DNA of 64,000 nt from a virus (IMGVR_UViG_3300027586_000007:17497-81496), one strand, 5' to 3'. Shown: positions 1-64,000, counted from the stretch's first letter. The notes: generated by a model from the letters alone, not told the origin. Numbers and translations: made by a program.

Positions 1-1
1 A

Positions 2-976
2 ATTATAGTAGGAACAAATGCTCCAGTAAAGCAAAGAGTTTTTTGGAAGGGCAGCATATCCAAAGCAGACTCATTGCCAACAGTTAAGTTCTATGACATA
101 ACTGAAGACCCAGCAGTTGCACCATCTATTAATCCAGCAACTCTTTTACACACGCAAACAGCAGAAGAAGTAGATACAGACTTTGGTGTATATAGCGTAT
201 ACCCACCATTGACTCTTACAAACAGACCTAGATCATTAAAGCTAGTATGGGAATATCGGGTTCAAGGGCAAGTAGTAACAAAAGAGCATAAGATTTTTGT
301 TGTTACCCCGTATGCAGATTTAACACAAGCAGCTGACGCACTTGGATTTGGGTTTGATCAATCTGACCCTAATTATAAAACATTTGCTGACCTAGTTGCC
401 GCAGAAAGATATGCTAGAAAGTTAATTGAAAATTACACTGGACAGCAGTTCCATTTGTATGATGACGTAAATGTTGTTTATTCAACTGGAGCAGATATTC
501 TTCCACTGCCTCAAAAGATTAACCAGTTGCATGAGCTTTATTTAAATGACATGCTTTTGGTAGATACTATTAACAATGTTAATAATTTAAATATGCCAGT
601 TTCAGTATCTGAAAGTGGATTTGGATTAAGAGTTGATAGATCAAACGCATTAGACAATGTAGTTTATTATGCTAACGGCATGATTCCTCCAAGCATTAAT
701 GATAGCGGAAGAGGCATATTTGTAAATGGCGGGACCTACAGGGTCGCTGGTAGATATGGCTGGCAAAATGTACCAGACGAAGTAGAGCTTGCATGCATTG
801 AATTAATGAAAGACTTTTTCTCTAAAGATAAAGAATGGCGCAATAAGTATATAAAGAGCATCCAGACATTTGACTGGCAGTTCCAATATGATACATCAGC
901 ATTTAGCGGCACAGGCAATAACTATGCAGATCAGCTATTACTCCCATATGTCACAAACAAAATGGTAGTTATTTAA
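2..976 (+). CDS. Head-to-tail adaptor/connector protein (5' end lies upstream of the window)
   Basis: The frame of ORF 74..976 is open from nt 2 (IIVGTNAPVKQRVFWKG...). It contains adaptor-like helices (AAERYARKLIENYTGQ; VPDEVELACIELMKD) and sits first in a neck-tail gene order. Confidence 0.65.
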   Translation: MIVGTNAPVKQRVFWKGSISKADSLPTVKFYDITEDPAVAPSINPATLLHTQTAEEVDTDFGVYSVYPPLTLTNRPRSLKLVWEYRVQGQVVTKEHKIFVVTPYADLTQAADALGFGFDQSDPNYKTFADLVAAERYARKLIENYTGQQFHLYDDVNVVYSTGADILPLPQKINQLHELYLNDMLLVDTINNVNNLNMPVSVSESGFGLRVDRSNALDNVVYYANGMIPPSINDSGRGIFVNGGTYRVAGRYGWQNVPDEVELACIELMKDFFSKDKEWRNKYIKSIQTFDWQFQYDTSAFSGTGNNYADQLLLPYVTNKMVVI

Positions 977-977
977 G

Positions 978-1406
978 ATGAACAACCTAGTTGATTCTAT
1001 TTTCAATATGAAGGTAGATGTATATCTGCAAGAAGATTACCAGGACCCAAACACTGGTGCTATCAAGAAGTCTTGGATATACCAGAAAACAATCCCGTGC
1101 TTTGCAAAAGGAATGATATCTAATTCATCCACTGCAAGAAGCGGAGATAACAGGGCCATATCAACTAAATATGAGAATACTCAAACTATAGAAATTAGAA
1201 CACAGACGCCAATTACATACAGACAGAAGATAGCCAATATCAAAGATTCTTCTAACAATGTAATATGGTTTGAATTAAACTACCCAAATGATACTCCAAC
1301 AGTATTTGAGATAGTAAGCTCAACACCAATTACAGATCCGTTTGGAACACTTATGGCATATAACTCAATTGCCAAAAGGTCGGAGAACCAGATAATTGGA
1401 GACTAA
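978..1406 (+). CDS. Probable head-closure/head-tail joining protein
   Basis: 142-aa beta-rich protein directly after the adaptor; assigned by synteny. Confidence 0.5.
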   Translation: MNNLVDSIFNMKVDVYLQEDYQDPNTGAIKKSWIYQKTIPCFAKGMISNSSTARSGDNRAISTKYENTQTIEIRTQTPITYRQKIANIKDSSNNVIWFELNYPNDTPTVFEIVSSTPITDPFGTLMAYNSIAKRSENQIIGD

Positions 1407-2190
1407 CGGAGTAGCACTATTACAAGCAGCATCTGGCCTAGAAAGACTAATGGTTGGTTCATCTGCCGCTGGAGTTGTTAAAGATAGCAACGTAGCACAA
1501 ATATCTGCATTCTTATATTACCAAGCTAATGTTGCAGCAAAACTTACGTCAAATAAAGCATTTCAAAGACTTTTTAAAACTACCATATTTAATCAAATAG
1601 ACAAAGACTTTGGATTATTTATAGACTCCCAAGCACGTACAAAGCCAAAATCATTGCACCATGTATACGAATGGAATAAGACTGGGCAGACTACTAGTAG
1701 ATTATTTAAGCTAAACAGAATGGATTCAATGGGACTTTCATTTAAAATAAACTATGATCTTAAGTTATCTAGATCTTCTGTGCCTACTAAAAATAGAAAA
1801 CAAAAAAGTAGATATGTCTTTGCAAATAAGGCTGCGGTAATGGAAAAAGGAATGCCACTCACAATCAGGCCAAAATCAGCTGAAAGACTGGTATTTGAAA
1901 TTGATGGAGAAGTTGTATTTATGCCAAAAGGTAAATCAGTTACAGTAAGAAGCCCAGGCGGAAGATCTTCTACCAACCAGTTTGATCTTGCATACAGTAG
2001 ATATTTTAGCGGACCTATGGTTTCTCACTCCATAAAAGCTTCTGGGTTCCAAAACATATTTGGATCTAAGTTTGAAAAAGCAATGAGAGTCCCTTCTTCT
2101 ATATCCAAGGTGCGTTATTCTTTTAGTCCAGGTACAATTAGACTACAGGCGGACTCAGCATTAATTGAACAATTTGGAGGGGCAGCATAA
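1396..2190 (+). CDS. Virion neck/tail-completion protein (putative)
   Basis: Lies between the head-closure and tail-terminator positions; overlapping start/stop; basic composition. Confidence 0.4.
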   Translation: METNGVALLQAASGLERLMVGSSAAGVVKDSNVAQISAFLYYQANVAAKLTSNKAFQRLFKTTIFNQIDKDFGLFIDSQARTKPKSLHHVYEWNKTGQTTSRLFKLNRMDSMGLSFKINYDLKLSRSSVPTKNRKQKSRYVFANKAAVMEKGMPLTIRPKSAERLVFEIDGEVVFMPKGKSVTVRSPGGRSSTNQFDLAYSRYFSGPMVSHSIKASGFQNIFGSKFEKAMRVPSSISKVRYSFSPGTIRLQADSALIEQFGGAA

Positions 2191-2696
2191 TGACAAACTA
2201 TAATATAGACGCAATGTATGAAATTAGAAAGCATTTATGGAGAGAACTTCAATTAAACAATATGCTAGATCCTAATTCATATTATAGCGATAATTTGGGC
2301 GAAGCAATAATTCCAATTATCCCAGTTCAGCAGGCTCCAGAAATGAGTCAATTTTTAAGCGGCAAGACCCACATTGTTTATGACAAGATAGGTAGCACAT
2401 ACGAAGAGAACTGGATGATATGTTGCGAAAAGATATCTTTTACAATCTACTCAATAGACCATGCTGAAATAAATGCCATTAGAAATATGATGATGGATGT
2501 ATTTAGAAGAATGGACGATTCTGCTAGAGACCTAAATAACTCCAAATCTACAAATAAAATAATATTTCATAACACAATGATCGTAGATATGTCTCCCACA
2601 GAGCCATCTGAGGAGCTAGCAGGCTTTTTGGCGGCAGATATCATACTTGAGGTCAAATACTCTAGGACAGTTGGGGCAACGGGCAGATTCGATTAG
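2190..2696 (+). CDS. Probable tail terminator protein
   Basis: 168 aa, immediately upstream of the major tail gene; alternating beta/alpha pattern. Confidence 0.5.
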   Translation: MTNYNIDAMYEIRKHLWRELQLNNMLDPNSYYSDNLGEAIIPIIPVQQAPEMSQFLSGKTHIVYDKIGSTYEENWMICCEKISFTIYSIDHAEINAIRNMMMDVFRRMDDSARDLNNSKSTNKIIFHNTMIVDMSPTEPSEELAGFLAADIILEVKYSRTVGATGRFD

Positions 2697-2815
2697 TTTG
2701 CCTTTTAGTTGATTGTAAGATAAAATTATACCAAGAGGAAATGAGCCTAGCCAGCTTGATTTAAAGTTTTACAGTAAGTCAATATATATATATTTATTTA
2801 ACAGGAGGTTTTAAA

Positions 2816-3514
2816 ATGGCATCAGCCAAAAATATTTTAGTAGGAGCTTCTCCACTATTCTTGTCAGCTTCTGATTCAACCACATCTGGATACGTAGCAG
2901 ACATGGAGCCAGGATCAGCAGGTGGCGTAGCATTCGTAACAAAGAACCAAGCAGCAACACCAGCAATTCCAGCAACAGTTTCATACACAGATACTCTAAA
3001 TGCAAACGCAGCAGGAGCATCACCAAAGTGGAGAAACGTAGGATTTACAAACAATGGTCTACAAATTACTTACAACCCATCATACGGTTCAGTAACAGTA
3101 GATCAGCTTCTTGACTCAGCAAAGCTTTTCAAGGAGTCAATGGAAGTTATGATCGCAACAGAGCTTGCAGAAGGTACTCTTGAGAACGTTCTTGCAGTAT
3201 TCGGTCAAGCAGGTACAGCAACAGTAACAGGAACTGCAGACGCAAAGAAGTCTACAATTGGTCTAGAAGCAGGAGCTCTTGGTGTTGCACCAACAGAGCG
3301 CCAGCTAGTAGCAGTTGGACAGGCTCCAACAGAAGACGCAACAAAAGCAGAGCGTGTATATTATGCACGTCGTGTTCTTTCTGTACAACAGTCACAATTC
3401 TCACTTGCTCGTAACGCAGCAACAACATTCCCAGTAACTTTCCGTCTACTTCCAGTAGAAGCAAAGACTGGCTCTGAGTACGGTATTATCGTAGACCGTG
3501 TTCTAGTAGCATAA
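2816..3514 (+). CDS. Major tail (tube) protein
   Basis: Strong RBS (AGGAGG); highly biased codon usage; followed by a strong terminator and then chaperone and TMP genes; VGFTNNGLQITYNP-type motif. Confidence 0.8.
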   Translation: MASAKNILVGASPLFLSASDSTTSGYVADMEPGSAGGVAFVTKNQAATPAIPATVSYTDTLNANAAGASPKWRNVGFTNNGLQITYNPSYGSVTVDQLLDSAKLFKESMEVMIATELAEGTLENVLAVFGQAGTATVTGTADAKKSTIGLEAGALGVAPTERQLVAVGQAPTEDATKAERVYYARRVLSVQQSQFSLARNAATTFPVTFRLLPVEAKTGSEYGIIVDRVLVA

Positions 3515-3533
3515 TTAATATACATTAATTAGT

Positions 3534-3563
3534 AAAACCCCCCTAAGAAATTAGGGGGGTTTT
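3534..3563 (+). terminator. Rho-independent terminator (symmetrical, may act in both directions)
   Basis: AAAACCCCCCTAA-GAAA-TTAGGGGGGTTTT. Confidence 0.85.
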
Positions 3564-3626
3564 GTCATTGTATTGGTATTTCTGATATGATACAATAATT
3601 AAGACGAGATCCTAGGAGGATTTAAA

Positions 3627-3959
3627 TTGGCAACAACAGTATATGATGTAGAAGAGATTCAACTACAAAATGGCGCAACCGTAAAGCTAAAGCCTTTAAC
3701 AATTAAAGAGCTTAGAAAGTTTATGGCAGCCATTGCAAAGACAGCAGAAGTAACTACAGAAGATGAGACGCTAACCATCCTAATCGATGCTTGTGCAGTA
3801 GCACTAGAGAAGCAGCTTCCAGATTTGGTAAAAGATAGAGACGCATTTGAGGACACTCTTGACGTTCCTACAATTAACCGCATCCTTGAAGTTTGTGGTG
3901 GCATCAAGATGGATGATCCAAATTTGCTAGCAGCAGCGGTTCTAGCTGGTCAGAACTAG
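3627..3959 (+). CDS. Tail assembly chaperone (gpG-like)
   Basis: TTG start after AGGAGG; located between the major tail and TMP genes. Confidence 0.8.
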   Translation: MATTVYDVEEIQLQNGATVKLKPLTIKELRKFMAAIAKTAEVTTEDETLTILIDACAVALEKQLPDLVKDRDAFEDTLDVPTINRILEVCGGIKMDDPNLLAAAVLAGQN

Positions 3960-4285
3960 ATCTAGCTGCACTAGAAGGAGAAGTATTCTTAATAGGCAAC
4001 TATAAGAACTACGAAGAATTGGAAGACAGTCTTTCAATGCCAGAGTTAATTCAAACCTTCTCAGCAATGCAAAAGACTGAATCAGAAAAAAGAAAGTTTC
4101 TGGCATCCATACAAGGCATAGAGCTTGACGGTGGAGAACAAGAAGGAAGCAAGAGCTTTGAAGATGTAAAAAGAAATGCTCTTGGAATATCTGCAGATGC
4201 ATCTGATGTTGTTTCATTACAAGGTCAGTTTGCTTCAGAAGCAGGGTTTGGTATCGGAGCGGGACTCGGATACAAAAAGGAGTAG
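3917..4285 (+). CDS. Tail assembly chaperone -1 frameshift extension (gpGT-like; fused product 3627..4285)
   Basis: The -1 frame is open from 3917 to TAG at 4285. Slippery heptamer A-AAT-TTG at 3920-3926. No good RBS for the internal start at 4019. Confidence 0.75.
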   Translation, partial: SKFASSSGSSWSELDLAALEGEVFLIGNYKNYEELEDSLSMPELIQTFSAMQKTESEKRKFLASIQGIELDGGEQEGSKSFEDVKRNALGISADASDVVSLQGQFASEAGFGIGAGLGYKKE

Positions 4286-4289
4286 GTAG

Positions 4290-7200
4290 TTGGCAGATCA
4301 AAATATAGTTACCAACATAACTGCGACGGCTAATTTTAGTAGCCTAACAGCGCAGTTACAAGCGGTGACCACCCAGCTTCTAAAACTTCAAGCTACAACA
4401 ATTGGTTTAAATAAAAATTTAACTAGCCAAGTTGGAGTAATGAATCGTCAGTTTGACGAAACCATGCGCTCCACTGGCCAGTTTGCCAGACACTTTGTAA
4501 CACTAACTTCAGACGTATCTAAGTTCGGACAGAACCTAGATAGCGGAAGAATGAAGCTAGGGCAATACTTTAGAACCTGGCAAGGACATACACAAAAAAC
4601 TAGCTCATTAGTTAGAGACTTAGCTAAACAGCAAGTAATGCTTGAGAACGCAATCATACAGCCGTTAGGTAAAAACGCTCAAGGATTAATGCAATACAAC
4701 GTAATGGTTCAATCTGGACTAGACGCAACAAAAAATAAGTCTGCATTATTAAGACAAGAACTATCCATTATGAACAAGGTAATGATGGATGGGTCTAACC
4801 AGCTTATTAACTGGGGTAAGAATACACAGTGGGCTGGTAGACAACTTACTGTAGGACTTACAGTACCTCTAGCAGCATTTGGAATGGCTGCAGCAAAAGC
4901 ATTTAGGCAAGCAGACGAAGAGCTTGTAAGACTTACAAAGGTTTATGGTGGATTAACAGCAACATCATCAGCAGACCTGTTAAAAGTTAGAAAAGATGTA
5001 TCAGCTCTGTCTAGAGAATTAGCATCTGGGTTAGGTGCAAACTTTACAGAAACAATTGCCTTGGCCGCTGACATTGCTGCAACTGGTAAAGAGGGCGTAG
5101 ATCTTCTAGACTCAACAAGACAAACAACTAGACTTGCAATTCTTGGTGAAGTTGATAGACAAGAGGCAATGAAAGCTACTCTATCAATTCAAACAGCATT
5201 TGGGCAAAGTACAGAAGAGCTTGCTCAATCCATTGACTTTCTTAACGCAGTTGAAAACCAAACTTCAACAAGCCTTGCAGATTTAGTAGAGGCTATCCCT
5301 AAAGCTGGCCCAGTTGTAAAAGCATTGGGTGGAGATGTTCAAGATCTTGCACTTTATTTAACAGCAATGCGTGAGGGTGGAATTAATGCTTCAGAAGGAG
5401 CTAACGCACTAAAGTCGGCATTAGCGTCGATAATTAATCCAACCAAGGTTGCTAAAGAGCAGTTCATGGGAATGGGAATTGATTTAGCTGGAATTGTTAA
5501 TAAAAATGCTGGCAACTTAACTGGAACAATCATGGCCCTTAAGGATTCTTTAGACTCACTACAACCATTGCAAAGAGCAAGAGCAATCGAGCAGCTATTT
5601 GGAAAGTTCCAGTTTGCAAGAATCAATGCGTTGTTTGAAAACCTTGGAAAAGAAGGAAGTCAGACTTTACAAGTATTAGACTTAATGAAAGCTAGTACAC
5701 AAGATTTAGCTAGTATATCTGAGCGAGAATTAAAAGCAATGACAGAGTCTGCTTCTGGTAAATACAGAAGAGCACTTGAAGCCGTAAAGGCAGACCTTGC
5801 AGTAATTGGAGAGCAATTCTTAAAAGTAGGAACATTTGTATTAAATGCAATTGATGGAATTGTAAAGTTTATTGGAAATCTTCCTGGACCTATTAAAGCA
5901 GTACTAGGATTTATTGGAAGTCTTACAGCAATTGCTGGACCTATTATTATGTTAACTGGTGTACTCGCCAACTTCTTTGGATATATAATAAAAGGAATAT
6001 TTGCGTTAAAGAATATTGGCAAAGGCGGAACAGGATTTAAGCTATTAACACCAGAGTTAATGGCAGCATCAAATGCTGCAAAAACCGTAGAGCAATCATT
6101 TTATAGTGACACAAAAGCAGCTGCTACATTTTCAGATGCAGTCTTAACTTTAGCAGCGTCATTTGATAAACTAAAATTAAGCGCCATGTCTTCTACTGTT
6201 GCAACAAGCAATAGCATGTCTACTGTAGCAGGAAGCCCAGTTTTGCGTGGCGGAGGAAGAATTGTAGACAAAGACAACCCTCTTGTAGGTAGACCTTATT
6301 CAAGAGACATGTCTCACGTTATTCCAACTGGATCAAAAACTGCAGAACAAAGAGCAGGTGAAACAATATTCTCTACTGTTCCTGGTCCTAAGCCAGTAAA
6401 CCTAAGACTTTCAAATTCACCACAAACATACATGAATGATGATCTTCCAAGAATTCCTGGAGTTACTTCAGTAAATGGAGTCTCTAATGGTATAGTAGCA
6501 GCAGAAGCAGCAAAATGGCATTCAATGACGGCAGCAATTGCTATGCAGTCAAAAGCAGAATTAGCATTACTTAAAACAGAAGTAGCTGCTACAGGAACAG
6601 TAACTGCGTCATTAACAGATTCATACCAAGCATTACTTCCACAAATGACAAAGATAACTTCTTTGGCAGCAGACGAAACTGCTTTAATTGTTAAGCAGCT
6701 ACAAGCTGGTAAGATTACAGTAGAAGCAGCAAGAGCTAAAATATTTGCATTAAATGCACAAGTAGAAGCAATGATGGTTCAAACAGCACAAGGTGTTGCA
6801 GCAGCTCAAGCAAGAACTATTAGTTTGACTACAGTGCCATTAACAACTCAGCCAGTTGTAAGCGCAGCTGGAAAATCAAACATGAAAGAGCTTTTCCATA
6901 AATCAGAAACATCTAAGTTAGTAGACTCAATAGCACGTGGTCTTGGAGTTAGAACTTCTGGAGCTGGTTATAGTATTCAAACAACAAAGCCTAGATTTAA
7001 TGAAGGCGGTAAGGTTGAAAAGTTTAGTGCAAATAAAACACGGGTTACTGGACCAGCATCAATTGACTATGATGATAGAATGGGATCCGTACCGCTTGGT
7101 GGATATGTATTAAATCAGGAGGCGTCATTAGACCCAAGAAACGCAGCATTAGTCGCAGCAGCACCTTCAACACATAAAGATTCTGGAAGCAACATCACTG

Positions 7201-10200
7201 CCTTGCTTACTCCACAGGAGACAGTGTTTGGTCCAGGACTACAGAATAACCCAGAACTTTTTAGAGCAGTAGATGCTGCCAACAATGGCACACCACTGCA
7301 AGCAAACATGGCTGGCGGAAACATTACACTCTCTAGATCTAATTATGGTTTAGTACCACCGTCTGCTGCAATAATAAGAGGCTTGTTTACATCAAATAGA
7401 ACAGCATATAGAAAACAGTTAGTTACACTAGCAGAAAAAAGAAATTTAGAAAGAGCAGCCGTAAGAGAAAGAGATGCACAGTATGTAGGCGGTTATGGAT
7501 CCAGATCTTGGTTAGCTAGAGGAGCAACAACAAGGTCCGTTCTTAACGACTATATAAAGTCTTTACCTGCTGGAGAAAGAAGAAGAGCTGCAAGCATACT
7601 AGAAGATTTTTCTGGCTCTATAAGAACTGGCAGAGGCGGAATGGACAAAGGATTTGCCAGAGACACCTTTACAATTGAGCCAGGGCATTTAGAGCGTGGT
7701 GGGGCACTTGATAAATTACTAGCAAAGAATAAACTGCCACCATTGGACCTTGAAAGAATTACACACGCTACGCATTTAACTAGAGCATCAGTGAGAGATG
7801 GTAGAAGATTTGTAAGTAAGTATACTGTTGATTATGATTCAAGATCTAATCTTCAGGCAAACCATGGAACCCTAATTGCAAAAAATTTCTTAGAAAGAAA
7901 TATGTCTCGTACAGGTAAGTATGACACAATTATGCAACGTGCAGGCGTTCATAGATCAAAATGGTCAGATACCGAAAAAGAAATTGATGCAAAAATTGCT
8001 GCGTCATTAAAGGGCAAAGAGTCAAAGAAAATTGGAGATGAAAAGGGAGACATAACCTTTGATTCATTTATCCCATTTATAGATTCAAGCATTGTTGCTG
8101 CAGGAGGATCTGCGGCTAAGCTAAAGCTTCTAAAAAGAAATGTAGTAGAAAGAAAAAATGCTGGCGGAATGATTGGTGGTTCTGTTACAAAGGGCAAGCG
8201 CTCATACGGGAGACCACTATTCCTTGGAATGCCTAGAAGAATTAAAGATGTTGAGCAACAAAGAAAAGCTAGACTTCATATGGAAGAAATTAATACTGGA
8301 CTTAAAAACAGTAGGTTTGCTTCTATGGAGCCAACAGATTTTGGTAAATTAATAACACCTACATCTGGAAGAAGTTTCCCTGTACCAGGAATCGGTGGGG
8401 TATATGAAAAGCCAGATGGAACAAGAGTATTCGTTAAACCAGTTATGGATGAAACTGCTGCATTAGCCGAACAACGTGCAACCATCATTGCAAGGCAAGC
8501 ACACGGACTTAATTCTCCACAACAATCAATTAGAACAATGATTGATCCAACTGATCCAACTGGCAAAAGAAAGCTTATTGTTTTAGAGTCTCCATACAAT
8601 GAGGCATTTGCTAAGCAGTCAGCAGATTTTACAAAGAAAGATTATTTTAAGCAATTAGTAGCAGCTAACCTAAGAGGCGATAAAGATTTAGGTAGAGGTA
8701 ATCTCTACGGAGGCACACTAGCAGATGTAGGAACCGCTGGTGTATTCAAGACGGCTTCTGGTAAGAGAGCTTACGAACCAGAGATGATATCAATGTCAGA
8801 CCAAGCACGTATTAACTTGCTTGGAGTAAGGGGCGGAGCAAAGAGATTCTTTGCAGAATCAACATTAAACATACCAAAGGGGATGACACCAAAGCAATAT
8901 CATGAAGCAATGATTGCTGAAATTGATACAGTTCTTCCAGCATTAAAGAAAACTATTTCACAATTTAATTTAAATGCAGAAGAGTCAGCTGTATATGCAT
9001 CTATGATTAGAAGACTTGAGCAGGGCAGGAATGTTAACTGGCAAGAATTTCATGGAATTCATTCTGCAGTAAAGCCAGCCAATGGTGTGGCATTAACTCC
9101 AGCAGCATTAAAGAAGCTAAAGGAAGAAGCAGAATTAAGAATAAGACAAAAAGGACATGCAATATCACTTGCAGACAATTCCTTTAAGACACCTTTAAAT
9201 GGATTTAATCATGGAGGAACAATTGGCAATGTCCTTAAGGGATTAGCTATGAGAAGGATTGGTGCAGGATTTGGACCAACTGGAGCACCTAAGCCTAGTG
9301 CATATGAGTCTGCTCCATGGGGTGTTAACTCGTTATCTATTGAAATGGCAAACACATTGTTTGCAAGTTCTGGTTTAAGAAAACATACACAAAAGCTACT
9401 CTATGATAAGTTTGCCGCTGCAATGGCAAGAGAAAAGCCTTATGGCTATGTTAAGGATGCACAAGGTTCACTAAAGAATGCTCTTGAGCCATCATCATTA
9501 GATTCAGTAATTAGACAAGCAGCTAGCGATTTAGTTGGCGATAGAAATCTATTAAGACAGCTATCTCCAATCGATAAAGATATTCTTAGAAACAAATATT
9601 TAAATTGGGATTCAAGAAAAGATACACCAATGACTGCAGAGCTAAAGAAGAAAATCTTTAGCATCGATGGTAAAAGAGAAATGGGTGGACCAGTATCTCC
9701 AGGACAAAATTATGTTGTCGGAGAAAAGGGCCCAGAAATATTTAGTCCTTCTCAAAGCGGAAAGATTATTCCTGGATACGAAATAGGCGGAGTTATTCGT
9801 TACGGAAAAGATTCATATGGTCGTAAGGGAAATCCTGCGGCTCGTGCAGCACAAGAAAGAGCTAAGGCAGAACGTGCAGCAGCATATGTTCCTGCCCCAG
9901 TAGAAGCACCTGAGCGTAAGCCTGGTCCATTGACTGGATCAAAAACAACAGTAGTTGGCAATGGCGGTGTTAGAACGAACCAATACGGGGTACAAGGTTC
10001 TTTGCCATATATGCCTGGACTCACATTAGGTCATGCAGCTTTAAATAGAACACAAGCAGCTCTACTATCTGCCGCAAAACAAATAGAGATGTCACTCTTT
10101 GCATTTGGTACAAGCGTTAAAAAAGATGCTCTTATGACTGGAAGAGTCATAAAGTATTCTGGAGACCAACTTGTGGTTGGAGCAAGAATGTTGCCAGGAC

Positions 10201-13076
10201 AAATTAAATCAGCACTAACCCCATTGGTAACTGGTATAAAATACATAGGTTCACAGATTTCTACAACTGCTAAAGCAGTTGGTGCTCAAATAAAAGCAGC
10301 TGGTTCATATGTTAAGGGTTGGGCGGCTTCACCTCCACCTGTAGCACCAGGAGCTTATGGCGGAGCAACTCTAGGACAAAACTTTGCTGCAAACGCAAGG
10401 TATACAACTTCTAACATGCTTCATCCAATTCAATATTTAAAGAATAAAGGAATGATAAACCCAGCAACATTCGGACAAGGAGCGGTTGGAAGCACAGTTG
10501 GAATGATGGGTGGTATGGCAGTTGGCGGAATGGTTGGAGAAAAATTTGGCGGACAAAATGGTGCAATGATGGGCAGCATGGCTGGAATGATGGGCGGACA
10601 AGCAATTGTAAAGGGCATTGGTGGCAAGATTGCATCAAGAGCCGCAGCTAGCGCAGCAACAGCAGGACTGGCTTCAGCAGGTTTTGGAGCAACCGCCGCA
10701 GCAGCCGCAGGATTAGTTGCGCCGCTTGCAGCAGTAACAGCAGCAGTTTATGTTGGATATAAAGCCTGGAAACATTATAAAGAAGGACAAACTCTTAACA
10801 TATCTACATTTGGTCTTACTGCTGAAGCAGCTAAAAAAGCTAATCTAAGATTTACAGACTTTGGTTCAAAAATAAAAGATACTATTCAAGATTCAAAAGA
10901 TATGGCTGCTGCAAATAAGCTTGTGTATGAAAGCATGAAGGATGGCGGAACACCGTTCCAGATGACGATTGCAGAATATAAAAAACTAAAGGTTGAAGTT
11001 AAGGAAACATTTAGTGAGCAGATTGATGCATTAGACCGTCAGCCATCCAATAAGGTGCCAGACGCAGTTCGCAGAATTAAAGAACAGCTCATAGCAGCTG
11101 GCATGTCTGCTGAAGAAGCAACTAAAAAAGTTTATACAATGCTTCAGCTTTCAAATAAGAGCGACCAATCAATTACTGCAACAATGGGCAACGCAGACTT
11201 TAAAGCAATTACAGATCCTCAATCAGCCGCAGTATCTGCAGTTACAAGCTTTGGCAAAGACACAAAGGATCAAGGCAATAAGGAAAAAGCAGCCTCATTA
11301 AATACAGCCTTGATGGCAACTGAGACTGGAATTAATGATTTAATTGCAAAGAGAGAAAGACTAGTAGCAAAAGATTTGACTGGAAAGACTAAGTCACTAA
11401 GTTTTGCAGAAGCTGAAAAAATAATGATTGACCAGATCAATAAATCAAAGGAAGCTGGGACAATGATTACCCAGGGAACAATTGATGAAATGGCAAAAAC
11501 AAATCCAGAAGTAAAGAAAATGATCAATGGCTCAGACACAGTTGTTAGCGTATGGCAAAAAATTAGATTGCAGGCAAAAGGATTTACTGGAGATCTTTCT
11601 CAATTAAACGCTGCTCAAACACAATTAATTTCTGATTCATTTAATGCCATAGCAACATCTGTAGTTGCAACAAATTCAAGTAAAGACGGAATGTTGAGCA
11701 AGCAGTATTCTGCTCTTGGCAAACTAGAAGACAAGATTAAATCTTACACTAAGGCATTAAAGGGTCAAACAGTTTCTCAGCAGATATCTGATAGAGAAAA
11801 GATATCTGCACTAAACAAGCAAATTGAAGCTAATAATAAACTTGCAGAAGCTAGAAAGAAAGCATTATCTGCTGCACAAGCAGACGCCGACCTTGGCAGA
11901 CAGATTGAAAAAACTAGACTTGAAATGCAAAATGCTTCAGCAACTGGAGACACTCAAAAAGCTCAAGAGCTAAGGCTTGATCTAGAATCATTAACAACGC
12001 AACAGCAAACAGAATCTCAAAGTAAAGCAATTGACAAAGCGAATGAAGCTGCAAATGCACCACTTAAGGCTGCCATTGAGGCAATGGGCAATAAGCAGCA
12101 AGGTCTTGCAGATAGCGCAGCACTTGCTGGTGAAAGCTTAGATAAGGTTCGTGGTAAATACGATGAGCAAAAAGCAGCAATAGACAAGGTCAATGATTCA
12201 ATGACTGCCCTTTATGGTAATGCAGCTGCAGCTGGTAAATCAGTAGAAGAATATGTTAAGACCAATAAAGAAGCAGCAGCTGGATTAGTTGCTGCAGTAG
12301 AAGCTGCCACTGGCGAAAAAATGCCAAGGTATACTGATTTTCAAAATTATGAAGGTGGAAAAGTAGTAACTAAAAAAGTTGCAGTTTCTCCACAGGCAAA
12401 TGCACTATCAATATTAGCAAAAGCAGGAACAGGTTCTGCAGTCAACGACGCACTTGCCAATAGCATTAAGGGCGGAGCAACCCTTAAAGATGTTGTAAAT
12501 GCTGTAAAGGGTGTAGACGGAAAGCCAGCCCTAAGAAAAGATATTGCAGTTACAGGAAATTATTCAAATGCCATGGATGAAAATACATATAATGGAGTTA
12601 AGACAAAGGTTTTAAATGCACAGGCTAGAAGATCAATTGCAAATCAACAGGACCTACAAATAGGAGAAACTTTTATTTGGAATGGTCAAAGATATGGCAA
12701 GAGCAAGACAGGTGGCAATATTGTTTTCATGGGTAAGGCTGCTGCTGGTGTAAAAAGTGGAGCTAGTGGAATGTACCTTGTTGGAGAAAAGGGACCAGAA
12801 TTTGTTCACTTAAAAAACCGTGCCAACATTATGCCAAACGATGTTATGAATACATTAGCTGCTGCATCTCCAAGATACAACTTTAACAAAGCTCAATATA
12901 ATTTAAAGGACGGAACTACTTCAGGTAATTCATATGTTGTAAATCAAAATATTTATGCGTCTGAAGGAATGGATGTCGAGGCATTGTCAAATATGATTGT
13001 TAAAAAGGCTGAAGTTGTTATTGGACAAAAGGCTAAAGTTAATGTTAAAATGGTTGGACAGGGGAAGAATATATAA
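4290..13076 (+). CDS. Tape measure protein (2928 aa) with inserted accessory domains
   Basis: Follows the chaperone pair. N-terminal TMP core (AIPKAGPVVKALGG, EGGINASEGANALKS), Gly/Ala hydrophobic segments near 10490-10770, and GEKGPE motifs near 9720 and 12783. Confidence 0.92.
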   Translation: MADQNIVTNITATANFSSLTAQLQAVTTQLLKLQATTIGLNKNLTSQVGVMNRQFDETMRSTGQFARHFVTLTSDVSKFGQNLDSGRMKLGQYFRTWQGHTQKTSSLVRDLAKQQVMLENAIIQPLGKNAQGLMQYNVMVQSGLDATKNKSALLRQELSIMNKVMMDGSNQLINWGKNTQWAGRQLTVGLTVPLAAFGMAAAKAFRQADEELVRLTKVYGGLTATSSADLLKVRKDVSALSRELASGLGANFTETIALAADIAATGKEGVDLLDSTRQTTRLAILGEVDRQEAMKATLSIQTAFGQSTEELAQSIDFLNAVENQTSTSLADLVEAIPKAGPVVKALGGDVQDLALYLTAMREGGINASEGANALKSALASIINPTKVAKEQFMGMGIDLAGIVNKNAGNLTGTIMALKDSLDSLQPLQRARAIEQLFGKFQFARINALFENLGKEGSQTLQVLDLMKASTQDLASISERELKAMTESASGKYRRALEAVKADLAVIGEQFLKVGTFVLNAIDGIVKFIGNLPGPIKAVLGFIGSLTAIAGPIIMLTGVLANFFGYIIKGIFALKNIGKGGTGFKLLTPELMAASNAAKTVEQSFYSDTKAAATFSDAVLTLAASFDKLKLSAMSSTVATSNSMSTVAGSPVLRGGGRIVDKDNPLVGRPYSRDMSHVIPTGSKTAEQRAGETIFSTVPGPKPVNLRLSNSPQTYMNDDLPRIPGVTSVNGVSNGIVAAEAAKWHSMTAAIAMQSKAELALLKTEVAATGTVTASLTDSYQALLPQMTKITSLAADETALIVKQLQAGKITVEAARAKIFALNAQVEAMMVQTAQGVAAAQARTISLTTVPLTTQPVVSAAGKSNMKELFHKSETSKLVDSIARGLGVRTSGAGYSIQTTKPRFNEGGKVEKFSANKTRVTGPASIDYDDRMGSVPLGGYVLNQEASLDPRNAALVAAAPSTHKDSGSNITALLTPQETVFGPGLQNNPELFRAVDAANNGTPLQANMAGGNITLSRSNYGLVPPSAAIIRGLFTSNRTAYRKQLVTLAEKRNLERAAVRERDAQYVGGYGSRSWLARGATTRSVLNDYIKSLPAGERRRAASILEDFSGSIRTGRGGMDKGFARDTFTIEPGHLERGGALDKLLAKNKLPPLDLERITHATHLTRASVRDGRRFVSKYTVDYDSRSNLQANHGTLIAKNFLERNMSRTGKYDTIMQRAGVHRSKWSDTEKEIDAKIAASLKGKESKKIGDEKGDITFDSFIPFIDSSIVAAGGSAAKLKLLKRNVVERKNAGGMIGGSVTKGKRSYGRPLFLGMPRRIKDVEQQRKARLHMEEINTGLKNSRFASMEPTDFGKLITPTSGRSFPVPGIGGVYEKPDGTRVFVKPVMDETAALAEQRATIIARQAHGLNSPQQSIRTMIDPTDPTGKRKLIVLESPYNEAFAKQSADFTKKDYFKQLVAANLRGDKDLGRGNLYGGTLADVGTAGVFKTASGKRAYEPEMISMSDQARINLLGVRGGAKRFFAESTLNIPKGMTPKQYHEAMIAEIDTVLPALKKTISQFNLNAEESAVYASMIRRLEQGRNVNWQEFHGIHSAVKPANGVALTPAALKKLKEEAELRIRQKGHAISLADNSFKTPLNGFNHGGTIGNVLKGLAMRRIGAGFGPTGAPKPSAYESAPWGVNSLSIEMANTLFASSGLRKHTQKLLYDKFAAAMAREKPYGYVKDAQGSLKNALEPSSLDSVIRQAASDLVGDRNLLRQLSPIDKDILRNKYLNWDSRKDTPMTAELKKKIFSIDGKREMGGPVSPGQNYVVGEKGPEIFSPSQSGKIIPGYEIGGVIRYGKDSYGRKGNPAARAAQERAKAERAAAYVPAPVEAPERKPGPLTGSKTTVVGNGGVRTNQYGVQGSLPYMPGLTLGHAALNRTQAALLSAAKQIEMSLFAFGTSVKKDALMTGRVIKYSGDQLVVGARMLPGQIKSALTPLVTGIKYIGSQISTTAKAVGAQIKAAGSYVKGWAASPPPVAPGAYGGATLGQNFAANARYTTSNMLHPIQYLKNKGMINPATFGQGAVGSTVGMMGGMAVGGMVGEKFGGQNGAMMGSMAGMMGGQAIVKGIGGKIASRAAASAATAGLASAGFGATAAAAAGLVAPLAAVTAAVYVGYKAWKHYKEGQTLNISTFGLTAEAAKKANLRFTDFGSKIKDTIQDSKDMAAANKLVYESMKDGGTPFQMTIAEYKKLKVEVKETFSEQIDALDRQPSNKVPDAVRRIKEQLIAAGMSAEEATKKVYTMLQLSNKSDQSITATMGNADFKAITDPQSAAVSAVTSFGKDTKDQGNKEKAASLNTALMATETGINDLIAKRERLVAKDLTGKTKSLSFAEAEKIMIDQINKSKEAGTMITQGTIDEMAKTNPEVKKMINGSDTVVSVWQKIRLQAKGFTGDLSQLNAAQTQLISDSFNAIATSVVATNSSKDGMLSKQYSALGKLEDKIKSYTKALKGQTVSQQISDREKISALNKQIEANNKLAEARKKALSAAQADADLGRQIEKTRLEMQNASATGDTQKAQELRLDLESLTTQQQTESQSKAIDKANEAANAPLKAAIEAMGNKQQGLADSAALAGESLDKVRGKYDEQKAAIDKVNDSMTALYGNAAAAGKSVEEYVKTNKEAAAGLVAAVEAATGEKMPRYTDFQNYEGGKVVTKKVAVSPQANALSILAKAGTGSAVNDALANSIKGGATLKDVVNAVKGVDGKPALRKDIAVTGNYSNAMDENTYNGVKTKVLNAQARRSIANQQDLQIGETFIWNGQRYGKSKTGGNIVFMGKAAAGVKSGASGMYLVGEKGPEFVHLKNRANIMPNDVMNTLAAASPRYNFNKAQYNLKDGTTSGNSYVVNQNIYASEGMDVEALSNMIVKKAEVVIGQKAKVNVKMVGQGKNI

Positions 13077-13525
13077 TGGCAGCTTTAGTTTTACCAGTAG
13101 GCTCAGCACTGTTTATACAGGATGCCAATGGCGTATGGCAAAAATTAACTGAACATAATAGGTCACCAATATCCGTAGACGTTCAACGTTTTGAGCAGAC
13201 CGCTAGAATGGCCAATGGAAGCCTTAGAAAGCTGTTTATAGCCGATAAGAAGAACATATCTACCTCCTGGAGCATGGTTCCTTCATACTCTACTATGACC
13301 GTTGATGCGGGCTGGGGAGCGGAAGACATAAAGACATTCTATTTAAGCGCTAAAGGTCAAGGTACATTTAATGCCAGAATAGCTTATAACACAGCCAGAA
13401 CCGAAGATTTCGTTGCAAGCTTTACTTCATGTTCATTTAATTTAATTAAAAGAAATGTAAAGGACAAAGTAGCGGATACAGCACAGGCATTTTGGGATGT
13501 AACTATTGCACTGGAAGAAGTATAA
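13076..13525 (+). CDS. Distal tail/minor tail protein (putative)
   Basis: 149 aa, translationally coupled to the TMP; assigned by synteny. Confidence 0.55.
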   Translation: MAALVLPVGSALFIQDANGVWQKLTEHNRSPISVDVQRFEQTARMANGSLRKLFIADKKNISTSWSMVPSYSTMTVDAGWGAEDIKTFYLSAKGQGTFNARIAYNTARTEDFVASFTSCSFNLIKRNVKDKVADTAQAFWDVTIALEEV

Positions 13526-16500
13526 TGCAATCAGTAAGCCAAACAACTTTAGATAAACTTAATACATCTGCTTCATATTCAATGTCAGGCGGATGCTGGC
13601 TAGAATATAATATGAACGATTTAATAGATAAAGCAGCAGTTACAGCCACACCAGCCGATACTGCAACTCAAACAGATCCAATTACTGGCAAGACATACCA
13701 GCCATTTAAAAAATTATTCCCCCTAACAAGTATAATAGATCCAAGAAGACCTGGAGTAGCAGGCATTAATTATTTTATATTAAATCAAAATGTTACAAAT
13801 AGCATACCTAAATATAATGTTTCATCAGACCTTCCAGTAAGAACTTATTTTTCAAGCCCAAAGAATCAATATAAATTTTGGGTTTCACCCAAGGCTGGCG
13901 GAACAACATTAAGCAATTTTAGTTTTAGCGTAGACTACCCAGTATCACAGACTGCTGTTGCAAATACGATACTTGTTAAATTTGAGACATCTTATTCTAA
14001 GCCGTCTACATGGTCTATTAAAATACAAGATCACGCTGGCACTGAAGCAACAATATCTACAAATGGAGTTGTTCCAGACAATGGGGTATTTCAACTTTAT
14101 TATAACGGAGGCACTTGGTCAAGTGCGTCTTCATGGTCTACTACAAAATTTACAACGCCGTCTGTTCCAGTTAATGTTAAAAAAATTATTGTAGCAGTAA
14201 ATACAATTAGCGTGGCCAACTCCTACCTTGGAGTTATAGAAGTGGGTGCAAGATATATTCAAGATGTATCAAATAGAATAGTTTCTTTTCAAGTTTCAAA
14301 AACTTCATCTGATGACTCATCTGGCATTGTCCCAGTTGGATCAGTGACATCAAATGCCTTATCAATTTCACTAGAAGGATATGATAAAAAGGGTATTGAG
14401 TATGATAAGACAATGCCATTTAACAAAGACAACATCAATCTGTACAAGAACGTGAAGGTCTCCCCATTCAATAAAATAGGAGACGATGTTATTCCACAAG
14501 GAGTATTCTACATAGACTCATTCACTTTGTCAGAATTTGGAGACATTGACATACAGGGATTAGATGGAGCAAAGTTTCTACAAGAAATCCTAGCGCCAGA
14601 TATTGTAATTCAAAATGCTCCATCACAGGCAATCATAAGAAGGCTTCTAGATAGCGTAGGGTTTACTCAATATAATTTTAATACATACGGCAAGGGGAAT
14701 GCGGATAAGGTTGACTCCGCTACTATAGTCCCACTGTATTGGTTTACAGAAGATACAAAAACAGTATGGCAACACATACAAGAGTTGTGCAAAGACACAC
14801 AAATGATAGCAACATTTGATAATAATGATATGCTTCAGTTTTATCCTAGAGACTACTTATTTGATAAAACAAGAGCGTCTAGTTTTAAATTTAGAAGTGA
14901 AACTAAGGGAGTCAATATCCCAAACATTATATCCTTAAGTAAAGAAACAGTGCCATCTGTTAAAGCAGTAAAAGTAATATACACCCCAATCATTAGCACA
15001 AACTATCAGGGTTCATCAGATAACCTTTATGTTTCTCCGCCAGCCGCAATCGGTGCAGCCGCACTACAAAATACACTTCTAGCAACAGCTCCAGCCGAAA
15101 CAGATGCTCCAAAAGGAGTCGTCTCACTTGCGCCAATCAGCGTGTACAGCAATTTAGCAGACACATCTTTTTACAATAAGTCTGGTTACTTTTTGATTAA
15201 TAATGAAATTATTGAATATGATGCTATTGAATTTCAATACGAACCACTATCTGCTCCTAATACAGTTATAAAAAAGTGGATAACTTCTGACTCAGACATT
15301 GCAAAGTTTCTTGGAGAAAGCAAAATCAATTCTTTTAATCCTACTTTAAGATACAGAATTAAAGAAAGAAACGCATTTAATGCAACTGGGAAGGGTGTGA
15401 GTGTCGGAGAAACACACAATGTAAATATTGATGACTTAAAGGGGGAGTGGCTAGGATCTAAGTTAAATTTATCTGCAAAAACAAACGCTGCAGACCCAGG
15501 AGTATTTTCATTAAGACAAACTGATGGATCTGGAAAATCTGTATCTAGATCATTGCTTACAATCGTTGCTCCCACATCTTCCAAGGAATACTATTGCGCC
15601 ACAATATTACCAACTCCTAGCTTTACAACACAAACATATTTTTCAATAGGAACAGCCCTATTCTTTAAGCTTGCAAAAAACAGCAACGGCAGAACAACAG
15701 GAGAACAATTTGTTTCTGCTGGATTGGGTATAGGTCTTTCTGAAAACCTATTAAACGGATATATTTTAAAGGTTGGAACTTCACAAAATGTTGCAAACAA
15801 AGGATTAAAGTATAGAGATGTTCAATTAGTTAAAGTTGTAAATGGAGTAGAGACTCCTGTTTCTGATACTCAAACAACAGAAGATAATTCAATTACTGGT
15901 GTCTCTGGTGGAGAATTCTATAGAATAGACGTCAGAGTGTCTAAAGCCACTGCTGGTAAATTAATATTTAAGATTAAATTTAACAACTCAGTAATAACCG
16001 CAACAGACTCTTCACCATTAACTTTAAATAATAGAATATCTTTAATTGGAATACAAGGAGAGTCCTCTTTTGATTATGTATATACAGCATCTTTAAAGAA
16101 AGAAGATTTTGCTGGCTCATACTCTTATGACAACTACGGCTCATACGTTGGATCTGCAACAGAACTTAAAAATGTATTTGGTGACTTTACTGCAATTGGA
16201 GAAGCATCAACCTTAGCTGGGCCATGGATAAAAGAATTTGGACCAGTGGCAAGAGAAATTAAAAAGATATCAACTAGGTATGCAACAAGACCAGGTTTTG
16301 TAAAATATCCTCAAATTATATTAAACCCCAATGTAACCTTACTTGGGTATGACGCAAACTCATTTGGAATTGATGCTTATATATTAAATAACACTGGAGC
16401 GTTTGTCGACTTGGCAGACGGCGGTCAGAAGAGTTTTATTGTAGTAGGAGAAACAGTTGCCCCGTTAGATCCGTTTGAGTACTTAGACCCAGACTTATCT

Positions 16501-16806
16501 GCAACTAAAAATGATGAGCAGGTAGCATTTGAATCCATGTGGATACAAAAAGAGTCTGAGGCAAAAGAGCTTTCCAAATGGATGAGAACTCAATGGTCCA
16601 AGCAACAAACAGTTATTCAAATAGATGTTTTCCCAAACCCCATTATTGAAACAGGAGATGTGGTTGAAATATCTTATCCAAATAACATGTTGTATTCCAC
16701 AGAAGACGCTGGAAAAACGGCTGGCAAATATATAGTTTTAGATATTGAGCAGGGATATAGCCAAACACCATCTACAAAGCTTACCTGTAGGTCGATTTAT
16801 GTTTAA
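13525..16806 (+). CDS. Large minor tail/baseplate hub protein
   Basis: The likely start is ATG 13525 (TAATG coupling). About 1093 aa, with a C-terminal hub-like motif (NPIIETGDVVEISY). Confidence 0.7.
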   Translation: MQSVSQTTLDKLNTSASYSMSGGCWLEYNMNDLIDKAAVTATPADTATQTDPITGKTYQPFKKLFPLTSIIDPRRPGVAGINYFILNQNVTNSIPKYNVSSDLPVRTYFSSPKNQYKFWVSPKAGGTTLSNFSFSVDYPVSQTAVANTILVKFETSYSKPSTWSIKIQDHAGTEATISTNGVVPDNGVFQLYYNGGTWSSASSWSTTKFTTPSVPVNVKKIIVAVNTISVANSYLGVIEVGARYIQDVSNRIVSFQVSKTSSDDSSGIVPVGSVTSNALSISLEGYDKKGIEYDKTMPFNKDNINLYKNVKVSPFNKIGDDVIPQGVFYIDSFTLSEFGDIDIQGLDGAKFLQEILAPDIVIQNAPSQAIIRRLLDSVGFTQYNFNTYGKGNADKVDSATIVPLYWFTEDTKTVWQHIQELCKDTQMIATFDNNDMLQFYPRDYLFDKTRASSFKFRSETKGVNIPNIISLSKETVPSVKAVKVIYTPIISTNYQGSSDNLYVSPPAAIGAAALQNTLLATAPAETDAPKGVVSLAPISVYSNLADTSFYNKSGYFLINNEIIEYDAIEFQYEPLSAPNTVIKKWITSDSDIAKFLGESKINSFNPTLRYRIKERNAFNATGKGVSVGETHNVNIDDLKGEWLGSKLNLSAKTNAADPGVFSLRQTDGSGKSVSRSLLTIVAPTSSKEYYCATILPTPSFTTQTYFSIGTALFFKLAKNSNGRTTGEQFVSAGLGIGLSENLLNGYILKVGTSQNVANKGLKYRDVQLVKVVNGVETPVSDTQTTEDNSITGVSGGEFYRIDVRVSKATAGKLIFKIKFNNSVITATDSSPLTLNNRISLIGIQGESSFDYVYTASLKKEDFAGSYSYDNYGSYVGSATELKNVFGDFTAIGEASTLAGPWIKEFGPVAREIKKISTRYATRPGFVKYPQIILNPNVTLLGYDANSFGIDAYILNNTGAFVDLADGGQKSFIVVGETVAPLDPFEYLDPDLSATKNDEQVAFESMWIQKESEAKELSKWMRTQWSKQQTVIQIDVFPNPIIETGDVVEISYPNNMLYSTEDAGKTAGKYIVLDIEQGYSQTPSTKLTCRSIYV

Positions 16807-16826
16807 TGAAATGGTAGAATCTTAAT

Positions 16827-17234
16827 ATGGCTACAAAAAAACCAAGAATAGGAAAGTCACAGGTTGCTGGTGGAGTTAAGGTCCAGCTACCACTAGACTC
16901 ACCCCTAATTGGAGTATTAAAAACAGATCAATATGATGTTGTAAATGTATACAGCAATAAGGTAGACAAGACATATGTTGCTTCTTCTCCAGCTGATGGT
17001 GAGGGTGATGAAGGTGATGATGATGATAATTATACGGAACCAATAGAAACATCTGATGCACCAAATTTAGAAGACATAGTTTTAATTGGAACCACTGGTA
17101 AAAGATATTCTTCTGGACAAACAATAACTGACCCAGAGATATACTATGATGCAAATAACAATAGACTACTCAAGGTAACTTTTGAAGTTAAGAACAGTGT
17201 TGGAGAAATTGTAAAGGGAGTAGTAATAATATGA
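16827..17234 (+). CDS. Hypothetical tail-region protein
   Basis: ORF preceded by TGGTAGAAT-N6-ATG (leaderless); contains an acidic tract. Confidence 0.55.
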   Translation: MATKKPRIGKSQVAGGVKVQLPLDSPLIGVLKTDQYDVVNVYSNKVDKTYVASSPADGEGDEGDDDDNYTEPIETSDAPNLEDIVLIGTTGKRYSSGQTITDPEIYYDANNNRLLKVTFEVKNSVGEIVKGVVII

Positions 17235-18118
17235 TAACGAAATTTGGAAAAAGATTTATAACATCCTACTTGGCAAGTGGACTTAACTTTAATCAAAAAG
17301 ATATTGCAATAGGAATAGGGTCACAAGCTCCCACATTAAATGACTCAGACATGCAGTTTGAATTTTATAGATCAGGAGTTTTTCTTGGAAGCTCCGACAT
17401 ACAAACCAACACAGCAACTGGAGTAACAACGTATTCTGTTGTTTATAAAACTACACTGCCTACAGATGTTGAAGGAGTAATATCAGAGATTGGAATTTTC
17501 CCAACTGGATTTTTACAAAATACAGACTATTCTTCTAAGTACATATCTTCTTTTGAAAACACAACAGACTGGAAAGATTCAAGCGGAGCACAGCCAATAT
17601 CAGTATCAACGCCAACTCCTAGGATAGGCTCTTCATATTTTTCTATTACTGCAGCAAGCAATCAATCAAAATCATATAGCCTGGATACCGTTTTTGATCT
17701 TGCTGGATATGGAGTTGAAGACAGTATTTCACTTGCTTTTTATCAATCAGATTTAAACTTAGATTATATTTATGTTAGATTTTACAGCTCACCAACTAGC
17801 TATAAAGAAATAAGATTTGCAGCAACAACATCTATAGGACATAAAATTTTATCACTTAAATTATCCAGCCTATTTAACTCTACATTTTCATCTGCTGGAG
17901 CAACAGATTTCTCTAAAATTACTGTAATAGAGGTAGGCGCCAAAGCTAAGTCATCTGGCGCAACAAATGTTTTATTAGATGGATTAAGACTAAATGACGA
18001 AGACAGATACAATAGCCAATATGGATTAATTAGTAGATCGGTTCTATCCACACCATTGGTAAAGACACTTGGTGTAGAGATGGACATTGAATATAAGATA
18101 GACCTAGGGTTCTTATAA
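17231..18118 (+). CDS. Minor tail protein
   Basis: ATGA coupling; beta-rich; lies within the tail module. Confidence 0.55.
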   Translation: MITKFGKRFITSYLASGLNFNQKDIAIGIGSQAPTLNDSDMQFEFYRSGVFLGSSDIQTNTATGVTTYSVVYKTTLPTDVEGVISEIGIFPTGFLQNTDYSSKYISSFENTTDWKDSSGAQPISVSTPTPRIGSSYFSITAASNQSKSYSLDTVFDLAGYGVEDSISLAFYQSDLNLDYIYVRFYSSPTSYKEIRFAATTSIGHKILSLKLSSLFNSTFSSAGATDFSKITVIEVGAKAKSSGATNVLLDGLRLNDEDRYNSQYGLISRSVLSTPLVKTLGVEMDIEYKIDLGFL

Positions 18119-20688
18119 TGTCTGATAGAGGTTACGGAGATAGATGGTGGCAACCAACTCCTGCTGATTTAGAAAAAACAAATGCCGATGCCGCTAAGGC
18201 AGCCAATACAAAAACTGCAGATGCTTTTACTGTTACAAAATCAGGTCTAAATGTTGTAATGAATGGCAAGTACCAATTCTCATTTGCGTACTTATACTCT
18301 GATCCAAATAATGCCTCAAACCTTATTCCTGGAACCAGGTCCCCCAACTTTATAGTTACGCTACAAACTCCCGATTTAACTCAGCCAGTAACAAATCTTG
18401 TTGTAACTCCAGGACTTCTTTCTTACACGGCTAAATGGGATCTAATTGATAAATTATTACCTGCAAATAAATGGTTGATAGATATACAAATATATGAAAG
18501 TTTAACTGGAGCGTTTGCTGGAGAAGAATATTTAGTTTGGAATGGAAATGGAAGCTCTGCAACTATACTTGTTTCAAACACAGCAAATAGATGGATAAGA
18601 GTTGACACAAGAGATCAAGATTTTAGAAAGAAAAGTGTAACATACGGACCATTTAAAGCAACAGATCCAATTGTCGTAGACACGGTTGGCCCAGACAATG
18701 TTACTTCAGTTAATTCATCTGATAGCGGTATCGACACATCTGGGTATTTAGGATTTAACGCATATGCAAACATATCTTGGCCAGCAGTAACAGGCGGTGG
18801 CATAAGAGGATATAGAATTAGATTTAGTAATGACAACAACGCAACATATTCCTATGTTGATTCGCCAGGGACGGGAACAACATACAAGCTTGCGGGTCTT
18901 GCAATTGGATCAACATATAAGATAGCAGTTGCAACTTATGATGAATATAATAATACATCGTCATCATATGTATCTGGAGCAGATGTTACAGTTAATGGTA
19001 CTCCATCTGTATCAAACTTTATTACAGGTGGGCCATTCCAATTTGGCGTAGGCGTAGGATCTGTATCAACAAACAAAGGATTATATTTTGACGCTAGTAA
19101 CTACTGGTATGTCAATGCTACAAATAGCGCAAGGCTTAAGGTTGGCGGAGCATCAAGCAACTATCTATTATGGGACGGCTCAACATTTGCAGTAGATGGA
19201 AACATTACCGCAAGAGGTGGGCAGTTTAGCGGTAATATATATATGACTACAGCTGGAGCATCTATATATAATGGAACAATAGACGCTACAACTGGCAACT
19301 TGACTGGTGATGGATTTGCGTTAAACTCAACAGGATTAAAAGTTGCTAACGGCGTTAACTCTGTAACAATTGCAGCAGCAACAGGAACTATAACAGCCAA
19401 TGCTGGATCAATTGGTGGTTGGAACTTAAGCGGTACAACATTATCTAAAAACAATATTATCTTAGACAGCACAGGACAAATACAGGTAGGGTCCACTGCG
19501 GCCCAGAGCGTTTATTTAAAATCTTCTGGTGGCTTTCTTATGTGGGCTGGTAATAATACACCAGACGCAAATGCAAAATTTAGAGTCGCAGCAGATGGAA
19601 CTTTGTATGCAACTGGTGCTGTATTTGCTGGATATGCTACTTCAGATTCTGTAAATGGCATACTGTCATCTGCAGCCGCAGATGCCACTACCAAGGCAAG
19701 TGCGGCGCAGACAGCAGCAATTAATGCAGCAGCAGGAGATGCAACAACAAAAGCTGAGGCTGCTAAAAACGCAGCAGTATTAGCTTCTGTACCACGGGGC
19801 GATTTTAACAAAGAAGCTATAATAGCTAAAATAAATAATAGTACTAATACAACAACTATCGAAGGCGGAATAATAAGAACAGGAACAATTTCTGCCGACG
19901 CTGTTGTTACAAACTTTATTTCTTCATTTGAAATTGCAGCCTCTAAGATTACAGTTGGTACACTTTCAGGTCACAGATTAACAGCTGGAGCACTTAACAC
20001 AAGCTATTACTTGGATACAAAAGGAAATAAGGCTGGAATAGATTCTTTAGTTGTAAATGCAATTGGAATTGAGTCTAGCGCAACTGGTGGCGTTACAACA
20101 CATTGGTACCCATATATGCCAGGATCTCCAAACATTGATTTGGGACTACCAAACTTTAGATGGAATGACGTAAGAAGTAGCGGTAGGGTTTATATGGGGC
20201 ATGGCGGAAGCGATACTATAACAAACGTTACAGCGCAGCAGCCATATTCGGTATTCCTTAATACTGGAAGAATTTATGCAAACACACTTGGAACTGGATC
20301 GGGAACTGGATTAGTGCAAGATTCACAAGGGTACATAAGAGTTGCTTCTTCTAGTTTAAGATACAAAGAAAACATTTCTGAAATAGAAAGCACTGGATAC
20401 TTAGATGCAATTAAACTATTAAAGCCAGTTAAATTTTCATATAAACTTCAAGAAACAGACATTGACGAAACCCCAGGATATGAAACAGTTAGACCAATAA
20501 TAACTGGTTTGATTGCTGAAGATGTAGAACAAATAGATAAATTAAAAGACTTTGTGAATTATAATGCTTTAGGGGAAACAGAAGGTTTAGCTTATGATAG
20601 AATGACCACAGCCCTGACACTAGCTATTCAAGAATTAGCAGAGAAGCTTGATGTAACCAATACTAGACTTGACGCCCTTGAAGGATAA
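18118..20688 (+). CDS. Tail fibre/receptor-binding protein with Fn3-like domains and C-terminal peptidase S74 chaperone
   Basis: Fn3-like segment (ISWPAVTGGGIRGYRIRFS...YKIAVATYDEYNN). S74 motifs SSLRYKENI, GLIAEDVE, LAYDRMTTALTLAIQEL. Confidence 0.8.
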   Translation: MSDRGYGDRWWQPTPADLEKTNADAAKAANTKTADAFTVTKSGLNVVMNGKYQFSFAYLYSDPNNASNLIPGTRSPNFIVTLQTPDLTQPVTNLVVTPGLLSYTAKWDLIDKLLPANKWLIDIQIYESLTGAFAGEEYLVWNGNGSSATILVSNTANRWIRVDTRDQDFRKKSVTYGPFKATDPIVVDTVGPDNVTSVNSSDSGIDTSGYLGFNAYANISWPAVTGGGIRGYRIRFSNDNNATYSYVDSPGTGTTYKLAGLAIGSTYKIAVATYDEYNNTSSSYVSGADVTVNGTPSVSNFITGGPFQFGVGVGSVSTNKGLYFDASNYWYVNATNSARLKVGGASSNYLLWDGSTFAVDGNITARGGQFSGNIYMTTAGASIYNGTIDATTGNLTGDGFALNSTGLKVANGVNSVTIAAATGTITANAGSIGGWNLSGTTLSKNNIILDSTGQIQVGSTAAQSVYLKSSGGFLMWAGNNTPDANAKFRVAADGTLYATGAVFAGYATSDSVNGILSSAAADATTKASAAQTAAINAAAGDATTKAEAAKNAAVLASVPRGDFNKEAIIAKINNSTNTTTIEGGIIRTGTISADAVVTNFISSFEIAASKITVGTLSGHRLTAGALNTSYYLDTKGNKAGIDSLVVNAIGIESSATGGVTTHWYPYMPGSPNIDLGLPNFRWNDVRSSGRVYMGHGGSDTITNVTAQQPYSVFLNTGRIYANTLGTGSGTGLVQDSQGYIRVASSSLRYKENISEIESTGYLDAIKLLKPVKFSYKLQETDIDETPGYETVRPIITGLIAEDVEQIDKLKDFVNYNALGETEGLAYDRMTTALTLAIQELAEKLDVTNTRLDALEG

Positions 20689-20721
20689 TGGTATCCTTAT
20701 TATGAATAGAAAAGGAATATA

Positions 20722-20871
20722 ATGGATAATAAATTAGAACTAGTTGTAACAGCACTACAGCAACGTATTGGAGAAATTGTCTCACAATATGAGACGCATG
20801 TTGCAATACTTCGTGCAGAAATTACACAGCTTCAGCAACCACAAAATCCTGCGGAGCCAGAGGAGAAGTAG
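20722..20871 (+). CDS. Small coiled-coil protein (49 aa; possible fibre chaperone)
   Basis: AAGGA RBS; MDNKLELVVTALQQRIGEIVSQYETHVAILRAEITQLQQ...; not in the ORF track. Confidence 0.6.
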   Translation: MDNKLELVVTALQQRIGEIVSQYETHVAILRAEITQLQQPQNPAEPEEK

Positions 20872-20873
20872 CT

Positions 20874-21296
20874 ATGGCAGAACAATTACAACCAATGCCT
20901 GTAAATCCAGGAGACCCAATAACATCAGAGTTATTGTCTAACATTGTGTCTAATATTAATATAATCAATAGTTTATCAAACAGCATTAACGACAGCAGCG
21001 CAGGCGATAACAAGGACCTTCCACAAGCAGTACAAATTCAATCTGGAAGAATAAAGATTGTGGCTAATAAAGATGGCAAGACTGTTACACCAGTAAAATT
21101 TAAAAAAGATTTTGAAGCCCAGCCAAATATTGTATGCTCCATATGGCAACCATCTGGAGAGGCAATATTAAAGAATAAATTTCAGCCAGTAGTAACTGCT
21201 GCATCATCTACAGGGTTTTCAATACAAGCTCAAAATGTTGGTGCGTCTTCTGGCGGAACTTTTTACGTAAATTGGATTGCTTCTAGCACTACTTAA
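20874..21296 (+). CDS. Small tail-associated beta-sandwich protein (putative)
   Basis: C-terminal pattern (VKFKKDFEAQPNIVCS...TGFSI...YVNWIA) resembles small fibre-tip/lectin-like domains. Confidence 0.45.
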   Translation: MAEQLQPMPVNPGDPITSELLSNIVSNINIINSLSNSINDSSAGDNKDLPQAVQIQSGRIKIVANKDGKTVTPVKFKKDFEAQPNIVCSIWQPSGEAILKNKFQPVVTAASSTGFSIQAQNVGASSGGTFYVNWIASSTT

Positions 21297-21299
21297 GTA

Positions 21300-21327
21300 T
21301 TGACAATCTGTAGCACTATGCTACAAT
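21300..21327 (+). promoter_or_regulatory. Sigma70/SigA-type promoter of the replication module
   Basis: TTGACA-N16-TACAAT with extended TG. Confidence 0.7.
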
Positions 21328-21339
21328 TTGATTTAGACT

Positions 21340-21365
21340 ATAGGCCATGAATATTCATGGCCTAT
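21340..21365. repeat. Perfect 26-bp palindrome
   Basis: ATAGGCCATGAATATTCATGGCCTAT equals its own reverse complement. Confidence 0.9.
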
Positions 21366-21381
21366 TAACATTAAGGTAAAT

Positions 21382-22182
21382 ATGACAAACGATTTAAAGT
21401 GGATGCTCTCATCAGATCAGCAATTCCCGTATCAGGATGATAAAATGATTGAGCTATGGTTCAAAGTCATGAAGTGGTTTAAGCCAGATGTTGTAGACTA
21501 CCTTGGTGATACAGACGACCAAGCATGCTATAGCAAGTATACAGAAGGTCGCTCAGCAGAGTTTTTAAATTATCACAAGAACGATAGCAAGGATTTAATT
21601 GTTCCTATGATGCGCCATGAAGCAAAGGGTGCAAGAGATTTTTATGCTAAGACAAGAGACATGCTTCCAGATGCACAACTGTTTTCTGCATTAGGTAACC
21701 ACGACATCAGAGTATTTAATTACGTTGACGCAAAGCTTCCAGACTATATCTCTGAGGTTACACCAGAGGCCCTATGGAGTCTTGACTCTTTAGGATATGA
21801 ATATATTTATTACGATGAACTCCCTAAGCGACGCTTTGGAGACATACACGTTCACCATGGACTTTCAATTGCAGCAACAGGATCTGCAAGAAAAGATATG
21901 GAAGACATGCAGGTATCTTTAATTCGTGGTCACTCACACAGAATTGCTTCTCATATGGTAACATACGAACTTAGAAACAATGGCGCTGGAGAAACTCTTC
22001 GTGGATACGAGATTGGTCATATGTGTGACGAAAAGGGTCCAGGAATGAAGTATACACAACACCACGATTGGCAAAAGGGATTTGCTGTTGCACATATTGT
22101 TAATGACTATCCTCACATTCAAATGATCCACGTGTCACCAGATTACTCTTGCGTGGTGGATGGAAAGTTTTTTCAAGTATGA
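21382..22182 (+). CDS. Calcineurin-like metallophosphoesterase
   Basis: Motifs SDQQ, GDTDD, GNHD, HHG, GHSHR. Confidence 0.85.
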   Translation: MTNDLKWMLSSDQQFPYQDDKMIELWFKVMKWFKPDVVDYLGDTDDQACYSKYTEGRSAEFLNYHKNDSKDLIVPMMRHEAKGARDFYAKTRDMLPDAQLFSALGNHDIRVFNYVDAKLPDYISEVTPEALWSLDSLGYEYIYYDELPKRRFGDIHVHHGLSIAATGSARKDMEDMQVSLIRGHSHRIASHMVTYELRNNGAGETLRGYEIGHMCDEKGPGMKYTQHHDWQKGFAVAHIVNDYPHIQMIHVSPDYSCVVDGKFFQV

Positions 22183-22367
22183 TCAAGTGTAATAAATGCG
22201 GAGGAAGAGTATTCGTTGATAGAGTATTCTCTCAAAAAATGCATATGGAACTATTTTGCATCATGTGCGGTAAACGCTGGATGATGAATAAGCATACAAA
22301 TAGGATGGGTAAATGGCTAGAGACACTAGAAGAAAATCACTCAAAGAAGTACGGTATTTCTTCTTAA
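22179..22367 (+). CDS. Small zinc-ribbon protein
   Basis: MIKCNKCGG...CIMCG; ATGA coupling at 22179. Confidence 0.7.
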   Translation: MIKCNKCGGRVFVDRVFSQKMHMELFCIMCGKRWMMNKHTNRMGKWLETLEENHSKKYGISS

Positions 22368-22795
22368 ACGAAAAGATACACAAGACTCTTAGTCTATCTA
22401 GAGCCAAAGATCAGCTTATTGCTTGGTCTTATTTAGATAAGAAAAGAATGCTTTACCCATATTCAGAAGTAGATAAAAATATGGGTAGTGCTTATAGTAT
22501 TGTTCAGGTTGCCTCAATGTTAAATAAGCATAGGGTTACAATACAAGACTACATTCTAGAAGGCAAAATAAAGTCTCCACAAAAGATTTATCCTATTGGC
22601 AGCGCCTCAGAAGATACTTGGTATAAGTATATGTTTAGCGACAAAGATATATTAGATCTACACCAATATATATTAGAGGCTGGTCATTCTAAAAATGTTC
22701 CATCTAAGGCAGAATTATTGGCTCTTCTCAAACACAGCTTTATATTGTATACTAAGACCGTAGACGGTTTCGTACCAGTATGGAAGGCAGAGTAA
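22313..22795 (+). CDS. Putative helix-turn-helix DNA-binding protein
   Basis: YSIVQVASMLNKHRVTIQDYILEGKI resembles MerR/excisionase-type HTH. Confidence 0.55.
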   Translation: MARDTRRKSLKEVRYFFLNEKIHKTLSLSRAKDQLIAWSYLDKKRMLYPYSEVDKNMGSAYSIVQVASMLNKHRVTIQDYILEGKIKSPQKIYPIGSASEDTWYKYMFSDKDILDLHQYILEAGHSKNVPSKAELLALLKHSFILYTKTVDGFVPVWKAE

Positions 22796-22926
22796 TGAGT
22801 TACAACGCAATATATACACTTGAGACTGGCGCTTCTAAGAAGCGTAAGAGAGAAAAAGAAGTTGAGGAATGGAATTCAAAGAACGGCCCTGTCGTAGTAA
22901 AAAAGGTGGAAGATGGAAAAAAGTAG
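22795..22926 (+). CDS. Hypothetical 43-aa protein
   Basis: TAATG-coupled ORF read by eye. Confidence 0.45.
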   Translation: MSYNAIYTLETGASKKRKREKEVEEWNSKNGPVVVKKVEDGKK

Positions 22927-23026
22927 GGTAGTTAATTGTGATATTTGTAATCGGGATATAGAAGTTCGTTGGGGCATATTTGCCAGTGATACACTAACTA
23001 GACATAAGAAGGCGGAACATAAATGA
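22913..23026 (+). CDS. 37-aa C2H2-type zinc-finger microprotein
   Basis: CDIC-x18-HKKAEH; its stop overlaps the next ATG. Confidence 0.55.
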   Translation: MEKSRVVNCDICNRDIEVRWGIFASDTLTRHKKAEHK

Positions 23027-23229
23027 CAACGAGAGTAAAGGTCGATCTTTCTTTTACTAGAAATCTTGGTAACTATGAAAGCATTAGGATTAATGTTGGC
23101 GTAGAAGATGATGTTCGTTCGGGGGAGACAGTTGATTCTGCCACCGAAAGGGTATACGCATTTGTAGAAAGAAAGCTTGTTCAAAAGACAAGCGAAGTAG
23201 AGGAAGAGCTTAAGAGTGGCAAACAATAG
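23023..23229 (+). CDS. Hypothetical protein
   Basis: Coupled ORF; TRNLGNYESIRI motif. Confidence 0.6.
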   Translation: MTTRVKVDLSFTRNLGNYESIRINVGVEDDVRSGETVDSATERVYAFVERKLVQKTSEVEEELKSGKQ

Positions 23230-23536
23230 AGAGCCATATATCCTTATGACAAATTACCAGAATCTTTACAAAGAGAAATATGGTAGACTTCCTACACTAA
23301 ACAAGTTTAGAGAAAAGTGGGCTATGCAAGATGTAATCGATAGCGTAGGATTTCATAAGGCAAATGATCTATTAAACTATTATTTTAGTCTAGAAAAAAC
23401 GGGTCACCCACTGCAATTCTTTTATTATAACTTTGACAAAATGGAAAATGCTAGAATAGAACTACAAAAGGATATTGAGACACGCCGACTACTGCGAGAG
23501 TCTACTAAGAAGATGGTGGAAGAGGGCGGGCTATGA
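23216..23536 (+). CDS. Hypothetical protein (possible helicase loader)
   Basis: Directly upstream of and coupled to the DnaB-like gene. Confidence 0.45.
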   Translation: MANNREPYILMTNYQNLYKEKYGRLPTLNKFREKWAMQDVIDSVGFHKANDLLNYYFSLEKTGHPLQFFYYNFDKMENARIELQKDIETRRLLRESTKKMVEEGGL

Positions 23537-24780
23537 ATACAGAAGCAACACTAATCTCTGCTATATGCAAGAATAAAGATATTAGCACCGTTATGGCAGA
23601 GAATGTAGATGAACTATTTACTTCTCATGGAGATGTTTGGGATGGATTAAAGTCCTATTATAATAAGTTTAAGGCAATACCAGAAATTGGAATTCTACAA
23701 GAAAAGTTTAAAGACTTTGAGCCAGACTTAAGTGCAACAGCAGAGACTGCATATTATCTAGATAACCTTAAGAATGAGTTTTTGTCTAGCAGACTAAAGA
23801 GTATTTTAATTCGTGGTGGATCCATGCTAAAAGAAGATGCAGCCTCTAGAGTAATTGGCGAACTTCAATCACAGCTTTCTAGTTTAAATAAATATACCAA
23901 TAATGTGCGTGACCTAGATATAACTGATGCAGATAATGCTATTAAGCATTTACAGGCTCTGAAGGTCCGTACAGCCGAGATGGGCGGTTCTCCAGGTATT
24001 AAGACGGGGTTCCAGTCAATCGACCTTGCATACCCCACTGGAATGGCTCCAGGGCACCTTATAGTGGCCATTGGCTGGCCAGGACGTGGTAAGACATGGT
24101 TCACCTCATACCTAGCCTGTAAGGCCTGGGAACAGGGTTTTAAGCCTATGATCGTTTCCCTTGAAATGACCCCAGAGAATATGCGTGACCGTATATATAC
24201 AATGCTCGGCTCTGGTTTATTTAAAGCCAGTGACTTTGCAAAGGGAGATATTAATATTGATGATTTCCGTAGTTGGTCTAGTAAAAAGTTTGCGGATAAG
24301 AATAAGTTTATATTAGTTTCTAATGAGGGTTCTGGAAACGTAACTCCAAATGCTATCCAAGCTAAGATAGATCAGCATAAGCCAGACATTGTTATTCTTG
24401 ATTATCACCAGTTGTTTACTGACAATAATAATTCAAAGGCACCTACAGAACGTAATATGAATATTTCTCGTGAGTTTAAAAACTTAGCAGTGAGAAATAA
24501 CATTCCTATTATTGATATTACTGCTGCTACTGCAGACGATATTACTGATCAAGATAATCCTCCAATGATGAGCCAGGTTGCTTGGTCAAAAGCAATTGAA
24601 TATGATGCAGATATGGCTATGGCTATTCATAAATACAAGGGCACAGATATGATTGAGATTGTATCTAGAAAGAATAGACACGGACACGACTTTGGAGTAT
24701 TCCTAGATTGGGATATCAATAGGGGTGTCGTCAAAGAGATTTACGAAAACCCGTTTGCAGATGACTCACAAAAGAATTAA
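23533..24780 (+). CDS. dnaB: Replicative DnaB-like helicase
   Basis: Walker A GWPGRGKT, SLEM motif, Walker B ILDY, KNRHG. Confidence 0.92.
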   Translation: MNTEATLISAICKNKDISTVMAENVDELFTSHGDVWDGLKSYYNKFKAIPEIGILQEKFKDFEPDLSATAETAYYLDNLKNEFLSSRLKSILIRGGSMLKEDAASRVIGELQSQLSSLNKYTNNVRDLDITDADNAIKHLQALKVRTAEMGGSPGIKTGFQSIDLAYPTGMAPGHLIVAIGWPGRGKTWFTSYLACKAWEQGFKPMIVSLEMTPENMRDRIYTMLGSGLFKASDFAKGDINIDDFRSWSSKKFADKNKFILVSNEGSGNVTPNAIQAKIDQHKPDIVILDYHQLFTDNNNSKAPTERNMNISREFKNLAVRNNIPIIDITAATADDITDQDNPPMMSQVAWSKAIEYDADMAMAIHKYKGTDMIEIVSRKNRHGHDFGVFLDWDINRGVVKEIYENPFADDSQKN

Positions 24781-25063
24781 AAGGTTTCAAATTGAGGTAC
24801 AGTTTTATGATAACTCACAACTCATAAGCCTAAGACCTCAATATGAAAATTTGCTAGTTCAAGATATGCGTGGCAAAGGATATGTAAGAGTATTAGATAT
24901 AGATCCAGCATTCTCAATAGAGTTTACTGGAGAAACATGGAGATTCTTAATGACTCTCCACGGGATATATGTGGGAAGGAAGAAGGCATGGCAATTCGAG
25001 GGTACAACTCAAAACAAATTGATACCAAGGACTACGCCCCAAGCCACATTAAATCGGTTCTAG
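24761..25063 (+). CDS. Hypothetical protein
   Basis: The likely start is ATG 24761; overlaps both neighbours. Confidence 0.55.
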   Translation: MTHKRIKRFQIEVQFYDNSQLISLRPQYENLLVQDMRGKGYVRVLDIDPAFSIEFTGETWRFLMTLHGIYVGRKKAWQFEGTTQNKLIPRTTPQATLNRF

Positions 25064-25983
25064 CTGAAATAGGACTTAATGTTGTTGGTGCTACAGGCAA
25101 TGACTTCCTATGCTACTGCCCGTTTCATTCCAATAGACATACCTCTAGCTTTAGCGTAAGCCAAACATCTGGTGCGTTCATTTGCTTTAACCCTGCTTGC
25201 GGAGAGACTGGCACCCTAATTGATTTAATTAAACGCACTATGCACAAAAATGATTTTCAGTCTTTAAGATTAATAGCAGCAAAAGAAACAGAAGCGCTAG
25301 ACAACTTCGATGAAATTATGGAAGACATGCTTGAAGAGAAGCCAGCTTTTGAAGAATTTTCTCAAGACATATTAGATAGGCTTCACTCCGACCTTGCTAG
25401 TAATTCTAGTGCCAGATCATATCTTGAGTCTAGAGGAATTAACATAGAGTCAATGAAACATTTTGGACTTGGCTATTCGCCAGCAATGAATATGGTAGTT
25501 ACTCCAGTGCATAGCCCAGACGGAATGCCAATTGGAATAGTCGGCAGATCTATTGAGGGAAAGACTTTTAAGAATAGCACTAGCCTTCCAAAAAGTAAAA
25601 CTCTATTTAACATTCATAGGGCAAAGAAAATTGGAGACCAAGTAATAGTTTGCGAATCAAACTTCGATGCAATAAGAATTCATCAGGCTGGTTTCCCCAA
25701 CGTTGTTGCAACTCTAGGTGGATTTTTATCTAATGAACAACAATCTTTATTAAATAGACATTTTAATAAGATAATAATTATGACAGATGCGGATGAAGCT
25801 GGCAGAGAATTAGGTAAATCTATTTCTGGCAAGCTTAGGAATAAAGATATTTCTTGGGCCTCCTTTGGATATCGTGAGATATATCCAAATAAGGCTAAGG
25901 ATGCGGGTGATTTGACTGAAGAAGAAATAAAAACATGCATAAAAAAATCAGTATCAGATATTGAATATCGCTCATGGATATGA
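24988..25983 (+). CDS. dnaG: DNA primase (CHC2 zinc finger + Toprim)
   Basis: CPFH...CFNPAC zinc finger; ESNFD and DADEAG Toprim motifs; start after GAAGG. Confidence 0.9.
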   Translation: MAIRGYNSKQIDTKDYAPSHIKSVLAEIGLNVVGATGNDFLCYCPFHSNRHTSSFSVSQTSGAFICFNPACGETGTLIDLIKRTMHKNDFQSLRLIAAKETEALDNFDEIMEDMLEEKPAFEEFSQDILDRLHSDLASNSSARSYLESRGINIESMKHFGLGYSPAMNMVVTPVHSPDGMPIGIVGRSIEGKTFKNSTSLPKSKTLFNIHRAKKIGDQVIVCESNFDAIRIHQAGFPNVVATLGGFLSNEQQSLLNRHFNKIIIMTDADEAGRELGKSISGKLRNKDISWASFGYREIYPNKAKDAGDLTEEEIKTCIKKSVSDIEYRSWI

Positions 25984-26037
25984 TATACTAAAACAACAGA
26001 TGGATTTACACCATCAACTATATAAAAAGGAGATACA

Positions 26038-26715
26038 ATGGGTATCGTTAAAGGTCTAAAAGGATTAAATCAGGTTATGGACAAGCCTTCATACAGCGAA
26101 GGTGACGGGACAAAGGCACGTTGGGCAAAGCTAGAAGATGCAGAGAGCGTAAAAGTTCGTTTCTTGCAAGAACTAGATCCTGACTCACCGATGTACAACG
26201 AAAAAAATGGTTTGGGTTTTATTGCCGTAGAGCATACTAACCCTAAAGACTACAAGCGCAAGGCACTATGTTCAATGGAAGACCAAGGCAAGTGCTATGG
26301 CTGCGAACAACACCGTAAGGATTATAAGGCGGGATGGAAAGGTCGTTCACGACTTTACATGAACGTATTAATTGATGATGGCAAAGAAGAGCCATACGTA
26401 GCAATTCTTTCTCAAGGTTCAAGTGGTAAAACAATTACGCCAACTCTTATTGAGTACGCTGGCGAAATGGGTTCTATCACCAATCTAATGTGGCGTATTA
26501 AGCGCACTGGAACAAAGACAGATACAAGTTACACAATCATTCCTTTGGCTAAGGATGAAGCACCATTTGATTCTTCAGCACTTGAATTGTATGATTTGGA
26601 AACAACAGCAATTCGAGACTTGCCTTACACAGAGCAAGAAGGATTCTTTAATGGAGAAGGTGGAAGCCAAGAAGCTCCTGCAGCTTCAGACTCAGACAGC
26701 AATTTAGTCTGGTAA
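26038..26715 (+). CDS. Single-stranded DNA-binding protein (gp32-like, putative)
   Basis: Strong RBS; Cys/His metal ligands; acidic C-terminal tail ending in W; position between primase and polymerase. Confidence 0.7.
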   Translation: MGIVKGLKGLNQVMDKPSYSEGDGTKARWAKLEDAESVKVRFLQELDPDSPMYNEKNGLGFIAVEHTNPKDYKRKALCSMEDQGKCYGCEQHRKDYKAGWKGRSRLYMNVLIDDGKEEPYVAILSQGSSGKTITPTLIEYAGEMGSITNLMWRIKRTGTKTDTSYTIIPLAKDEAPFDSSALELYDLETTAIRDLPYTEQEGFFNGEGGSQEAPAASDSDSNLVW

Positions 26716-26726
26716 CTATTTACAGC

Positions 26727-26760
26727 CAGGGGCAGTCTATTGACTGCCCCTGCTTTATTT
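26727..26760 (+). terminator. Rho-independent terminator overlapping the -35 box of the next promoter
   Basis: CAGGGGCAGTC-TATT-GACTGCCCCTG followed by CTTTATTT. Confidence 0.8.
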
Positions 26761-26774
26761 AGTAGAATAACATT

Positions 26775-26981
26775 ATGCTTACATATGAAATCCCAGATCC
26801 GTTTGAGACATTTGTTGCTAATAAATATAAAGACTATAAAGGAATGCTATACGACTTCTTTGCAAAAGAATGGCATTTAAAAACTGCATGTTGCGGAGAA
26901 GAACTTTATGCACCAAACAAAAAGACTATGACTAAGATAAGACTTTATCATACAAGAAATGAATGCATGGGCGGGTATTAA
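26775..26981 (+). CDS. Hypothetical protein
   Basis: Leaderless (TAGAAT-N6-ATG); coupled to dnaE. Confidence 0.6.
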   Translation: MLTYEIPDPFETFVANKYKDYKGMLYDFFAKEWHLKTACCGEELYAPNKKTMTKIRLYHTRNECMGGY

Positions 26982-29900
26982 TGAGTTTTACGCACCTACA
27001 CGTTCACTCCTATTATTCATTAATGGATGGACTAAATTCACCTAAAGAATTATGCCAAGCAGCACTAGATGCTGGGCAAACTGCGATTGCAATTACAGAC
27101 CATGGTACTCTCTCTTCACACAGAGATATGCAAATTGCCGCAAAGGAAACTGGCATTAAGCCAATTCTTGGTGTTGAGGCGTACATTTCTCCAACAGATA
27201 GGTTTGACAGATCCTCTAAAACAGACAAGTCTATTCAAGCCTATAACCATATTATTTTGCTAGCGAAAAATAAAAAGGGGTTGGAGAATATAAATATTCT
27301 ACAAGAGCTAGCATGGAACGAAGGCTTTTATCATAAGCCTAGAATTGACAGAGAGGTTTTAAATGATTATAGCGAAGGTATTATCGTTCTCAGCGGATGT
27401 CTTAATGGACTCATTAGTAAGGCTATCGATAAAGGTAACATGGAAGAGGCTGAACTTCTTCTCAAAGGCTTTAAGAAAACTTTCGGACAAGATTTTTACG
27501 TGGAAGTGCAATCACATAACCCTGTGGAGATCAACTCCGCCCTTCTAGAATTAGCAGATAAGCTTGGAATTAAAGCGGTGGCAACAGGTGATGCTCACTT
27601 TGCTAAAGAAGAAGATAGAATATTAGAAGAAGCACTTCTTATTTTATCGACATCTCCTAAAATTGATAAGGATTCAGACTTTGAAATGTCTCGCAATATA
27701 AAAGACATGATGGAAAGATTTAACTACCTTTATCCAGATCGTAGAATTTCATTTCAAGATTACAATTTATTTATTCAGTCTAGAGAAGAAATTGAAGCAG
27801 ACTTTAACACTGCTGGTATTACTCGTACAGACATATATGAGAATACCATGGAGATTGAAAACAAGATTGAGGAATATGATTTCCACCAAGGACTAGACCT
27901 CCTGCCAGTTCCAAAAACAGATGCAGATGATAAGCTTCGTGAGATGGCATATGCTGGATTAAACAAACTTGGATTTTCAGATAACAAAGTTTATGCTGAT
28001 AGAGTTGAAGAAGAGCTTTCAGTCATCGCATCTAAAAGCTTTGCGTCTTACTTTTTGGTAATTGCAGACATGATTGATTGGGCTAAGACAAACGATATTC
28101 GTGTTGGGCCAGGACGTGGCTCTGCAGCAGGCTCACTCGTATGCTATTCCTTGGGCATAACAGATGTTGATCCAATTAAATATAATCTTCTATTTTTTAG
28201 ATTTATTAATCCAGAGCGTAATGACTTTCCAGATATTGATACAGACTTTGAAGATCGACGTCGTAAAGAGGTAAAAGAGTATTTAAAGAAAAAGTTTAAG
28301 CACGTAGCATCTATTTCTACCTATACTTATTTTAAAGATAAGGGTGTCATTCGTGATGCAGCAAGAATTTTTATGGTTCCTCTTCAAGAAGTTAATCGTG
28401 CAATGAAATCAATTGACACTTTTGAAGATTTTATTTCTTCTCCTAACACTAAAGAGTTTAGAGCAAAATACCCAGAGGTGGTATGGCTTGCAGATAGACT
28501 ACGTGGAAGAATTAGATCGGTTGGAGTTCACGCTGCAGGAGTTGTTGTGGCAAAAGATGACCTGCGAAAGTTTGCTCCAGTTGAATCAAGAGAAGACGCA
28601 CAAGATAAAGTATCAGGAAGAATTCCTGTCGTTGCATACGATATGGATACGGTTGCAGATATAGGTCTTATTAAACTAGATGCACTAGGGCTTAAGACCT
28701 TATCTGTGATTTCTGACACACTAAAATCAATTAAGTCTAGAACCAACAAAGATATTATATTGTCTGATATGGCACTTGATGATCCAGAAGTCTATAAAAT
28801 GCTTAGCGAAGGATTTACTAAGGGAGTCTTCCAAGCTGAAGCAACTCCATATACCAACCTGCTAATTAAAATGGGAACAGATAAGTTTGAAGATTTAGTT
28901 GCATCTAACGCACTCGTAAGACCAGGAGCTATGAATACAGTAGGTGCTGCATACATTAAGCGCAAGCACGGCAATGAGGCTGTAGATTATATGCACACAA
29001 TCATGAAGCCCTTTACCGAGAATACTTATGGTGTTATCATATATCAAGAGCAAGTTATGCAGGCATGCGTACACTTGGGCGGTATGACTTGGGCAGAGGC
29101 TGATAAGGTCCGCAAGATTATTGGAAAGAAAAAAGATGCAAAAGAGTTTGACCAGTTCAAAGATAGGTTTGTTACTGGGGCTTCAGAACACATTACTAAG
29201 AAAAAAGCAGAGGCGCTTTGGCACGATTTTGAAGCGCATGCTGGTTATTCTTTTAACCGCTCCCATGCTGTTGCTTACTCTATGCTTAGTTATTATACTG
29301 CTTGGCTTAAGTTTTATTATCCACTTGAATTCATGTTTTCAATTCTTAAAAACGAAAACGATAAAGATGCTAGGACTGAATACTTAATCGAAGCTAAGCG
29401 TCTAGGACTCAAGGTTCTGCTTCCCCACATTAATGAATCTGATCTTGATTTCTCACTTCAAGAAAATGCAATCCGTTTTGGATTATCTGAAGTTAAGTTT
29501 ATATCTGATAATATTGCAAATAAGATTATTGATAGTAGACCGTACACCAACTACGATCACTTTATTTCTATTGCTTCCGCTAAAGGAAGCGGTATGAATA
29601 GTAGGGCAATCAGTTCACTCAATGCAATTGGTGCAGCGGCATTTAAAGATAATCCTAGAAGCGGTAATGAAAAAGATAATTATTATGAGTATCTTGGTAT
29701 ACCTACATTTAACTTAGAAGGGATTCCACCAAGGGTTAAAGCTCAGGCTAGACCAATTGAAGAGTTTGATGACCTAGGTTCGTTTGTTATGTTTGGAATG
29801 GTAAAAGGAATTAAACGTGGTTCTGGCTGGGCAAGAGTAGAGATAGTAGACGAGACTGGTTCAATAGGACTATTTCATAATGAGCAGACACAAATTGAAG

Positions 29901-30250
29901 TAGGCCAAATGTATTTCATCCTTGTCGGAGATAATAGAATTGCAAGATATATAAAGGTGTCTGATATAGATCCATCATCAAATGATATGTTTGTTGACTA
30001 CCTATACCGCAAAGAATATGATTTAGAAGAAGATGAGTATATCGTTGTAAACTTTACCCCATATGTAACAAAAGCAGGCAAAACTATGAGCCACATAGTG
30101 TTGTCAAATAGAAATAAAGAGTTGACAAGAGCAATTGCTTTTCCAACTATGTATAAGATGACCCTTGCAAAAATGCGTGAGGGAATGAAGTGTAGGGTTG
30201 TTCTATCAAAATTAGACGATGGAACTATGAATGTAAAGGAAATCAAATGA
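26981..30250 (+). CDS. dnaE: DNA polymerase III alpha subunit
   Basis: PHP domain (HLHVHSYYSLMDG, TDHG), GRGSAAGS, PDIDTDF, HAAG, YSFNRSHA. The true start is ATG 26981. Confidence 0.96.
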   Translation: MSFTHLHVHSYYSLMDGLNSPKELCQAALDAGQTAIAITDHGTLSSHRDMQIAAKETGIKPILGVEAYISPTDRFDRSSKTDKSIQAYNHIILLAKNKKGLENINILQELAWNEGFYHKPRIDREVLNDYSEGIIVLSGCLNGLISKAIDKGNMEEAELLLKGFKKTFGQDFYVEVQSHNPVEINSALLELADKLGIKAVATGDAHFAKEEDRILEEALLILSTSPKIDKDSDFEMSRNIKDMMERFNYLYPDRRISFQDYNLFIQSREEIEADFNTAGITRTDIYENTMEIENKIEEYDFHQGLDLLPVPKTDADDKLREMAYAGLNKLGFSDNKVYADRVEEELSVIASKSFASYFLVIADMIDWAKTNDIRVGPGRGSAAGSLVCYSLGITDVDPIKYNLLFFRFINPERNDFPDIDTDFEDRRRKEVKEYLKKKFKHVASISTYTYFKDKGVIRDAARIFMVPLQEVNRAMKSIDTFEDFISSPNTKEFRAKYPEVVWLADRLRGRIRSVGVHAAGVVVAKDDLRKFAPVESREDAQDKVSGRIPVVAYDMDTVADIGLIKLDALGLKTLSVISDTLKSIKSRTNKDIILSDMALDDPEVYKMLSEGFTKGVFQAEATPYTNLLIKMGTDKFEDLVASNALVRPGAMNTVGAAYIKRKHGNEAVDYMHTIMKPFTENTYGVIIYQEQVMQACVHLGGMTWAEADKVRKIIGKKKDAKEFDQFKDRFVTGASEHITKKKAEALWHDFEAHAGYSFNRSHAVAYSMLSYYTAWLKFYYPLEFMFSILKNENDKDARTEYLIEAKRLGLKVLLPHINESDLDFSLQENAIRFGLSEVKFISDNIANKIIDSRPYTNYDHFISIASAKGSGMNSRAISSLNAIGAAAFKDNPRSGNEKDNYYEYLGIPTFNLEGIPPRVKAQARPIEEFDDLGSFVMFGMVKGIKRGSGWARVEIVDETGSIGLFHNEQTQIEVGQMYFILVGDNRIARYIKVSDIDPSSNDMFVDYLYRKEYDLEEDEYIVVNFTPYVTKAGKTMSHIVLSNRNKELTRAIAFPTMYKMTLAKMREGMKCRVVLSKLDDGTMNVKEIK

Positions 30251-30444
30251 GTGATGCAAAAATAGAAGATGTTTATGCACAGCTAAATATTGCTAAGATA
30301 CTTGTTGCCGCAATTGAAAGTCTTGGAGAAATTTCTCTACCAGTTCAAAACTTTTTAAAGGCAGCCAATGAAGACAAAGAATTACAAGTAGATTATAATG
30401 AAGCTGATCAAACATTTACATTTAAGCTTAAGCAAAAAGATTAA
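30247..30444 (+). CDS. Hypothetical protein
   Basis: ATGA-coupled ORF. Confidence 0.6.
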   Translation: MSDAKIEDVYAQLNIAKILVAAIESLGEISLPVQNFLKAANEDKELQVDYNEADQTFTFKLKQKD

Positions 30445-30509
30445 TTAAAATGGGCTTCACAGCCCCCAATTTAAATGGTATACTACTATAGAGAAGAAAG
30501 AAGAATAAA

Positions 30510-30887
30510 ATGGCAGATCATGATATTGTGTATGAGGGCGGATATAAGATTTCACCAGAAGACGCTTTAATAAACGAAAAAATTGCTGATCAATTAGCTG
30601 GAACAAATACTTTAGTGGCTATACTAGAGCACTATGGGAAATTGACCGTACCAAGAAAAAATTTAATGGAGTTAATAGAAGTAGATCAGGTATGGCCAAA
30701 TGATTTTATTTATAATCACGGCTCAGCGATGGCAGTAACATACAATCCAAACACTGACGAAATGGGTTTTGAGTTAAGATATTTAATGGATGGAGACATA
30801 CCTGCAGACATCGTGTCTTGGTGCTGCACAAGAAATCAAACTAAGGTGGGATTTATCGATCATGATAGTCCTATATACAAACACTAA
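30510..30887 (+). CDS. Hypothetical protein
   Basis: ORF with its own upstream TGGTATACT box. Confidence 0.55.
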   Translation: MADHDIVYEGGYKISPEDALINEKIADQLAGTNTLVAILEHYGKLTVPRKNLMELIEVDQVWPNDFIYNHGSAMAVTYNPNTDEMGFELRYLMDGDIPADIVSWCCTRNQTKVGFIDHDSPIYKH

Positions 30888-31888
30888 TGATATCAATAGA
30901 CACTATTTTATCTAAGCTTGATCCTAAAACACGTGCTAGAGTTCAGTCTGCACAAAATGTTCAGGTGTCAAAACAGCTAACTCCCAGCATAGGATTAAAT
31001 GTTGCGCTAAAAGGCGGACTAGGTTACGGAAGACAAGTCCTAGTATGGGGCAATAAGTCTGCTGGTAAGTCTTCTTTTTGTTTGCAGATGATAGCACTAG
31101 CTCAGCAAGAAGGAAAAACATGTGCTTGGATTGATGCTGAATCTTCTTATGATCAGAGTTGGGCAGAACGGCTTGGAGTAGATTCATCTTCTCTTATTTA
31201 TTCTCAGGCTAAAACAGTTAATGATATGGTTGATGTTGGAGTAAAGCTTATGGAAGCTGGAGTTGATGTTATTGTTGTTGATTCAATTTCTGCTTTGCTT
31301 CCTGGCATATATTTTGAAAAAGATGGAAATGAAATGAAGGATTTGCAAGATACTAAGCAAATCGGCGCAGAAGCAAAGGATATGACTCACGCAGTCAAAA
31401 TGTTAAATTATGCAAACAAAAATACACTACTGGTTCTCATCTCACAGCAAAGAAATCAATTTGGATCTATGCATGCCTCCCACATTCCGACAGGAGGAAT
31501 GGCAGTTAAGTTCTTCTCTTCCACAGTCATTAAACTATGGTCTTCGGAGGCTGAAGCTAATGCTATTAAAGCAGGCGTTGCGGTTGGTGACAAAATCATT
31601 GAACAAAGAGTTGGCAGGCCAGTCAATTGGATTATTGATTACAACAAGCTCGGCCCCCCTAATCTTTCAGGACAATACGATTTCTACTACCAAGGAGATC
31701 ATATAGGAGTAGATAAAGTTGGCGAGTCGCTTGATGTTGCAGAGATGTATGGATTAATTGAAAAAGGTGGCGCTTGGTATACCATTAATGGAGAGCGTTT
31801 TCAAGGAAGAGCAAAAGCTGTTTCATATCTCAGAGATAACCCAGAAGTATCTGCATCTTTAATTGGTGAGATTAATGCCAGATCTTAA
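30887..31888 (+). CDS. recA: RecA/UvsX-like recombinase
   Basis: Walker A GNKSAGKS, WIDAE, VVDSISAL, TGGMAVKFFS, KGGAWY. Confidence 0.93.
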   Translation: MISIDTILSKLDPKTRARVQSAQNVQVSKQLTPSIGLNVALKGGLGYGRQVLVWGNKSAGKSSFCLQMIALAQQEGKTCAWIDAESSYDQSWAERLGVDSSSLIYSQAKTVNDMVDVGVKLMEAGVDVIVVDSISALLPGIYFEKDGNEMKDLQDTKQIGAEAKDMTHAVKMLNYANKNTLLVLISQQRNQFGSMHASHIPTGGMAVKFFSSTVIKLWSSEAEANAIKAGVAVGDKIIEQRVGRPVNWIIDYNKLGPPNLSGQYDFYYQGDHIGVDKVGESLDVAEMYGLIEKGGAWYTINGERFQGRAKAVSYLRDNPEVSASLIGEINARS

Positions 31889-32066
31889 TGAATTTTTAAA
31901 CAAGTCTACTGCTGAAGATGTATCCGTTGATGGAGAAATTATAGAGCAGATGCGCCCTTGTTCAAAGTGCGATTTGTATGTCGAATCTTATATTTTTAAT
32001 AGCCAGACTATGGAGATGAGATGGACATGCAAAGACGGTCACGAGACAAGGTATAGTGTCGGGTAA
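31875..32066 (+). CDS. Small Cys-containing (zinc-binding?) protein
   Basis: CSKC...CKDGH. Confidence 0.55.
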   Translation: MPDLNEFLNKSTAEDVSVDGEIIEQMRPCSKCDLYVESYIFNSQTMEMRWTCKDGHETRYSVG

Positions 32067-32380
32067 TGTCAGAAAGATCAGAAGTTAAAAGAGACGGAGC
32101 CAAAGCACAGAAAAACTCTGGGCGTGGGGACTATCAAAAGGGTGATGCCCAATGGAATAAATTTTTAGTAGACTACAAAGAAGCAGGATCATCGTTCACT
32201 TTAAATAAAGACAACTGGGCAAAGATATGCACAGATACATTTAAGGTAAACAGAGATATGCATCCGCTGCTAAAAATAATAATTGGCAAAGATTCAAAGG
32301 TAAGGCTTGGTATAATAGAGTGGTCAGTGTTAGAAGAATTAATAGAATTTTGGGAGAAAAATTATGACTCAGTACAATAA
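32066..32380 (+). CDS. PD-(D/E)XK Holliday-junction resolvase-like nuclease (putative)
   Basis: NSGRG...KGDA...VDYKE pattern. Confidence 0.6.
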   Translation: MSERSEVKRDGAKAQKNSGRGDYQKGDAQWNKFLVDYKEAGSSFTLNKDNWAKICTDTFKVNRDMHPLLKIIIGKDSKVRLGIIEWSVLEELIEFWEKNYDSVQ

Positions 32381-33308
32381 AACAACAATAATGCCATTCG
32401 TAGTTTTGTATCGTGGTCTTTTTGATAATGCACCAGAAATACTGCAAATGCTAAAAGACTCAAATACATCAAGTATTCTTCAGGAATGGGAACCGTGGTA
32501 TGAGCTAGGTCTAAGAACAAGGCTAGAGCCACACAGAGGAAACCCACTATCAGAAATTGAAAAGCATCAACTTAAATTACAAAAGTATATCTATACAAAT
32601 TTAATATCTGCCTATAAAGATTATGTAGAAGACTGGACTAAACCAGAAATTATTAAAAAGTATATCAATCCTAATAGATCTTTTTATGAAGATTGGAAAT
32701 ATGTATTCGGAGAGTTTGTAACGGATTGGTCAGGATTTGATAATATACCTAACCAGTCAGATGAAGATTGCTGGATTAAGGGAGCAGTAGAAATATTAAA
32801 ACACGATCATACTGTTGGCAAAGGACTGGAACTTGCAATTGGATATCATCTAGATGCCTTTAACTCAAAGGATGCTGCTGGCCCAAAATCAATTATTACT
32901 GGAACAGTGTATTTAAATGATGAATACGAAGGCGGAGAGATATCATTTTTAAATGAGTTTGACAGTAGTATTATTACATATAAGCCAAAACAAGGAGACC
33001 TTATAGTATTCCCTTCAGCAAAACCATTTTTTCATGCTGCTCAAAAAGTTTATGGGGCAGATAAATATCTTATAAGAAACTTTTTATTGTGGCAACACTC
33101 AGGATCAGATAGATACAAAGAGGGACAAAAAAAGTTTGGTAAAGAACAATGGGAGACAATGCAAGATCTTATTAGAGAAACTGAAGATCTTTTAGGGCTA
33201 TACCAAAAAGATGTTTATCTGCCAGGTACTTCAGTTTATGATAGGCCACATGGAAACGGAATACCGTTTTTCCCTAAAACAGTAGAAGTTTGGGAAGATA
33301 ATAAGTGA
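32364..33308 (+). CDS. 2OG-Fe(II) oxygenase (prolyl-4-hydroxylase-like) #1
   Basis: HLD...YLNDEYEGGE...GDLIVFPS...FHA. Confidence 0.85.
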   Translation: MTQYNKTTIMPFVVLYRGLFDNAPEILQMLKDSNTSSILQEWEPWYELGLRTRLEPHRGNPLSEIEKHQLKLQKYIYTNLISAYKDYVEDWTKPEIIKKYINPNRSFYEDWKYVFGEFVTDWSGFDNIPNQSDEDCWIKGAVEILKHDHTVGKGLELAIGYHLDAFNSKDAAGPKSIITGTVYLNDEYEGGEISFLNEFDSSIITYKPKQGDLIVFPSAKPFFHAAQKVYGADKYLIRNFLLWQHSGSDRYKEGQKKFGKEQWETMQDLIRETEDLLGLYQKDVYLPGTSVYDRPHGNGIPFFPKTVEVWEDNK

Positions 33309-33410
33309 TTGAAAACTATATAATCGTATCTTCTATCACCTTTTTAATTGGTTTGTCCTTGGGATACGGCCTCGGACTTTTTGTTGACAAGATAGATAAG
33401 AGGATTAAAA

Positions 33411-33749
33411 ATGGCAGAGGATAAAAATACTTTAGAGCTTATTAGCGATATTACAGAGTTCAATGACCTGCATGAGTTTATGCAAGACGAGCATTTAGAT
33501 AAAGCTCTTTCTATAGTAGTTAAGCTACTCATGAACCCAGATGTGCCTTCTGCAAAAGCACCTTATCTTATTATGGAACTACAGGCAATGTCAACTAAAT
33601 TTGCAGTTCTTGCTTCTGTATACTCTACGATTGCTAAAGATAAGGCTGGTACAGCCAATAACAATAAGAAAAATATTTACTATTCAGTAAAAGAGTCCAT
33701 AGACAAACTTGTAGATGCACTTAAGTATGTAGTTAGATATAACTCATGA
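33411..33749 (+). CDS. Hypothetical conserved phage protein
   Basis: RBS AGAGGA; helical. Confidence 0.6.
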   Translation: MAEDKNTLELISDITEFNDLHEFMQDEHLDKALSIVVKLLMNPDVPSAKAPYLIMELQAMSTKFAVLASVYSTIAKDKAGTANNNKKNIYYSVKESIDKLVDALKYVVRYNS

Positions 33750-33898
33750 AGAAGATTTGGGCTTTGGCTGTATTAATAGCAACAGCAATTTTTTCAGGCT
33801 TAGCATTATCTAGATTTTTAAAATGGGCTGGAAAGCAAGAGATTTTTGACTTTGACCTAAATGAGGACATTGATTATGAAGAATTGGATAAAATTTAG
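33746..33898 (+). CDS. Small single-TM membrane protein (50 aa)
   Basis: MKKIWALAVLIATAIFSGLALSRF followed by an acidic tail; coupled on both sides. Confidence 0.55.
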   Translation: MKKIWALAVLIATAIFSGLALSRFLKWAGKQEIFDFDLNEDIDYEELDKI

Positions 33899-34686
33899 TG
33901 GCCAGAGATATTGTAAAAAATCTTAAGTTTAAAAAGCACACTGGTAATTTTTTTGATCCAGAAAAATTTGCTAAGCTGCTTGATGAATCCTACAGAAATA
34001 CAAAGCGTCCAGATGGAGATACAACAAAAAAATCATTTAGCCCAAGCTCTCTAGGATACGGGCATGGCACCTGTCCGAGATATTGGTATATGGCATTTAC
34101 TGGCGCAGTCTTCATTGATGATAACGATGCGGTTGCTGTAGCCAATATGGCTCAGGGAACGCAAGCACACGAAAGACTACAAAACCTTATTAAGACTATG
34201 CCTGAGTGGAGGGCGGAAGAAGAAGAAATTATTAATGAGTATCCACCTATCCGTGGCTTTATAGATTTAATTATGGAGTATGATGGTGAGACAGTTATTG
34301 GTGAAATTAAAACTGCAAAGCAAGAAGTATGGGATACTAGACAGGCTGAAATGAAGTCTTCTCCAAACCATATGCTACAGCTACTCACTTATATGAAATT
34401 AAAGAATGCCAAAGAAGGGTTCTTTTTATATGAAAATAAAAATACCCAAGAAGTATTAATTATTCCAATCTCTATGAACGAGAAGAATAAAGAAATTATT
34501 GAAAATGCTTTTAAGTGGATGGAAGAAGTATGGGATAATTTTAATAATGGCGATCTACCTACAAGGCCACAAGATGCAACAAAATATAAACTGCCCTGCA
34601 CTTATTGTCCAGTTAAAAAAGAATGCTGGGCAAAAGGCTCTGATCCTGGCTCGGTAGACATTCCCTTGATGAAGGTTTTTAAATAG
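33898..34686 (+). CDS. Cas4-like/RecB-family exonuclease
   Basis: CPR...HERLQ...IRGFIDL...EIKT...QLLTY...CTYCPVKKEC (4-Cys Fe-S pattern). Confidence 0.85.
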   Translation: MARDIVKNLKFKKHTGNFFDPEKFAKLLDESYRNTKRPDGDTTKKSFSPSSLGYGHGTCPRYWYMAFTGAVFIDDNDAVAVANMAQGTQAHERLQNLIKTMPEWRAEEEEIINEYPPIRGFIDLIMEYDGETVIGEIKTAKQEVWDTRQAEMKSSPNHMLQLLTYMKLKNAKEGFFLYENKNTQEVLIIPISMNEKNKEIIENAFKWMEEVWDNFNNGDLPTRPQDATKYKLPCTYCPVKKECWAKGSDPGSVDIPLMKVFK

Positions 34687-34964
34687 TGATTTGTTTAAAT
34701 AGTAAATGCGGAAAAGAATTTAATGCCAAAACGCATAATCAAAAATATTGTTCAGACGAGTGTTGTCGCCTTGCAACAAATAAAAGAATCATGGAAAAGT
34801 ATTACGAAAAGAAAGCAATTAAAAACGGTGCTCCAAGAAAATGCAAAACTTGTGCTAGTTTTTTAAGTAGATACAATTCAGAAGCAGTGTGTGCTAAATG
34901 CATAAAATCTAAACACATAAAGGATAAAAACGATTTGATGGGAATCCTAGATGACATTGGCTAG
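34686..34964 (+). CDS. Cys-rich zinc-binding protein
   Basis: Multiple CxxC motifs (CLNSKC, KYCSDECC, CKTC, CAKC). Confidence 0.65.
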   Translation: MICLNSKCGKEFNAKTHNQKYCSDECCRLATNKRIMEKYYEKKAIKNGAPRKCKTCASFLSRYNSEAVCAKCIKSKHIKDKNDLMGILDDIG

Positions 34965-35517
34965 TTTAGTAAAAACAAAGGCTTCCAAGGTTTTAGGTAT
35001 AGACGCATCTACAAGCTCAATAGCTTTTTGCCTAATGGAAAATGATGTGCCATTAAAGTGGGGCAAAATTAATTTAGTTGGCAACGATATATATGAAAAA
35101 ATTTATAATGCTAAAGTTAATATGAGCGCAATGCTAGGCGAACTAAGTGCCGATTATATTGCAGTAGAAGGCGCCGTACTTGTCAGATCACCTGATGCTG
35201 TGATAAAATTGTCTTATGTCTATGGAGTTGTTATTGCTGAGCTTATGTCTACTGGGGCTAAGGTTATTACTATTAGCCCATCCTCGTGGCAGGCGTACAT
35301 TGGCAACAAAAATCCGACAAAGGATGAAAAGTCTGGAATAAGGCTGGCTAATCCAGGATACGCAGACTCCTGGTATAAAAATCAATTAAGAAATATGAGG
35401 AAGCAAAGAACTGCTGACTACTTTAATAGGAAGTACAATTTAAATGTGGTGGATTTTGACGTTGCAGATAGCTTTGGTATTGCACATTACGCTAACAAAG
35501 TATTAACACAACGATGA
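34951..35517 (+). CDS. ruvC: RuvC-like Holliday junction resolvase
   Basis: LGIDAS, AVEG, DVADSFGIA catalytic acidic motifs. Confidence 0.85.
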   Translation: MTLASLVKTKASKVLGIDASTSSIAFCLMENDVPLKWGKINLVGNDIYEKIYNAKVNMSAMLGELSADYIAVEGAVLVRSPDAVIKLSYVYGVVIAELMSTGAKVITISPSSWQAYIGNKNPTKDEKSGIRLANPGYADSWYKNQLRNMRKQRTADYFNRKYNLNVVDFDVADSFGIAHYANKVLTQR

Positions 35518-35660
35518 AGCTATATCAAGACAAAGGCTGGCTTTATAATAGATATATTATTCAAAAAAAGACTATAGTTGAAATATCAAAAGAATGTAAC
35601 GTATCGGCTATGACCATACAGAGATATATAGAGAAATTTGGTATAAAGGTCAAGCGTTAA
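35514..35660 (+). CDS. Small HTH protein (48 aa)
   Basis: KTIVEISKECNVSAMTIQRYIEKFGI. Confidence 0.65.
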   Translation: MKLYQDKGWLYNRYIIQKKTIVEISKECNVSAMTIQRYIEKFGIKVKR

Positions 35661-35689
35661 TTGACATTTTGGTTGACTAGAAGTATAAT
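35661..35689 (+). promoter_or_regulatory. Consensus promoter, leaderless, driving the terminase genes
   Basis: TTGACA-N17-TATAAT-N6-ATG. Confidence 0.8.
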
Positions 35690-35695
35690 AATTTA

Positions 35696-36226
35696 ATGAC
35701 AGAAATAGAGCCATCCATCCACTTTGACAAGATGAATAAAGTTGTTTCGGAGTTATTAAAGGGCAATTCGGCTACCCAGATTGCTACAATAACTGGCATG
35801 GCTAGAAAAGATGTCTTAGAGTATATTGATGAGTGGAAGGCTGTGGTCCATAACGATACTAATGTTAGAGACCGTGCAAGAGAAGCTCTTATGGGGGCTG
35901 ATCAACACTACGACATACTAATTAAAGAAGCTTGGAAAACCGTAGAAGACGCAGACACACAGGGCCAACTTAACGTAAAATCTGGAACCTTAAAACTAAT
36001 TGCAGATATTGAGGGCAAAAGAATTGCAATGTTGCAGGCAGTAGGTGTTTTAGAGAACAACGAGATGGCCTCACAAATATTAGAAAATGAAAAAAAGCAA
36101 GAGATGCTTGTTAGTATATTAAAAGAAGTTACCTCTAACTGCAACCACTGCAAGATAGAGGTTGCCAAAAGATTATCTCAGATCACTGGGATTGTAGAGC
36201 CTATCATTATTTCTCAAGAGGCTTAA
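35696..36226 (+). CDS. HTH-containing protein, probable terminase small subunit
   Basis: N-terminal HTH (SATQIATITGMARKDV) plus helical region; directly upstream of the large terminase. Confidence 0.6.
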   Translation: MTEIEPSIHFDKMNKVVSELLKGNSATQIATITGMARKDVLEYIDEWKAVVHNDTNVRDRAREALMGADQHYDILIKEAWKTVEDADTQGQLNVKSGTLKLIADIEGKRIAMLQAVGVLENNEMASQILENEKKQEMLVSILKEVTSNCNHCKIEVAKRLSQITGIVEPIIISQEA

Positions 36227-38029
36227 ATGTCATTAGACTTTTCAGAATTTATAGAAATCCTTGACGGAGAAGAGTTTGAGGAAAAGCCAGTAGACCTACA
36301 GACTTTTGTAACTAGCCCCGACTATCTTGGCCTGCCTCCGCTTTCAGAAAATCAGTATACTCTTATAGAAAGAAGCTCCCAGATATATAAGGAGTCTACT
36401 TTAATAAAGCTGTATGGCGAAGAGCTTGGCAAAAAACTATTTAAGCAAACCTGTGTTGAAGTTATTGCACAGTTAGGAAAAGGATCTGGCAAAGACTACT
36501 CGTCAACAATTGCAGTTGCATATATAGTACATTTACTATTATGTCTAAAAGACCCAGCGGCCTATTATGGTAAGCCACCCAGAGATGCAATTGATATTTT
36601 AAATATTGCAATAAACTCACAACAAGCAAACAATGTTTTCTTTAAGGGATTCAAGATGAGAATTGAAGTTTCCCCATGGTTTGCTGGGAAATATACCGAC
36701 AAGGCATCAGAAATTAAATTTGATAAATCAATTACAGTTCATTCAGGCCACTCAGAAAGAGAAGCTTGGGAAGGGTACAACGTTCTAGTAGTGATACTTG
36801 ACGAGATATCAGGCTTTGCAACAGAAAATACTAGCGGTCACGATCAAGCAAAAACAGCAGACGCCATATACGATATGTATAGAGCTTCGGTTGACTCTCG
36901 TTTTCCAGATGTAGGTAAAGTTATTTTACTATCTTTCCCACGCTTCAAAAATGACCCTATACAAAAATTTTATGAATCAGTAATAGCGGAAAAAGAAACA
37001 ATTATTAGAACAGAAATATTGAAGCTGGATCAAGATTTGCCAGACGGCACAGAAGGCAATGAGTTTGAGGTGGCATGGGAAGAAGATCATATAGTTTCTT
37101 ATGTTTATCCCAGAGTGTTTGCACTTAAGAGACCAACATGGGAAGTAAATCCAACAAAAAAAATAACAGATTTTACTGTTGCTTTTCATAAGAATGCGCC
37201 AGATGCACTTGGTAGATTTGCTTGTATGCCATCAGATGCTGTAGATGCATTTTTTAAGTCTAGAGAAAAAATTGAGAAGGCTTTTAACCAAGCTAGCTTA
37301 GCCGTAGATAAATTTGGAAGACTTGAAGATTGGTTTAAGCCAGATCTAGAAAAAGATTATTTTATACATGTAGACTTAGCCCAGAAGCACGACCATTGTG
37401 CAGTAGCTATGGGACATGTTAATAAGTGGGTAGAGGTAAAAGTTACAGATACCTACTCCCAGCCAGCCCCTATTGTAGAAATTGATGCAGTTAGATTTTG
37501 GACACCAACCCCAGATAAATCTGTTGATTTTACTGAAGTAAAAGACTACATCCTTGCACTAAGAACTAGAGGGTTTAACATTAAGATGTGTACTTTTGAC
37601 AGATGGAACTCTCACGATATGATGCAACAACTAAAACAATATGGCATCAATACAGAGATTCTGTCTGTCGCTAAAAAACATTATGACGATATGGCTATGG
37701 TAATTTTAGAAGAAAGACTATCTGGTCCACACATACCCTTGCTTATAGATGAGTTGCTTCAGTTGAGAATTATGAGAGACAAGGTTGATCACCCAAGAAA
37801 AGGTTCAAAGGATTTAGCAGATGCTGTATGCGGAGCAGTATATAATTCAATTAGTAGAACCAGAATGCGTAGAGACGAAGAAATAAAAATTCATGACTAT
37901 GAATCTATGAGCTATGACAATGATTTTGGAGTCAGCGATGGCGAAGTAGAAAATGTATACAATATGATTAGGGCGCCAAGAATGCCTGAGAGCTTAGCAA
38001 GATCAATAGAAAATATGGAGATAATATGA
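36227..38029 (+). CDS. terL: Terminase large subunit
   Basis: Walker A GKGSGKD, Walker B ILDEISGF, nuclease acidic motifs HVDLA, FDRWN, KDLADA. Confidence 0.88.
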   Translation: MSLDFSEFIEILDGEEFEEKPVDLQTFVTSPDYLGLPPLSENQYTLIERSSQIYKESTLIKLYGEELGKKLFKQTCVEVIAQLGKGSGKDYSSTIAVAYIVHLLLCLKDPAAYYGKPPRDAIDILNIAINSQQANNVFFKGFKMRIEVSPWFAGKYTDKASEIKFDKSITVHSGHSEREAWEGYNVLVVILDEISGFATENTSGHDQAKTADAIYDMYRASVDSRFPDVGKVILLSFPRFKNDPIQKFYESVIAEKETIIRTEILKLDQDLPDGTEGNEFEVAWEEDHIVSYVYPRVFALKRPTWEVNPTKKITDFTVAFHKNAPDALGRFACMPSDAVDAFFKSREKIEKAFNQASLAVDKFGRLEDWFKPDLEKDYFIHVDLAQKHDHCAVAMGHVNKWVEVKVTDTYSQPAPIVEIDAVRFWTPTPDKSVDFTEVKDYILALRTRGFNIKMCTFDRWNSHDMMQQLKQYGINTEILSVAKKHYDDMAMVILEERLSGPHIPLLIDELLQLRIMRDKVDHPRKGSKDLADAVCGAVYNSISRTRMRRDEEIKIHDYESMSYDNDFGVSDGEVENVYNMIRAPRMPESLARSIENMEII

Positions 38030-38262
38030 GCGAGTACCAAGAGAGAGCAAAAGAATGTAAGTGTTGCACAAAACACGTACCCCTTCCAACAACACTAAAA
38101 AGATATAATAAGATTACTTTATGTCCAACAACATACTATAATGTTATTGAATATAAAAGAATATGGGAGTCGTACGGATCTAGGCCAGCAGGTAATGTTA
38201 GAAAACATTTTTCAGAATACGTACAGCAAATAGTAGAGTCTACTATTGACACATCTGAATAA
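38026..38262 (+). CDS. Hypothetical Cys-containing protein
   Basis: ATGA-coupled ORF; CKCC...CP. Confidence 0.55.
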   Translation: MSEYQERAKECKCCTKHVPLPTTLKRYNKITLCPTTYYNVIEYKRIWESYGSRPAGNVRKHFSEYVQQIVESTIDTSE

Positions 38263-38282
38263 TATAGTACAATTAAGCTAAA

Positions 38283-38356
38283 GTGCCAATAGCTTAGTTG
38301 GTTAAAGCCCCGAACTCATAATTCGGTAATCGTAGGTTCAAGTCCTACTTGGCACA
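38283..38356 (+). tRNA. tRNA with CAT anticodon (Ile2-like or elongator Met)
   Basis: Acceptor GTGCCAA/TTGGCAC; anticodon arm CCGAA-CTCATAA-TTCGG; T arm GTAGG-TTCAAGT-CCTAC; no encoded CCA. Confidence 0.9.
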
Positions 38357-38375
38357 CATGAAACGGGAGGAAAAA

Positions 38376-38975
38376 ATGAACGACAATTATTTCTTAGACT
38401 TAGGTCTAAACAAGATAGGCCTTAACATATATGTATATAAAAACTTTTTATCCATAGATGAGATTGAAAGCTTGACAGTTCTATTTGATGAGGTAAAGCA
38501 AAACTCATTATTTGATCCAGGTTTGGTCGGCACACCTTTTGAAAATAAGGTCTCTGTCCCACTCAAAGAGATGGAGCCAGTTTTGGATAAGGCAAAATCT
38601 TTGTTCGGGTCTACATTTTCACTTCATCCAAACACGTCGGTAAATGTTATGCGTGAAGGTGATGAATGGGGACAGCACTCAGACAATCATGATTTTATTG
38701 AAAAAAGAAATTTAAGTTTATTGTTAAAAGACGGAGAGCCATACGAAGTAGTTCAAGACACCAAATACGGTATAGTAGTTTATTTTAATGAAGTAGAAGA
38801 GGGTGGAGAGCTTTATTATTCTAATCAGGATATAACTTATTCTCCAAGCCCAGGGGACTTAATTGTTCACAGTGCAGAAGAAGATTGTATGCATGGGGTA
38901 AATACAATTATCCGTGGACACAGGTATTCCTATTCAAATTTCCTTTCTACTGATCTTAAAATACCATCTAATTAA
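38376..38975 (+). CDS. 2OG-Fe(II) oxygenase #2
   Basis: HSD...YFNEVEEGGE...GDLIVH...MHGV...RYS; start ATG 38376 after GGGAGG. Confidence 0.85.
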   Translation: MNDNYFLDLGLNKIGLNIYVYKNFLSIDEIESLTVLFDEVKQNSLFDPGLVGTPFENKVSVPLKEMEPVLDKAKSLFGSTFSLHPNTSVNVMREGDEWGQHSDNHDFIEKRNLSLLLKDGEPYEVVQDTKYGIVVYFNEVEEGGELYYSNQDITYSPSPGDLIVHSAEEDCMHGVNTIIRGHRYSYSNFLSTDLKIPSN

Positions 38976-38979
38976 TAAA

Positions 38980-39052
38980 GCCTTCGTAGCTCAGGGGATA
39001 GAGCAACTGCCTTCTAAGCAGTAGGTCGCAGGTTCAATTCCTGCCGACGGCA
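38980..39052 (+). tRNA. trnR: tRNA-Arg(TCT)
   Basis: Cloverleaf; anticodon arm ACTGC-CTTCTAA-GCAGT; T arm GCAGG-TTCAATT-CCTGC; one mismatch in the acceptor stem. Confidence 0.9.
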
Positions 39053-39118
39053 CAGCATGTTTTTTTAATGCTATAAATGCTATAATGATAAAAATAGATA
39101 TACTAAAAGGAGAATAAA

Positions 39119-39712
39119 ATGGCAGCAGTACAGGGATCAGCAGCAAGACTAGTAGAGGTAGCGCTAGCAGAAGTTGGAACTATTGAAGGACCAAAAGATA
39201 ATGAAACAAAGTATGGTAAGTTTACAAAGTCAAACTTTCAACCATGGTGTGGATCATTTGTTATGTGGTGTGCAGATCAAGCAGGAGTAAAAGTTCCTAA
39301 TACAGTATATACACCAGCAGGAGCACAAGCATTTATTAAGGCAGGAACATGGCAGATGGCGGAAGTAGCAACACCAGAAGTCGGAGATATTGCTTATTTT
39401 GATTTCCCATCAGACGGAGTAGACAGAATTTCTCACGTAGGAATTGTTGTTGGTGTTAATACAGATGGCACAGTAGATGTTGTAGAAGGAAATACATCTT
39501 CAGATAAGAAAGGCGATCAGAGAAATGGCGGAGAATGCTGTCTTAAGAATCGTGCATACAAGAAGAAGAATGGATCAAAGCTTCGTAGAAGCCAGATTGT
39601 AGGCATTGTAGGATTTGGACGACCAAAATTTGGACAAGCAGTTAAGCCGAAGGTAGACAAGCCAGTGGTTAAGAAGGCTGCAGCAAAGCCAACAACAGTA
39701 AAAAAGAAGTAA
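39119..39712 (+). CDS. CHAP-domain peptidoglycan hydrolase (probable endolysin)
   Basis: PWCGSFV (catalytic Cys), SHVGIV (His), VEGN; basic C-terminal tail. Confidence 0.85.
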   Translation: MAAVQGSAARLVEVALAEVGTIEGPKDNETKYGKFTKSNFQPWCGSFVMWCADQAGVKVPNTVYTPAGAQAFIKAGTWQMAEVATPEVGDIAYFDFPSDGVDRISHVGIVVGVNTDGTVDVVEGNTSSDKKGDQRNGGECCLKNRAYKKKNGSKLRRSQIVGIVGFGRPKFGQAVKPKVDKPVVKKAAAKPTTVKKK

Positions 39713-39716
39713 TAAA

Positions 39717-40760
39717 ATTAAAAAGAATACTTCTGTCAACGGGCTATGCTTTGATGATATCTTGCTTTTGCCCAATGACTCTTCACCGTTGCTAAGTAGA
39801 TCCCATATAGATCTAACTACCAAAATAGGTAATCCCAACAACCCAGAGGCAATTATAGAGTTTGAATCTCCAATAATTTCTGCTCCGATGGAATCAATTT
39901 CTTCAAGAGAAATGTTTTCTATTTTGGTAACTTCTGGGTGTATAGTGACAACGGTTAGAACTGACTCAATAGATTCAAAAATTCAAAAGTCTTTAGAAGT
40001 TAATCCAAAAAGAGTTGCTGTTACCATAAAAGTAAAAGATGTTTATAATGATGAGGCCATTAATAAAATTATAAAAAGTAATATAAAAATAATATTACTG
40101 GATGTAGCTAATGGCCACTTAAAGTTAGTTGCTGATGCAATATCTCATCTAAGAGAAATTGTTCCTAGATCAATGCATATTATGTGCGGGAACGTATCTT
40201 CATATGGGGCATACAAAATGCTTATGGATGCTGGATGTGATTCAGTTAGAGTTGGAATTGGAGGAGGTGCAGCATGCACTACTCGAATAATGACTGGCTT
40301 TGGAGCACCAACACTTTCTTCTATAATGAACATTTATGAAATGGTAAAAGATGACGAAGTTAACGGTATAATTGCAGACGGTGGCATTAAGACATCTGGA
40401 GACATTGTAAAGGCTTTAGGAGCTGGAGCAAGCGCCGTAATGCTTGGGTATATGTTGGCAGGTCACGACGAATGTACTTCAGAAAACGGAGAGTATTCAT
40501 TAATAGGACTTGGATCGAAAGAGTTTGCTGCAAGAGAAGAAGGAATATCTAATGTTAAAAACCCTATATTTAATTTTGAAGGAGTTGCTGGAAAGATAGA
40601 GTCTAGGGGACCAGCATTTGAAGGACTATGGAATATACTAAACAATACCAAAAGTGCATTTACTTATTCTGGCGCAGGTAATATTAAAGAACTTCAAAAT
40701 AATTTGCAGTATATAGAAGTCTCGCCACAATCTATAAAAGAATCGGGAAGTAGGATATAA
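39717..40760 (+). CDS. IMPDH/GMP-reductase family enzyme (no CBS domains); probable ATT start
   Basis: GLCFDDILLLP, SAPME, LDVANGH, GNV, VGIGGGAACTTR, IADGGI...GDIVKALGAGA. Confidence 0.85.
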   Translation: MKKNTSVNGLCFDDILLLPNDSSPLLSRSHIDLTTKIGNPNNPEAIIEFESPIISAPMESISSREMFSILVTSGCIVTTVRTDSIDSKIQKSLEVNPKRVAVTIKVKDVYNDEAINKIIKSNIKIILLDVANGHLKLVADAISHLREIVPRSMHIMCGNVSSYGAYKMLMDAGCDSVRVGIGGGAACTTRIMTGFGAPTLSSIMNIYEMVKDDEVNGIIADGGIKTSGDIVKALGAGASAVMLGYMLAGHDECTSENGEYSLIGLGSKEFAAREEGISNVKNPIFNFEGVAGKIESRGPAFEGLWNILNNTKSAFTYSGAGNIKELQNNLQYIEVSPQSIKESGSRI

Positions 40761-41167
40761 TGTTTGAATACTATGTTAAAAAAGTAAATAAGGTAGTTGA
40801 TGGAGACACTATAGATGTTGAAATTGACCTAGGCTTTGATATATCTTTTAGTTCTAGAGTAAGGCTTGCTGGGATAGATACCCCAGAAAGCAGAACAACA
40901 GATAAAGCGGAGAAGGCCCTAGGCCTTGAAGCCAAGGCTTACGTAAAAAACCAGATTGATTCTGCAAAAACAGTTGTGATCAAAACTGAAAAGATGGACA
41001 GTTCTGAAAAGTATGGAAGAATTTTAGGATGGGTATTTTTAGATAACTCATCTGTGTCATTAAATCAAAAGATGATTGATGACGGATATGCTTGGGGATA
41101 CCTTGGCGATACAAAAGTAAAGGATTTTGAAGCACTTGCTAAAGCAAGATCAAAGTCTAAAAAATAA
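40760..41167 (+). CDS. Thermonuclease (SNase-like)
   Basis: VVDGDTI, RVRLAGIDTPE, KYGRILG. Confidence 0.9.
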   Translation: MFEYYVKKVNKVVDGDTIDVEIDLGFDISFSSRVRLAGIDTPESRTTDKAEKALGLEAKAYVKNQIDSAKTVVIKTEKMDSSEKYGRILGWVFLDNSSVSLNQKMIDDGYAWGYLGDTKVKDFEALAKARSKSKK

Positions 41168-41201
41168 CTTGCAGTTTTAGTCACCTAAATGCTATAATGT
41201 A

Positions 41202-41228
41202 TTAGTACCTGCCAAATGGGGGTACTAA
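41202..41228 (+). promoter_or_regulatory. CIRCE-like inverted repeat downstream of the hsp20 promoter
   Basis: TTAGTACCT-N9-GGGTACTAA, 3 nt after TATAAT (41193-41198). Confidence 0.55.
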
Positions 41229-41254
41229 TTTAACTCGCTTAAAAGGAGCATAAA

Positions 41255-41671
41255 ATGGTAACACAATTTGCAATGGATCTTTTCAAGGATCCATTTTTTA
41301 TTGGTTTCAACCGAGAGTTGGAACGATTTAACAGTCTAAGTAAGGTAAACAATACAGCTTTTCCGCCGTATGACTTATTGAAGTTAGATGAGGATAACTA
41401 TCAACTGTCTTTGGCAGTTGCTGGATTCACAAGAGATGATCTAACTGTATCTATTGAAGATGGAAGTCTTTGGATTACAGGTGAAATCAAAGAGGTAATT
41501 GACGCAGAGGTTGTTCATAAAGGAATAGCTGCACGTAAGTTTACAAGAATCTTTGAGCTTAGTGAATACATGGAAGTATCCAATGTCGAGCTAAAAGATG
41601 GAATGCTACACATTAATGTAGTAAGAAACATCCCAAAGGAAAAGCAACCAAAAGTCCTAAAAATTAAATAA
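41255..41671 (+). CDS. hsp20: Small heat-shock protein Hsp20
   Basis: FPPYDL, LAVAGF, HKGIAARKFTRIF, LKDGMLHI. Confidence 0.93.
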   Translation: MVTQFAMDLFKDPFFIGFNRELERFNSLSKVNNTAFPPYDLLKLDEDNYQLSLAVAGFTRDDLTVSIEDGSLWITGEIKEVIDAEVVHKGIAARKFTRIFELSEYMEVSNVELKDGMLHINVVRNIPKEKQPKVLKIK

Positions 41672-41720
41672 CATTCTGTACGTCGGTGGACATCGGGATA
41701 TGTAGGAAGCGTACAGTATG

Positions 41721-41746
41721 CACCTGAGCATGTGTTTAAAAGGCTC
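41721..41746 (+). ncRNA. Candidate H-type pseudoknot RNA motif, copy 1
   Basis: CAC-CT-GAGC-AT-GTG-TTTAAAAG-GCTC; covaries with copy 2 at 59242. Confidence 0.55.
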
Positions 41747-41763
41747 ACTAACTAAGGAGAATT

Positions 41764-42531
41764 ATGATTATTCAGATTATGGGGCTACCAGGCTCGGGCA
41801 AGACAGAGCTTGCAAAAGCATTAAAAGAACGCATTAACGCTATACATCTTAACGCCGATGAAGTAAGAGCAACAGTTAACTCAGACCTTGCGTTTACCAT
41901 AGAGGACAGAATAGAGCACTCAAGACGAATGGGAGAAATGGCAAGATTAATTTCTAATCAGGGTGTTGCCCCAGTTGTAGTTGATTTTGTTTGTCCTACA
42001 AAAAGCACAAGAGATGCTTTTGGCAAACCAGACATTTTAATTTTTATGGATACAATTCAAGAAGGTAGATTTGAAGATACCAATAAAATGTTTGATCCAC
42101 CAAAGGAAACAGAGTCAGATATGGTTTTTACAGATCACCTCTTTAATGCAAATCAAAAAGCTGAATTAATAGCTAAACATTTTCATTTACACGATTGGTC
42201 AGCACCAACCACACTAATGCTTGGAAGATATCAGCCATGGCATGAAGGGCACCATGCTCTTTATCAAGAGGCTGGCAAAAGAACAAACCAAGTTCTTCTT
42301 GGAGTCAGAAATACATATAACACAGATGATAAGAATCCGCTTAAGTTTGATGAAGTAAAAGAATATATTGCAAAAGATGAATTTATGGCTGGCGCCTTGG
42401 TTTTGAGACTACCTAATATTACTAACATAGTTTATGGCAGAGATGTAGGATATAAGATTGAGCAAGTCTCGTTAGGAGCAGAAATTGAAGCTATCAGTGC
42501 TACGCAAAAACGTGAAGAAATGGGTCTCTAA
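41764..42531 (+). CDS. Adenylylsulfate-kinase-like P-loop kinase fused to an HxGH nucleotidyltransferase
   Basis: GLPGSGKT, ADEVR...DLAFTIEDRIEHSRR, DFVCP (CysC-like); GRYQPWHEGH (cytidylyltransferase/NMNAT-like). Confidence 0.8.
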   Translation: MIIQIMGLPGSGKTELAKALKERINAIHLNADEVRATVNSDLAFTIEDRIEHSRRMGEMARLISNQGVAPVVVDFVCPTKSTRDAFGKPDILIFMDTIQEGRFEDTNKMFDPPKETESDMVFTDHLFNANQKAELIAKHFHLHDWSAPTTLMLGRYQPWHEGHHALYQEAGKRTNQVLLGVRNTYNTDDKNPLKFDEVKEYIAKDEFMAGALVLRLPNITNIVYGRDVGYKIEQVSLGAEIEAISATQKREEMGL

Positions 42532-42567
42532 AATTTGGGACTTTGTAACAAAAGATAATAATATTGA

Positions 42568-42780
42568 GTGGCCATCATGAATGTAAGTAAACAAAGATCA
42601 GCATTAAAGGCTGTTACTTGGCGTATCATTGGCACAGCAGATACCTTTGTTATATCTTGGGTTATAACTAAAGAGCCTGTTACAGCAGGAGCAATAGCAA
42701 GCTTTGAGGTATTTACAAAAACTATACTTTATTATTTTCATGAACGTGGGTGGAATAAAGTTAAGTGGGGTAGAAAGTAA
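42568..42780 (+). CDS. DUF2061-like small membrane protein
   Basis: RSALKAVTWR...KTILYYFHERGW. Confidence 0.8.
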   Translation: MAIMNVSKQRSALKAVTWRIIGTADTFVISWVITKEPVTAGAIASFEVFTKTILYYFHERGWNKVKWGRK

Positions 42781-42965
42781 TGCCAATATATGAATACAAA
42801 TGCTCGTATGACGATGCACATCCGATAATGTCAATAAACAGATCTATTACAGATGCAGATCCAGGATATGCCTGTGTTGAATGTGAGTCCAGCATGACGA
42901 GACATTTCACGCCGTTTGGAATTCAATTTAAGGGCAATGGGTTTTATAAAACCGATAATAGGTAA
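42780..42965 (+). CDS. FmdB-family zinc-ribbon protein
   Basis: MPIYEYKC...CVEC...FKGNGFYKTD. Confidence 0.85.
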   Translation: MPIYEYKCSYDDAHPIMSINRSITDADPGYACVECESSMTRHFTPFGIQFKGNGFYKTDNR

Positions 42966-43553
42966 TTAAAATAGTTTGTTGTTTATTGCAAAGCACGGCA
43001 CAGTGTATTTGTCGTCATTAAATATTTGAGTAACTTCATGCTCATATTCTTCTGAGCCAGGGTGACAAAGCAAAGAATTCTGTTTTGGTTTCATTCTTAT
43101 ATTTTTATTAGGGTAGCAAACCTCACCGCCGTCGTAACTATCATTAATATAATAGTTTAAACCTAAAAATATTGCAGTGGTGTTAGAGTCTACGCCACCA
43201 GATTCATTAATAAATCCATAATCATCAGAATGTCTTCCGAATGATAGTTCGCTGTTGTTGTCAGATTCATTATATTTTTTAAATTTGGTGATAGACATTC
43301 TTTTACCAATGCTATGAATGTCGTTGTTACAAAGGTCTTCTAATTTAAAGGTAAGTTCTTCCCAGGCTAAACGATACGATTCTTTTAATTCCAGGCCGTA
43401 CATATTAAAGGCCCCTCTATTTAAAAAGAAATCTTCCTTATATTCAAATTTATTATCATATTCCTTACACATATCTAAAAAAGAATTAAATGAGGCGTCA
43501 GATAGAAAATTGTCTATATAAAATATTTGATCGTCTAGATATATTTTTTCCAT
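42966..43553 (-). CDS. 2OG-Fe(II) oxygenase #3
   Basis: HSD...YINDSYDGGE...HPG...HEV...KY; leaderless promoter. Confidence 0.82.
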   Translation of the reverse strand: MEKIYLDDQIFYIDNFLSDASFNSFLDMCKEYDNKFEYKEDFFLNRGAFNMYGLELKESYRLAWEELTFKLEDLCNNDIHSIGKRMSITKFKKYNESDNNSELSFGRHSDDYGFINESGGVDSNTTAIFLGLNYYINDSYDGGEVCYPNKNIRMKPKQNSLLCHPGSEEYEHEVTQIFNDDKYTVPCFAINNKLF

Positions 43554-43583
43554 ATACCTATTGTATCATGCTATAATAGAGGT
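43554..43583. promoter_or_regulatory. Back-to-back divergent leaderless promoters
   Basis: Minus strand TGATACAAT-N6-ATG; plus strand TGCTATAAT-N6-ATG; 30 bp between the two ATGs. Confidence 0.75.
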
Positions 43584-44231
43584 ATGTCAAATGAAAAAAA
43601 GGTATTAATAGTTGGTGGGACTTCCTGCATAGCAAAAGAAATAATAGAGGCCCTAGAGTCTAATCAATATAAGATAAATTTAATGACCTTTAGACAGCAA
43701 TGGAAAATTTATGGTGATTATACTTGGGCTTATTGTGATCTTGAAGAAGTAGATAGCGTAAATAATCTAATAGATTTAATAAAAAAAGATAAATATTCAA
43801 AGATGATTTTTTTACCAGGCAATTCTTTAGGTCCAGTAGTTGGTGAGCATTCCTATGAACAACTTGAGGCATTTTATAATGCGTTTGTTTTTAGGTATAA
43901 TTTTTTAATTAAAGAAGCCTCTAAGTGTTTAACAGAAGACGGACAAATTATTTCTATATCTTCTATAGCTGCTAATATAGCAATTAATGACGCACACTAT
44001 TCTGCAGTAAAGGCTGGCGTTCAGGCATTTGTAAAATCCCTATCGCTTAAGCTAAGGCCAAACCAATCTGCTTTTTCAATATCTCCAGGGTTAATATATA
44101 ACTCTACTACATTTAATAAACAAAAATATATTGGTGACATATCTGAGTTAGCAACTAAAGATCAGATAGCTAAAATCATAGCTAACGCTGACAAAAGTTA
44201 TAATGGTAAAGTCATAGAGATTGGTTACTAG
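43584..44231 (+). CDS. Short-chain dehydrogenase/reductase
   Basis: VLIVGGTSCIA Rossmann motif; ISSIA; YSAVK (YxxxK); ISPG. Confidence 0.85.
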   Translation: MSNEKKVLIVGGTSCIAKEIIEALESNQYKINLMTFRQQWKIYGDYTWAYCDLEEVDSVNNLIDLIKKDKYSKMIFLPGNSLGPVVGEHSYEQLEAFYNAFVFRYNFLIKEASKCLTEDGQIISISSIAANIAINDAHYSAVKAGVQAFVKSLSLKLRPNQSAFSISPGLIYNSTTFNKQKYIGDISELATKDQIAKIIANADKSYNGKVIEIGY

Positions 44232-44297
44232 TTTAAACTAACATTCTGCTATAATTACTAAGTAAGCAAAAATATTGCATTACTTAGGAGATCCTAA

Positions 44298-46418
44298 TTG
44301 ACTAGAAAGTTAAGAATATTTACAGCCTTCCTGCTCTCAGTAGGTTGGCTTTTTGCTGGTCCCTCCCAAGCTAATGCTGCAGACACACTAATAAACGGAT
44401 CCTTCTCGTCAACTGGTGGTGGATGGTCTGGGGCAAATATCACTGGCTCAGCAAACAATAATGCCTCCTGCGACAATGGTGGCCCAAGTATGGGCGCTTG
44501 GGATGACGATGCACTTGTTATGTCGTATGTTAACACGCCAGTTACTCAAGTAGTAACAATATCTCAACCATCTGCAGTTGTTTTTACAGTAAATGCTCGG
44601 AATAGATCAGATGTTCCTGGAGCCCAGTCTACAATAAGGATTCAAGATTCTAATCAAAATATTTCAACGGCAGGAAACTACTCAGTTGATGGTGTCAGTA
44701 AAACACTTACCGTTACTACCACCTCTGCAAATGAAAATGTAACAATAACAATAAGCGGAACAGACGGATTAGGCTGGGCTGGATGCTACGGAACTATATT
44801 TACTAATGCCTCTTTATCTGTGACACCAACAGTTGTTAAAACTATTGGAGCCCCAAGAAATTTAACCATATCTAGCAATGAAACATCAACCGTACTGTCC
44901 TGGCAAGCACCAGATACTGGTAACACACAGCCAGAAAGATATGCTATAAGTTTTAATTGCTCTGGGTGTAATGGCTGGGGAATTGCAACTGGAAATGTTG
45001 GCGGACCAAATTCTTTAAACACAACAATTACAATTGATCACTCTTTGTTAGACGGCCTTCGCCCTGCAGGAACCGTATGGTCATTCCATATTAGATCAGA
45101 TAACGACACGTTTGCTCTTTACTCTGCAAACTCAAATGTTGTTACTGGGTCTACATATGTAGCACCAACACCCACACCAACGCCTACACCAACCCCAACA
45201 CCAACGCCTACACCAACTCCTACACCAGAGCCTTCACCTACACCAACCCCAACACCAACGCCTACACCAACTCCTACACCAACGCCAGAGCCTAGCCCTA
45301 CACCCGCACCTACTCCTGTGCCAACACAAACGGCAGCACCAGAGCCAGTCACAGTAGTTCCTACTGGGCCAACTGCTGAAGAGATTGCAGCGCAAGTAGC
45401 AGCACAGTTATCTGCACAACAAGCGGAAGCAGCAAGAATACAAGCAGAAGCAGCAGCATTAATTGCACAACAGGCAGCAGCAGCACAGGCAGAAGCAAAT
45501 AGGCTTGCAGAATTAGCTGCAGCAAATGCAGAGGCAAATAGAATAGCAGCAGAACTTGCGGCTAAAGTTGCAGCAGAAGCAGCAGCAATGGCAGAAGAAG
45601 CGGCAAGAATACAGGCAGAAATAAATGCAAATGCCGAAGCTGCTCGTATAGCAGCAGAACTTGCAGCATTAGAGGCAGAAATTAAAGCAGCAGCACAGGC
45701 AGAAGCAGACCGTATTGCAGAGGAAGCAGCAGAGGCACAAGCAGAAGCAAATGCTAAAGCAGAAGCTGATAGAATTGAAGCAGAACAAAAGGCTATGGAA
45801 CAAGAAATAGCAAACGCTAAAGCAGAAAAGGAAGCGGCAATAGCAGAAGAAAAGGCGGAAATTGCAGAAGAGTTAGCGGCAATTAAAGAAGAAGAAGAAA
45901 AAGTTGTTGAAGAGATAAAGAAAGCCGTAGAGTCTGGAAAAGAATTAACTGAAGAGCAAAAGGATGTTGTAGTGGCAGCATTAATAGAAACATTGGCACC
46001 AGGAGAATCAATTTCAGTAGCACAAGTTGTAGCGGCTGGAGTTGAGCTTAAAGATTTGCCACCAGATACTCCAATTGAAGTTAGAACATCAGAGTCTGGC
46101 GAAGTCTTAATTATTACTGCTGAGGTGGCAGCAAATATTGAATTAGTTACAGATCCAGGAGCATTGGTGGAGGCAATATTTACAGATCCACAGGCAGCAC
46201 TTGCTGCTATTGGAAGTATAGGCGCTGACATGACTGATGAAGAAAGAAAAGAAGCAACTGAGATGGTTGTAGCAACAGTTGTAGCAACAGGTGCAGCATT
46301 AAATGCTGTAGGTGCCGCTACAGGAACCACTGGAGGGTCCACAGGACATAGTTCTGGAGGATCAGGTGGCGGAGGAGCCGTAGGCGATTCCAAGGGAATA
46401 AGGAGAAGAAGACCATGA
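44298..46418 (+). CDS. Secreted/surface protein: signal peptide, beta-sandwich + Fn3 domains, PT-repeat stalk, Ala/Glu coiled coil, hydrophobic C-terminus
   Basis: Read from the translation; (PT)n at about 45160-45330; EAARIQAE-type repeats; ends RRRRP. Confidence 0.8.
45161..45330 (+). repeat. Pro-Thr dipeptide repeat tract
   Basis: ccaaca/cctaca/ccaacc degenerate 6-nt repeats encoding APTPTPTP...PEPSPTP... Confidence 0.9.
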
Positions 46419-46594
46419 TAAAGAAAATAATCAAAGATATGATAGATCAACTTTGGACACTTCTAGGTATGTTTATTGCCTGGGTAGTCCTTGATGGTTC
46501 TGCAAAAACAATAGTGGGATATGCAATTGTTTGTACATTAATTGCATGGGGAGTTACATACCCAATTAGAAATAAAGAATGGGATGAAGAATAA
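46415..46594 (+). CDS. Small 2-TM membrane protein (59 aa)
   Basis: [14 protein letters not shown]...[15 protein letters not shown]; coupled to both neighbours; not in the ORF track. Confidence 0.7.
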
Positions 46595-46884
46595 TGGCAA
46601 AAGCATATATTGAAGAACCAACACATGTAGGCGGAGGTAAGATAGCAAGCATCAATAATATTTTAGCTAGAATTATTGCTGTATTTGCAGCCTCTGGATT
46701 ATCTGTAATTGGAGCGGGTGCAGTAGTAGGAATTGAAACCTATAAAGCAGTTATATTAGCAGGAACTCTTGGCGTTGCCACCGTAGTTGAAAGGCTTGCA
46801 CGAGGATTCCTAGATGATGGCAAATTGACCGTATCAGAAATTAACTCAGCATTCTTATCAGTAGATAAAAAAGCCAACAAATAA
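46594..46884 (+). CDS. Small membrane protein (2 TM; holin-like candidate)
   Basis: Two hydrophobic segments; charged C-terminus. Confidence 0.6.
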   Translation: MAKAYIEEPTHVGGGKIASINNILARIIAVFAASGLSVIGAGAVVGIETYKAVILAGTLGVATVVERLARGFLDDGKLTVSEINSAFLSVDKKANK

Positions 46885-46899
46885 TGCTATAATTATCTT

Positions 46900-47046
46900 A
46901 TGGATAAATACAGTATAAAACTAGAAGTTTTAGCCGAAGTAGAAGCTTTTTCAGAAGCAGATGCTAGGGAGTATATATCTGACATCTTCAATATTGATGA
47001 TGAAATTAAAAACGTTAAGGTAATTAAAGTCACTAAAAACAGTTGA
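46900..47046 (+). CDS. Hypothetical 48-aa protein
   Basis: Leaderless TGCTATAAT-N6-ATG. Confidence 0.6.
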   Translation: MDKYSIKLEVLAEVEAFSEADAREYISDIFNIDDEIKNVKVIKVTKNS

Positions 47047-47086
47047 CATGTCCATTTTGTCACGGTATAATAATACTAAGCACTAT

Positions 47087-47170
47087 GCCCGTATGGCGGA
47101 ATTGGCAGACGCAGCAGACTTAAAATTTGCCTCCAACCGTGGAGTATCGGTTCAAATCCGATTATGGGTA
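47087..47170 (+). tRNA. trnL: tRNA-Leu(TAA)
   Basis: Long variable arm CTCCA-ACCG-TGGAG; anticodon arm GCAGA-CTTAAAA-TTTGC; preceded by TTGACA-N17-TATAAT (47043-47071). Confidence 0.92.
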
Positions 47171-47186
47171 CTAGACAGGAAGTTCA

Positions 47187-47417
47187 TTGCTTAACTTAAC
47201 TGAACTAGGAGTAGATATCTTTATAAAAAGATCTAACTCTAAAAATGTTCAATCTTTCTGGAATAACTATTCTTTAGTTATATGGAAGAAAAATAATTCT
47301 GGTTTTACAAACAAAAAAGGACTATTCAGAAATGGATGGGGAGTTTCAGAAAAGTTTGACATTAGCAACGAAGGGGTCTGGGAGCTTCCAGTAAAGTATG
47401 TCAAAATTTTTAAATAA
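47187..47417 (+). CDS. Hypothetical protein
   Basis: ORF overlapping the start of the whiB-like gene. Confidence 0.55.
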   Translation: MLNLTELGVDIFIKRSNSKNVQSFWNNYSLVIWKKNNSGFTNKKGLFRNGWGVSEKFDISNEGVWELPVKYVKIFK

Positions 47418-47709
47418 CCTAGGAATAGATAAAGAAAATATGCGTTGGCAAGACCTTGCCTTATGCTTGGGAATGGAAACCAACCTGTTCTTTGACTCAT
47501 ATGAGTCTGATGTCAATGTGGCTAAAAGTATTGATCAGGCATGTATGTCGTGTCCAGTAATAGCTATGTGCTATAAATATGGTACAGAATCAGAAAATTA
47601 TGGTGTCTGGGGTGGTGTATACTTATCTAATGGGGTAAGAGATAAGTCAAAAAACCTACACAAAACCAAAGAAGTAGAAAAGATTTTAAAAAAGAAACAC
47701 GGGGGTTAA
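47398..47709 (+). CDS. whiB: WhiB-family transcription factor
   Basis: WQDLALC...FF...CMSCPVIAMC...YGVWGG (four Cys + GVWGG). Confidence 0.9.
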   Translation: MSKFLNNLGIDKENMRWQDLALCLGMETNLFFDSYESDVNVAKSIDQACMSCPVIAMCYKYGTESENYGVWGGVYLSNGVRDKSKNLHKTKEVEKILKKKHGG

Positions 47710-47710
47710 T

Positions 47711-48418
47711 ATGTTTTCTGACAAGCCAGGATGTATAAAGTTAGCAGATGAGATATATTTATTTAAGGGATATATCCCTAGAGACATAGTAGATAAATTT
47801 GTTGAACTCCTTGAATCAATGGACCCTAAAGAATTTTGGGAAGATGAAGATTTTATTGAATGGTATTATGACAAGATGAGCCCATCAATACCAGAATTTT
47901 TTGATATATGGGAAAAGGTTTCTGAATTAATCTATCCAGAGTATATAATAAATCCTCAAGATAAGGTTATAGCATCAAGACCAGGACAAGAAGGAATGTT
48001 TGTACATTGTGACAGTCCAGGCATGGGAAACAAAGACATGTTAACACAAGAAGATGGATACGGAACATGCAGCCTTATATCTTATGGACTGGTTGCATAC
48101 CTAGGTAATTTTGAAGGCGGAGAAGTTTTTTATCCAGCTTTTGATATCAACGGCAATCTAATGGAAATATATGATCCATCACCAGAAGGCAAGCTTTCTT
48201 ATAAGCCAGAGCCTGGTGATGTAATAATACATCACGCTGAAGCACCTTATTACCATGGAACAAAACCTGTCCTGTCTGGTACTCGCTACGCATACTCTTT
48301 ATTTGCAACAGAAATTAGTATGTCTCCTGGAACATTCTTACACTACAAAACTCCAGAGTATATTGAAACAATGAGAGATAAATCAAAAGAAGCACTGGAC
48401 AAGTGGTTAAATGGCTAA
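47711..48418 (+). CDS. 2OG-Fe(II) oxygenase #4
   Basis: HCD...YLGNFEGGE...GDVIIH...YHG...RYAY. Confidence 0.85.
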   Translation: MFSDKPGCIKLADEIYLFKGYIPRDIVDKFVELLESMDPKEFWEDEDFIEWYYDKMSPSIPEFFDIWEKVSELIYPEYIINPQDKVIASRPGQEGMFVHCDSPGMGNKDMLTQEDGYGTCSLISYGLVAYLGNFEGGEVFYPAFDINGNLMEIYDPSPEGKLSYKPEPGDVIIHHAEAPYYHGTKPVLSGTRYAYSLFATEISMSPGTFLHYKTPEYIETMRDKSKEALDKWLNG

Positions 48419-48734
48419 CTTTATAAACAAAGATAAAGAGCATTTTAAGTATGGAATAAATCAATGGACTGGTGAAGCAAACAAGCCAGTTTTTTATACA
48501 AAAGAAATGGCAAGAAAAGTGAGAGAATTAAAAAGCCCTTCACACGACTTACAGATGGATATTATAAAGTATCCTGAATTTTTAGCAATAAGATTATATG
48601 AAAACAATTTTTCGCAGTACGATGGTAGTATGAGAATGAGAGTTATAGATTATATCGAGATGGTTAAAAGGATCCTAGAATCATATGGGGTACGAGTCGA
48701 GTTGGAGGGGAAACCAGGTGGAAGAACAAGATGA
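48411..48734 (+). CDS. Hypothetical protein
   Basis: Coupled ORF. Confidence 0.6.
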   Translation: MANFINKDKEHFKYGINQWTGEANKPVFYTKEMARKVRELKSPSHDLQMDIIKYPEFLAIRLYENNFSQYDGSMRMRVIDYIEMVKRILESYGVRVELEGKPGGRTR

Positions 48735-48912
48735 TGTTGCATCAATTGTTTATATTATTCCTGAACGAAGATATGGGGTAATAGTATCACAGGGGGCATA
48801 TATGTCCTCCATAAGGTACAATGATGGTTTTGAAGATGTAGTAGAGCTTTTTGATACAGGTGATTTTATTGTTTCAAATGAAATCAGTATTATGAATATA
48901 GAGGAGAATTAA
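48718..48912 (+). CDS. Hypothetical protein (SH3-like beta barrel?)
   Basis: GTG start after GGAGG; VYIIPERRYGVIV pattern. Confidence 0.45.
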   Translation: MEEQDDVASIVYIIPERRYGVIVSQGAYMSSIRYNDGFEDVVELFDTGDFIVSNEISIMNIEEN

Positions 48913-49352
48913 TGTCAAGGACTGAGCATATTGATGAGTTATCTAATTATCTTTTAGATAGGAAAGACCTGTTTTTACTTACAATTGCAAGGGACGGGGA
49001 ATTACCAGTAAGATCAATGTACTTTTATCAAGATAAAAGTGTAGCATTTGAGGCATATGAAAGGTATACAAACTTTGGATTTGCCAAAGAGTTTTTAGAT
49101 GTTTGTCTCTATGAGCCAACAGGAGAAGACCATAAGAAAACTTTAAGACGCCCACCTGCTGGAGAATGCAGTTATGTAAGAGAGAACTATGTACAAGCAA
49201 GAATTCTTATATCTTCATTTAAAAATACAATAAGCCAAGAAGAATATTCAAGGCTAATAGAAGGATTTGCCCGTATATTTTCGCAGGATAATATAAGATT
49301 TAACTCAGAAAGATTTTTTGAAGAACTAAACTATAAAAAGGGAAACGACTAA
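48912..49352 (+). CDS. Hypothetical protein
   Basis: TAATG-coupled ORF. Confidence 0.6.
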   Translation: MSRTEHIDELSNYLLDRKDLFLLTIARDGELPVRSMYFYQDKSVAFEAYERYTNFGFAKEFLDVCLYEPTGEDHKKTLRRPPAGECSYVRENYVQARILISSFKNTISQEEYSRLIEGFARIFSQDNIRFNSERFFEELNYKKGND

Positions 49353-49588
49353 TGGAAAAAGTACTGTGTTATTCTTGTAATAAGAGTAAAGCAAATTTAA
49401 ACCTAAAAAGATCCAGCCTGCTTGCAATAAATTTATTGATGTGCGAAACATGCATAACTAATAAATTTGAGCCTAGATGGACAATAATTTTGTGTGGCAG
49501 ACAACACGGACATGAAATAGTAAAAGATTACATATCTAAGAAAAGATATGTTGGAGAAGACATAAAAGCCTCAGAACTCTTAATTTAA
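49352..49588 (+). CDS. Zinc-binding hypothetical protein
   Basis: CYSC...CETC. Confidence 0.6.
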   Translation: MEKVLCYSCNKSKANLNLKRSSLLAINLLMCETCITNKFEPRWTIILCGRQHGHEIVKDYISKKRYVGEDIKASELLI

Positions 49589-49617
49589 GTCTTTTTTAGG
49601 GTATAATTGTATATATA

Positions 49618-49944
49618 ATGTTCAATCTTACCCAACTACTAATAACTCTATCCGCCGCTCTTTGCAGCGGCTTAATAGGGGTATTCTTTAATTACAGGCA
49701 AGGAAAGAAAAAAGAATTAATTCGGCTAGCTGAAAAGCAGCACGATGGACTTTTAATTGAACTTAAAGACCTTCAGATAAAATTATATAAATTAGAAAAA
49801 GATTTAGATGAATGGAAGCAGAAATATTACGATGCGCTGCAGGAACTAATTCATGTAAAATCTGACCTAGAAGAGTCATTGCTTAAATTAGAGCATATCG
49901 GGGTCCATATTGACGCTGATGATGTAATGCAGATAGACAAATAA
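49618..49944 (+). CDS. Membrane-anchored coiled-coil protein
   Basis: N-terminal TM segment followed by heptad repeats. Confidence 0.6.
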   Translation: MFNLTQLLITLSAALCSGLIGVFFNYRQGKKKELIRLAEKQHDGLLIELKDLQIKLYKLEKDLDEWKQKYYDALQELIHVKSDLEESLLKLEHIGVHIDADDVMQIDK

Positions 49945-49968
49945 TTTTTAAAATAGTACAATAAAGAC

Positions 49969-50526
49969 ATGACTTGTATTGTTGCCATTGCCCAAAACGG
50001 AACCGTATATATGGGTTCCGATCATGCCGCATCAGATGAGAAAACTGGCTGGATCCTGTCAAGAAAAGAGCCTAAAGTTTTTAAAGTTGGGCAGTATGGC
50101 ATTGCATTTACTGATTCTTTTAGAATGGGTCAGATTCTTCAATACTCATGGACTCCACCAAAATATACTCCGACAAAAACTAATTCTGGATTAGATAAGT
50201 TTATGAGAACTAAGTTTATTGATTCTGTTAAAGTTGCATTTAAAGATGGTGGATACGGAAGTATTGGATCTTCTTCTGAAGAAGACACTGGCGGTATTTT
50301 TATAGTTGGGGTTTGCGGAAGACTCTTTACCATAGATGAAGACTTTCATGTTGGAGAGAATGTTGTGAATTATATGGCGGAAGGCAGTGGTGGAATGATA
50401 GCGCTTGGAGCCTTGCATGCAACAAAGAAGCAAAGAAACCCTAGACTTAGACTTAAGGCTGCATTAGAAGCGGCAACTGAATTCAATATGAGCGTAGCAG
50501 GACCCTATACATATATCCAGGTTTAA
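49969..50526 (+). CDS. Ntn-hydrolase (HslV/proteasome-beta-like peptidase)
   Basis: M-TCIVAI (N-terminal Thr nucleophile), GSD, KVFK, GSGG..ALGAL. Confidence 0.78.
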   Translation: MTCIVAIAQNGTVYMGSDHAASDEKTGWILSRKEPKVFKVGQYGIAFTDSFRMGQILQYSWTPPKYTPTKTNSGLDKFMRTKFIDSVKVAFKDGGYGSIGSSSEEDTGGIFIVGVCGRLFTIDEDFHVGENVVNYMAEGSGGMIALGALHATKKQRNPRLRLKAALEAATEFNMSVAGPYTYIQV

Positions 50527-50540
50527 GGTATAATGATAAT

Positions 50541-50912
50541 ATGAAAATTGCGTTCATAATATCTGTTGTAATATCCGTAATCTTATCTGCTTTCTTCCTA
50601 AGAATGCTTTTGAGAAGGTTTAAAATAGGAATCTACTATATAGATAAGTATGAAGAAGCAGTACAGGATGCGTTAAGCGAGATAGCAAGAAGCGATCCTA
50701 AGTATATTCCGCCTGTTGATTATGATAATGCAATGGATCTAAGAGGAACTCCAACGCACATTTGCCCTTGTGGCTCACAAGTATGGCTACTTAAAGTTAC
50801 TTTTGTAGACTATGAAATATCTAATTACTTTTTAGACATGGAATGTCTAATGTGCGGTAGCTTTGCCACCGCACCAACCCCAATAGATAAGGCTAATCAT
50901 GAGGAAATCTAA
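50541..50912 (+). CDS. Membrane-anchored zinc-ribbon protein
   Basis: N-terminal TM; CPCG...CLMCG; leaderless. Confidence 0.6.
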   Translation: MKIAFIISVVISVILSAFFLRMLLRRFKIGIYYIDKYEEAVQDALSEIARSDPKYIPPVDYDNAMDLRGTPTHICPCGSQVWLLKVTFVDYEISNYFLDMECLMCGSFATAPTPIDKANHEEI

Positions 50913-51054
50913 AAAAATCAAGGACTTAGAGTCTAGAGTAGACGAACTAAGCATGATGACACAAACATTAATATCTTTAGTTAATGATATTATGGACAAA
51001 AATAACAAGAAGTCTGATCTCGACGCTGGAAAATGGTATAAGGACAAGCCTTGA
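50899..51054 (+). CDS. Hypothetical 51-aa protein
   Basis: ORF read by eye. Confidence 0.45.
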   Translation: MRKSKKIKDLESRVDELSMMTQTLISLVNDIMDKNNKKSDLDAGKWYKDKP

Positions 51055-51084
51055 CAATCACATTCTATTTAGTATAATTAGAAT

Positions 51085-52254
51085 ATGAAAAATAAATTAA
51101 TCACGGCGGTACTTACTTTATCACTTCTATCCCCTGTAGCAATTTCACAGGCATCTGGCGCAGACGCACCAGTTCTAGCAATCCTAGACACAGCAATCGA
51201 TACATCACTACCAAATCTTCAAGGCAAGATTGTAGGAGAGGTGTGTATCCTAGAATATGCTCTCTGTCCAAACGGAACAAACTTTCAAGAAGGCAGTGGG
51301 GCTGCCTCTATGCCAGCAGATCTAATTGTCAAAAATGGATTTGATCATGGAACATATATGGCTAGCACTGCAGTTCAATATAACCCTAATCTTAAAATAC
51401 TTTTCATTAAGATTATTGCTAACACACCTACTGGTTTAAGAAAGCCAACTGGAGAATCAACAATTTCAGCAGCACTATTCTGGATAAAAGAAAATGCTGC
51501 TAAGTATAATGTAAAGGCAGTTTCTATTTCACAAGGTAGCAGCGGAATGCTTGGTAAATCTGGTACAGAATACTGTCCAACATTCCCAAGAACAGTAACT
51601 GCAGTCCAATCTTTGAACTCAATGTCTATTCCAGTTTTTTCTGCAGCAGGTAATGCACGTGACTATTCACGAATTGATTGGCCATCATGTATTACAGATG
51701 TTGTATCTGTTGGAGCGGTAGACCAAATTGGTGAAATCACTTCATACAGCAATAACGATTCAGCACTCCTAGACTTCTTTGCATTAGGAAACATGCCTGC
51801 AGTAGGCCCAGGAAATATTACTAAAAATATTGCTGGAACTTCTTCTGCAACACAAGTTACTGCTGCAACCTATTTATCTTTATCTGTAAGCACTGGTAAA
51901 TCTGGTAATGATCTAATTAATATTATGAAAGCCAATGCAACTAATACAGTTGGAAGACAAGGATCTTTTAAGAAAAAGATTACTTCTGCAACATCTGCAA
52001 CACCTGCTAATAACACTGCAGCAGCAGACGCAGCAGCCAAAGCAGCAGCAGACGCAGCAGCCAAAGCAGCAGCAGACGCAGCAGCCAAAGCAGCAGCAGA
52101 CGCAGCAGCCAAAGCAGCAGCAAGGTCAGCATTACAGGCTGAAGTTAATGCAGCGATTGTTGCAGCAGAAACACAGTATCAGAATGAATTAAAAATTGCA
52201 CAAGATAAGCTTGCTGCAACTAAAGCACTTTGGCTGGCAAAACTTAATGGCTGA
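51085..52254 (+). CDS. Secreted subtilisin-like (S8) serine protease with Ala-rich coiled-coil tail
   Basis: Signal peptide; AILDT (Asp), DHGTYMAS (His), AAGN (oxyanion Asn), GTSSAT (Ser). Confidence 0.85.
   Translation: MKNKLITAVLTLSLLSPVAISQASGADAPVLAILDTAIDTSLPNLQGKIVGEVCILEYALCPNGTNFQEGSGAASMPADLIVKNGFDHGTYMASTAVQYNPNLKILFIKIIANTPTGLRKPTGESTISAALFWIKENAAKYNVKAVSISQGSSGMLGKSGTEYCPTFPRTVTAVQSLNSMSIPVFSAAGNARDYSRIDWPSCITDVVSVGAVDQIGEITSYSNNDSALLDFFALGNMPAVGPGNITKNIAGTSSATQVTAATYLSLSVSTGKSGNDLINIMKANATNTVGRQGSFKKKITSATSATPANNTAAADAAAKAAADAAAKAAADAAAKAAADAAAKAAARSALQAEVNAAIVAAETQYQNELKIAQDKLAATKALWLAKLNG
52021..52116 (+). repeat. 4 perfect 24-nt tandem repeats (AADAAAKA)
   Basis: GCAGCAGACGCAGCAGCCAAAGCA x4. 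Confidence 0.92.
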
Positions 52255-52453
52255 ATTAACAGTAATGGATGAAATTGTTGGGGAAGTTGCTGAGAGCCTA
52301 TATAAAAAATGGGTCTCAGCAATGCCTGATGATGAAAAAAATCAACAAGCCTTTAGCGCAATGTCAAAGAATGCACACGAAACAACCCTATTTGTAATAC
52401 AAGACTTTATGAATAGATTTAATGCAGCAGCAGAGGAACTCAAAGACAAATGA
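52247..52453 (+). CDS. Hypothetical protein
   Basis: The likely start is ATG 52247. Confidence 0.55.
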   Translation: MAELTVMDEIVGEVAESLYKKWVSAMPDDEKNQQAFSAMSKNAHETTLFVIQDFMNRFNAAAEELKDK

Positions 52454-52752
52454 TAGTGACAGACGAAAGTTTTGATAGAGTACTTGAATCTCACAATTTG
52501 GTTCTTATCGACTTTTGGGCTGAATGGTGTGGACCCTGTAAAAAAGTATCTCCTATCCTAGATGAGATAGCAAATGAGTGCGGGCTCTGGATTGGAAAGT
52601 TAAATGTTGATGAGAATCCTATTAAATCAGATGAATTTAGCATAAAGACTATACCAACTATGGTATTATTCAGTTATGGTAAACCAGTCAAGACAATAAC
52701 AGGGGCAAAGCCAAAGCACGTGTTACTTGAGGAGTTATCAAAATGGATTTAG
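52450..52752 (+). CDS. trxA: Thioredoxin
   Basis: DFWAEWCGPCK, IPT (cis-Pro). Confidence 0.93.
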   Translation: MIVTDESFDRVLESHNLVLIDFWAEWCGPCKKVSPILDEIANECGLWIGKLNVDENPIKSDEFSIKTIPTMVLFSYGKPVKTITGAKPKHVLLEELSKWI

Positions 52753-52943
52753 AGTTTGATTCGGAAGATTCTAGCCATTTAGAGTTTGAAATATGGCTTA
52801 AAAATGGCTATGATCGTGGATGGGTATCAGATGTATTTTGCGATACGCATGAAGGCCCACCAATGTCAGATGAAGATATGGAAGAATGGGATGAGGGCGG
52901 AGACCCTTGCTCATTTCACGTAAAATTACATGAATTACATTAG
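52743..52943 (+). CDS. Acidic hypothetical protein
   Basis: CDTHEG...GGDPC. Confidence 0.55.
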   Translation: MDLEFDSEDSSHLEFEIWLKNGYDRGWVSDVFCDTHEGPPMSDEDMEEWDEGGDPCSFHVKLHELH

Positions 52944-53037
52944 CAACATTTGACACAGAAAAACGTCTTACATAGTGTGAACATGTCACAAAATTCTGCA
53001 TTAAATAATGTAGAGGAAATAAGGAGAAATAAATAGA

Positions 53038-54060
53038 ATGAACTCATTCAAGAAAGTATCGCTAATCATCGCTGCAGCCCTGACTAGCACAATGCTTGTA
53101 TCGCCAGCAGCTAACGCTAACGCTGGAACTGTCACCCTAACGGTGGCGGGAACTGCAGCAACAGGTGGAACAGTAGTAACAACTCCTGTATCACTACCAG
53201 TACCAGCAGATAACAGTGTAGATGCAGCAGATGCATTGAAGATTGCCGTAACAGGCGTAGACACTGGAACAGCAGTAACAGCAGTTGCAGTAAATGCAAC
53301 ACTTGTTCCTGCCCTAGCAGCAACTGGTGCAGCAGTAACAGCATCATCTGGAACCTCAACGCTATCAATTGCAACAGGAACTGGAACATCAGCAGACTTT
53401 TATGTATATACTAAAAGTACAGCAGTAGGATCAGTATCGATTACTCGTGCTGGAACTACAACAGTTTATTATGTACAAGGTACCGCAGGTGCTTTGAACT
53501 CAATTACACTAACCGCTCCTGCATCAGCAGCAGCAGGTACATCACAGGTACTCAAGGTATCTGGATTTGACGTGTTCGGTAATGCAAAGGGTGGAGCCAC
53601 AATTAATACTTTGGTTTCAAGCTCTGGAGCAGCATTGGCAACAGCGCTGACAACTGACACAGCAGTAGCAACACTTGGAACAAAAGAGCAGACAGTAACA
53701 GTCCCTGCAACTGGTTCAATCACAGTAGTTGCATACGCAACAGTAGCAACAGCCGTAACAGGTTTAGCAGCACCAGTCGGTTCTGTAAGCGCTACAATTG
53801 TAGTACGTGATATTGCAGCAGAACTTACAGCAAAGAATGCAGAACTTGCAGCAGCAAACCAAGCACTTGCAACAGCCAATGCAGCACTAGCAGCAGAGAA
53901 GGCAGGACGTGCAGCCGATAAAGCAGCAGCAGATTCTGCAACTGCAACAGCAAAGGCAACAGCAGATCTTGCTAAGGCTACATACAAGGCGGAATACAAT
54001 GCACTTGCAACTAAGTGGAACAAGAAGTTCCCTAAGCTAAAGGTAGCACTAAAGAAGTAA
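53038..54060 (+). CDS. Secreted Ala/Thr-rich surface protein with Ig-like repeats and C-terminal coiled coil
   Basis: Signal peptide (MNSFKKVSLIIAAAL...ANA); strong RBS; strongly biased codons; dedicated terminator. Confidence 0.75.
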   Translation: MNSFKKVSLIIAAALTSTMLVSPAANANAGTVTLTVAGTAATGGTVVTTPVSLPVPADNSVDAADALKIAVTGVDTGTAVTAVAVNATLVPALAATGAAVTASSGTSTLSIATGTGTSADFYVYTKSTAVGSVSITRAGTTTVYYVQGTAGALNSITLTAPASAAAGTSQVLKVSGFDVFGNAKGGATINTLVSSSGAALATALTTDTAVATLGTKEQTVTVPATGSITVVAYATVATAVTGLAAPVGSVSATIVVRDIAAELTAKNAELAAANQALATANAALAAEKAGRAADKAAADSATATAKATADLAKATYKAEYNALATKWNKKFPKLKVALKK

Positions 54061-54072
54061 ATAACTTCAATT

Positions 54073-54106
54073 AAAGGGGCAGGGCTCAGGCCTTGCCCCT
54101 TTATTA
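54073..54106 (+). terminator. Rho-independent terminator
   Basis: AAAGGGGCAGGGC-TCAG-GCCTTGCCCCTTT. Confidence 0.85.
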
Positions 54107-54127
54107 TTTAAATGATAGAATGGAAAT

Positions 54128-54925
54128 ATGAGATTTCATTGGATGGAAAGAGGCGGAGATACCAGTATTGGTCATCTTAAAACTCTTTCTGGCATACTAG
54201 ATGAATTTGGATATGAGTCCGTACTACTGGTATATCATTCAAAAATAGATGACAATTGGATTAAAGCAGCCAGAGCACTTGACACAAATCATAAATTTAA
54301 ATATATGCCAGCCATTAGAACATATGCTATAAGCCCAGAATACTGTGCAATGATATGCAAAGCCTTCTACAGCATATCACCAGATAGACTAATGTTAAAT
54401 ATAGTGTCTGGTGATCTGCATAAAGATGAAACATCAGTTCAGGATTTAATATGGCTAAATAGCGATTTAGATACTCCAGAAAAGAGATTGAAGTACACTG
54501 ACGAATGGATGTCAAAATTCTTTGAGCTATCAGAAAATACAGTATTTGAGGTAGTAATGGGCGGTCATTCAGATGCAACAAAGATTATGGCAGAAAAATA
54601 TAATGCTACTCATTTATCTATGCTAAACATGCATAAGCAGTCATACAATAAGCCTAATTTTATAAAAAATAAAAAACAAATGCTATCATTAAGTGTAATC
54701 ATAAATGACTCAGAAAAAGAAATAAAAGAAATGCTATCTAAAAGCTTGGGGTCGGATCAATGGACTATATATGGTGATAAAGATAGCGTTAAAATACAAC
54801 TAAATAATTTAACAACTTTGGGTGCAACCGATCTTTTGATTAGCCCTCATCCAGAAGACAACAATGTATCATCAATACATTACTTAATCAAAGAAATGAT
54901 AGGGGAACAAAATGGAATCAACTAA
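54128..54925 (+). CDS. Luciferase-like (LLM) flavin-dependent monooxygenase, SsuD-like
   Basis: GYESVLL, KYMPAIRT...PEYCAMI...RLMLNIVSG, MGGHS. Confidence 0.78.
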   Translation: MRFHWMERGGDTSIGHLKTLSGILDEFGYESVLLVYHSKIDDNWIKAARALDTNHKFKYMPAIRTYAISPEYCAMICKAFYSISPDRLMLNIVSGDLHKDETSVQDLIWLNSDLDTPEKRLKYTDEWMSKFFELSENTVFEVVMGGHSDATKIMAEKYNATHLSMLNMHKQSYNKPNFIKNKKQMLSLSVIINDSEKEIKEMLSKSLGSDQWTIYGDKDSVKIQLNNLTTLGATDLLISPHPEDNNVSSIHYLIKEMIGEQNGIN

Positions 54926-55112
54926 AAGAACATTACTAAAGACACTCAGCTGGGAAACTTTTCACTTAGTAGGAGTTGCTGGAGTAATTTATTTATTTAC
55001 TGGCGAATGGGAGTATGCTAGCTTGGGAGCTCTTATTTATATTGGCTGGGAAGCACTGGGATACTTTTTACACGAAAGAGTATGGGCTAAGTTTGGGAAA
55101 AAGATTAAATAA
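54912..55112 (+). CDS. DUF2061-like small membrane protein (second copy)
   Basis: KRTLLKTLSWE...GYFLHERVW. Confidence 0.75.
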   Translation: MESTKRTLLKTLSWETFHLVGVAGVIYLFTGEWEYASLGALIYIGWEALGYFLHERVWAKFGKKIK

Positions 55113-55649
55113 GTGGAAACCTATAAGGATAAAATTTTTGTAATAAGAGATTTTATTACTAAAGAGCAAAGCCAAGAATTAGTGTCTGTCTTTAGCAATA
55201 ACATAACCTCTACTCCAGATTCTGATCTGATTAAAAGCGGGTTTTCTATTTCTTTTGACCAAAAAGAATATTTCGATGTAATGAACAAAGATTCTATTGA
55301 GTCTAATATATTAAAAAAGATATCGGGTAAAGTCTCAGATCATTATGGAATAGATATGGAAATAAAATCAATGTTTCACAGTATTATGGAAAAAGGTGCA
55401 TCAAATCCACCGCACTGGGATAACCAAGAGGACTCACAAGAAGATGATATTTCCGCCCTACTTTATTTAAATAACAATTTCAGCGGAGGCTTACTTAGGT
55501 TCATTAATCATAATATTGTTTTGATACCAGAGCCAGGGATGCTTGTATTTTTTAAAGGCGAAAAAGATTTATTGCACAGCGTAGAAGAAGTAACTGGGGG
55601 ATCCCGCCAAGCTTTGGTAGGATTTTGTTGGCCATCCAAAGGCAAATAA
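55113..55649 (+). CDS. 2OG-Fe(II) oxygenase #5
   Basis: HWD...LYLNNNFSGG...PEPGMLVFF...LHSV...RQAL. Confidence 0.85.
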   Translation: METYKDKIFVIRDFITKEQSQELVSVFSNNITSTPDSDLIKSGFSISFDQKEYFDVMNKDSIESNILKKISGKVSDHYGIDMEIKSMFHSIMEKGASNPPHWDNQEDSQEDDISALLYLNNNFSGGLLRFINHNIVLIPEPGMLVFFKGEKDLLHSVEEVTGGSRQALVGFCWPSKGK

Positions 55650-55662
55650 AAGGAGCAATAAA

Positions 55663-55824
55663 ATGGAAGAAAATTTTATAAAAGTAATAGATGACTCAAA
55701 ACAGGCACCCATACATATTCTTATGGCAAAATATGGCCTAAAGTCTTTTCCAAAATTGTACCTAGAAGCACATCCAGAAATTGAAGATTCTAGTTCTAAT
55801 CAACCAGATGCTATAATAGACTAA
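55663..55824 (+). CDS. Hypothetical 53-aa protein
   Basis: AAGGAG RBS; read by eye. Confidence 0.55.
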   Translation: MEENFIKVIDDSKQAPIHILMAKYGLKSFPKLYLEAHPEIEDSSSNQPDAIID

Positions 55825-55873
55825 TGGATGGATTCTAGACCCATCTAAATAAACAACCTATAGGAGAAATAAA

Positions 55874-56029
55874 ATGTCAGACGGATTAAATTTAGACGGT
55901 TTTGCAACAGTAAAGCCATCAGCAACAAACAATATTGATGGGCACTATTCAGATAACACTGGATCAGCATTCCCTGCAACAGACAAGTCTACACAAGACG
56001 GCGCTGGAGTAGGAAACAACGGTAAGTAA
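55874..56029 (+). CDS. 51-aa low-complexity peptide
   Basis: AGGAG RBS; MSDGLNLDGFATVKPSATNNIDGHYSDNTGSAFPATDKSTQDGAGVGNNGK. Confidence 0.65.
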   Translation: MSDGLNLDGFATVKPSATNNIDGHYSDNTGSAFPATDKSTQDGAGVGNNGK

Positions 56030-56031
56030 TA

Positions 56032-56211
56032 ATGGGCCTCTTTGATAAAGAAGAAGTAGTTGCACCGACAATGGAAGCAGCAGTAGCAGAAGCAGTTAAG
56101 CCTGTACAGGCTGTAGTGCCAGCAGCGCCAGTTAATTCTGGTTCAGCATGCACTAGAGACACAAGAGGCGACGCCCCTTGTGCAGTAAAGAATTGTGAGA
56201 ACTGCAACTAA
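56032..56211 (+). CDS. 59-aa peptide with Cys-rich C-terminus
   Basis: ...SACTRDTRGDAPCAVKNCENCN; coupled to the next ORF by TAATG. Confidence 0.6.
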   Translation: MGLFDKEEVVAPTMEAAVAEAVKPVQAVVPAAPVNSGSACTRDTRGDAPCAVKNCENCN

Positions 56212-56360
56212 TGTGTTACGAATGCGGATGCGAAACAGTAGGAAGCACTAAGGGCGTAACCCCAGTTACAATCACAGATGCTTCAAGAGATGGTGATTCA
56301 GGTTTAACATTAAGCATGTCATCTACTCCAGAGCAGACAAGACAATTCATTAATGAGTAG
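56211..56360 (+). CDS. 49-aa peptide with N-terminal CxxCxC
   Basis: MCYECGCETVG... Confidence 0.6.
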   Translation: MCYECGCETVGSTKGVTPVTITDASRDGDSGLTLSMSSTPEQTRQFINE

Positions 56361-56553
56361 TTTTCAAAAAGAAGACGGTACAGGAACAACTCCACCACCA
56401 AATGGTGCAGCAGCAGGTGCCGTTACTAGTAATTCAGCAACACGCAAGCAGCCACGTCAAGGCCTCAAGATAGACATAAATAGACATGGCATACGCCGTG
56501 AGTTGAATACAAATCCAAGGCCTCCAAAGAAAACTGGCCGCAAGAAGATATAA
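56353..56553 (+). CDS. Basic, probably disordered 66-aa protein
   Basis: ORF track; coupled on both sides. Confidence 0.6.
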   Translation: MSSFQKEDGTGTTPPPNGAAAGAVTSNSATRKQPRQGLKIDINRHGIRRELNTNPRPPKKTGRKKI

Positions 56554-56642
56554 TGTGTAAAAGTTGTGGGGCATGCTCTAAGGAACATGCCCCTACAATT
56601 GATGATGCAATAGATGTTGTTTTAGATTCAGTAATAATTTAA
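56553..56642 (+). CDS. 29-aa peptide with CxxCxxC..H
   Basis: TAATG-coupled; MCKSCGACSKEHAPTIDDAIDVVLDSVII. Confidence 0.5.
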   Translation: MCKSCGACSKEHAPTIDDAIDVVLDSVII

Positions 56643-56661
56643 TTTTAATAGGCCTGGAGTT

Positions 56662-56880
56662 ATGGAAAAATTTAGAAAGCTTTTGGATAACGCATATACA
56701 TTCCTACCTAAAATGTATCAGGGAGCCGAAGTCATTGAATACGATGAAGCAACAGATCTAACAGTTCATACTAAAGCTCCTGGGAAATGGTTATTAATTG
56801 ATCTAGAAACTGGTCAAGAATACATAGGCAGCAAAGAGCCAAATAAATATGGCAAATGGATGAGATTAAAAGACAAGTAG
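56662..56880 (+). CDS. Hypothetical protein
   Basis: GGAG RBS. Confidence 0.6.
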   Translation: MEKFRKLLDNAYTFLPKMYQGAEVIEYDEATDLTVHTKAPGKWLLIDLETGQEYIGSKEPNKYGKWMRLKDK

Positions 56881-56923
56881 CCCTTGACTTTATTTAAAGA
56901 AAATACTATACTATTATTAACTG

Positions 56924-56996
56924 TGCCTCATAGCTCAGTTGGTAGAGCACCGCACTGTTAATGCGGGTGTCCCTGGATCGAGGCCAGGTGGGGCAG
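56924..56996 (+). tRNA. trnN: tRNA-Asn(GTT)
   Basis: Acceptor TGCCTCA/TGGGGCA; anticodon arm CCGCA-CTGTTAA-TGCGG; T arm CCTGG-ATCGAGG-CCAGG; promoter TTGACT-N17-TATACT upstream. Confidence 0.88.
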
Positions 56997-57032
56997 CAGA
57001 CCAATTAGCATTAAACAAACAAAGGAAAATAA

Positions 57033-59111
57033 ATGACAGAAGCAAGATGTCCAGTGACTGGGCATTCAACAAGCACAGAAGTAAAATCCAATAAGGATTG
57101 GTTTCCTAATCAATTAGATTTATCTGTATTGAGAAAAAATTCAGAAAAATCTAACCCAATGTCAAAAGACTTTGATTATGCGGAAGAATTTGCAAGATTA
57201 GATATTGATGGAATTAAAGAAGATATTAATGATCTTCTAACCACATCGCAAGACTGGTGGCCAGCAGACTATGGAAACTATGGCCCATTTTTTATTAGAA
57301 TGGCATGGCACTCAGCAGGTACATACAGGATTTCAGACGGACGTGGTGGCGCTGGCGAAGGCTTGCATAGATTTGCACCGCAAAATTCATGGCCAGATAA
57401 CGGCAACCTAGATAAAGCTCGCAGACTTCTATGGCCAATTAAGCAGAAGTACGGCAAAAGAATCTCTTGGGCTGACCTAATGATTCTTGCTGGAAATGTT
57501 TCTCTTGAAAACATGGGATTTAAAACATTTGGTTTTGCTGGTGGTCGTGAAGATGTCTGGGAATCAGACGATACATATTGGGGTATAGAAAAAGAATGGT
57601 TAGCTAATGAGCGTTACTCTGGTGATCGTGAACTAGAAAAACCACTTGCAGCGGTTCAAATGGGATTAATATATGTAAATCCTGAAGGACCAGACGGTAA
57701 CCCAGATCCAATTCTTTCTGCAAGAGATATCCGTGAAACATTTGCACGTATGGCAATGAATGACGAAGAAACAGTTGCATTAATTGCAGGTGGACACGCA
57801 TTCGGTAAAGCACACGGCGCAGGAGACAAGTCTCACGTTGGGCCAGAGCCAGAAGCTGCACCAACTGAAGAGCTTGGCCTTGGATGGAAGAATTCATTTG
57901 GTAAAGGTAATGCAGAAGATACGATAACAAGCGGTATCGAAGGTGCATGGACTCCAACACCAACCAAGTGGGATAATTCTTATCTTGAATTATTGTTTAC
58001 ATACGATTGGAAACAAACAAAGAGTCCTGCTGGTGCAACACAATGGATTCCAGTTGATGAATCGGCTAATAGTTTAGTCCCAGACGCACATCTATCTGAA
58101 AAATTTCATGCTCCAATGATGACTACAGCAGATCTAGCATTAAAATTTGATCCAGAGTATAACAAGATATCGATGAGATTTCTTAAAGACTTTGAATATT
58201 TTTCAGATGTGTTTGCTCGTGCATGGTTTAAGCTAACTCACAGGGATATGGGGCCTATATCAAGGTATTTAGGTAAAGATGTGCCATCAGAAATACTAAT
58301 TTGGCAAGATCCAATTCCAGCAAATAATCAAAAGCCTTTGTCAAATAGAGAAATAAAAAAGATTAAAAAGCAGATACTTGATTCAGAAGTAAGTACTGCA
58401 GATTTTGTTACAACTGCTTGGGCTTCTGCTTCTACATTTAGGAAAACAGATAAAAGAGGTGGCGCAAATGGTGCCAGAATTAGATTACAGCCACAAATTT
58501 CTTGGGATGTAAATGATACTAATGGAATTAGTAAAGTACTAGCAGTATTAGAATCTATAAAGACAGAGATGTCTATGGCTGATTTAATTGTTCTTGCCTC
58601 ATGTGCTGCTATTGAAAAGGCTGCATTTCAATGTGGAGTTAGCATTACAGTTCCTTTTAGACAGGGACGTTCAGATGCTACTCAAGTTGATACTGATGTA
58701 GATTCATTTTCAGTGCTTGAGCCAAAATTTGATGGGTTCCGTAATTATACTCATTTGAGCATAACTGCACCAGAAGAAGTTTTATTGGTAGAGAAGGCTA
58801 ATCTACTAGGCTTAACCCCAGTAGAATTAGTATTACTACTGTCTGGAATAAGAATGCTTAGCAAAGACATAGAGGGAGTCTATAGATTAGACAACACTTA
58901 TCTTTCAGAATTACTATCGTATAATAATGCTGAAGAAGCAAAAGGTATTCCAAATGTAGATCTCATTATTGCATCCAATTCAGAGCTTCGTGCAATTGCT
59001 GAAGTTTATGCTTCTGATGATGCTAAAGAAAAGTTTATAACAGACTTTGCTAATGCCTGGTCAAAGGTAATGAATCTAGATAGATTTGATATAAAGAAAG
59101 GAAAAGAATGA
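57033..59111 (+). CDS. katG: Catalase-peroxidase
   Basis: [10 protein letters not shown] (distal R/W/H), [11 protein letters not shown] (adduct Tyr), FARMAMND (adduct Met), [10 protein letters not shown] (proximal His). Confidence 0.96.
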
Positions 59112-59236
59112 GGACAGCTTTATTTTATCTACTACACTCTTCAGCAATTGCTGGGCTAATGGTAGGATCATATTTTTATGGTTTTAAACAAGCATCTCAG
59201 GATGTAAGACAGAAGTCTTTCTTTAAAAAGAAGTAA
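59108..59236 (+). CDS. 42-aa single-TM peptide
   Basis: ATGA-coupled to katG; hydrophobic N-terminus and basic tail. Confidence 0.5.
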
Positions 59237-59241
59237 ACCGT

Positions 59242-59267
59242 GTCCTAGGCATGACCATAAACTGCCT
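59242..59267 (+). ncRNA. Candidate H-type pseudoknot RNA motif, copy 2
   Basis: GTC-CT-AGGC-AT-GAC-CATAAACT-GCCT. Confidence 0.55.
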
Positions 59268-59310
59268 CACACCCATTGACTAAACCCATAGAAAATGAGA
59301 TAATGTATTT

Positions 59311-59781
59311 ATGCATAAAAAACCAGCCTGGATATTTGACGTTGATGGAACACTTGTAAACGTAGACACTGTATTACACCACATATTAAACAAAGACCGC
59401 TCCTCCGAATCTTTTAAAAAAGATTTTGATGCTTTTCATAAGGCATCTATATCCTGCGATCCGAATAAAGAAGTTGTTGATATGGTATGGAAAGTTTGTA
59501 ATGACCTAGACATAATTGTAGTAACTGCTAGAAAAGAAAAGTATAGAGCTTTAACCGCTAGGTGGCTTAAGAATAATGAGATCCCTCACGACGCCTTGTT
59601 TATGAGAAAAGATGATGATCATAGAGAAGACTATGAGGTTAAAAAGGATATTCTTAAGAACATACAGGAATATTGGGATGTAAAGCATGCAGTTGACGAC
59701 CATCCAGGAATTATTAAGCTATGGGAAGAAAATGGAATTAGCACCACTAAAATAGGAAATTGGGATGGTGTAAAGGTATGA
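59311..59781 (+). CDS. HAD phosphatase (polynucleotide kinase 3'-phosphatase-like)
   Basis: FDVDGTL, VTAR, MRK..D.R.D..VK, VDD. Confidence 0.85.
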   Translation: MHKKPAWIFDVDGTLVNVDTVLHHILNKDRSSESFKKDFDAFHKASISCDPNKEVVDMVWKVCNDLDIIVVTARKEKYRALTARWLKNNEIPHDALFMRKDDDHREDYEVKKDILKNIQEYWDVKHAVDDHPGIIKLWEENGISTTKIGNWDGVKV

Positions 59782-60323
59782 TAATCGGATTATCTGGATA
59801 CGCTAGATCGGGTAAAGACACAGCAGCAGATCGATTGGTTAGCAACCATGGTTTTGTAAGATATTCCTTTGCCGCTCCAATGAAAAAAGCAATGTACATA
59901 CTTAATCCTATTGTTAACTCAGACTCAATAGGTAATTTTAGATATCAAAGCTTAGTAGATGTTTATGGATTAGATTCAGCAAAAGAATCTAACCCTGAAA
60001 TAAGAAGGCTACTGCAAGTATTTGGCACAGAAGTCGGCAGAAGCATGTTTGGCAACAATTTTTGGGTTGACTTAACTTTAAATAGCATTAAAGAAGATAA
60101 TGTTGTGATAAGTGATGTTAGGTTTAAAAACGAAGCAGATGCAATTAAAAAATTAGGTGGGCAGGTTTGGAGAATCAATAGACACGGCATAGGCCCAGTA
60201 ACAGATCATTCTTCAGAAATTGATTTAGACGACTACGCATTTAACCATATCATAGAAAATGACTTTAGCGTTTCAGATTTAAGTAATACGGTAGATATGC
60301 TTTTGAGTAAGTACAATGCTTAA
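59778..60323 (+). CDS. Deoxynucleoside monophosphate kinase
   Basis: IGLSGYARSGKDT, RRLLQVFGTE, ISDVRFKNE, HSSE. Confidence 0.9.
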   Translation: MIIGLSGYARSGKDTAADRLVSNHGFVRYSFAAPMKKAMYILNPIVNSDSIGNFRYQSLVDVYGLDSAKESNPEIRRLLQVFGTEVGRSMFGNNFWVDLTLNSIKEDNVVISDVRFKNEADAIKKLGGQVWRINRHGIGPVTDHSSEIDLDDYAFNHIIENDFSVSDLSNTVDMLLSKYNA

Positions 60324-60441
60324 AAAAATAATTTGTTTGATTAAAGGTCATAATTTAATTGAAGCTGGTGCATGTCCGTTTACTGGTAAATCCTATGATC
60401 TTTGTAAAAGATGCACTAAAATGATTCAGACATCCCCTTAA
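60316..60441 (+). CDS. 41-aa Cys/His microprotein
   Basis: CLIKGH...CP...CKRC. Confidence 0.55.
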   Translation: MLKKIICLIKGHNLIEAGACPFTGKSYDLCKRCTKMIQTSP

Positions 60442-60458
60442 TCTGGTATAATATATAT

Positions 60459-60584
60459 ATGAACACAAATATACCTCCATGCTTTTACTGCCCAGAAGAC
60501 AGTAAATATTCAGAGCCAGAACCAAAAACTGGTAAGCCTATAGATGTGTGCGATAAACATTTCCATTTAAAGTATATGGGATAA
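60459..60584 (+). CDS. 41-aa Cys/His microprotein
   Basis: Leaderless TGGTATAAT-N6-ATG; CFYC...CDKH. Confidence 0.55.
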   Translation: MNTNIPPCFYCPEDSKYSEPEPKTGKPIDVCDKHFHLKYMG

Positions 60585-60817
60585 TGGCTTACAGCAGATT
60601 TTTTGATAGTGATATATACATATATCCGCATGTAGATGGCTATATTTATTGTGCAGCCTGCCTACTTTCAAAAGAAGCAAGATCGGAAACAATTAAAGAT
60701 GATGAGCACCTATTCCTTCACCTACACGAGCATTTTAAGGCGGCCCACGACATACCAGAGATGCTTTACTATGAAATTATAATGGATAAAGATCGATACA
60801 AGCCATTGACAGATTGA
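60584..60817 (+). CDS. Zinc-binding hypothetical protein
   Basis: CAAC...HL.EH...H. Confidence 0.6.
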   Translation: MAYSRFFDSDIYIYPHVDGYIYCAACLLSKEARSETIKDDEHLFLHLHEHFKAAHDIPEMLYYEIIMDKDRYKPLTD

Positions 60818-60874
60818 GTAATAAATAGTATTATATAGATATAAGGCGCCCTGCTTTTATATGAAAGGATTATT

Positions 60875-61333
60875 ATGTCGGTATATGATTATAGTTTTAC
60901 AGATAACAATGGCAACAATGTTGATCTGTCACAGTTTAAAGACAAGATACTGCTTCTAGTAAATGTTGCAAGCCGTTGTGGTTTTACTTCACAGTATGAG
61001 GGCCTGCAGTCATTAAGCAAGAAATATGCAGATCAAGGACTAGTAGTAATTGGTTTTCCGTGCAATCAGTTTGGCGGACAAGAGCCTGGAACTGATTCAG
61101 AAATTAAAGAGTTTTGTCAGACAAATTATGGCGTAGACTTCCTGATGTCAACCAAGATTGACGTTAATGGAGATGATGCCCACCCACTATTTAAGTATTT
61201 AGTATCACAGGCTACCTTTGATGAAATTCCATGGAACTTTACTAAGTTTCTTATCGATAAGGAATTTAGATCGATGGGACCAGATACAACACCAGAGCAA
61301 ATAGATTCATTTATATCAGATATACTTAAATGA
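60875..61333 (+). CDS. Glutathione peroxidase family (Cys-type, probably thioredoxin-dependent)
   Basis: NVASRCGFT, GFPCNQFGGQEPG, WNFTKFLID. Confidence 0.93.
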   Translation: MSVYDYSFTDNNGNNVDLSQFKDKILLLVNVASRCGFTSQYEGLQSLSKKYADQGLVVIGFPCNQFGGQEPGTDSEIKEFCQTNYGVDFLMSTKIDVNGDDAHPLFKYLVSQATFDEIPWNFTKFLIDKEFRSMGPDTTPEQIDSFISDILK

Positions 61334-61614
61334 TTAATTGGTTAGTTAATCGTATATTTAGATGGGACTCTCTAAGACACGCTATCTTTGATGAAGTAAG
61401 GTTATATCAGTCTATAGACAAAGCTATGTGGGAACATGAAAATGCAAACCCAACTAATCTAACATGGTCAGAGGGAAACAGATGGTACGGCTGGACATAT
61501 AATCCAGTAAATAATCGCTATTACTTTGACGACATTGGCAATGAATCTTTAATGGGCCTATGGGAAGATCAATGGCTTAGAGAAGCAGAAGAATCTGGAG
61601 CGGGACTAAAATGA
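61330..61614 (+). CDS. Trp-rich hypothetical protein
   Basis: ATGA-coupled ORF. Confidence 0.55.
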   Translation: MINWLVNRIFRWDSLRHAIFDEVRLYQSIDKAMWEHENANPTNLTWSEGNRWYGWTYNPVNNRYYFDDIGNESLMGLWEDQWLREAEESGAGLK

Positions 61615-61847
61615 TGCAATATTGGTCATGGGTATTAGCAGCAATTGGTGTAACAGGCACATTTTTTGTAGGACGCAAAGTCATATGGGCTTGGCTTGTA
61701 TTACTTGTAAATGAATGCTTATGGATGGTATATGCTATAACTACAAAGCAATACGGCTTCATATTTGCAGCTCTTGCATACGCTGCAGTATATATTAGAT
61801 CTTATGTGCACTGGTCAAAAGAGCCAGTAAATGAAATACCTTTGTAA
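61611..61847 (+). CDS. 3-TM membrane protein, PnuC/SemiSWEET half-transporter-like
   Basis: Three hydrophobic helices; WAWLVLLVNECLW motif. Confidence 0.5.
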   Translation: MMQYWSWVLAAIGVTGTFFVGRKVIWAWLVLLVNECLWMVYAITTKQYGFIFAALAYAAVYIRSYVHWSKEPVNEIPL

Positions 61848-61850
61848 GTA

Positions 61851-62402
61851 CTATACCTTAATACATTTTGATAGTAAAAACTCATACATTTTGTCTGAAT
61901 CTTTAAAATTAAGTGAAGATAGATCTACTTTATCATATTCCTGAGAAGTTTTGCTAGAAATTAAATGTTTCAGGTTTGGTCTATCTACTAATCTGCTCAC
62001 ATACTTAACATCTTCAACTTCTAAACCAAGTTTATTTGCAAGTGCTAATACAACTTTGTCTGGAGTATCGACTAAGTCTTTGTAGGATATTAGAACATGA
62101 GCTCTTTTTGACAGCCATAAATAAAATTTACAATAATCTTCTGGCAACCCCCGTCCCATATTTTCATCAAGGGCATAATGCCTATCCATAGCGTACATAG
62201 ATTTAAATGTTTCCCTGGGTTCACGTATAATAGAAACAATAAAATGGTCTGTCCCATCAAAAGCTTTATATTCTTCTCCAAAAGATTTATGATCCCTTGA
62301 CATTTCAAATCCAGTTTTTTGATGAAATATGTCCTGAAGGTAATGTGAACCAGATCTTGGAAATGTTACTATAATATGCTGTAGGTTTGGATTAAAGTTC
62401 AT
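61851..62402 (-). CDS. Sulfotransferase-like P-loop protein
   Basis: IVTFPRSGSHYL (5'-PSB-like), IIREPRETFKS (3'-PB-like), ISYKDLVDTP. Confidence 0.7.
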   Translation of the reverse strand: MNFNPNLQHIIVTFPRSGSHYLQDIFHQKTGFEMSRDHKSFGEEYKAFDGTDHFIVSIIREPRETFKSMYAMDRHYALDENMGRGLPEDYCKFYLWLSKRAHVLISYKDLVDTPDKVVLALANKLGLEVEDVKYVSRLVDRPNLKHLISSKTSQEYDKVDLSSLNFKDSDKMYEFLLSKCIKV

Positions 62403-62436
62403 ATTTCATTATAGCATAGTATGATATACTGGTGTA

Positions 62437-62976
62437 ATGAAACTAGAAAGTTCTAAAAACATACACTGGAGTGAAGGTCGGCTATCTAAAAAAGAATTTT
62501 CTTTAAATGGATTTAGTAAAAAAGGAATCGGCGGCATAAGAACACTAAAGCCTATTGAGTTTGGTGAATTCTTAAAATTAAGTTTCTTTGTGTTTCTTCG
62601 CCAAGGTATTTCAGATGGAGCTGCCATATTAGATTTAGATTTAGATCACGTTGGAAACTCTAAAGATTTTGTATCAGTATTATCAAGTGGGGATCGAATA
62701 TCAATTATACACACTAATGGTACAACTAAAACTGTCACTTCTGTTCCTAAAATAAAAAATGAATGGATAAACTTTGATATTTTTTTAAAGCGGGATAGCG
62801 TTGCAATCAATATCCAAGATCATACATCCACCTATTTTGAGTTTGATAAGCCTGTCGATGTTACATACATTTCATTTGGAAATAATCAAGAGGAAGATGG
62901 ATTTGATAAAGAAAATGCTGTTAGTTTTTTAATTAAAGACATTGTAGCTGAAACCGAATACTTTAAGTTAGTATGA
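62437..62976 (+). CDS. Hypothetical beta-rich (lectin/concanavalin-like?) protein
   Basis: Leaderless TGATATACT-N6-ATG; beta-strand pattern. Confidence 0.5.
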   Translation: MKLESSKNIHWSEGRLSKKEFSLNGFSKKGIGGIRTLKPIEFGEFLKLSFFVFLRQGISDGAAILDLDLDHVGNSKDFVSVLSSGDRISIIHTNGTTKTVTSVPKIKNEWINFDIFLKRDSVAINIQDHTSTYFEFDKPVDVTYISFGNNQEEDGFDKENAVSFLIKDIVAETEYFKLV

Positions 62977-63098
62977 GTAAGCACTGGGAAGATAAATCTC
63001 ATTGGATTACAAGCTGCCCCATATGTTACTGTGCGGTAGCCTATCAATTAAGAGACTATCATATTCAATATCATGAAAATGAAATAAAATCCATATGA
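62973..63098 (+). CDS. 41-aa C2H2-like microprotein
   Basis: CPIC...H...H; coupled on both sides. Confidence 0.55.
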   Translation: MSKHWEDKSHWITSCPICYCAVAYQLRDYHIQYHENEIKSI

Positions 63099-63253
63099 CC
63101 ATAACCATAAGCGCATATTGCATATTGTGTAAAAAGAATGTGGTAGGTAAACTTAATGAGATAGTGGTCTTAGAATCAGGCAAATGGCTTCATATAGGAG
63201 AATGCCCAGACTGTTTCTACCAGATCAAAAGGATAGCTAAACCAGTCAATTAA
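63095..63253 (+). CDS. 52-aa zinc-ribbon protein
   Basis: AYCILCKK...GECPDC. Confidence 0.6.
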   Translation: MTITISAYCILCKKNVVGKLNEIVVLESGKWLHIGECPDCFYQIKRIAKPVN

Positions 63254-63273
63254 ATAAATGCTATAATAAGATT

Positions 63274-63504
63274 ATGGACACTAACAACAATATTGAATTA
63301 ACAGACGAAGAGATCTCAAAGGGATACGAATCAGACAACGAAGAAGAAGACAACTGGGACAACATGCAGAAGGCTTGCTGGAGCGGCTACAAGCAGGTAG
63401 GAATGAAGAACAAGAACGGCAAGAAGGTTCCTAACTGCGTACCAATAAAGAAGTCTCTATTCGGCACAGAAGGCCCTCAAACACTAATACCTAGAAATAA
63501 GTAA
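63274..63504 (+). CDS. Hypothetical protein with ACWxGY...VPNCVP motif
   Basis: Leaderless TGCTATAAT-N6-ATG. Confidence 0.6.
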   Translation: MDTNNNIELTDEEISKGYESDNEEEDNWDNMQKACWSGYKQVGMKNKNGKKVPNCVPIKKSLFGTEGPQTLIPRNK

Positions 63505-63565
63505 TATAGATCGCAATTAGTGCGAAAGTCGGCGGTAGAGAGCAAACGTATTAGGAGATAATAAA

Positions 63566-64000
63566 ATTATTCAAATAGAAGGATACATTGTAAGAAATGG
63601 ACACGGAATCCTTGAGCCATTATCTATTAAAAGAGATTGGATGGAAGATAGACCACATTCATATCAATGTTATCCTATATCTTTAGTCAATTCTTTTGGC
63701 TGGGGAATATCTTTCCCAGAGGACATATCTTTTATTTATAACGGAAATTCTGAGGATCACCCAGATAACATTAAAATATTGTCTGGACATAAATATGTTT
63801 ATTTACATAGACTAGCTAATACTATAAGCTTTAATACTGGCATAATGTTTAAGACTCCAAAGAACATAAGTCTTTTGTCTTTCCCAGTACCAAATATGAC
63901 GCATGATGGGTATGAGCCAATATCAAATATACTTAGTACTTCATTTTTAAAGGGCGATCTTCAGCCTGCTTGGAGAATATTAAAATCAAATGAGGTTATT
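63566..64000 (+). CDS. Hypothetical protein, runs off the window; probable ATT start
   Basis: The frame is open from 63539 to the window end (IIQIEGYIVRNGHGILEPLSIKRDWME...CYPISLVNSFGWGISFPED...). AGGAG lies 8 nt before ATT 63566. Confidence 0.6.
   Translation, partial: MIQIEGYIVRNGHGILEPLSIKRDWMEDRPHSYQCYPISLVNSFGWGISFPEDISFIYNGNSEDHPDNIKILSGHKYVYLHRLANTISFNTGIMFKTPKNISLLSFPVPNMTHDGYEPISNILSTSFLKGDLQPAWRILKSNEVI

Follow-up and report, generated by a model that had tools for sequence, protein, structure and literature searches.

The window analysed here is a 64,000-nucleotide stretch of viral DNA that carries, on its plus strand, two copies of a 26-nucleotide repeat (41721-41746 and 59242-59267), which align without gaps and are identical at 14 of 26 positions. 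Both copies are intergenic. The genes and features surrounding them are as follows (all on the plus strand; S1 and S2 denote the two stems of the proposed pseudoknot).

41255..41671, +, hsp20 gene, upstream cistron of copy 1 (PF00011, E 1.3e-16), stop codon TAA
41676..41716, +, hairpin directly 5' of copy 1 (8-bp stem, 25-nt loop region, by folding)
41720..41747, +, knot copy 1 (pairing check; highest score in the genome scan; family covariation)
41720-41723 with 41732-41735, +, copy 1 S1 (G-U, C-G, A-U, C-G)
41725-41729 with 41743-41747, +, copy 1 S2 (5 bp)
41724, 41730-41731 and 41736-41742, +, copy 1 unpaired parts (L1, C; junction, AU; A-rich loop)
41764..42531, +, P-loop kinase gene with an APS-kinase-like N-terminus, downstream cistron of copy 1 (PF01583, E 8e-15)
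57033..59111, +, catalase-peroxidase (katG-like) gene, first of the unit ending at copy 2 (PF00141, E 6.6e-65)
59108..59236, +, 42-aa ORF, ATGA overlap with the katG stop (reading frame)
59242..59267, +, knot copy 2 (pairing check; genome scan)
59242-59244 with 59253-59255, +, copy 2 S1 (3 bp)
59247-59251 with 59263-59267, +, copy 2 S2 (5 bp, including A10-U22)
59276..59304, +, sigma-70-like promoter match (TTGACT, 17 nt, TG-GATAAT; 10/12 positions; a consensus match only)
59311..59781, +, HAD/PNKP-type phosphatase gene downstream of copy 2 (PF25109, E 7e-18)

Copy 1 is separated from the hsp20 stop codon by 49 nt, a gap occupied by the 41676-41716 hairpin, and ends 17 nt before the ATG of the P-loop kinase gene, whose AAGGAG ribosome-binding site (RBS) is situated 5-10 nt past the knot region. 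Copy 2 begins 5 nt after the TAA (59234-59236) of the 42-aa ORF, for which a Pfam search returned no match; an in-frame TAG lies three codons beyond that stop, and the promoter-like site starts 8 nt past the copy, before the next gene. Neither copy is accompanied by a terminator-like site or, as judged by folding, by a second hairpin (hp2) downstream. An earlier note on this DNA had described intergenic copies lying ahead of the next RBS or promoter and a hairpin preceding copy 1, in agreement with these assignments.

Seven stem pairs (1-14, 2-13 and 3-12 in S1; 6-26, 7-25, 8-24 and 9-23 in S2) are Watson-Crick in both copies, and both partners differ between the copies at 1-14, 2-13, 6-26 and 7-25, giving four compensatory changes. 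The unpaired CU, AU and UAAA are the same in each. The repeat, its pairs and its invariant loops thus hold on re-reading of the window as first claimed, and S2 proves longer, with 5-27 as an extra pair in copy 1 and 10-22 in copy 2. S1 gains a fourth pair, between positions 0 and 15, in copy 1 only, where it is G-U. A scan of the full 81.5-kb record recovers these two copies only. Two matches to the invariant-base pattern, with two mismatches allowed, also arose in 5 of 100 shuffles, and the nested folding energy of the copies is ordinary (z of about 0 to −1). The two copies by themselves are therefore unconvincing, and it is the family evidence that is decisive.

A family of H-type pseudoknots and its placement

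A search of IMG/VR with a pattern consisting only of the 14 bases common to both copies yielded at least 120 loci. All four free pairs are Watson-Crick in 82 of the 125 matches listed (chance, ∼0.5%). Across the 91 distinct sequences among these listed matches, the cells of the H-type pseudoknot are paired in 91% of instances, a value reached by none of 500 shuffles, as opposed to ≤41% in slid controls; S2 considered separately is 89.5% paired in the 91 aligned rows, again against ≤41%. Within S2 of the listed matches, pairs 6-26 and 7-25 covary (G-C, A-U, G-U, C-G, U-A), 8-24 and 9-23 do not vary, and 70% of rows have A-U at 10-22. The C3-G12 closing pair, which was preset by the search pattern, occurs in 91/91 aligned rows of listed matches and in both window copies, and the remaining S1 pairs covary freely in those rows. 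In the listed family, S1 comprises four pairs and S2 frequently five. The eight-nucleotide loop has the consensus C-U-R-R-G-C-A-U, and S1 is followed in the listed matches by N-U-A-A-A (the UAAA being preset by the pattern) and then by C-U (76%) or A-G (21%); copy 2 reads A-U-A-A-A-C-U and copy 1 U-U-A-A-A-A-G at this point.

The 26-base repeats are genuine copies of an H-type RNA pseudoknot common to many phages and mobile elements. The structural part of the earlier proposal, a functional pseudoknot with further covarying homologs to be sought in phage metagenomes, is thus supported by plentiful covariation, seen in over 90 independent sequences. Rfam 15 at the gathering threshold identified four tRNAs in the window and nothing else, found no relevant match around either copy at E values up to 10, and gave no match at the motif in 18 bacterial loci.

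Placement of the knot follows the transcription unit. Among the matches listed, the neighbouring ORF is on the strand of the knot in 78 of 83 cases upstream and 58 of 63 downstream, and only 4 of 116 sites fall inside ORFs. The gap from the upstream stop codon peaks sharply at 6 nt (20 of 99 listed), with a floor of 5 nt, and the stops preceding the listed knots are TAA (38), TAG (10) and TGA (1), compared with a TGA background of 27%. The other placement is behind a hairpin: where a knot does not directly follow a stop codon, the 45 nt ahead of it show more structure than shuffled sequences, and in Firmicutes phages it lies directly 3' of a terminator-like hairpin. The distance to the downstream feature is broad (13-45 nt), often placing the listed knots 20-25 nt before a start codon. 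In approximately ten listed cases, a tRNA starts 2-11 nt 3' of the knot, and in none does a tRNA directly precede it. In a Bacillus prophage, an S. aureus Phietavirus and Streptococcus phages, the knot fills the single large gap ahead of the genes for scaffold and major capsid protein. Some copies, copy 2 among them, sit just 5' of terminators or promoters, others at the 5' ends of units or 20-100 nt from any stop, and one locus (L012) presents a cassette-like array in which a small ORF and knot occur three times with ∼315-nt spacing.

The 30 nt past the knot are unstructured and G-poor (mean MFE −1.95, vs −1.88 for shuffles), and a hairpin resembling hp2 (≥4 bp, starting ≤4 nt past the knot) is present at 37% of the 110 sites listed, vs 36% of shuffles. 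Family-wide, −10 boxes are not enriched upstream; inspection of the listed upstream sequences revealed no slippery heptamers, and neither an intrinsic terminator nor sigma-70 hexamers were found within the element.

An orthologous site (L045) contains a 26-mer identical to copy 1, preceded by a hairpin with compensatory stem changes and a loop without a single change (100% conserved), against ∼15% divergence in hsp20 itself. Homology to the window breaks off right after the knot, so the P-loop kinase neighbour is not conserved. In 19 of 20 related loci bearing hsp20, the knot follows the hsp20 stop by 8-97 nt. The link to stress-related units suggested by the earlier note is only partly general. 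In related phages the knot recurs behind hsp20, but it also follows many unrelated genes: the neighbours (hsp20, katG, kinases, zinc ribbons, capsid genes and tRNAs) share no common pathway.

Resemblance to coremin and other compact folds

The knot closely resembles coremin (xrRNA-C), known from beny-, cucumo- and many other eukaryotic RNA viruses (PMC6546385, PMC10321173, PMC10520033), and on the sequence comparison may be its phage counterpart. Coremin opens with a hairpin, hp1, of 3-5 bp that is closed by C-G, with U-A tolerated and G-C not, and a loop, lp1, of the form YGAD (4 nt) or YGNNAD (6 nt), natural candidates whose loops span 5-8 nt being listed without a consensus (PMC6546385). 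There follows a spacer, U13 U14 A15 A16 A17 C18 U19 A20 C21, of which A16-A20 are essential, and in the Watson-Crick pseudoknot form, xrRNA-WCC, S2 joins positions 6-8 with 18-20; resistance to Xrn1 additionally requires a second hairpin, hp2, of at least 4 bp (PMC6546385, PMC10321173, PMC10520033). Reported activities comprise stalling of Xrn1, a block to scanning ribosomes and −1 frameshifting, the last also in an E. coli screen, and for frameshift stimulation the Watson-Crick form needs no hp2 (PMC6546385, PMC10321173, PMC10520033).

The commonest 3-4 bp hairpin of the phage knot, CGUC/GACG, is identical to that of coremin, with the same C-G loop-closing pair, a pyrimidine as first loop base, and A then U/A/G as the last two. 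The stem is followed by a segment comparable to the coremin spacer (UUAAACU, with UAAA preset by the search pattern and C-U present in 76% of listed rows), and loop bases pair with the segment past UAAA to form S2. For both systems prediction places adenines in the minor groove of S1, and both occupy UTR or intergenic sites, at times in several copies. The two differ in that the phage loop has 8 nt rather than YGAD or YGNNAD, with U instead of G at its second position; that the phage S2 comprises 5-6 bp after UAAAC(U), whereas that of coremin has 3 bp within the spacer; and that the equivalents of A20-C21 are replaced by the S2 strand. The phage knot also lacks hp2 above chance, is anchored 6 nt past stop codons, and resides in bacterial hosts devoid of Xrn1. 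The longer S2 might, we speculate, make up for the missing hp2. Canonical coremin is itself present in IMG/VR gut DNA phages in the same pre-scaffold position, and it too has no Rfam match, from which it follows that Rfam holds no coremin model. The earlier statement that the element belongs to no known family is accordingly correct for Rfam; it falls short in that coremin is a published relative close in sequence and architecture.

Other compact folds are less similar. Pseudoknots of the luteovirid −1 frameshifting (BWYV, PEMV-1) and MuLV read-through classes are H-type elements of ∼26-28 nt with a C in a short L1, a one-base junction and an A-rich minor-groove loop, set 5-8 nt away from the codon in the A site. 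Compared with these from established knowledge, the phage knot has the same size class and topology, but it lacks a slippery site, follows a strong stop (TAA) with no extended frame after it, and in many instances is located far from ORF ends or beside tRNAs. The preQ1-I aptamer, located ahead of an RBS, is likewise a minimal H-type pseudoknot that ends in an A-rich 3' tail; the phage knot differs in its conserved bases and in having no Rfam match, no sequestration of the Shine-Dalgarno (SD) sequence and no link to queuosine genes. Flaviviral and tombusvirid xrRNAs are also proposed to act as enzyme-independent mechanical blocks to 5'-to-3' exonucleases, although their ring-forming folds are much larger (45-70 nt) and without sequence similarity to the knot.

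A candidate roadblock on phage messages

The close resemblance to coremin points to the knot as an enzyme-independent, mechanical roadblock on polycistronic phage mRNA, directed against RNase J-type decay, ribosomes or both, a reading that we favour tentatively and at slightly less than an even chance. Blocking of an exonuclease, among the options offered in the earlier note, would match what the closest characterised relative does. From the observed fold, spread, placement rules and coremin likeness, we infer the activity, its direction and the enzyme involved. Each copy in the message would fold with an S1 of 3-4 bp and an S2 of 5-6 bp, an L1 of one base (C) and a junction of one base (U), the A-rich loop (UAAA) probably lying in the S1 minor groove. 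It would be positioned as near the upstream stop as a terminating ribosome permits, or behind a 3' hairpin, and would thereby stay folded. The folded knot would then halt processive 5'-to-3' decay begun upstream, by RNase J in these hosts, such that the downstream segment (the next gene, a tRNA, or the scaffold and capsid genes) would outlive the upstream one; stray ribosomes may equally be stopped. In vitro, bacterial RNase J1 is blocked by a flaviviral xrRNA (PMC5760640). Of five motif-bearing host genomes checked, four carry an RNase J gene; none was found in the fifth, a MAG.

Several observations count against a roadblock: the phage knot is devoid of the hp2 that coremin requires for Xrn1 resistance, its nested part folds at just −4 to −5 kcal/mol, and its tightest spacing rule concerns the upstream stop, not the downstream start. 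Where copies lie just before terminators or promoters, as copy 2 does, there is nothing downstream to shield.

The stop-anchored spacing and the L045 homology that ends after the knot would also suit a 3'-end cap, in which the knot belongs to the upstream cistron and stabilises its message by blocking 3'-to-5' exonucleases once the RNA is cut behind it, either in the G-poor, unstructured spacer or by RNase P at an adjacent tRNA. We consider this unlikely, if the best of the alternatives. It accommodates the sharp upstream gap beside a broad downstream distance, the retention of the knot by hsp20 while downstream genes vary, the promoter-like site after copy 2, and the tRNAs so close that the 3' tail left by RNase P would be very short. 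However, characterised relatives block 5'-to-3' enzymes and ribosomes arriving from the 5' side, the terminator-like hairpin in Firmicutes phages would already cap the upstream RNA, and a generic 3' hairpin would suffice without conserved loop bases.

Ribosome footprint and helicase geometry are established, and on this basis a gap of 5-6 nt sets S1 at the mRNA entry of a ribosome with the stop codon in its A site. The knot could thus act as a translational insulator that stops read-through or sliding ribosomes and uncouples translation of neighbouring cistrons, which we judge marginally less probable than a cap. The near absence of the leaky stop TGA (1 of 49 in the matches listed) fits such a role, as do the block to scanning ribosomes by coremin and the E. 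coli frameshifting of its form without hp2. Insulation leaves unexplained the copies before tRNAs, those at 5' ends of units, and those that follow a hairpin or terminator at 20-100 nt from the nearest stop (49 nt for copy 1), and rare TAA read-through would make its benefit small.

An RNA processing signal, be it a tiny self-cleaving ribozyme or an endoribonuclease site that cuts polycistronic RNA at gene borders, appears improbable. Conservation of unpaired bases across many phyla suggests a self-contained activity or a universal partner, tRNA genes often adjoin the knot, and hammerhead and twister ribozymes in phages occupy the same gene-boundary position. Yet 26-28 nt is far below the size of any known natural self-cleaving class, Rfam ribozyme families give no match, and the conserved bases are those that coremin needs for a non-catalytic roadblock.

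A ligand-sensing mini-riboswitch of the preQ1-I size class, which the earlier note had put forward as an aptamer, is a poor fit and very improbable: the compact fold, invariant loop bases, A-rich tail and frequent location 20-25 nt before a start codon are as expected, but the neighbours, which include tRNAs and capsid genes, are too diverse to share a pathway, no terminator or SD-sequestering platform exists, Rfam offers no match, and the stop-codon spacing would have no rationale. Comparably remote is a DNA-level element at module borders (a recombination junction, protein-binding site or promoter). The homology break after the knot, the L012 array and the junctions with variable gene order speak for it; against it, two interleaved covarying helices keep their complementarity, which is not how duplex DNA sites evolve, the strand bias follows transcription, the gap to stop codons is of ribosomal scale, and −10 boxes are not enriched upstream. 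Least likely is a recoding stimulator that promotes read-through of the stop or frameshifting where the upstream gene ends, despite the 6-nt modal spacer typical of such pseudoknots and the −1 frameshifting driven by coremin, because inspection disclosed no slippery heptamers, 48 of the 49 stops listed are TAA or TAG (mostly TAA), read-through at copy 2 adds just three codons, and copy 1 is 49 nt from its stop.

Returning to the roadblock, we suggest more guardedly still, by analogy with coremin, that minimal "unpassable" knots of a coremin superfamily may be common to eukaryotic RNA viruses and to the phages and bacterial mobile elements of many phyla, and that phages may use them to set the lifetimes of mRNA segments by stopping RNase J. 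If so, they would be the first class of prokaryotic RNA to resist exoribonucleases or ribosomes, and scaffold and capsid mRNA, for example, would outlast portal and terminase mRNA within one long message.

A covarying pseudoknot and its relatives

The earlier note described two 26-mers as copies of one pseudoknot with compensatory base changes. Both are found on the + strand at the coordinates listed here, with the sequences exactly as quoted:

41721-41746, + strand: copy 1, starting 49 nt after the hsp20 TAA, the gap being filled by a hairpin (41676-41716)
59242-59267, + strand: copy 2, starting 5 nt after the TAA of a 42-codon ORF

Every one of the seven proposed pairs is Watson-Crick in each copy, and pairs 1-14, 2-13, 6-26 and 7-25 differ on both sides as described, with overall identity of only 14 of 26 bases (54%). 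The intergenic position holds for both copies. The hairpin before copy 1 does fold, with an 8-bp stem, and 17 nt separate the end of this copy from the ATG of the next gene, which is P-loop kinase-like. Copy 2 indeed stands behind the katG unit and a small ORF and is followed by a promoter-like site (TTGACT-17-GATAAT) and then by a HAD/PNKP phosphatase gene. The 42-codon ORF (59108-59236) overlaps the katG-like stop (ATGA) and is the cistron actually preceding copy 2; its product combines a hydrophobic core with a Lys-rich tail and has no Pfam match.

On their own, the two copies could still be due to chance; the pattern derived from them reached two matches in 5 of 100 shuffles when two mismatches were allowed. 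Their nested folding energy is ordinary, so that thermodynamics alone argues neither for nor against the pseudoknot. A PWM-plus-pairing scan of the whole 81.5-kb IMG/VR virus record that holds the window recovered only the two reported copies (scores 27.8 and 24.1; shuffled maximum 18.8), with no further copy above the shuffled null. No close named relatives of the window region were found.

IMG/VR was then scanned with a pattern that fixed only the 14 bases common to both copies and left all covarying positions free. Among the matches listed outside this genome, all four free pairs are Watson-Crick in 82 of 125 and are kept in 95 of 125 if G-U is allowed, against a chance expectation of about 0.5-2%. 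Sequence conservation drops abruptly at both motif ends in the IMG/VR matches listed. An alignment of 91 distinct sequences among these matches is 91% paired as a pseudoknot versus 26-41% with the 3' partners slid; compensatory changes fill 159 of its cells, and the observed value was reached in 0 of 500 shuffles. The scan returned no fewer than 120 loci, and among them are further homologues with covariation, on which the earlier note had staked its proposal.

The same alignment reveals a fourth pair in the first stem (S1), position 0 with 15, in six pair types, and extensions of the second stem (S2), usually by A10-U22 and often by U5-A27. Pairing and extensions together define the anatomy: an S1 of 3-4 bp, a first loop (L1) of C or sometimes CU, an S2 of 5-6 bp, a single U as junction and a loop of six bases, N-U-A-A-A-C. 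Variants with 6-10-nt loops occur in related contigs (144 matches vs 15 in reversed controls). The finding is real: this is a conserved, transcribed, strand-specific pseudoknot.

One scan locus, L045, is colinear with the window across hsp20, hairpin and pseudoknot, and the homology stops one base past the pseudoknot. The stem of its hairpin (hairpin at 841-885, - strand) carries compensatory changes relative to window 41676-41716, while the hairpin loop and the pseudoknot are 100% conserved. Because the hsp20 coding sequence has diverged by about 15%, the identical hairpin loop is under its own constraint; this loop may represent another functional RNA element or a binding site. The association with a stress-related unit is only partly general, since many unrelated genes also precede the pseudoknot, but that with hsp20 recurs in related phages: among the matches listed, the pseudoknot lies 8-97 nt behind the stop of an hsp20 homologue (40-90% identity) in 19 of the 20 loci encoding one, and the gene downstream varies (zinc ribbon, SNase-like, other). 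In this phage group hsp20 is accompanied by a gene for an SNase-like nuclease (window 40760-41671; locus L029, 2018-2928); in some relatives the SNase gene sits directly 3' of the pseudoknot instead, and gene order is thus shuffled at the pseudoknot.

Placement on the message and host range

Among the matches listed, 78 of 83 upstream and 58 of 63 downstream ORFs share the strand of the pseudoknot, which falls inside an ORF at only 4 of 116 sites. In the matches listed, motif position 1 lies no closer than 5 nt to the end of the upstream stop, and the gap has a sharp mode of 6 nt, found at 20 of 99 sites with differing spacers and genes. The footprint geometry of the ribosome is established, including the position of the mRNA entrance when a stop codon occupies the A site. 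A 6-nt gap puts the first S1 pair at this entrance and is the nearest position to the stop at which the pseudoknot is not unwound. The stops within 14 nt of the pseudoknot (n = 49; loci L003-L122 of the matches listed) are TAA 38 times, TAG 10 times and TGA once. TGA makes up 27% among long ORFs of the same loci (binomial p ~1e-5, the sites not all being independent), and TAA is used at 78% versus a background of 53%. The pseudoknot is thus placed in keeping with the ribosome footprint and away from TGA, a leaky stop.

Where the pseudoknot is not directly behind a stop, the upstream 45 nt have more structure than shuffles (-8.4 vs -5.9 kcal/mol, matches listed), as exemplified by copy 1 with its hairpin. 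For the matches listed, the 30 nt that follow lack structure and are poor in G, and the next start codon follows after 13-45 nt (mode 20-25 nt). A tRNA gene begins 2-11 nt 3' of the pseudoknot in about 10 loci, and none is found directly 5' of it, again among the matches listed. Locus L012 (2440-3100) holds three copies at a spacing of about 315 nt, each 6-9 nt behind the stop of a small ORF of about 85-150 codons, in a cassette-like array of gene plus pseudoknot.

In GTDB genomes the same pattern yields mostly chance matches, with about 30 of 121 being true members. These include Saccharibacteria and Patescibacteria mobile elements with the order DUF7249, pseudoknot, DUF3768, as well as Bacillus, Clostridium, Streptococcus and other Firmicutes, Corynebacterium, one Prevotella MAG and the MAGs of a small-ORF family described below. 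Between pseudoknot and DUF3768 gene, the Saccharibacteria elements have about 200 nt of conserved non-coding sequence (L162, 4873-5113, and its equivalent in L126) that may be another RNA. Beta- and gamma-proteobacteria account for 0-1 of 29 true genome matches vs about 13 of 77 chance matches, a weak trend that is not relied on; these groups are not known to encode RNase J.

In a Bacillus prophage the pseudoknot lies directly behind a terminator-like hairpin, with a Mu-F-like head-morphogenesis gene on one side and the genes for scaffold and major capsid on the other. Streptococcus phages, Javan308 and MissE2 among them, also carry it in the pre-scaffold/capsid slot, as does S. aureus Phietavirus (93 matching records), where in OM439674 the pseudoknot fills the one large gap in this stretch of the late operon. 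The element recurs shortly before tRNAs and before the late genes in highest demand.

A recoding element fits these data poorly. The three in-frame stop-like triplets within the motif (positions 5-7, 11-13 and 17-19) show no consistent frame relation to upstream ORFs, except in one bacterial small-ORF family. There, a conserved 22-25-codon ORF, in the stretch from about 75 nt upstream into the motif, ends inside the pseudoknot (L177, L201, L215, L218 and L139, from Desulfobacterales, Deltaproteobacteria, Peptococcaceae, Acidobacteria and Omnitrophota MAGs). It has its own SD and promoter-like site, the consensus ...R..AHCKEGC...SWA-stop with synonymous third-base changes, Trp at motif positions 5-7 and a stop at 11-13 or 17-19, and is followed by a strong terminator. 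A ribosome on this ORF must unwind the pseudoknot, and this may represent a stalling or regulatory leader.

Relationship to coremin

Rfam 15 gave no match at either copy, at gathering or permissive thresholds (E up to 10), nor at the motif in 18 bacterial loci. Canonical coremin, the xrRNA-C motif of eukaryotic RNA viruses, also finds no match in Rfam, which holds no coremin model, so this absence is uninformative on novelty relative to coremin. A full-text literature search with the motif letters returned unrelated primers only; no literature joining coremin or xrRNAs with phages was found, nor any on exonuclease-resistant RNA that covers bacteria or phages. That the earlier note could assign the motif to no known family thus stands for Rfam 15 but not beyond it, given the likeness to coremin in sequence and architecture.

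Read from described mutants, BNYVV coremin consists of C1-G2-U3-C4, a CGAA loop, G9-A10-C11-G12 and the spacer U13 U14 A15 A16 A17 C18 U19 A20 C21, behind which lies another hairpin (hp2); A16-A20 are essential, and the structure of coremin was still unsolved in the papers cited (PMC6546385, PMC10321173, PMC10520033). The closing pair is obligatorily Y-R and the loop YGAD or YGNNAD (PMC6546385). In Watson-Crick coremin, loop bases 6-8 pair with 18-20 to form a true pseudoknot that stalls Xrn1 and promotes -1 frameshifting, including in an E. coli colony screen, and frameshifting persists without hp2; coremin also blocks scanning ribosomes (PMC6546385, PMC10321173, PMC10520033).

The commonest phage version has the whole stem of the first coremin hairpin with its closing pair, the first loop pyrimidine, the loop-terminal A-U and, at the place of the coremin spacer, U-U-A-A-A-C-U, in which the scan pattern fixed UAAA and after which the S2 strand replaces the A20-C21 equivalents. 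It departs from coremin in its 8-nt loop, in a longer S2 that follows directly on this U-U-A-A-A-C-U, and in lacking hp2; hp2-like hairpins lie downstream at 37% of sites among the matches listed vs 36% in shuffles. Since neither the loop consensus nor the hp2 requirement of coremin holds when tested on it, the element is no strict coremin member; the most fitting description is a new variant of the coremin type in bacterial viruses. Judged by sequence and architecture, it is shown to be close kin of an RNA for which experiments demonstrate arrest of an exonuclease and of ribosomes.

A scan for the exact BNYVV-type core itself gave matches at no fewer than 119 IMG/VR loci, with the three free S1 pairs all kept in 94 of 129 matches listed. 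Many of these are short contigs that resemble RNA-virus contigs and carry hp2, while gut phage contigs of 20-60 kb make up others. In the latter (L266), coremin lies behind a terminator-like hairpin, between minor-head and scaffold plus major-head genes, the slot of the window-type pseudoknot in Firmicutes phages. Two repeats of about 25 nt, each starting ACGGGAGACACC and ending AAAACTGAAA, follow it before the scaffold gene (L266, 7727-7800), and this leader recurs in dozens of IMG/VR contigs among the matches listed.

A candidate roadblock

By analogy with coremin, we infer that the pseudoknot would act as a mechanical roadblock, and we favor a block to 5'-to-3' decay: degradation would halt at the pseudoknot and the RNA downstream would be shielded. 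In the hairpin-then-pseudoknot layout, which resembles a module, the hairpin would cap the upstream fragment and the pseudoknot the downstream one. This direction is preferred because coremin and other xrRNAs work in it, because a flaviviral xrRNA stops bacterial RNase J1 (PMC5760640), and because RNase J is encoded in 4 of the 5 motif-bearing hosts tested.

Two other readings are serious, namely that the pseudoknot caps the 3' end of the upstream gene or that it acts as a ribosome insulator. Each draws on its tight coupling to the upstream stop, on the break in homology right past it and on the promoter-like site that copy 2 precedes. A processing site or ribozyme is a less probable reading, and a riboswitch fits poorly, as does a DNA site, since covariation argues against recognition of duplex DNA. 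A promoter was rejected, with no -10 enrichment upstream of the family sites.

The strongly covarying phage alignment now fixes the pseudoknot topology, and function is directly testable because cultured Staphylococcus, Streptococcus and Bacillus phages carry the element. If it is a roadblock, bacteria and their phages would gain a mechanism that until now has been described for eukaryotic RNA viruses only, in which a protein-free element of 26-28 nt would set the stop point of mRNA decay or of a ribosome. It would offer a tiny portable stabilizer or insulator for synthetic operons, would make the plant-virus coremin part of a far larger, ancient pool of elements, and would explain how one long phage operon transcript yields very different protein amounts.
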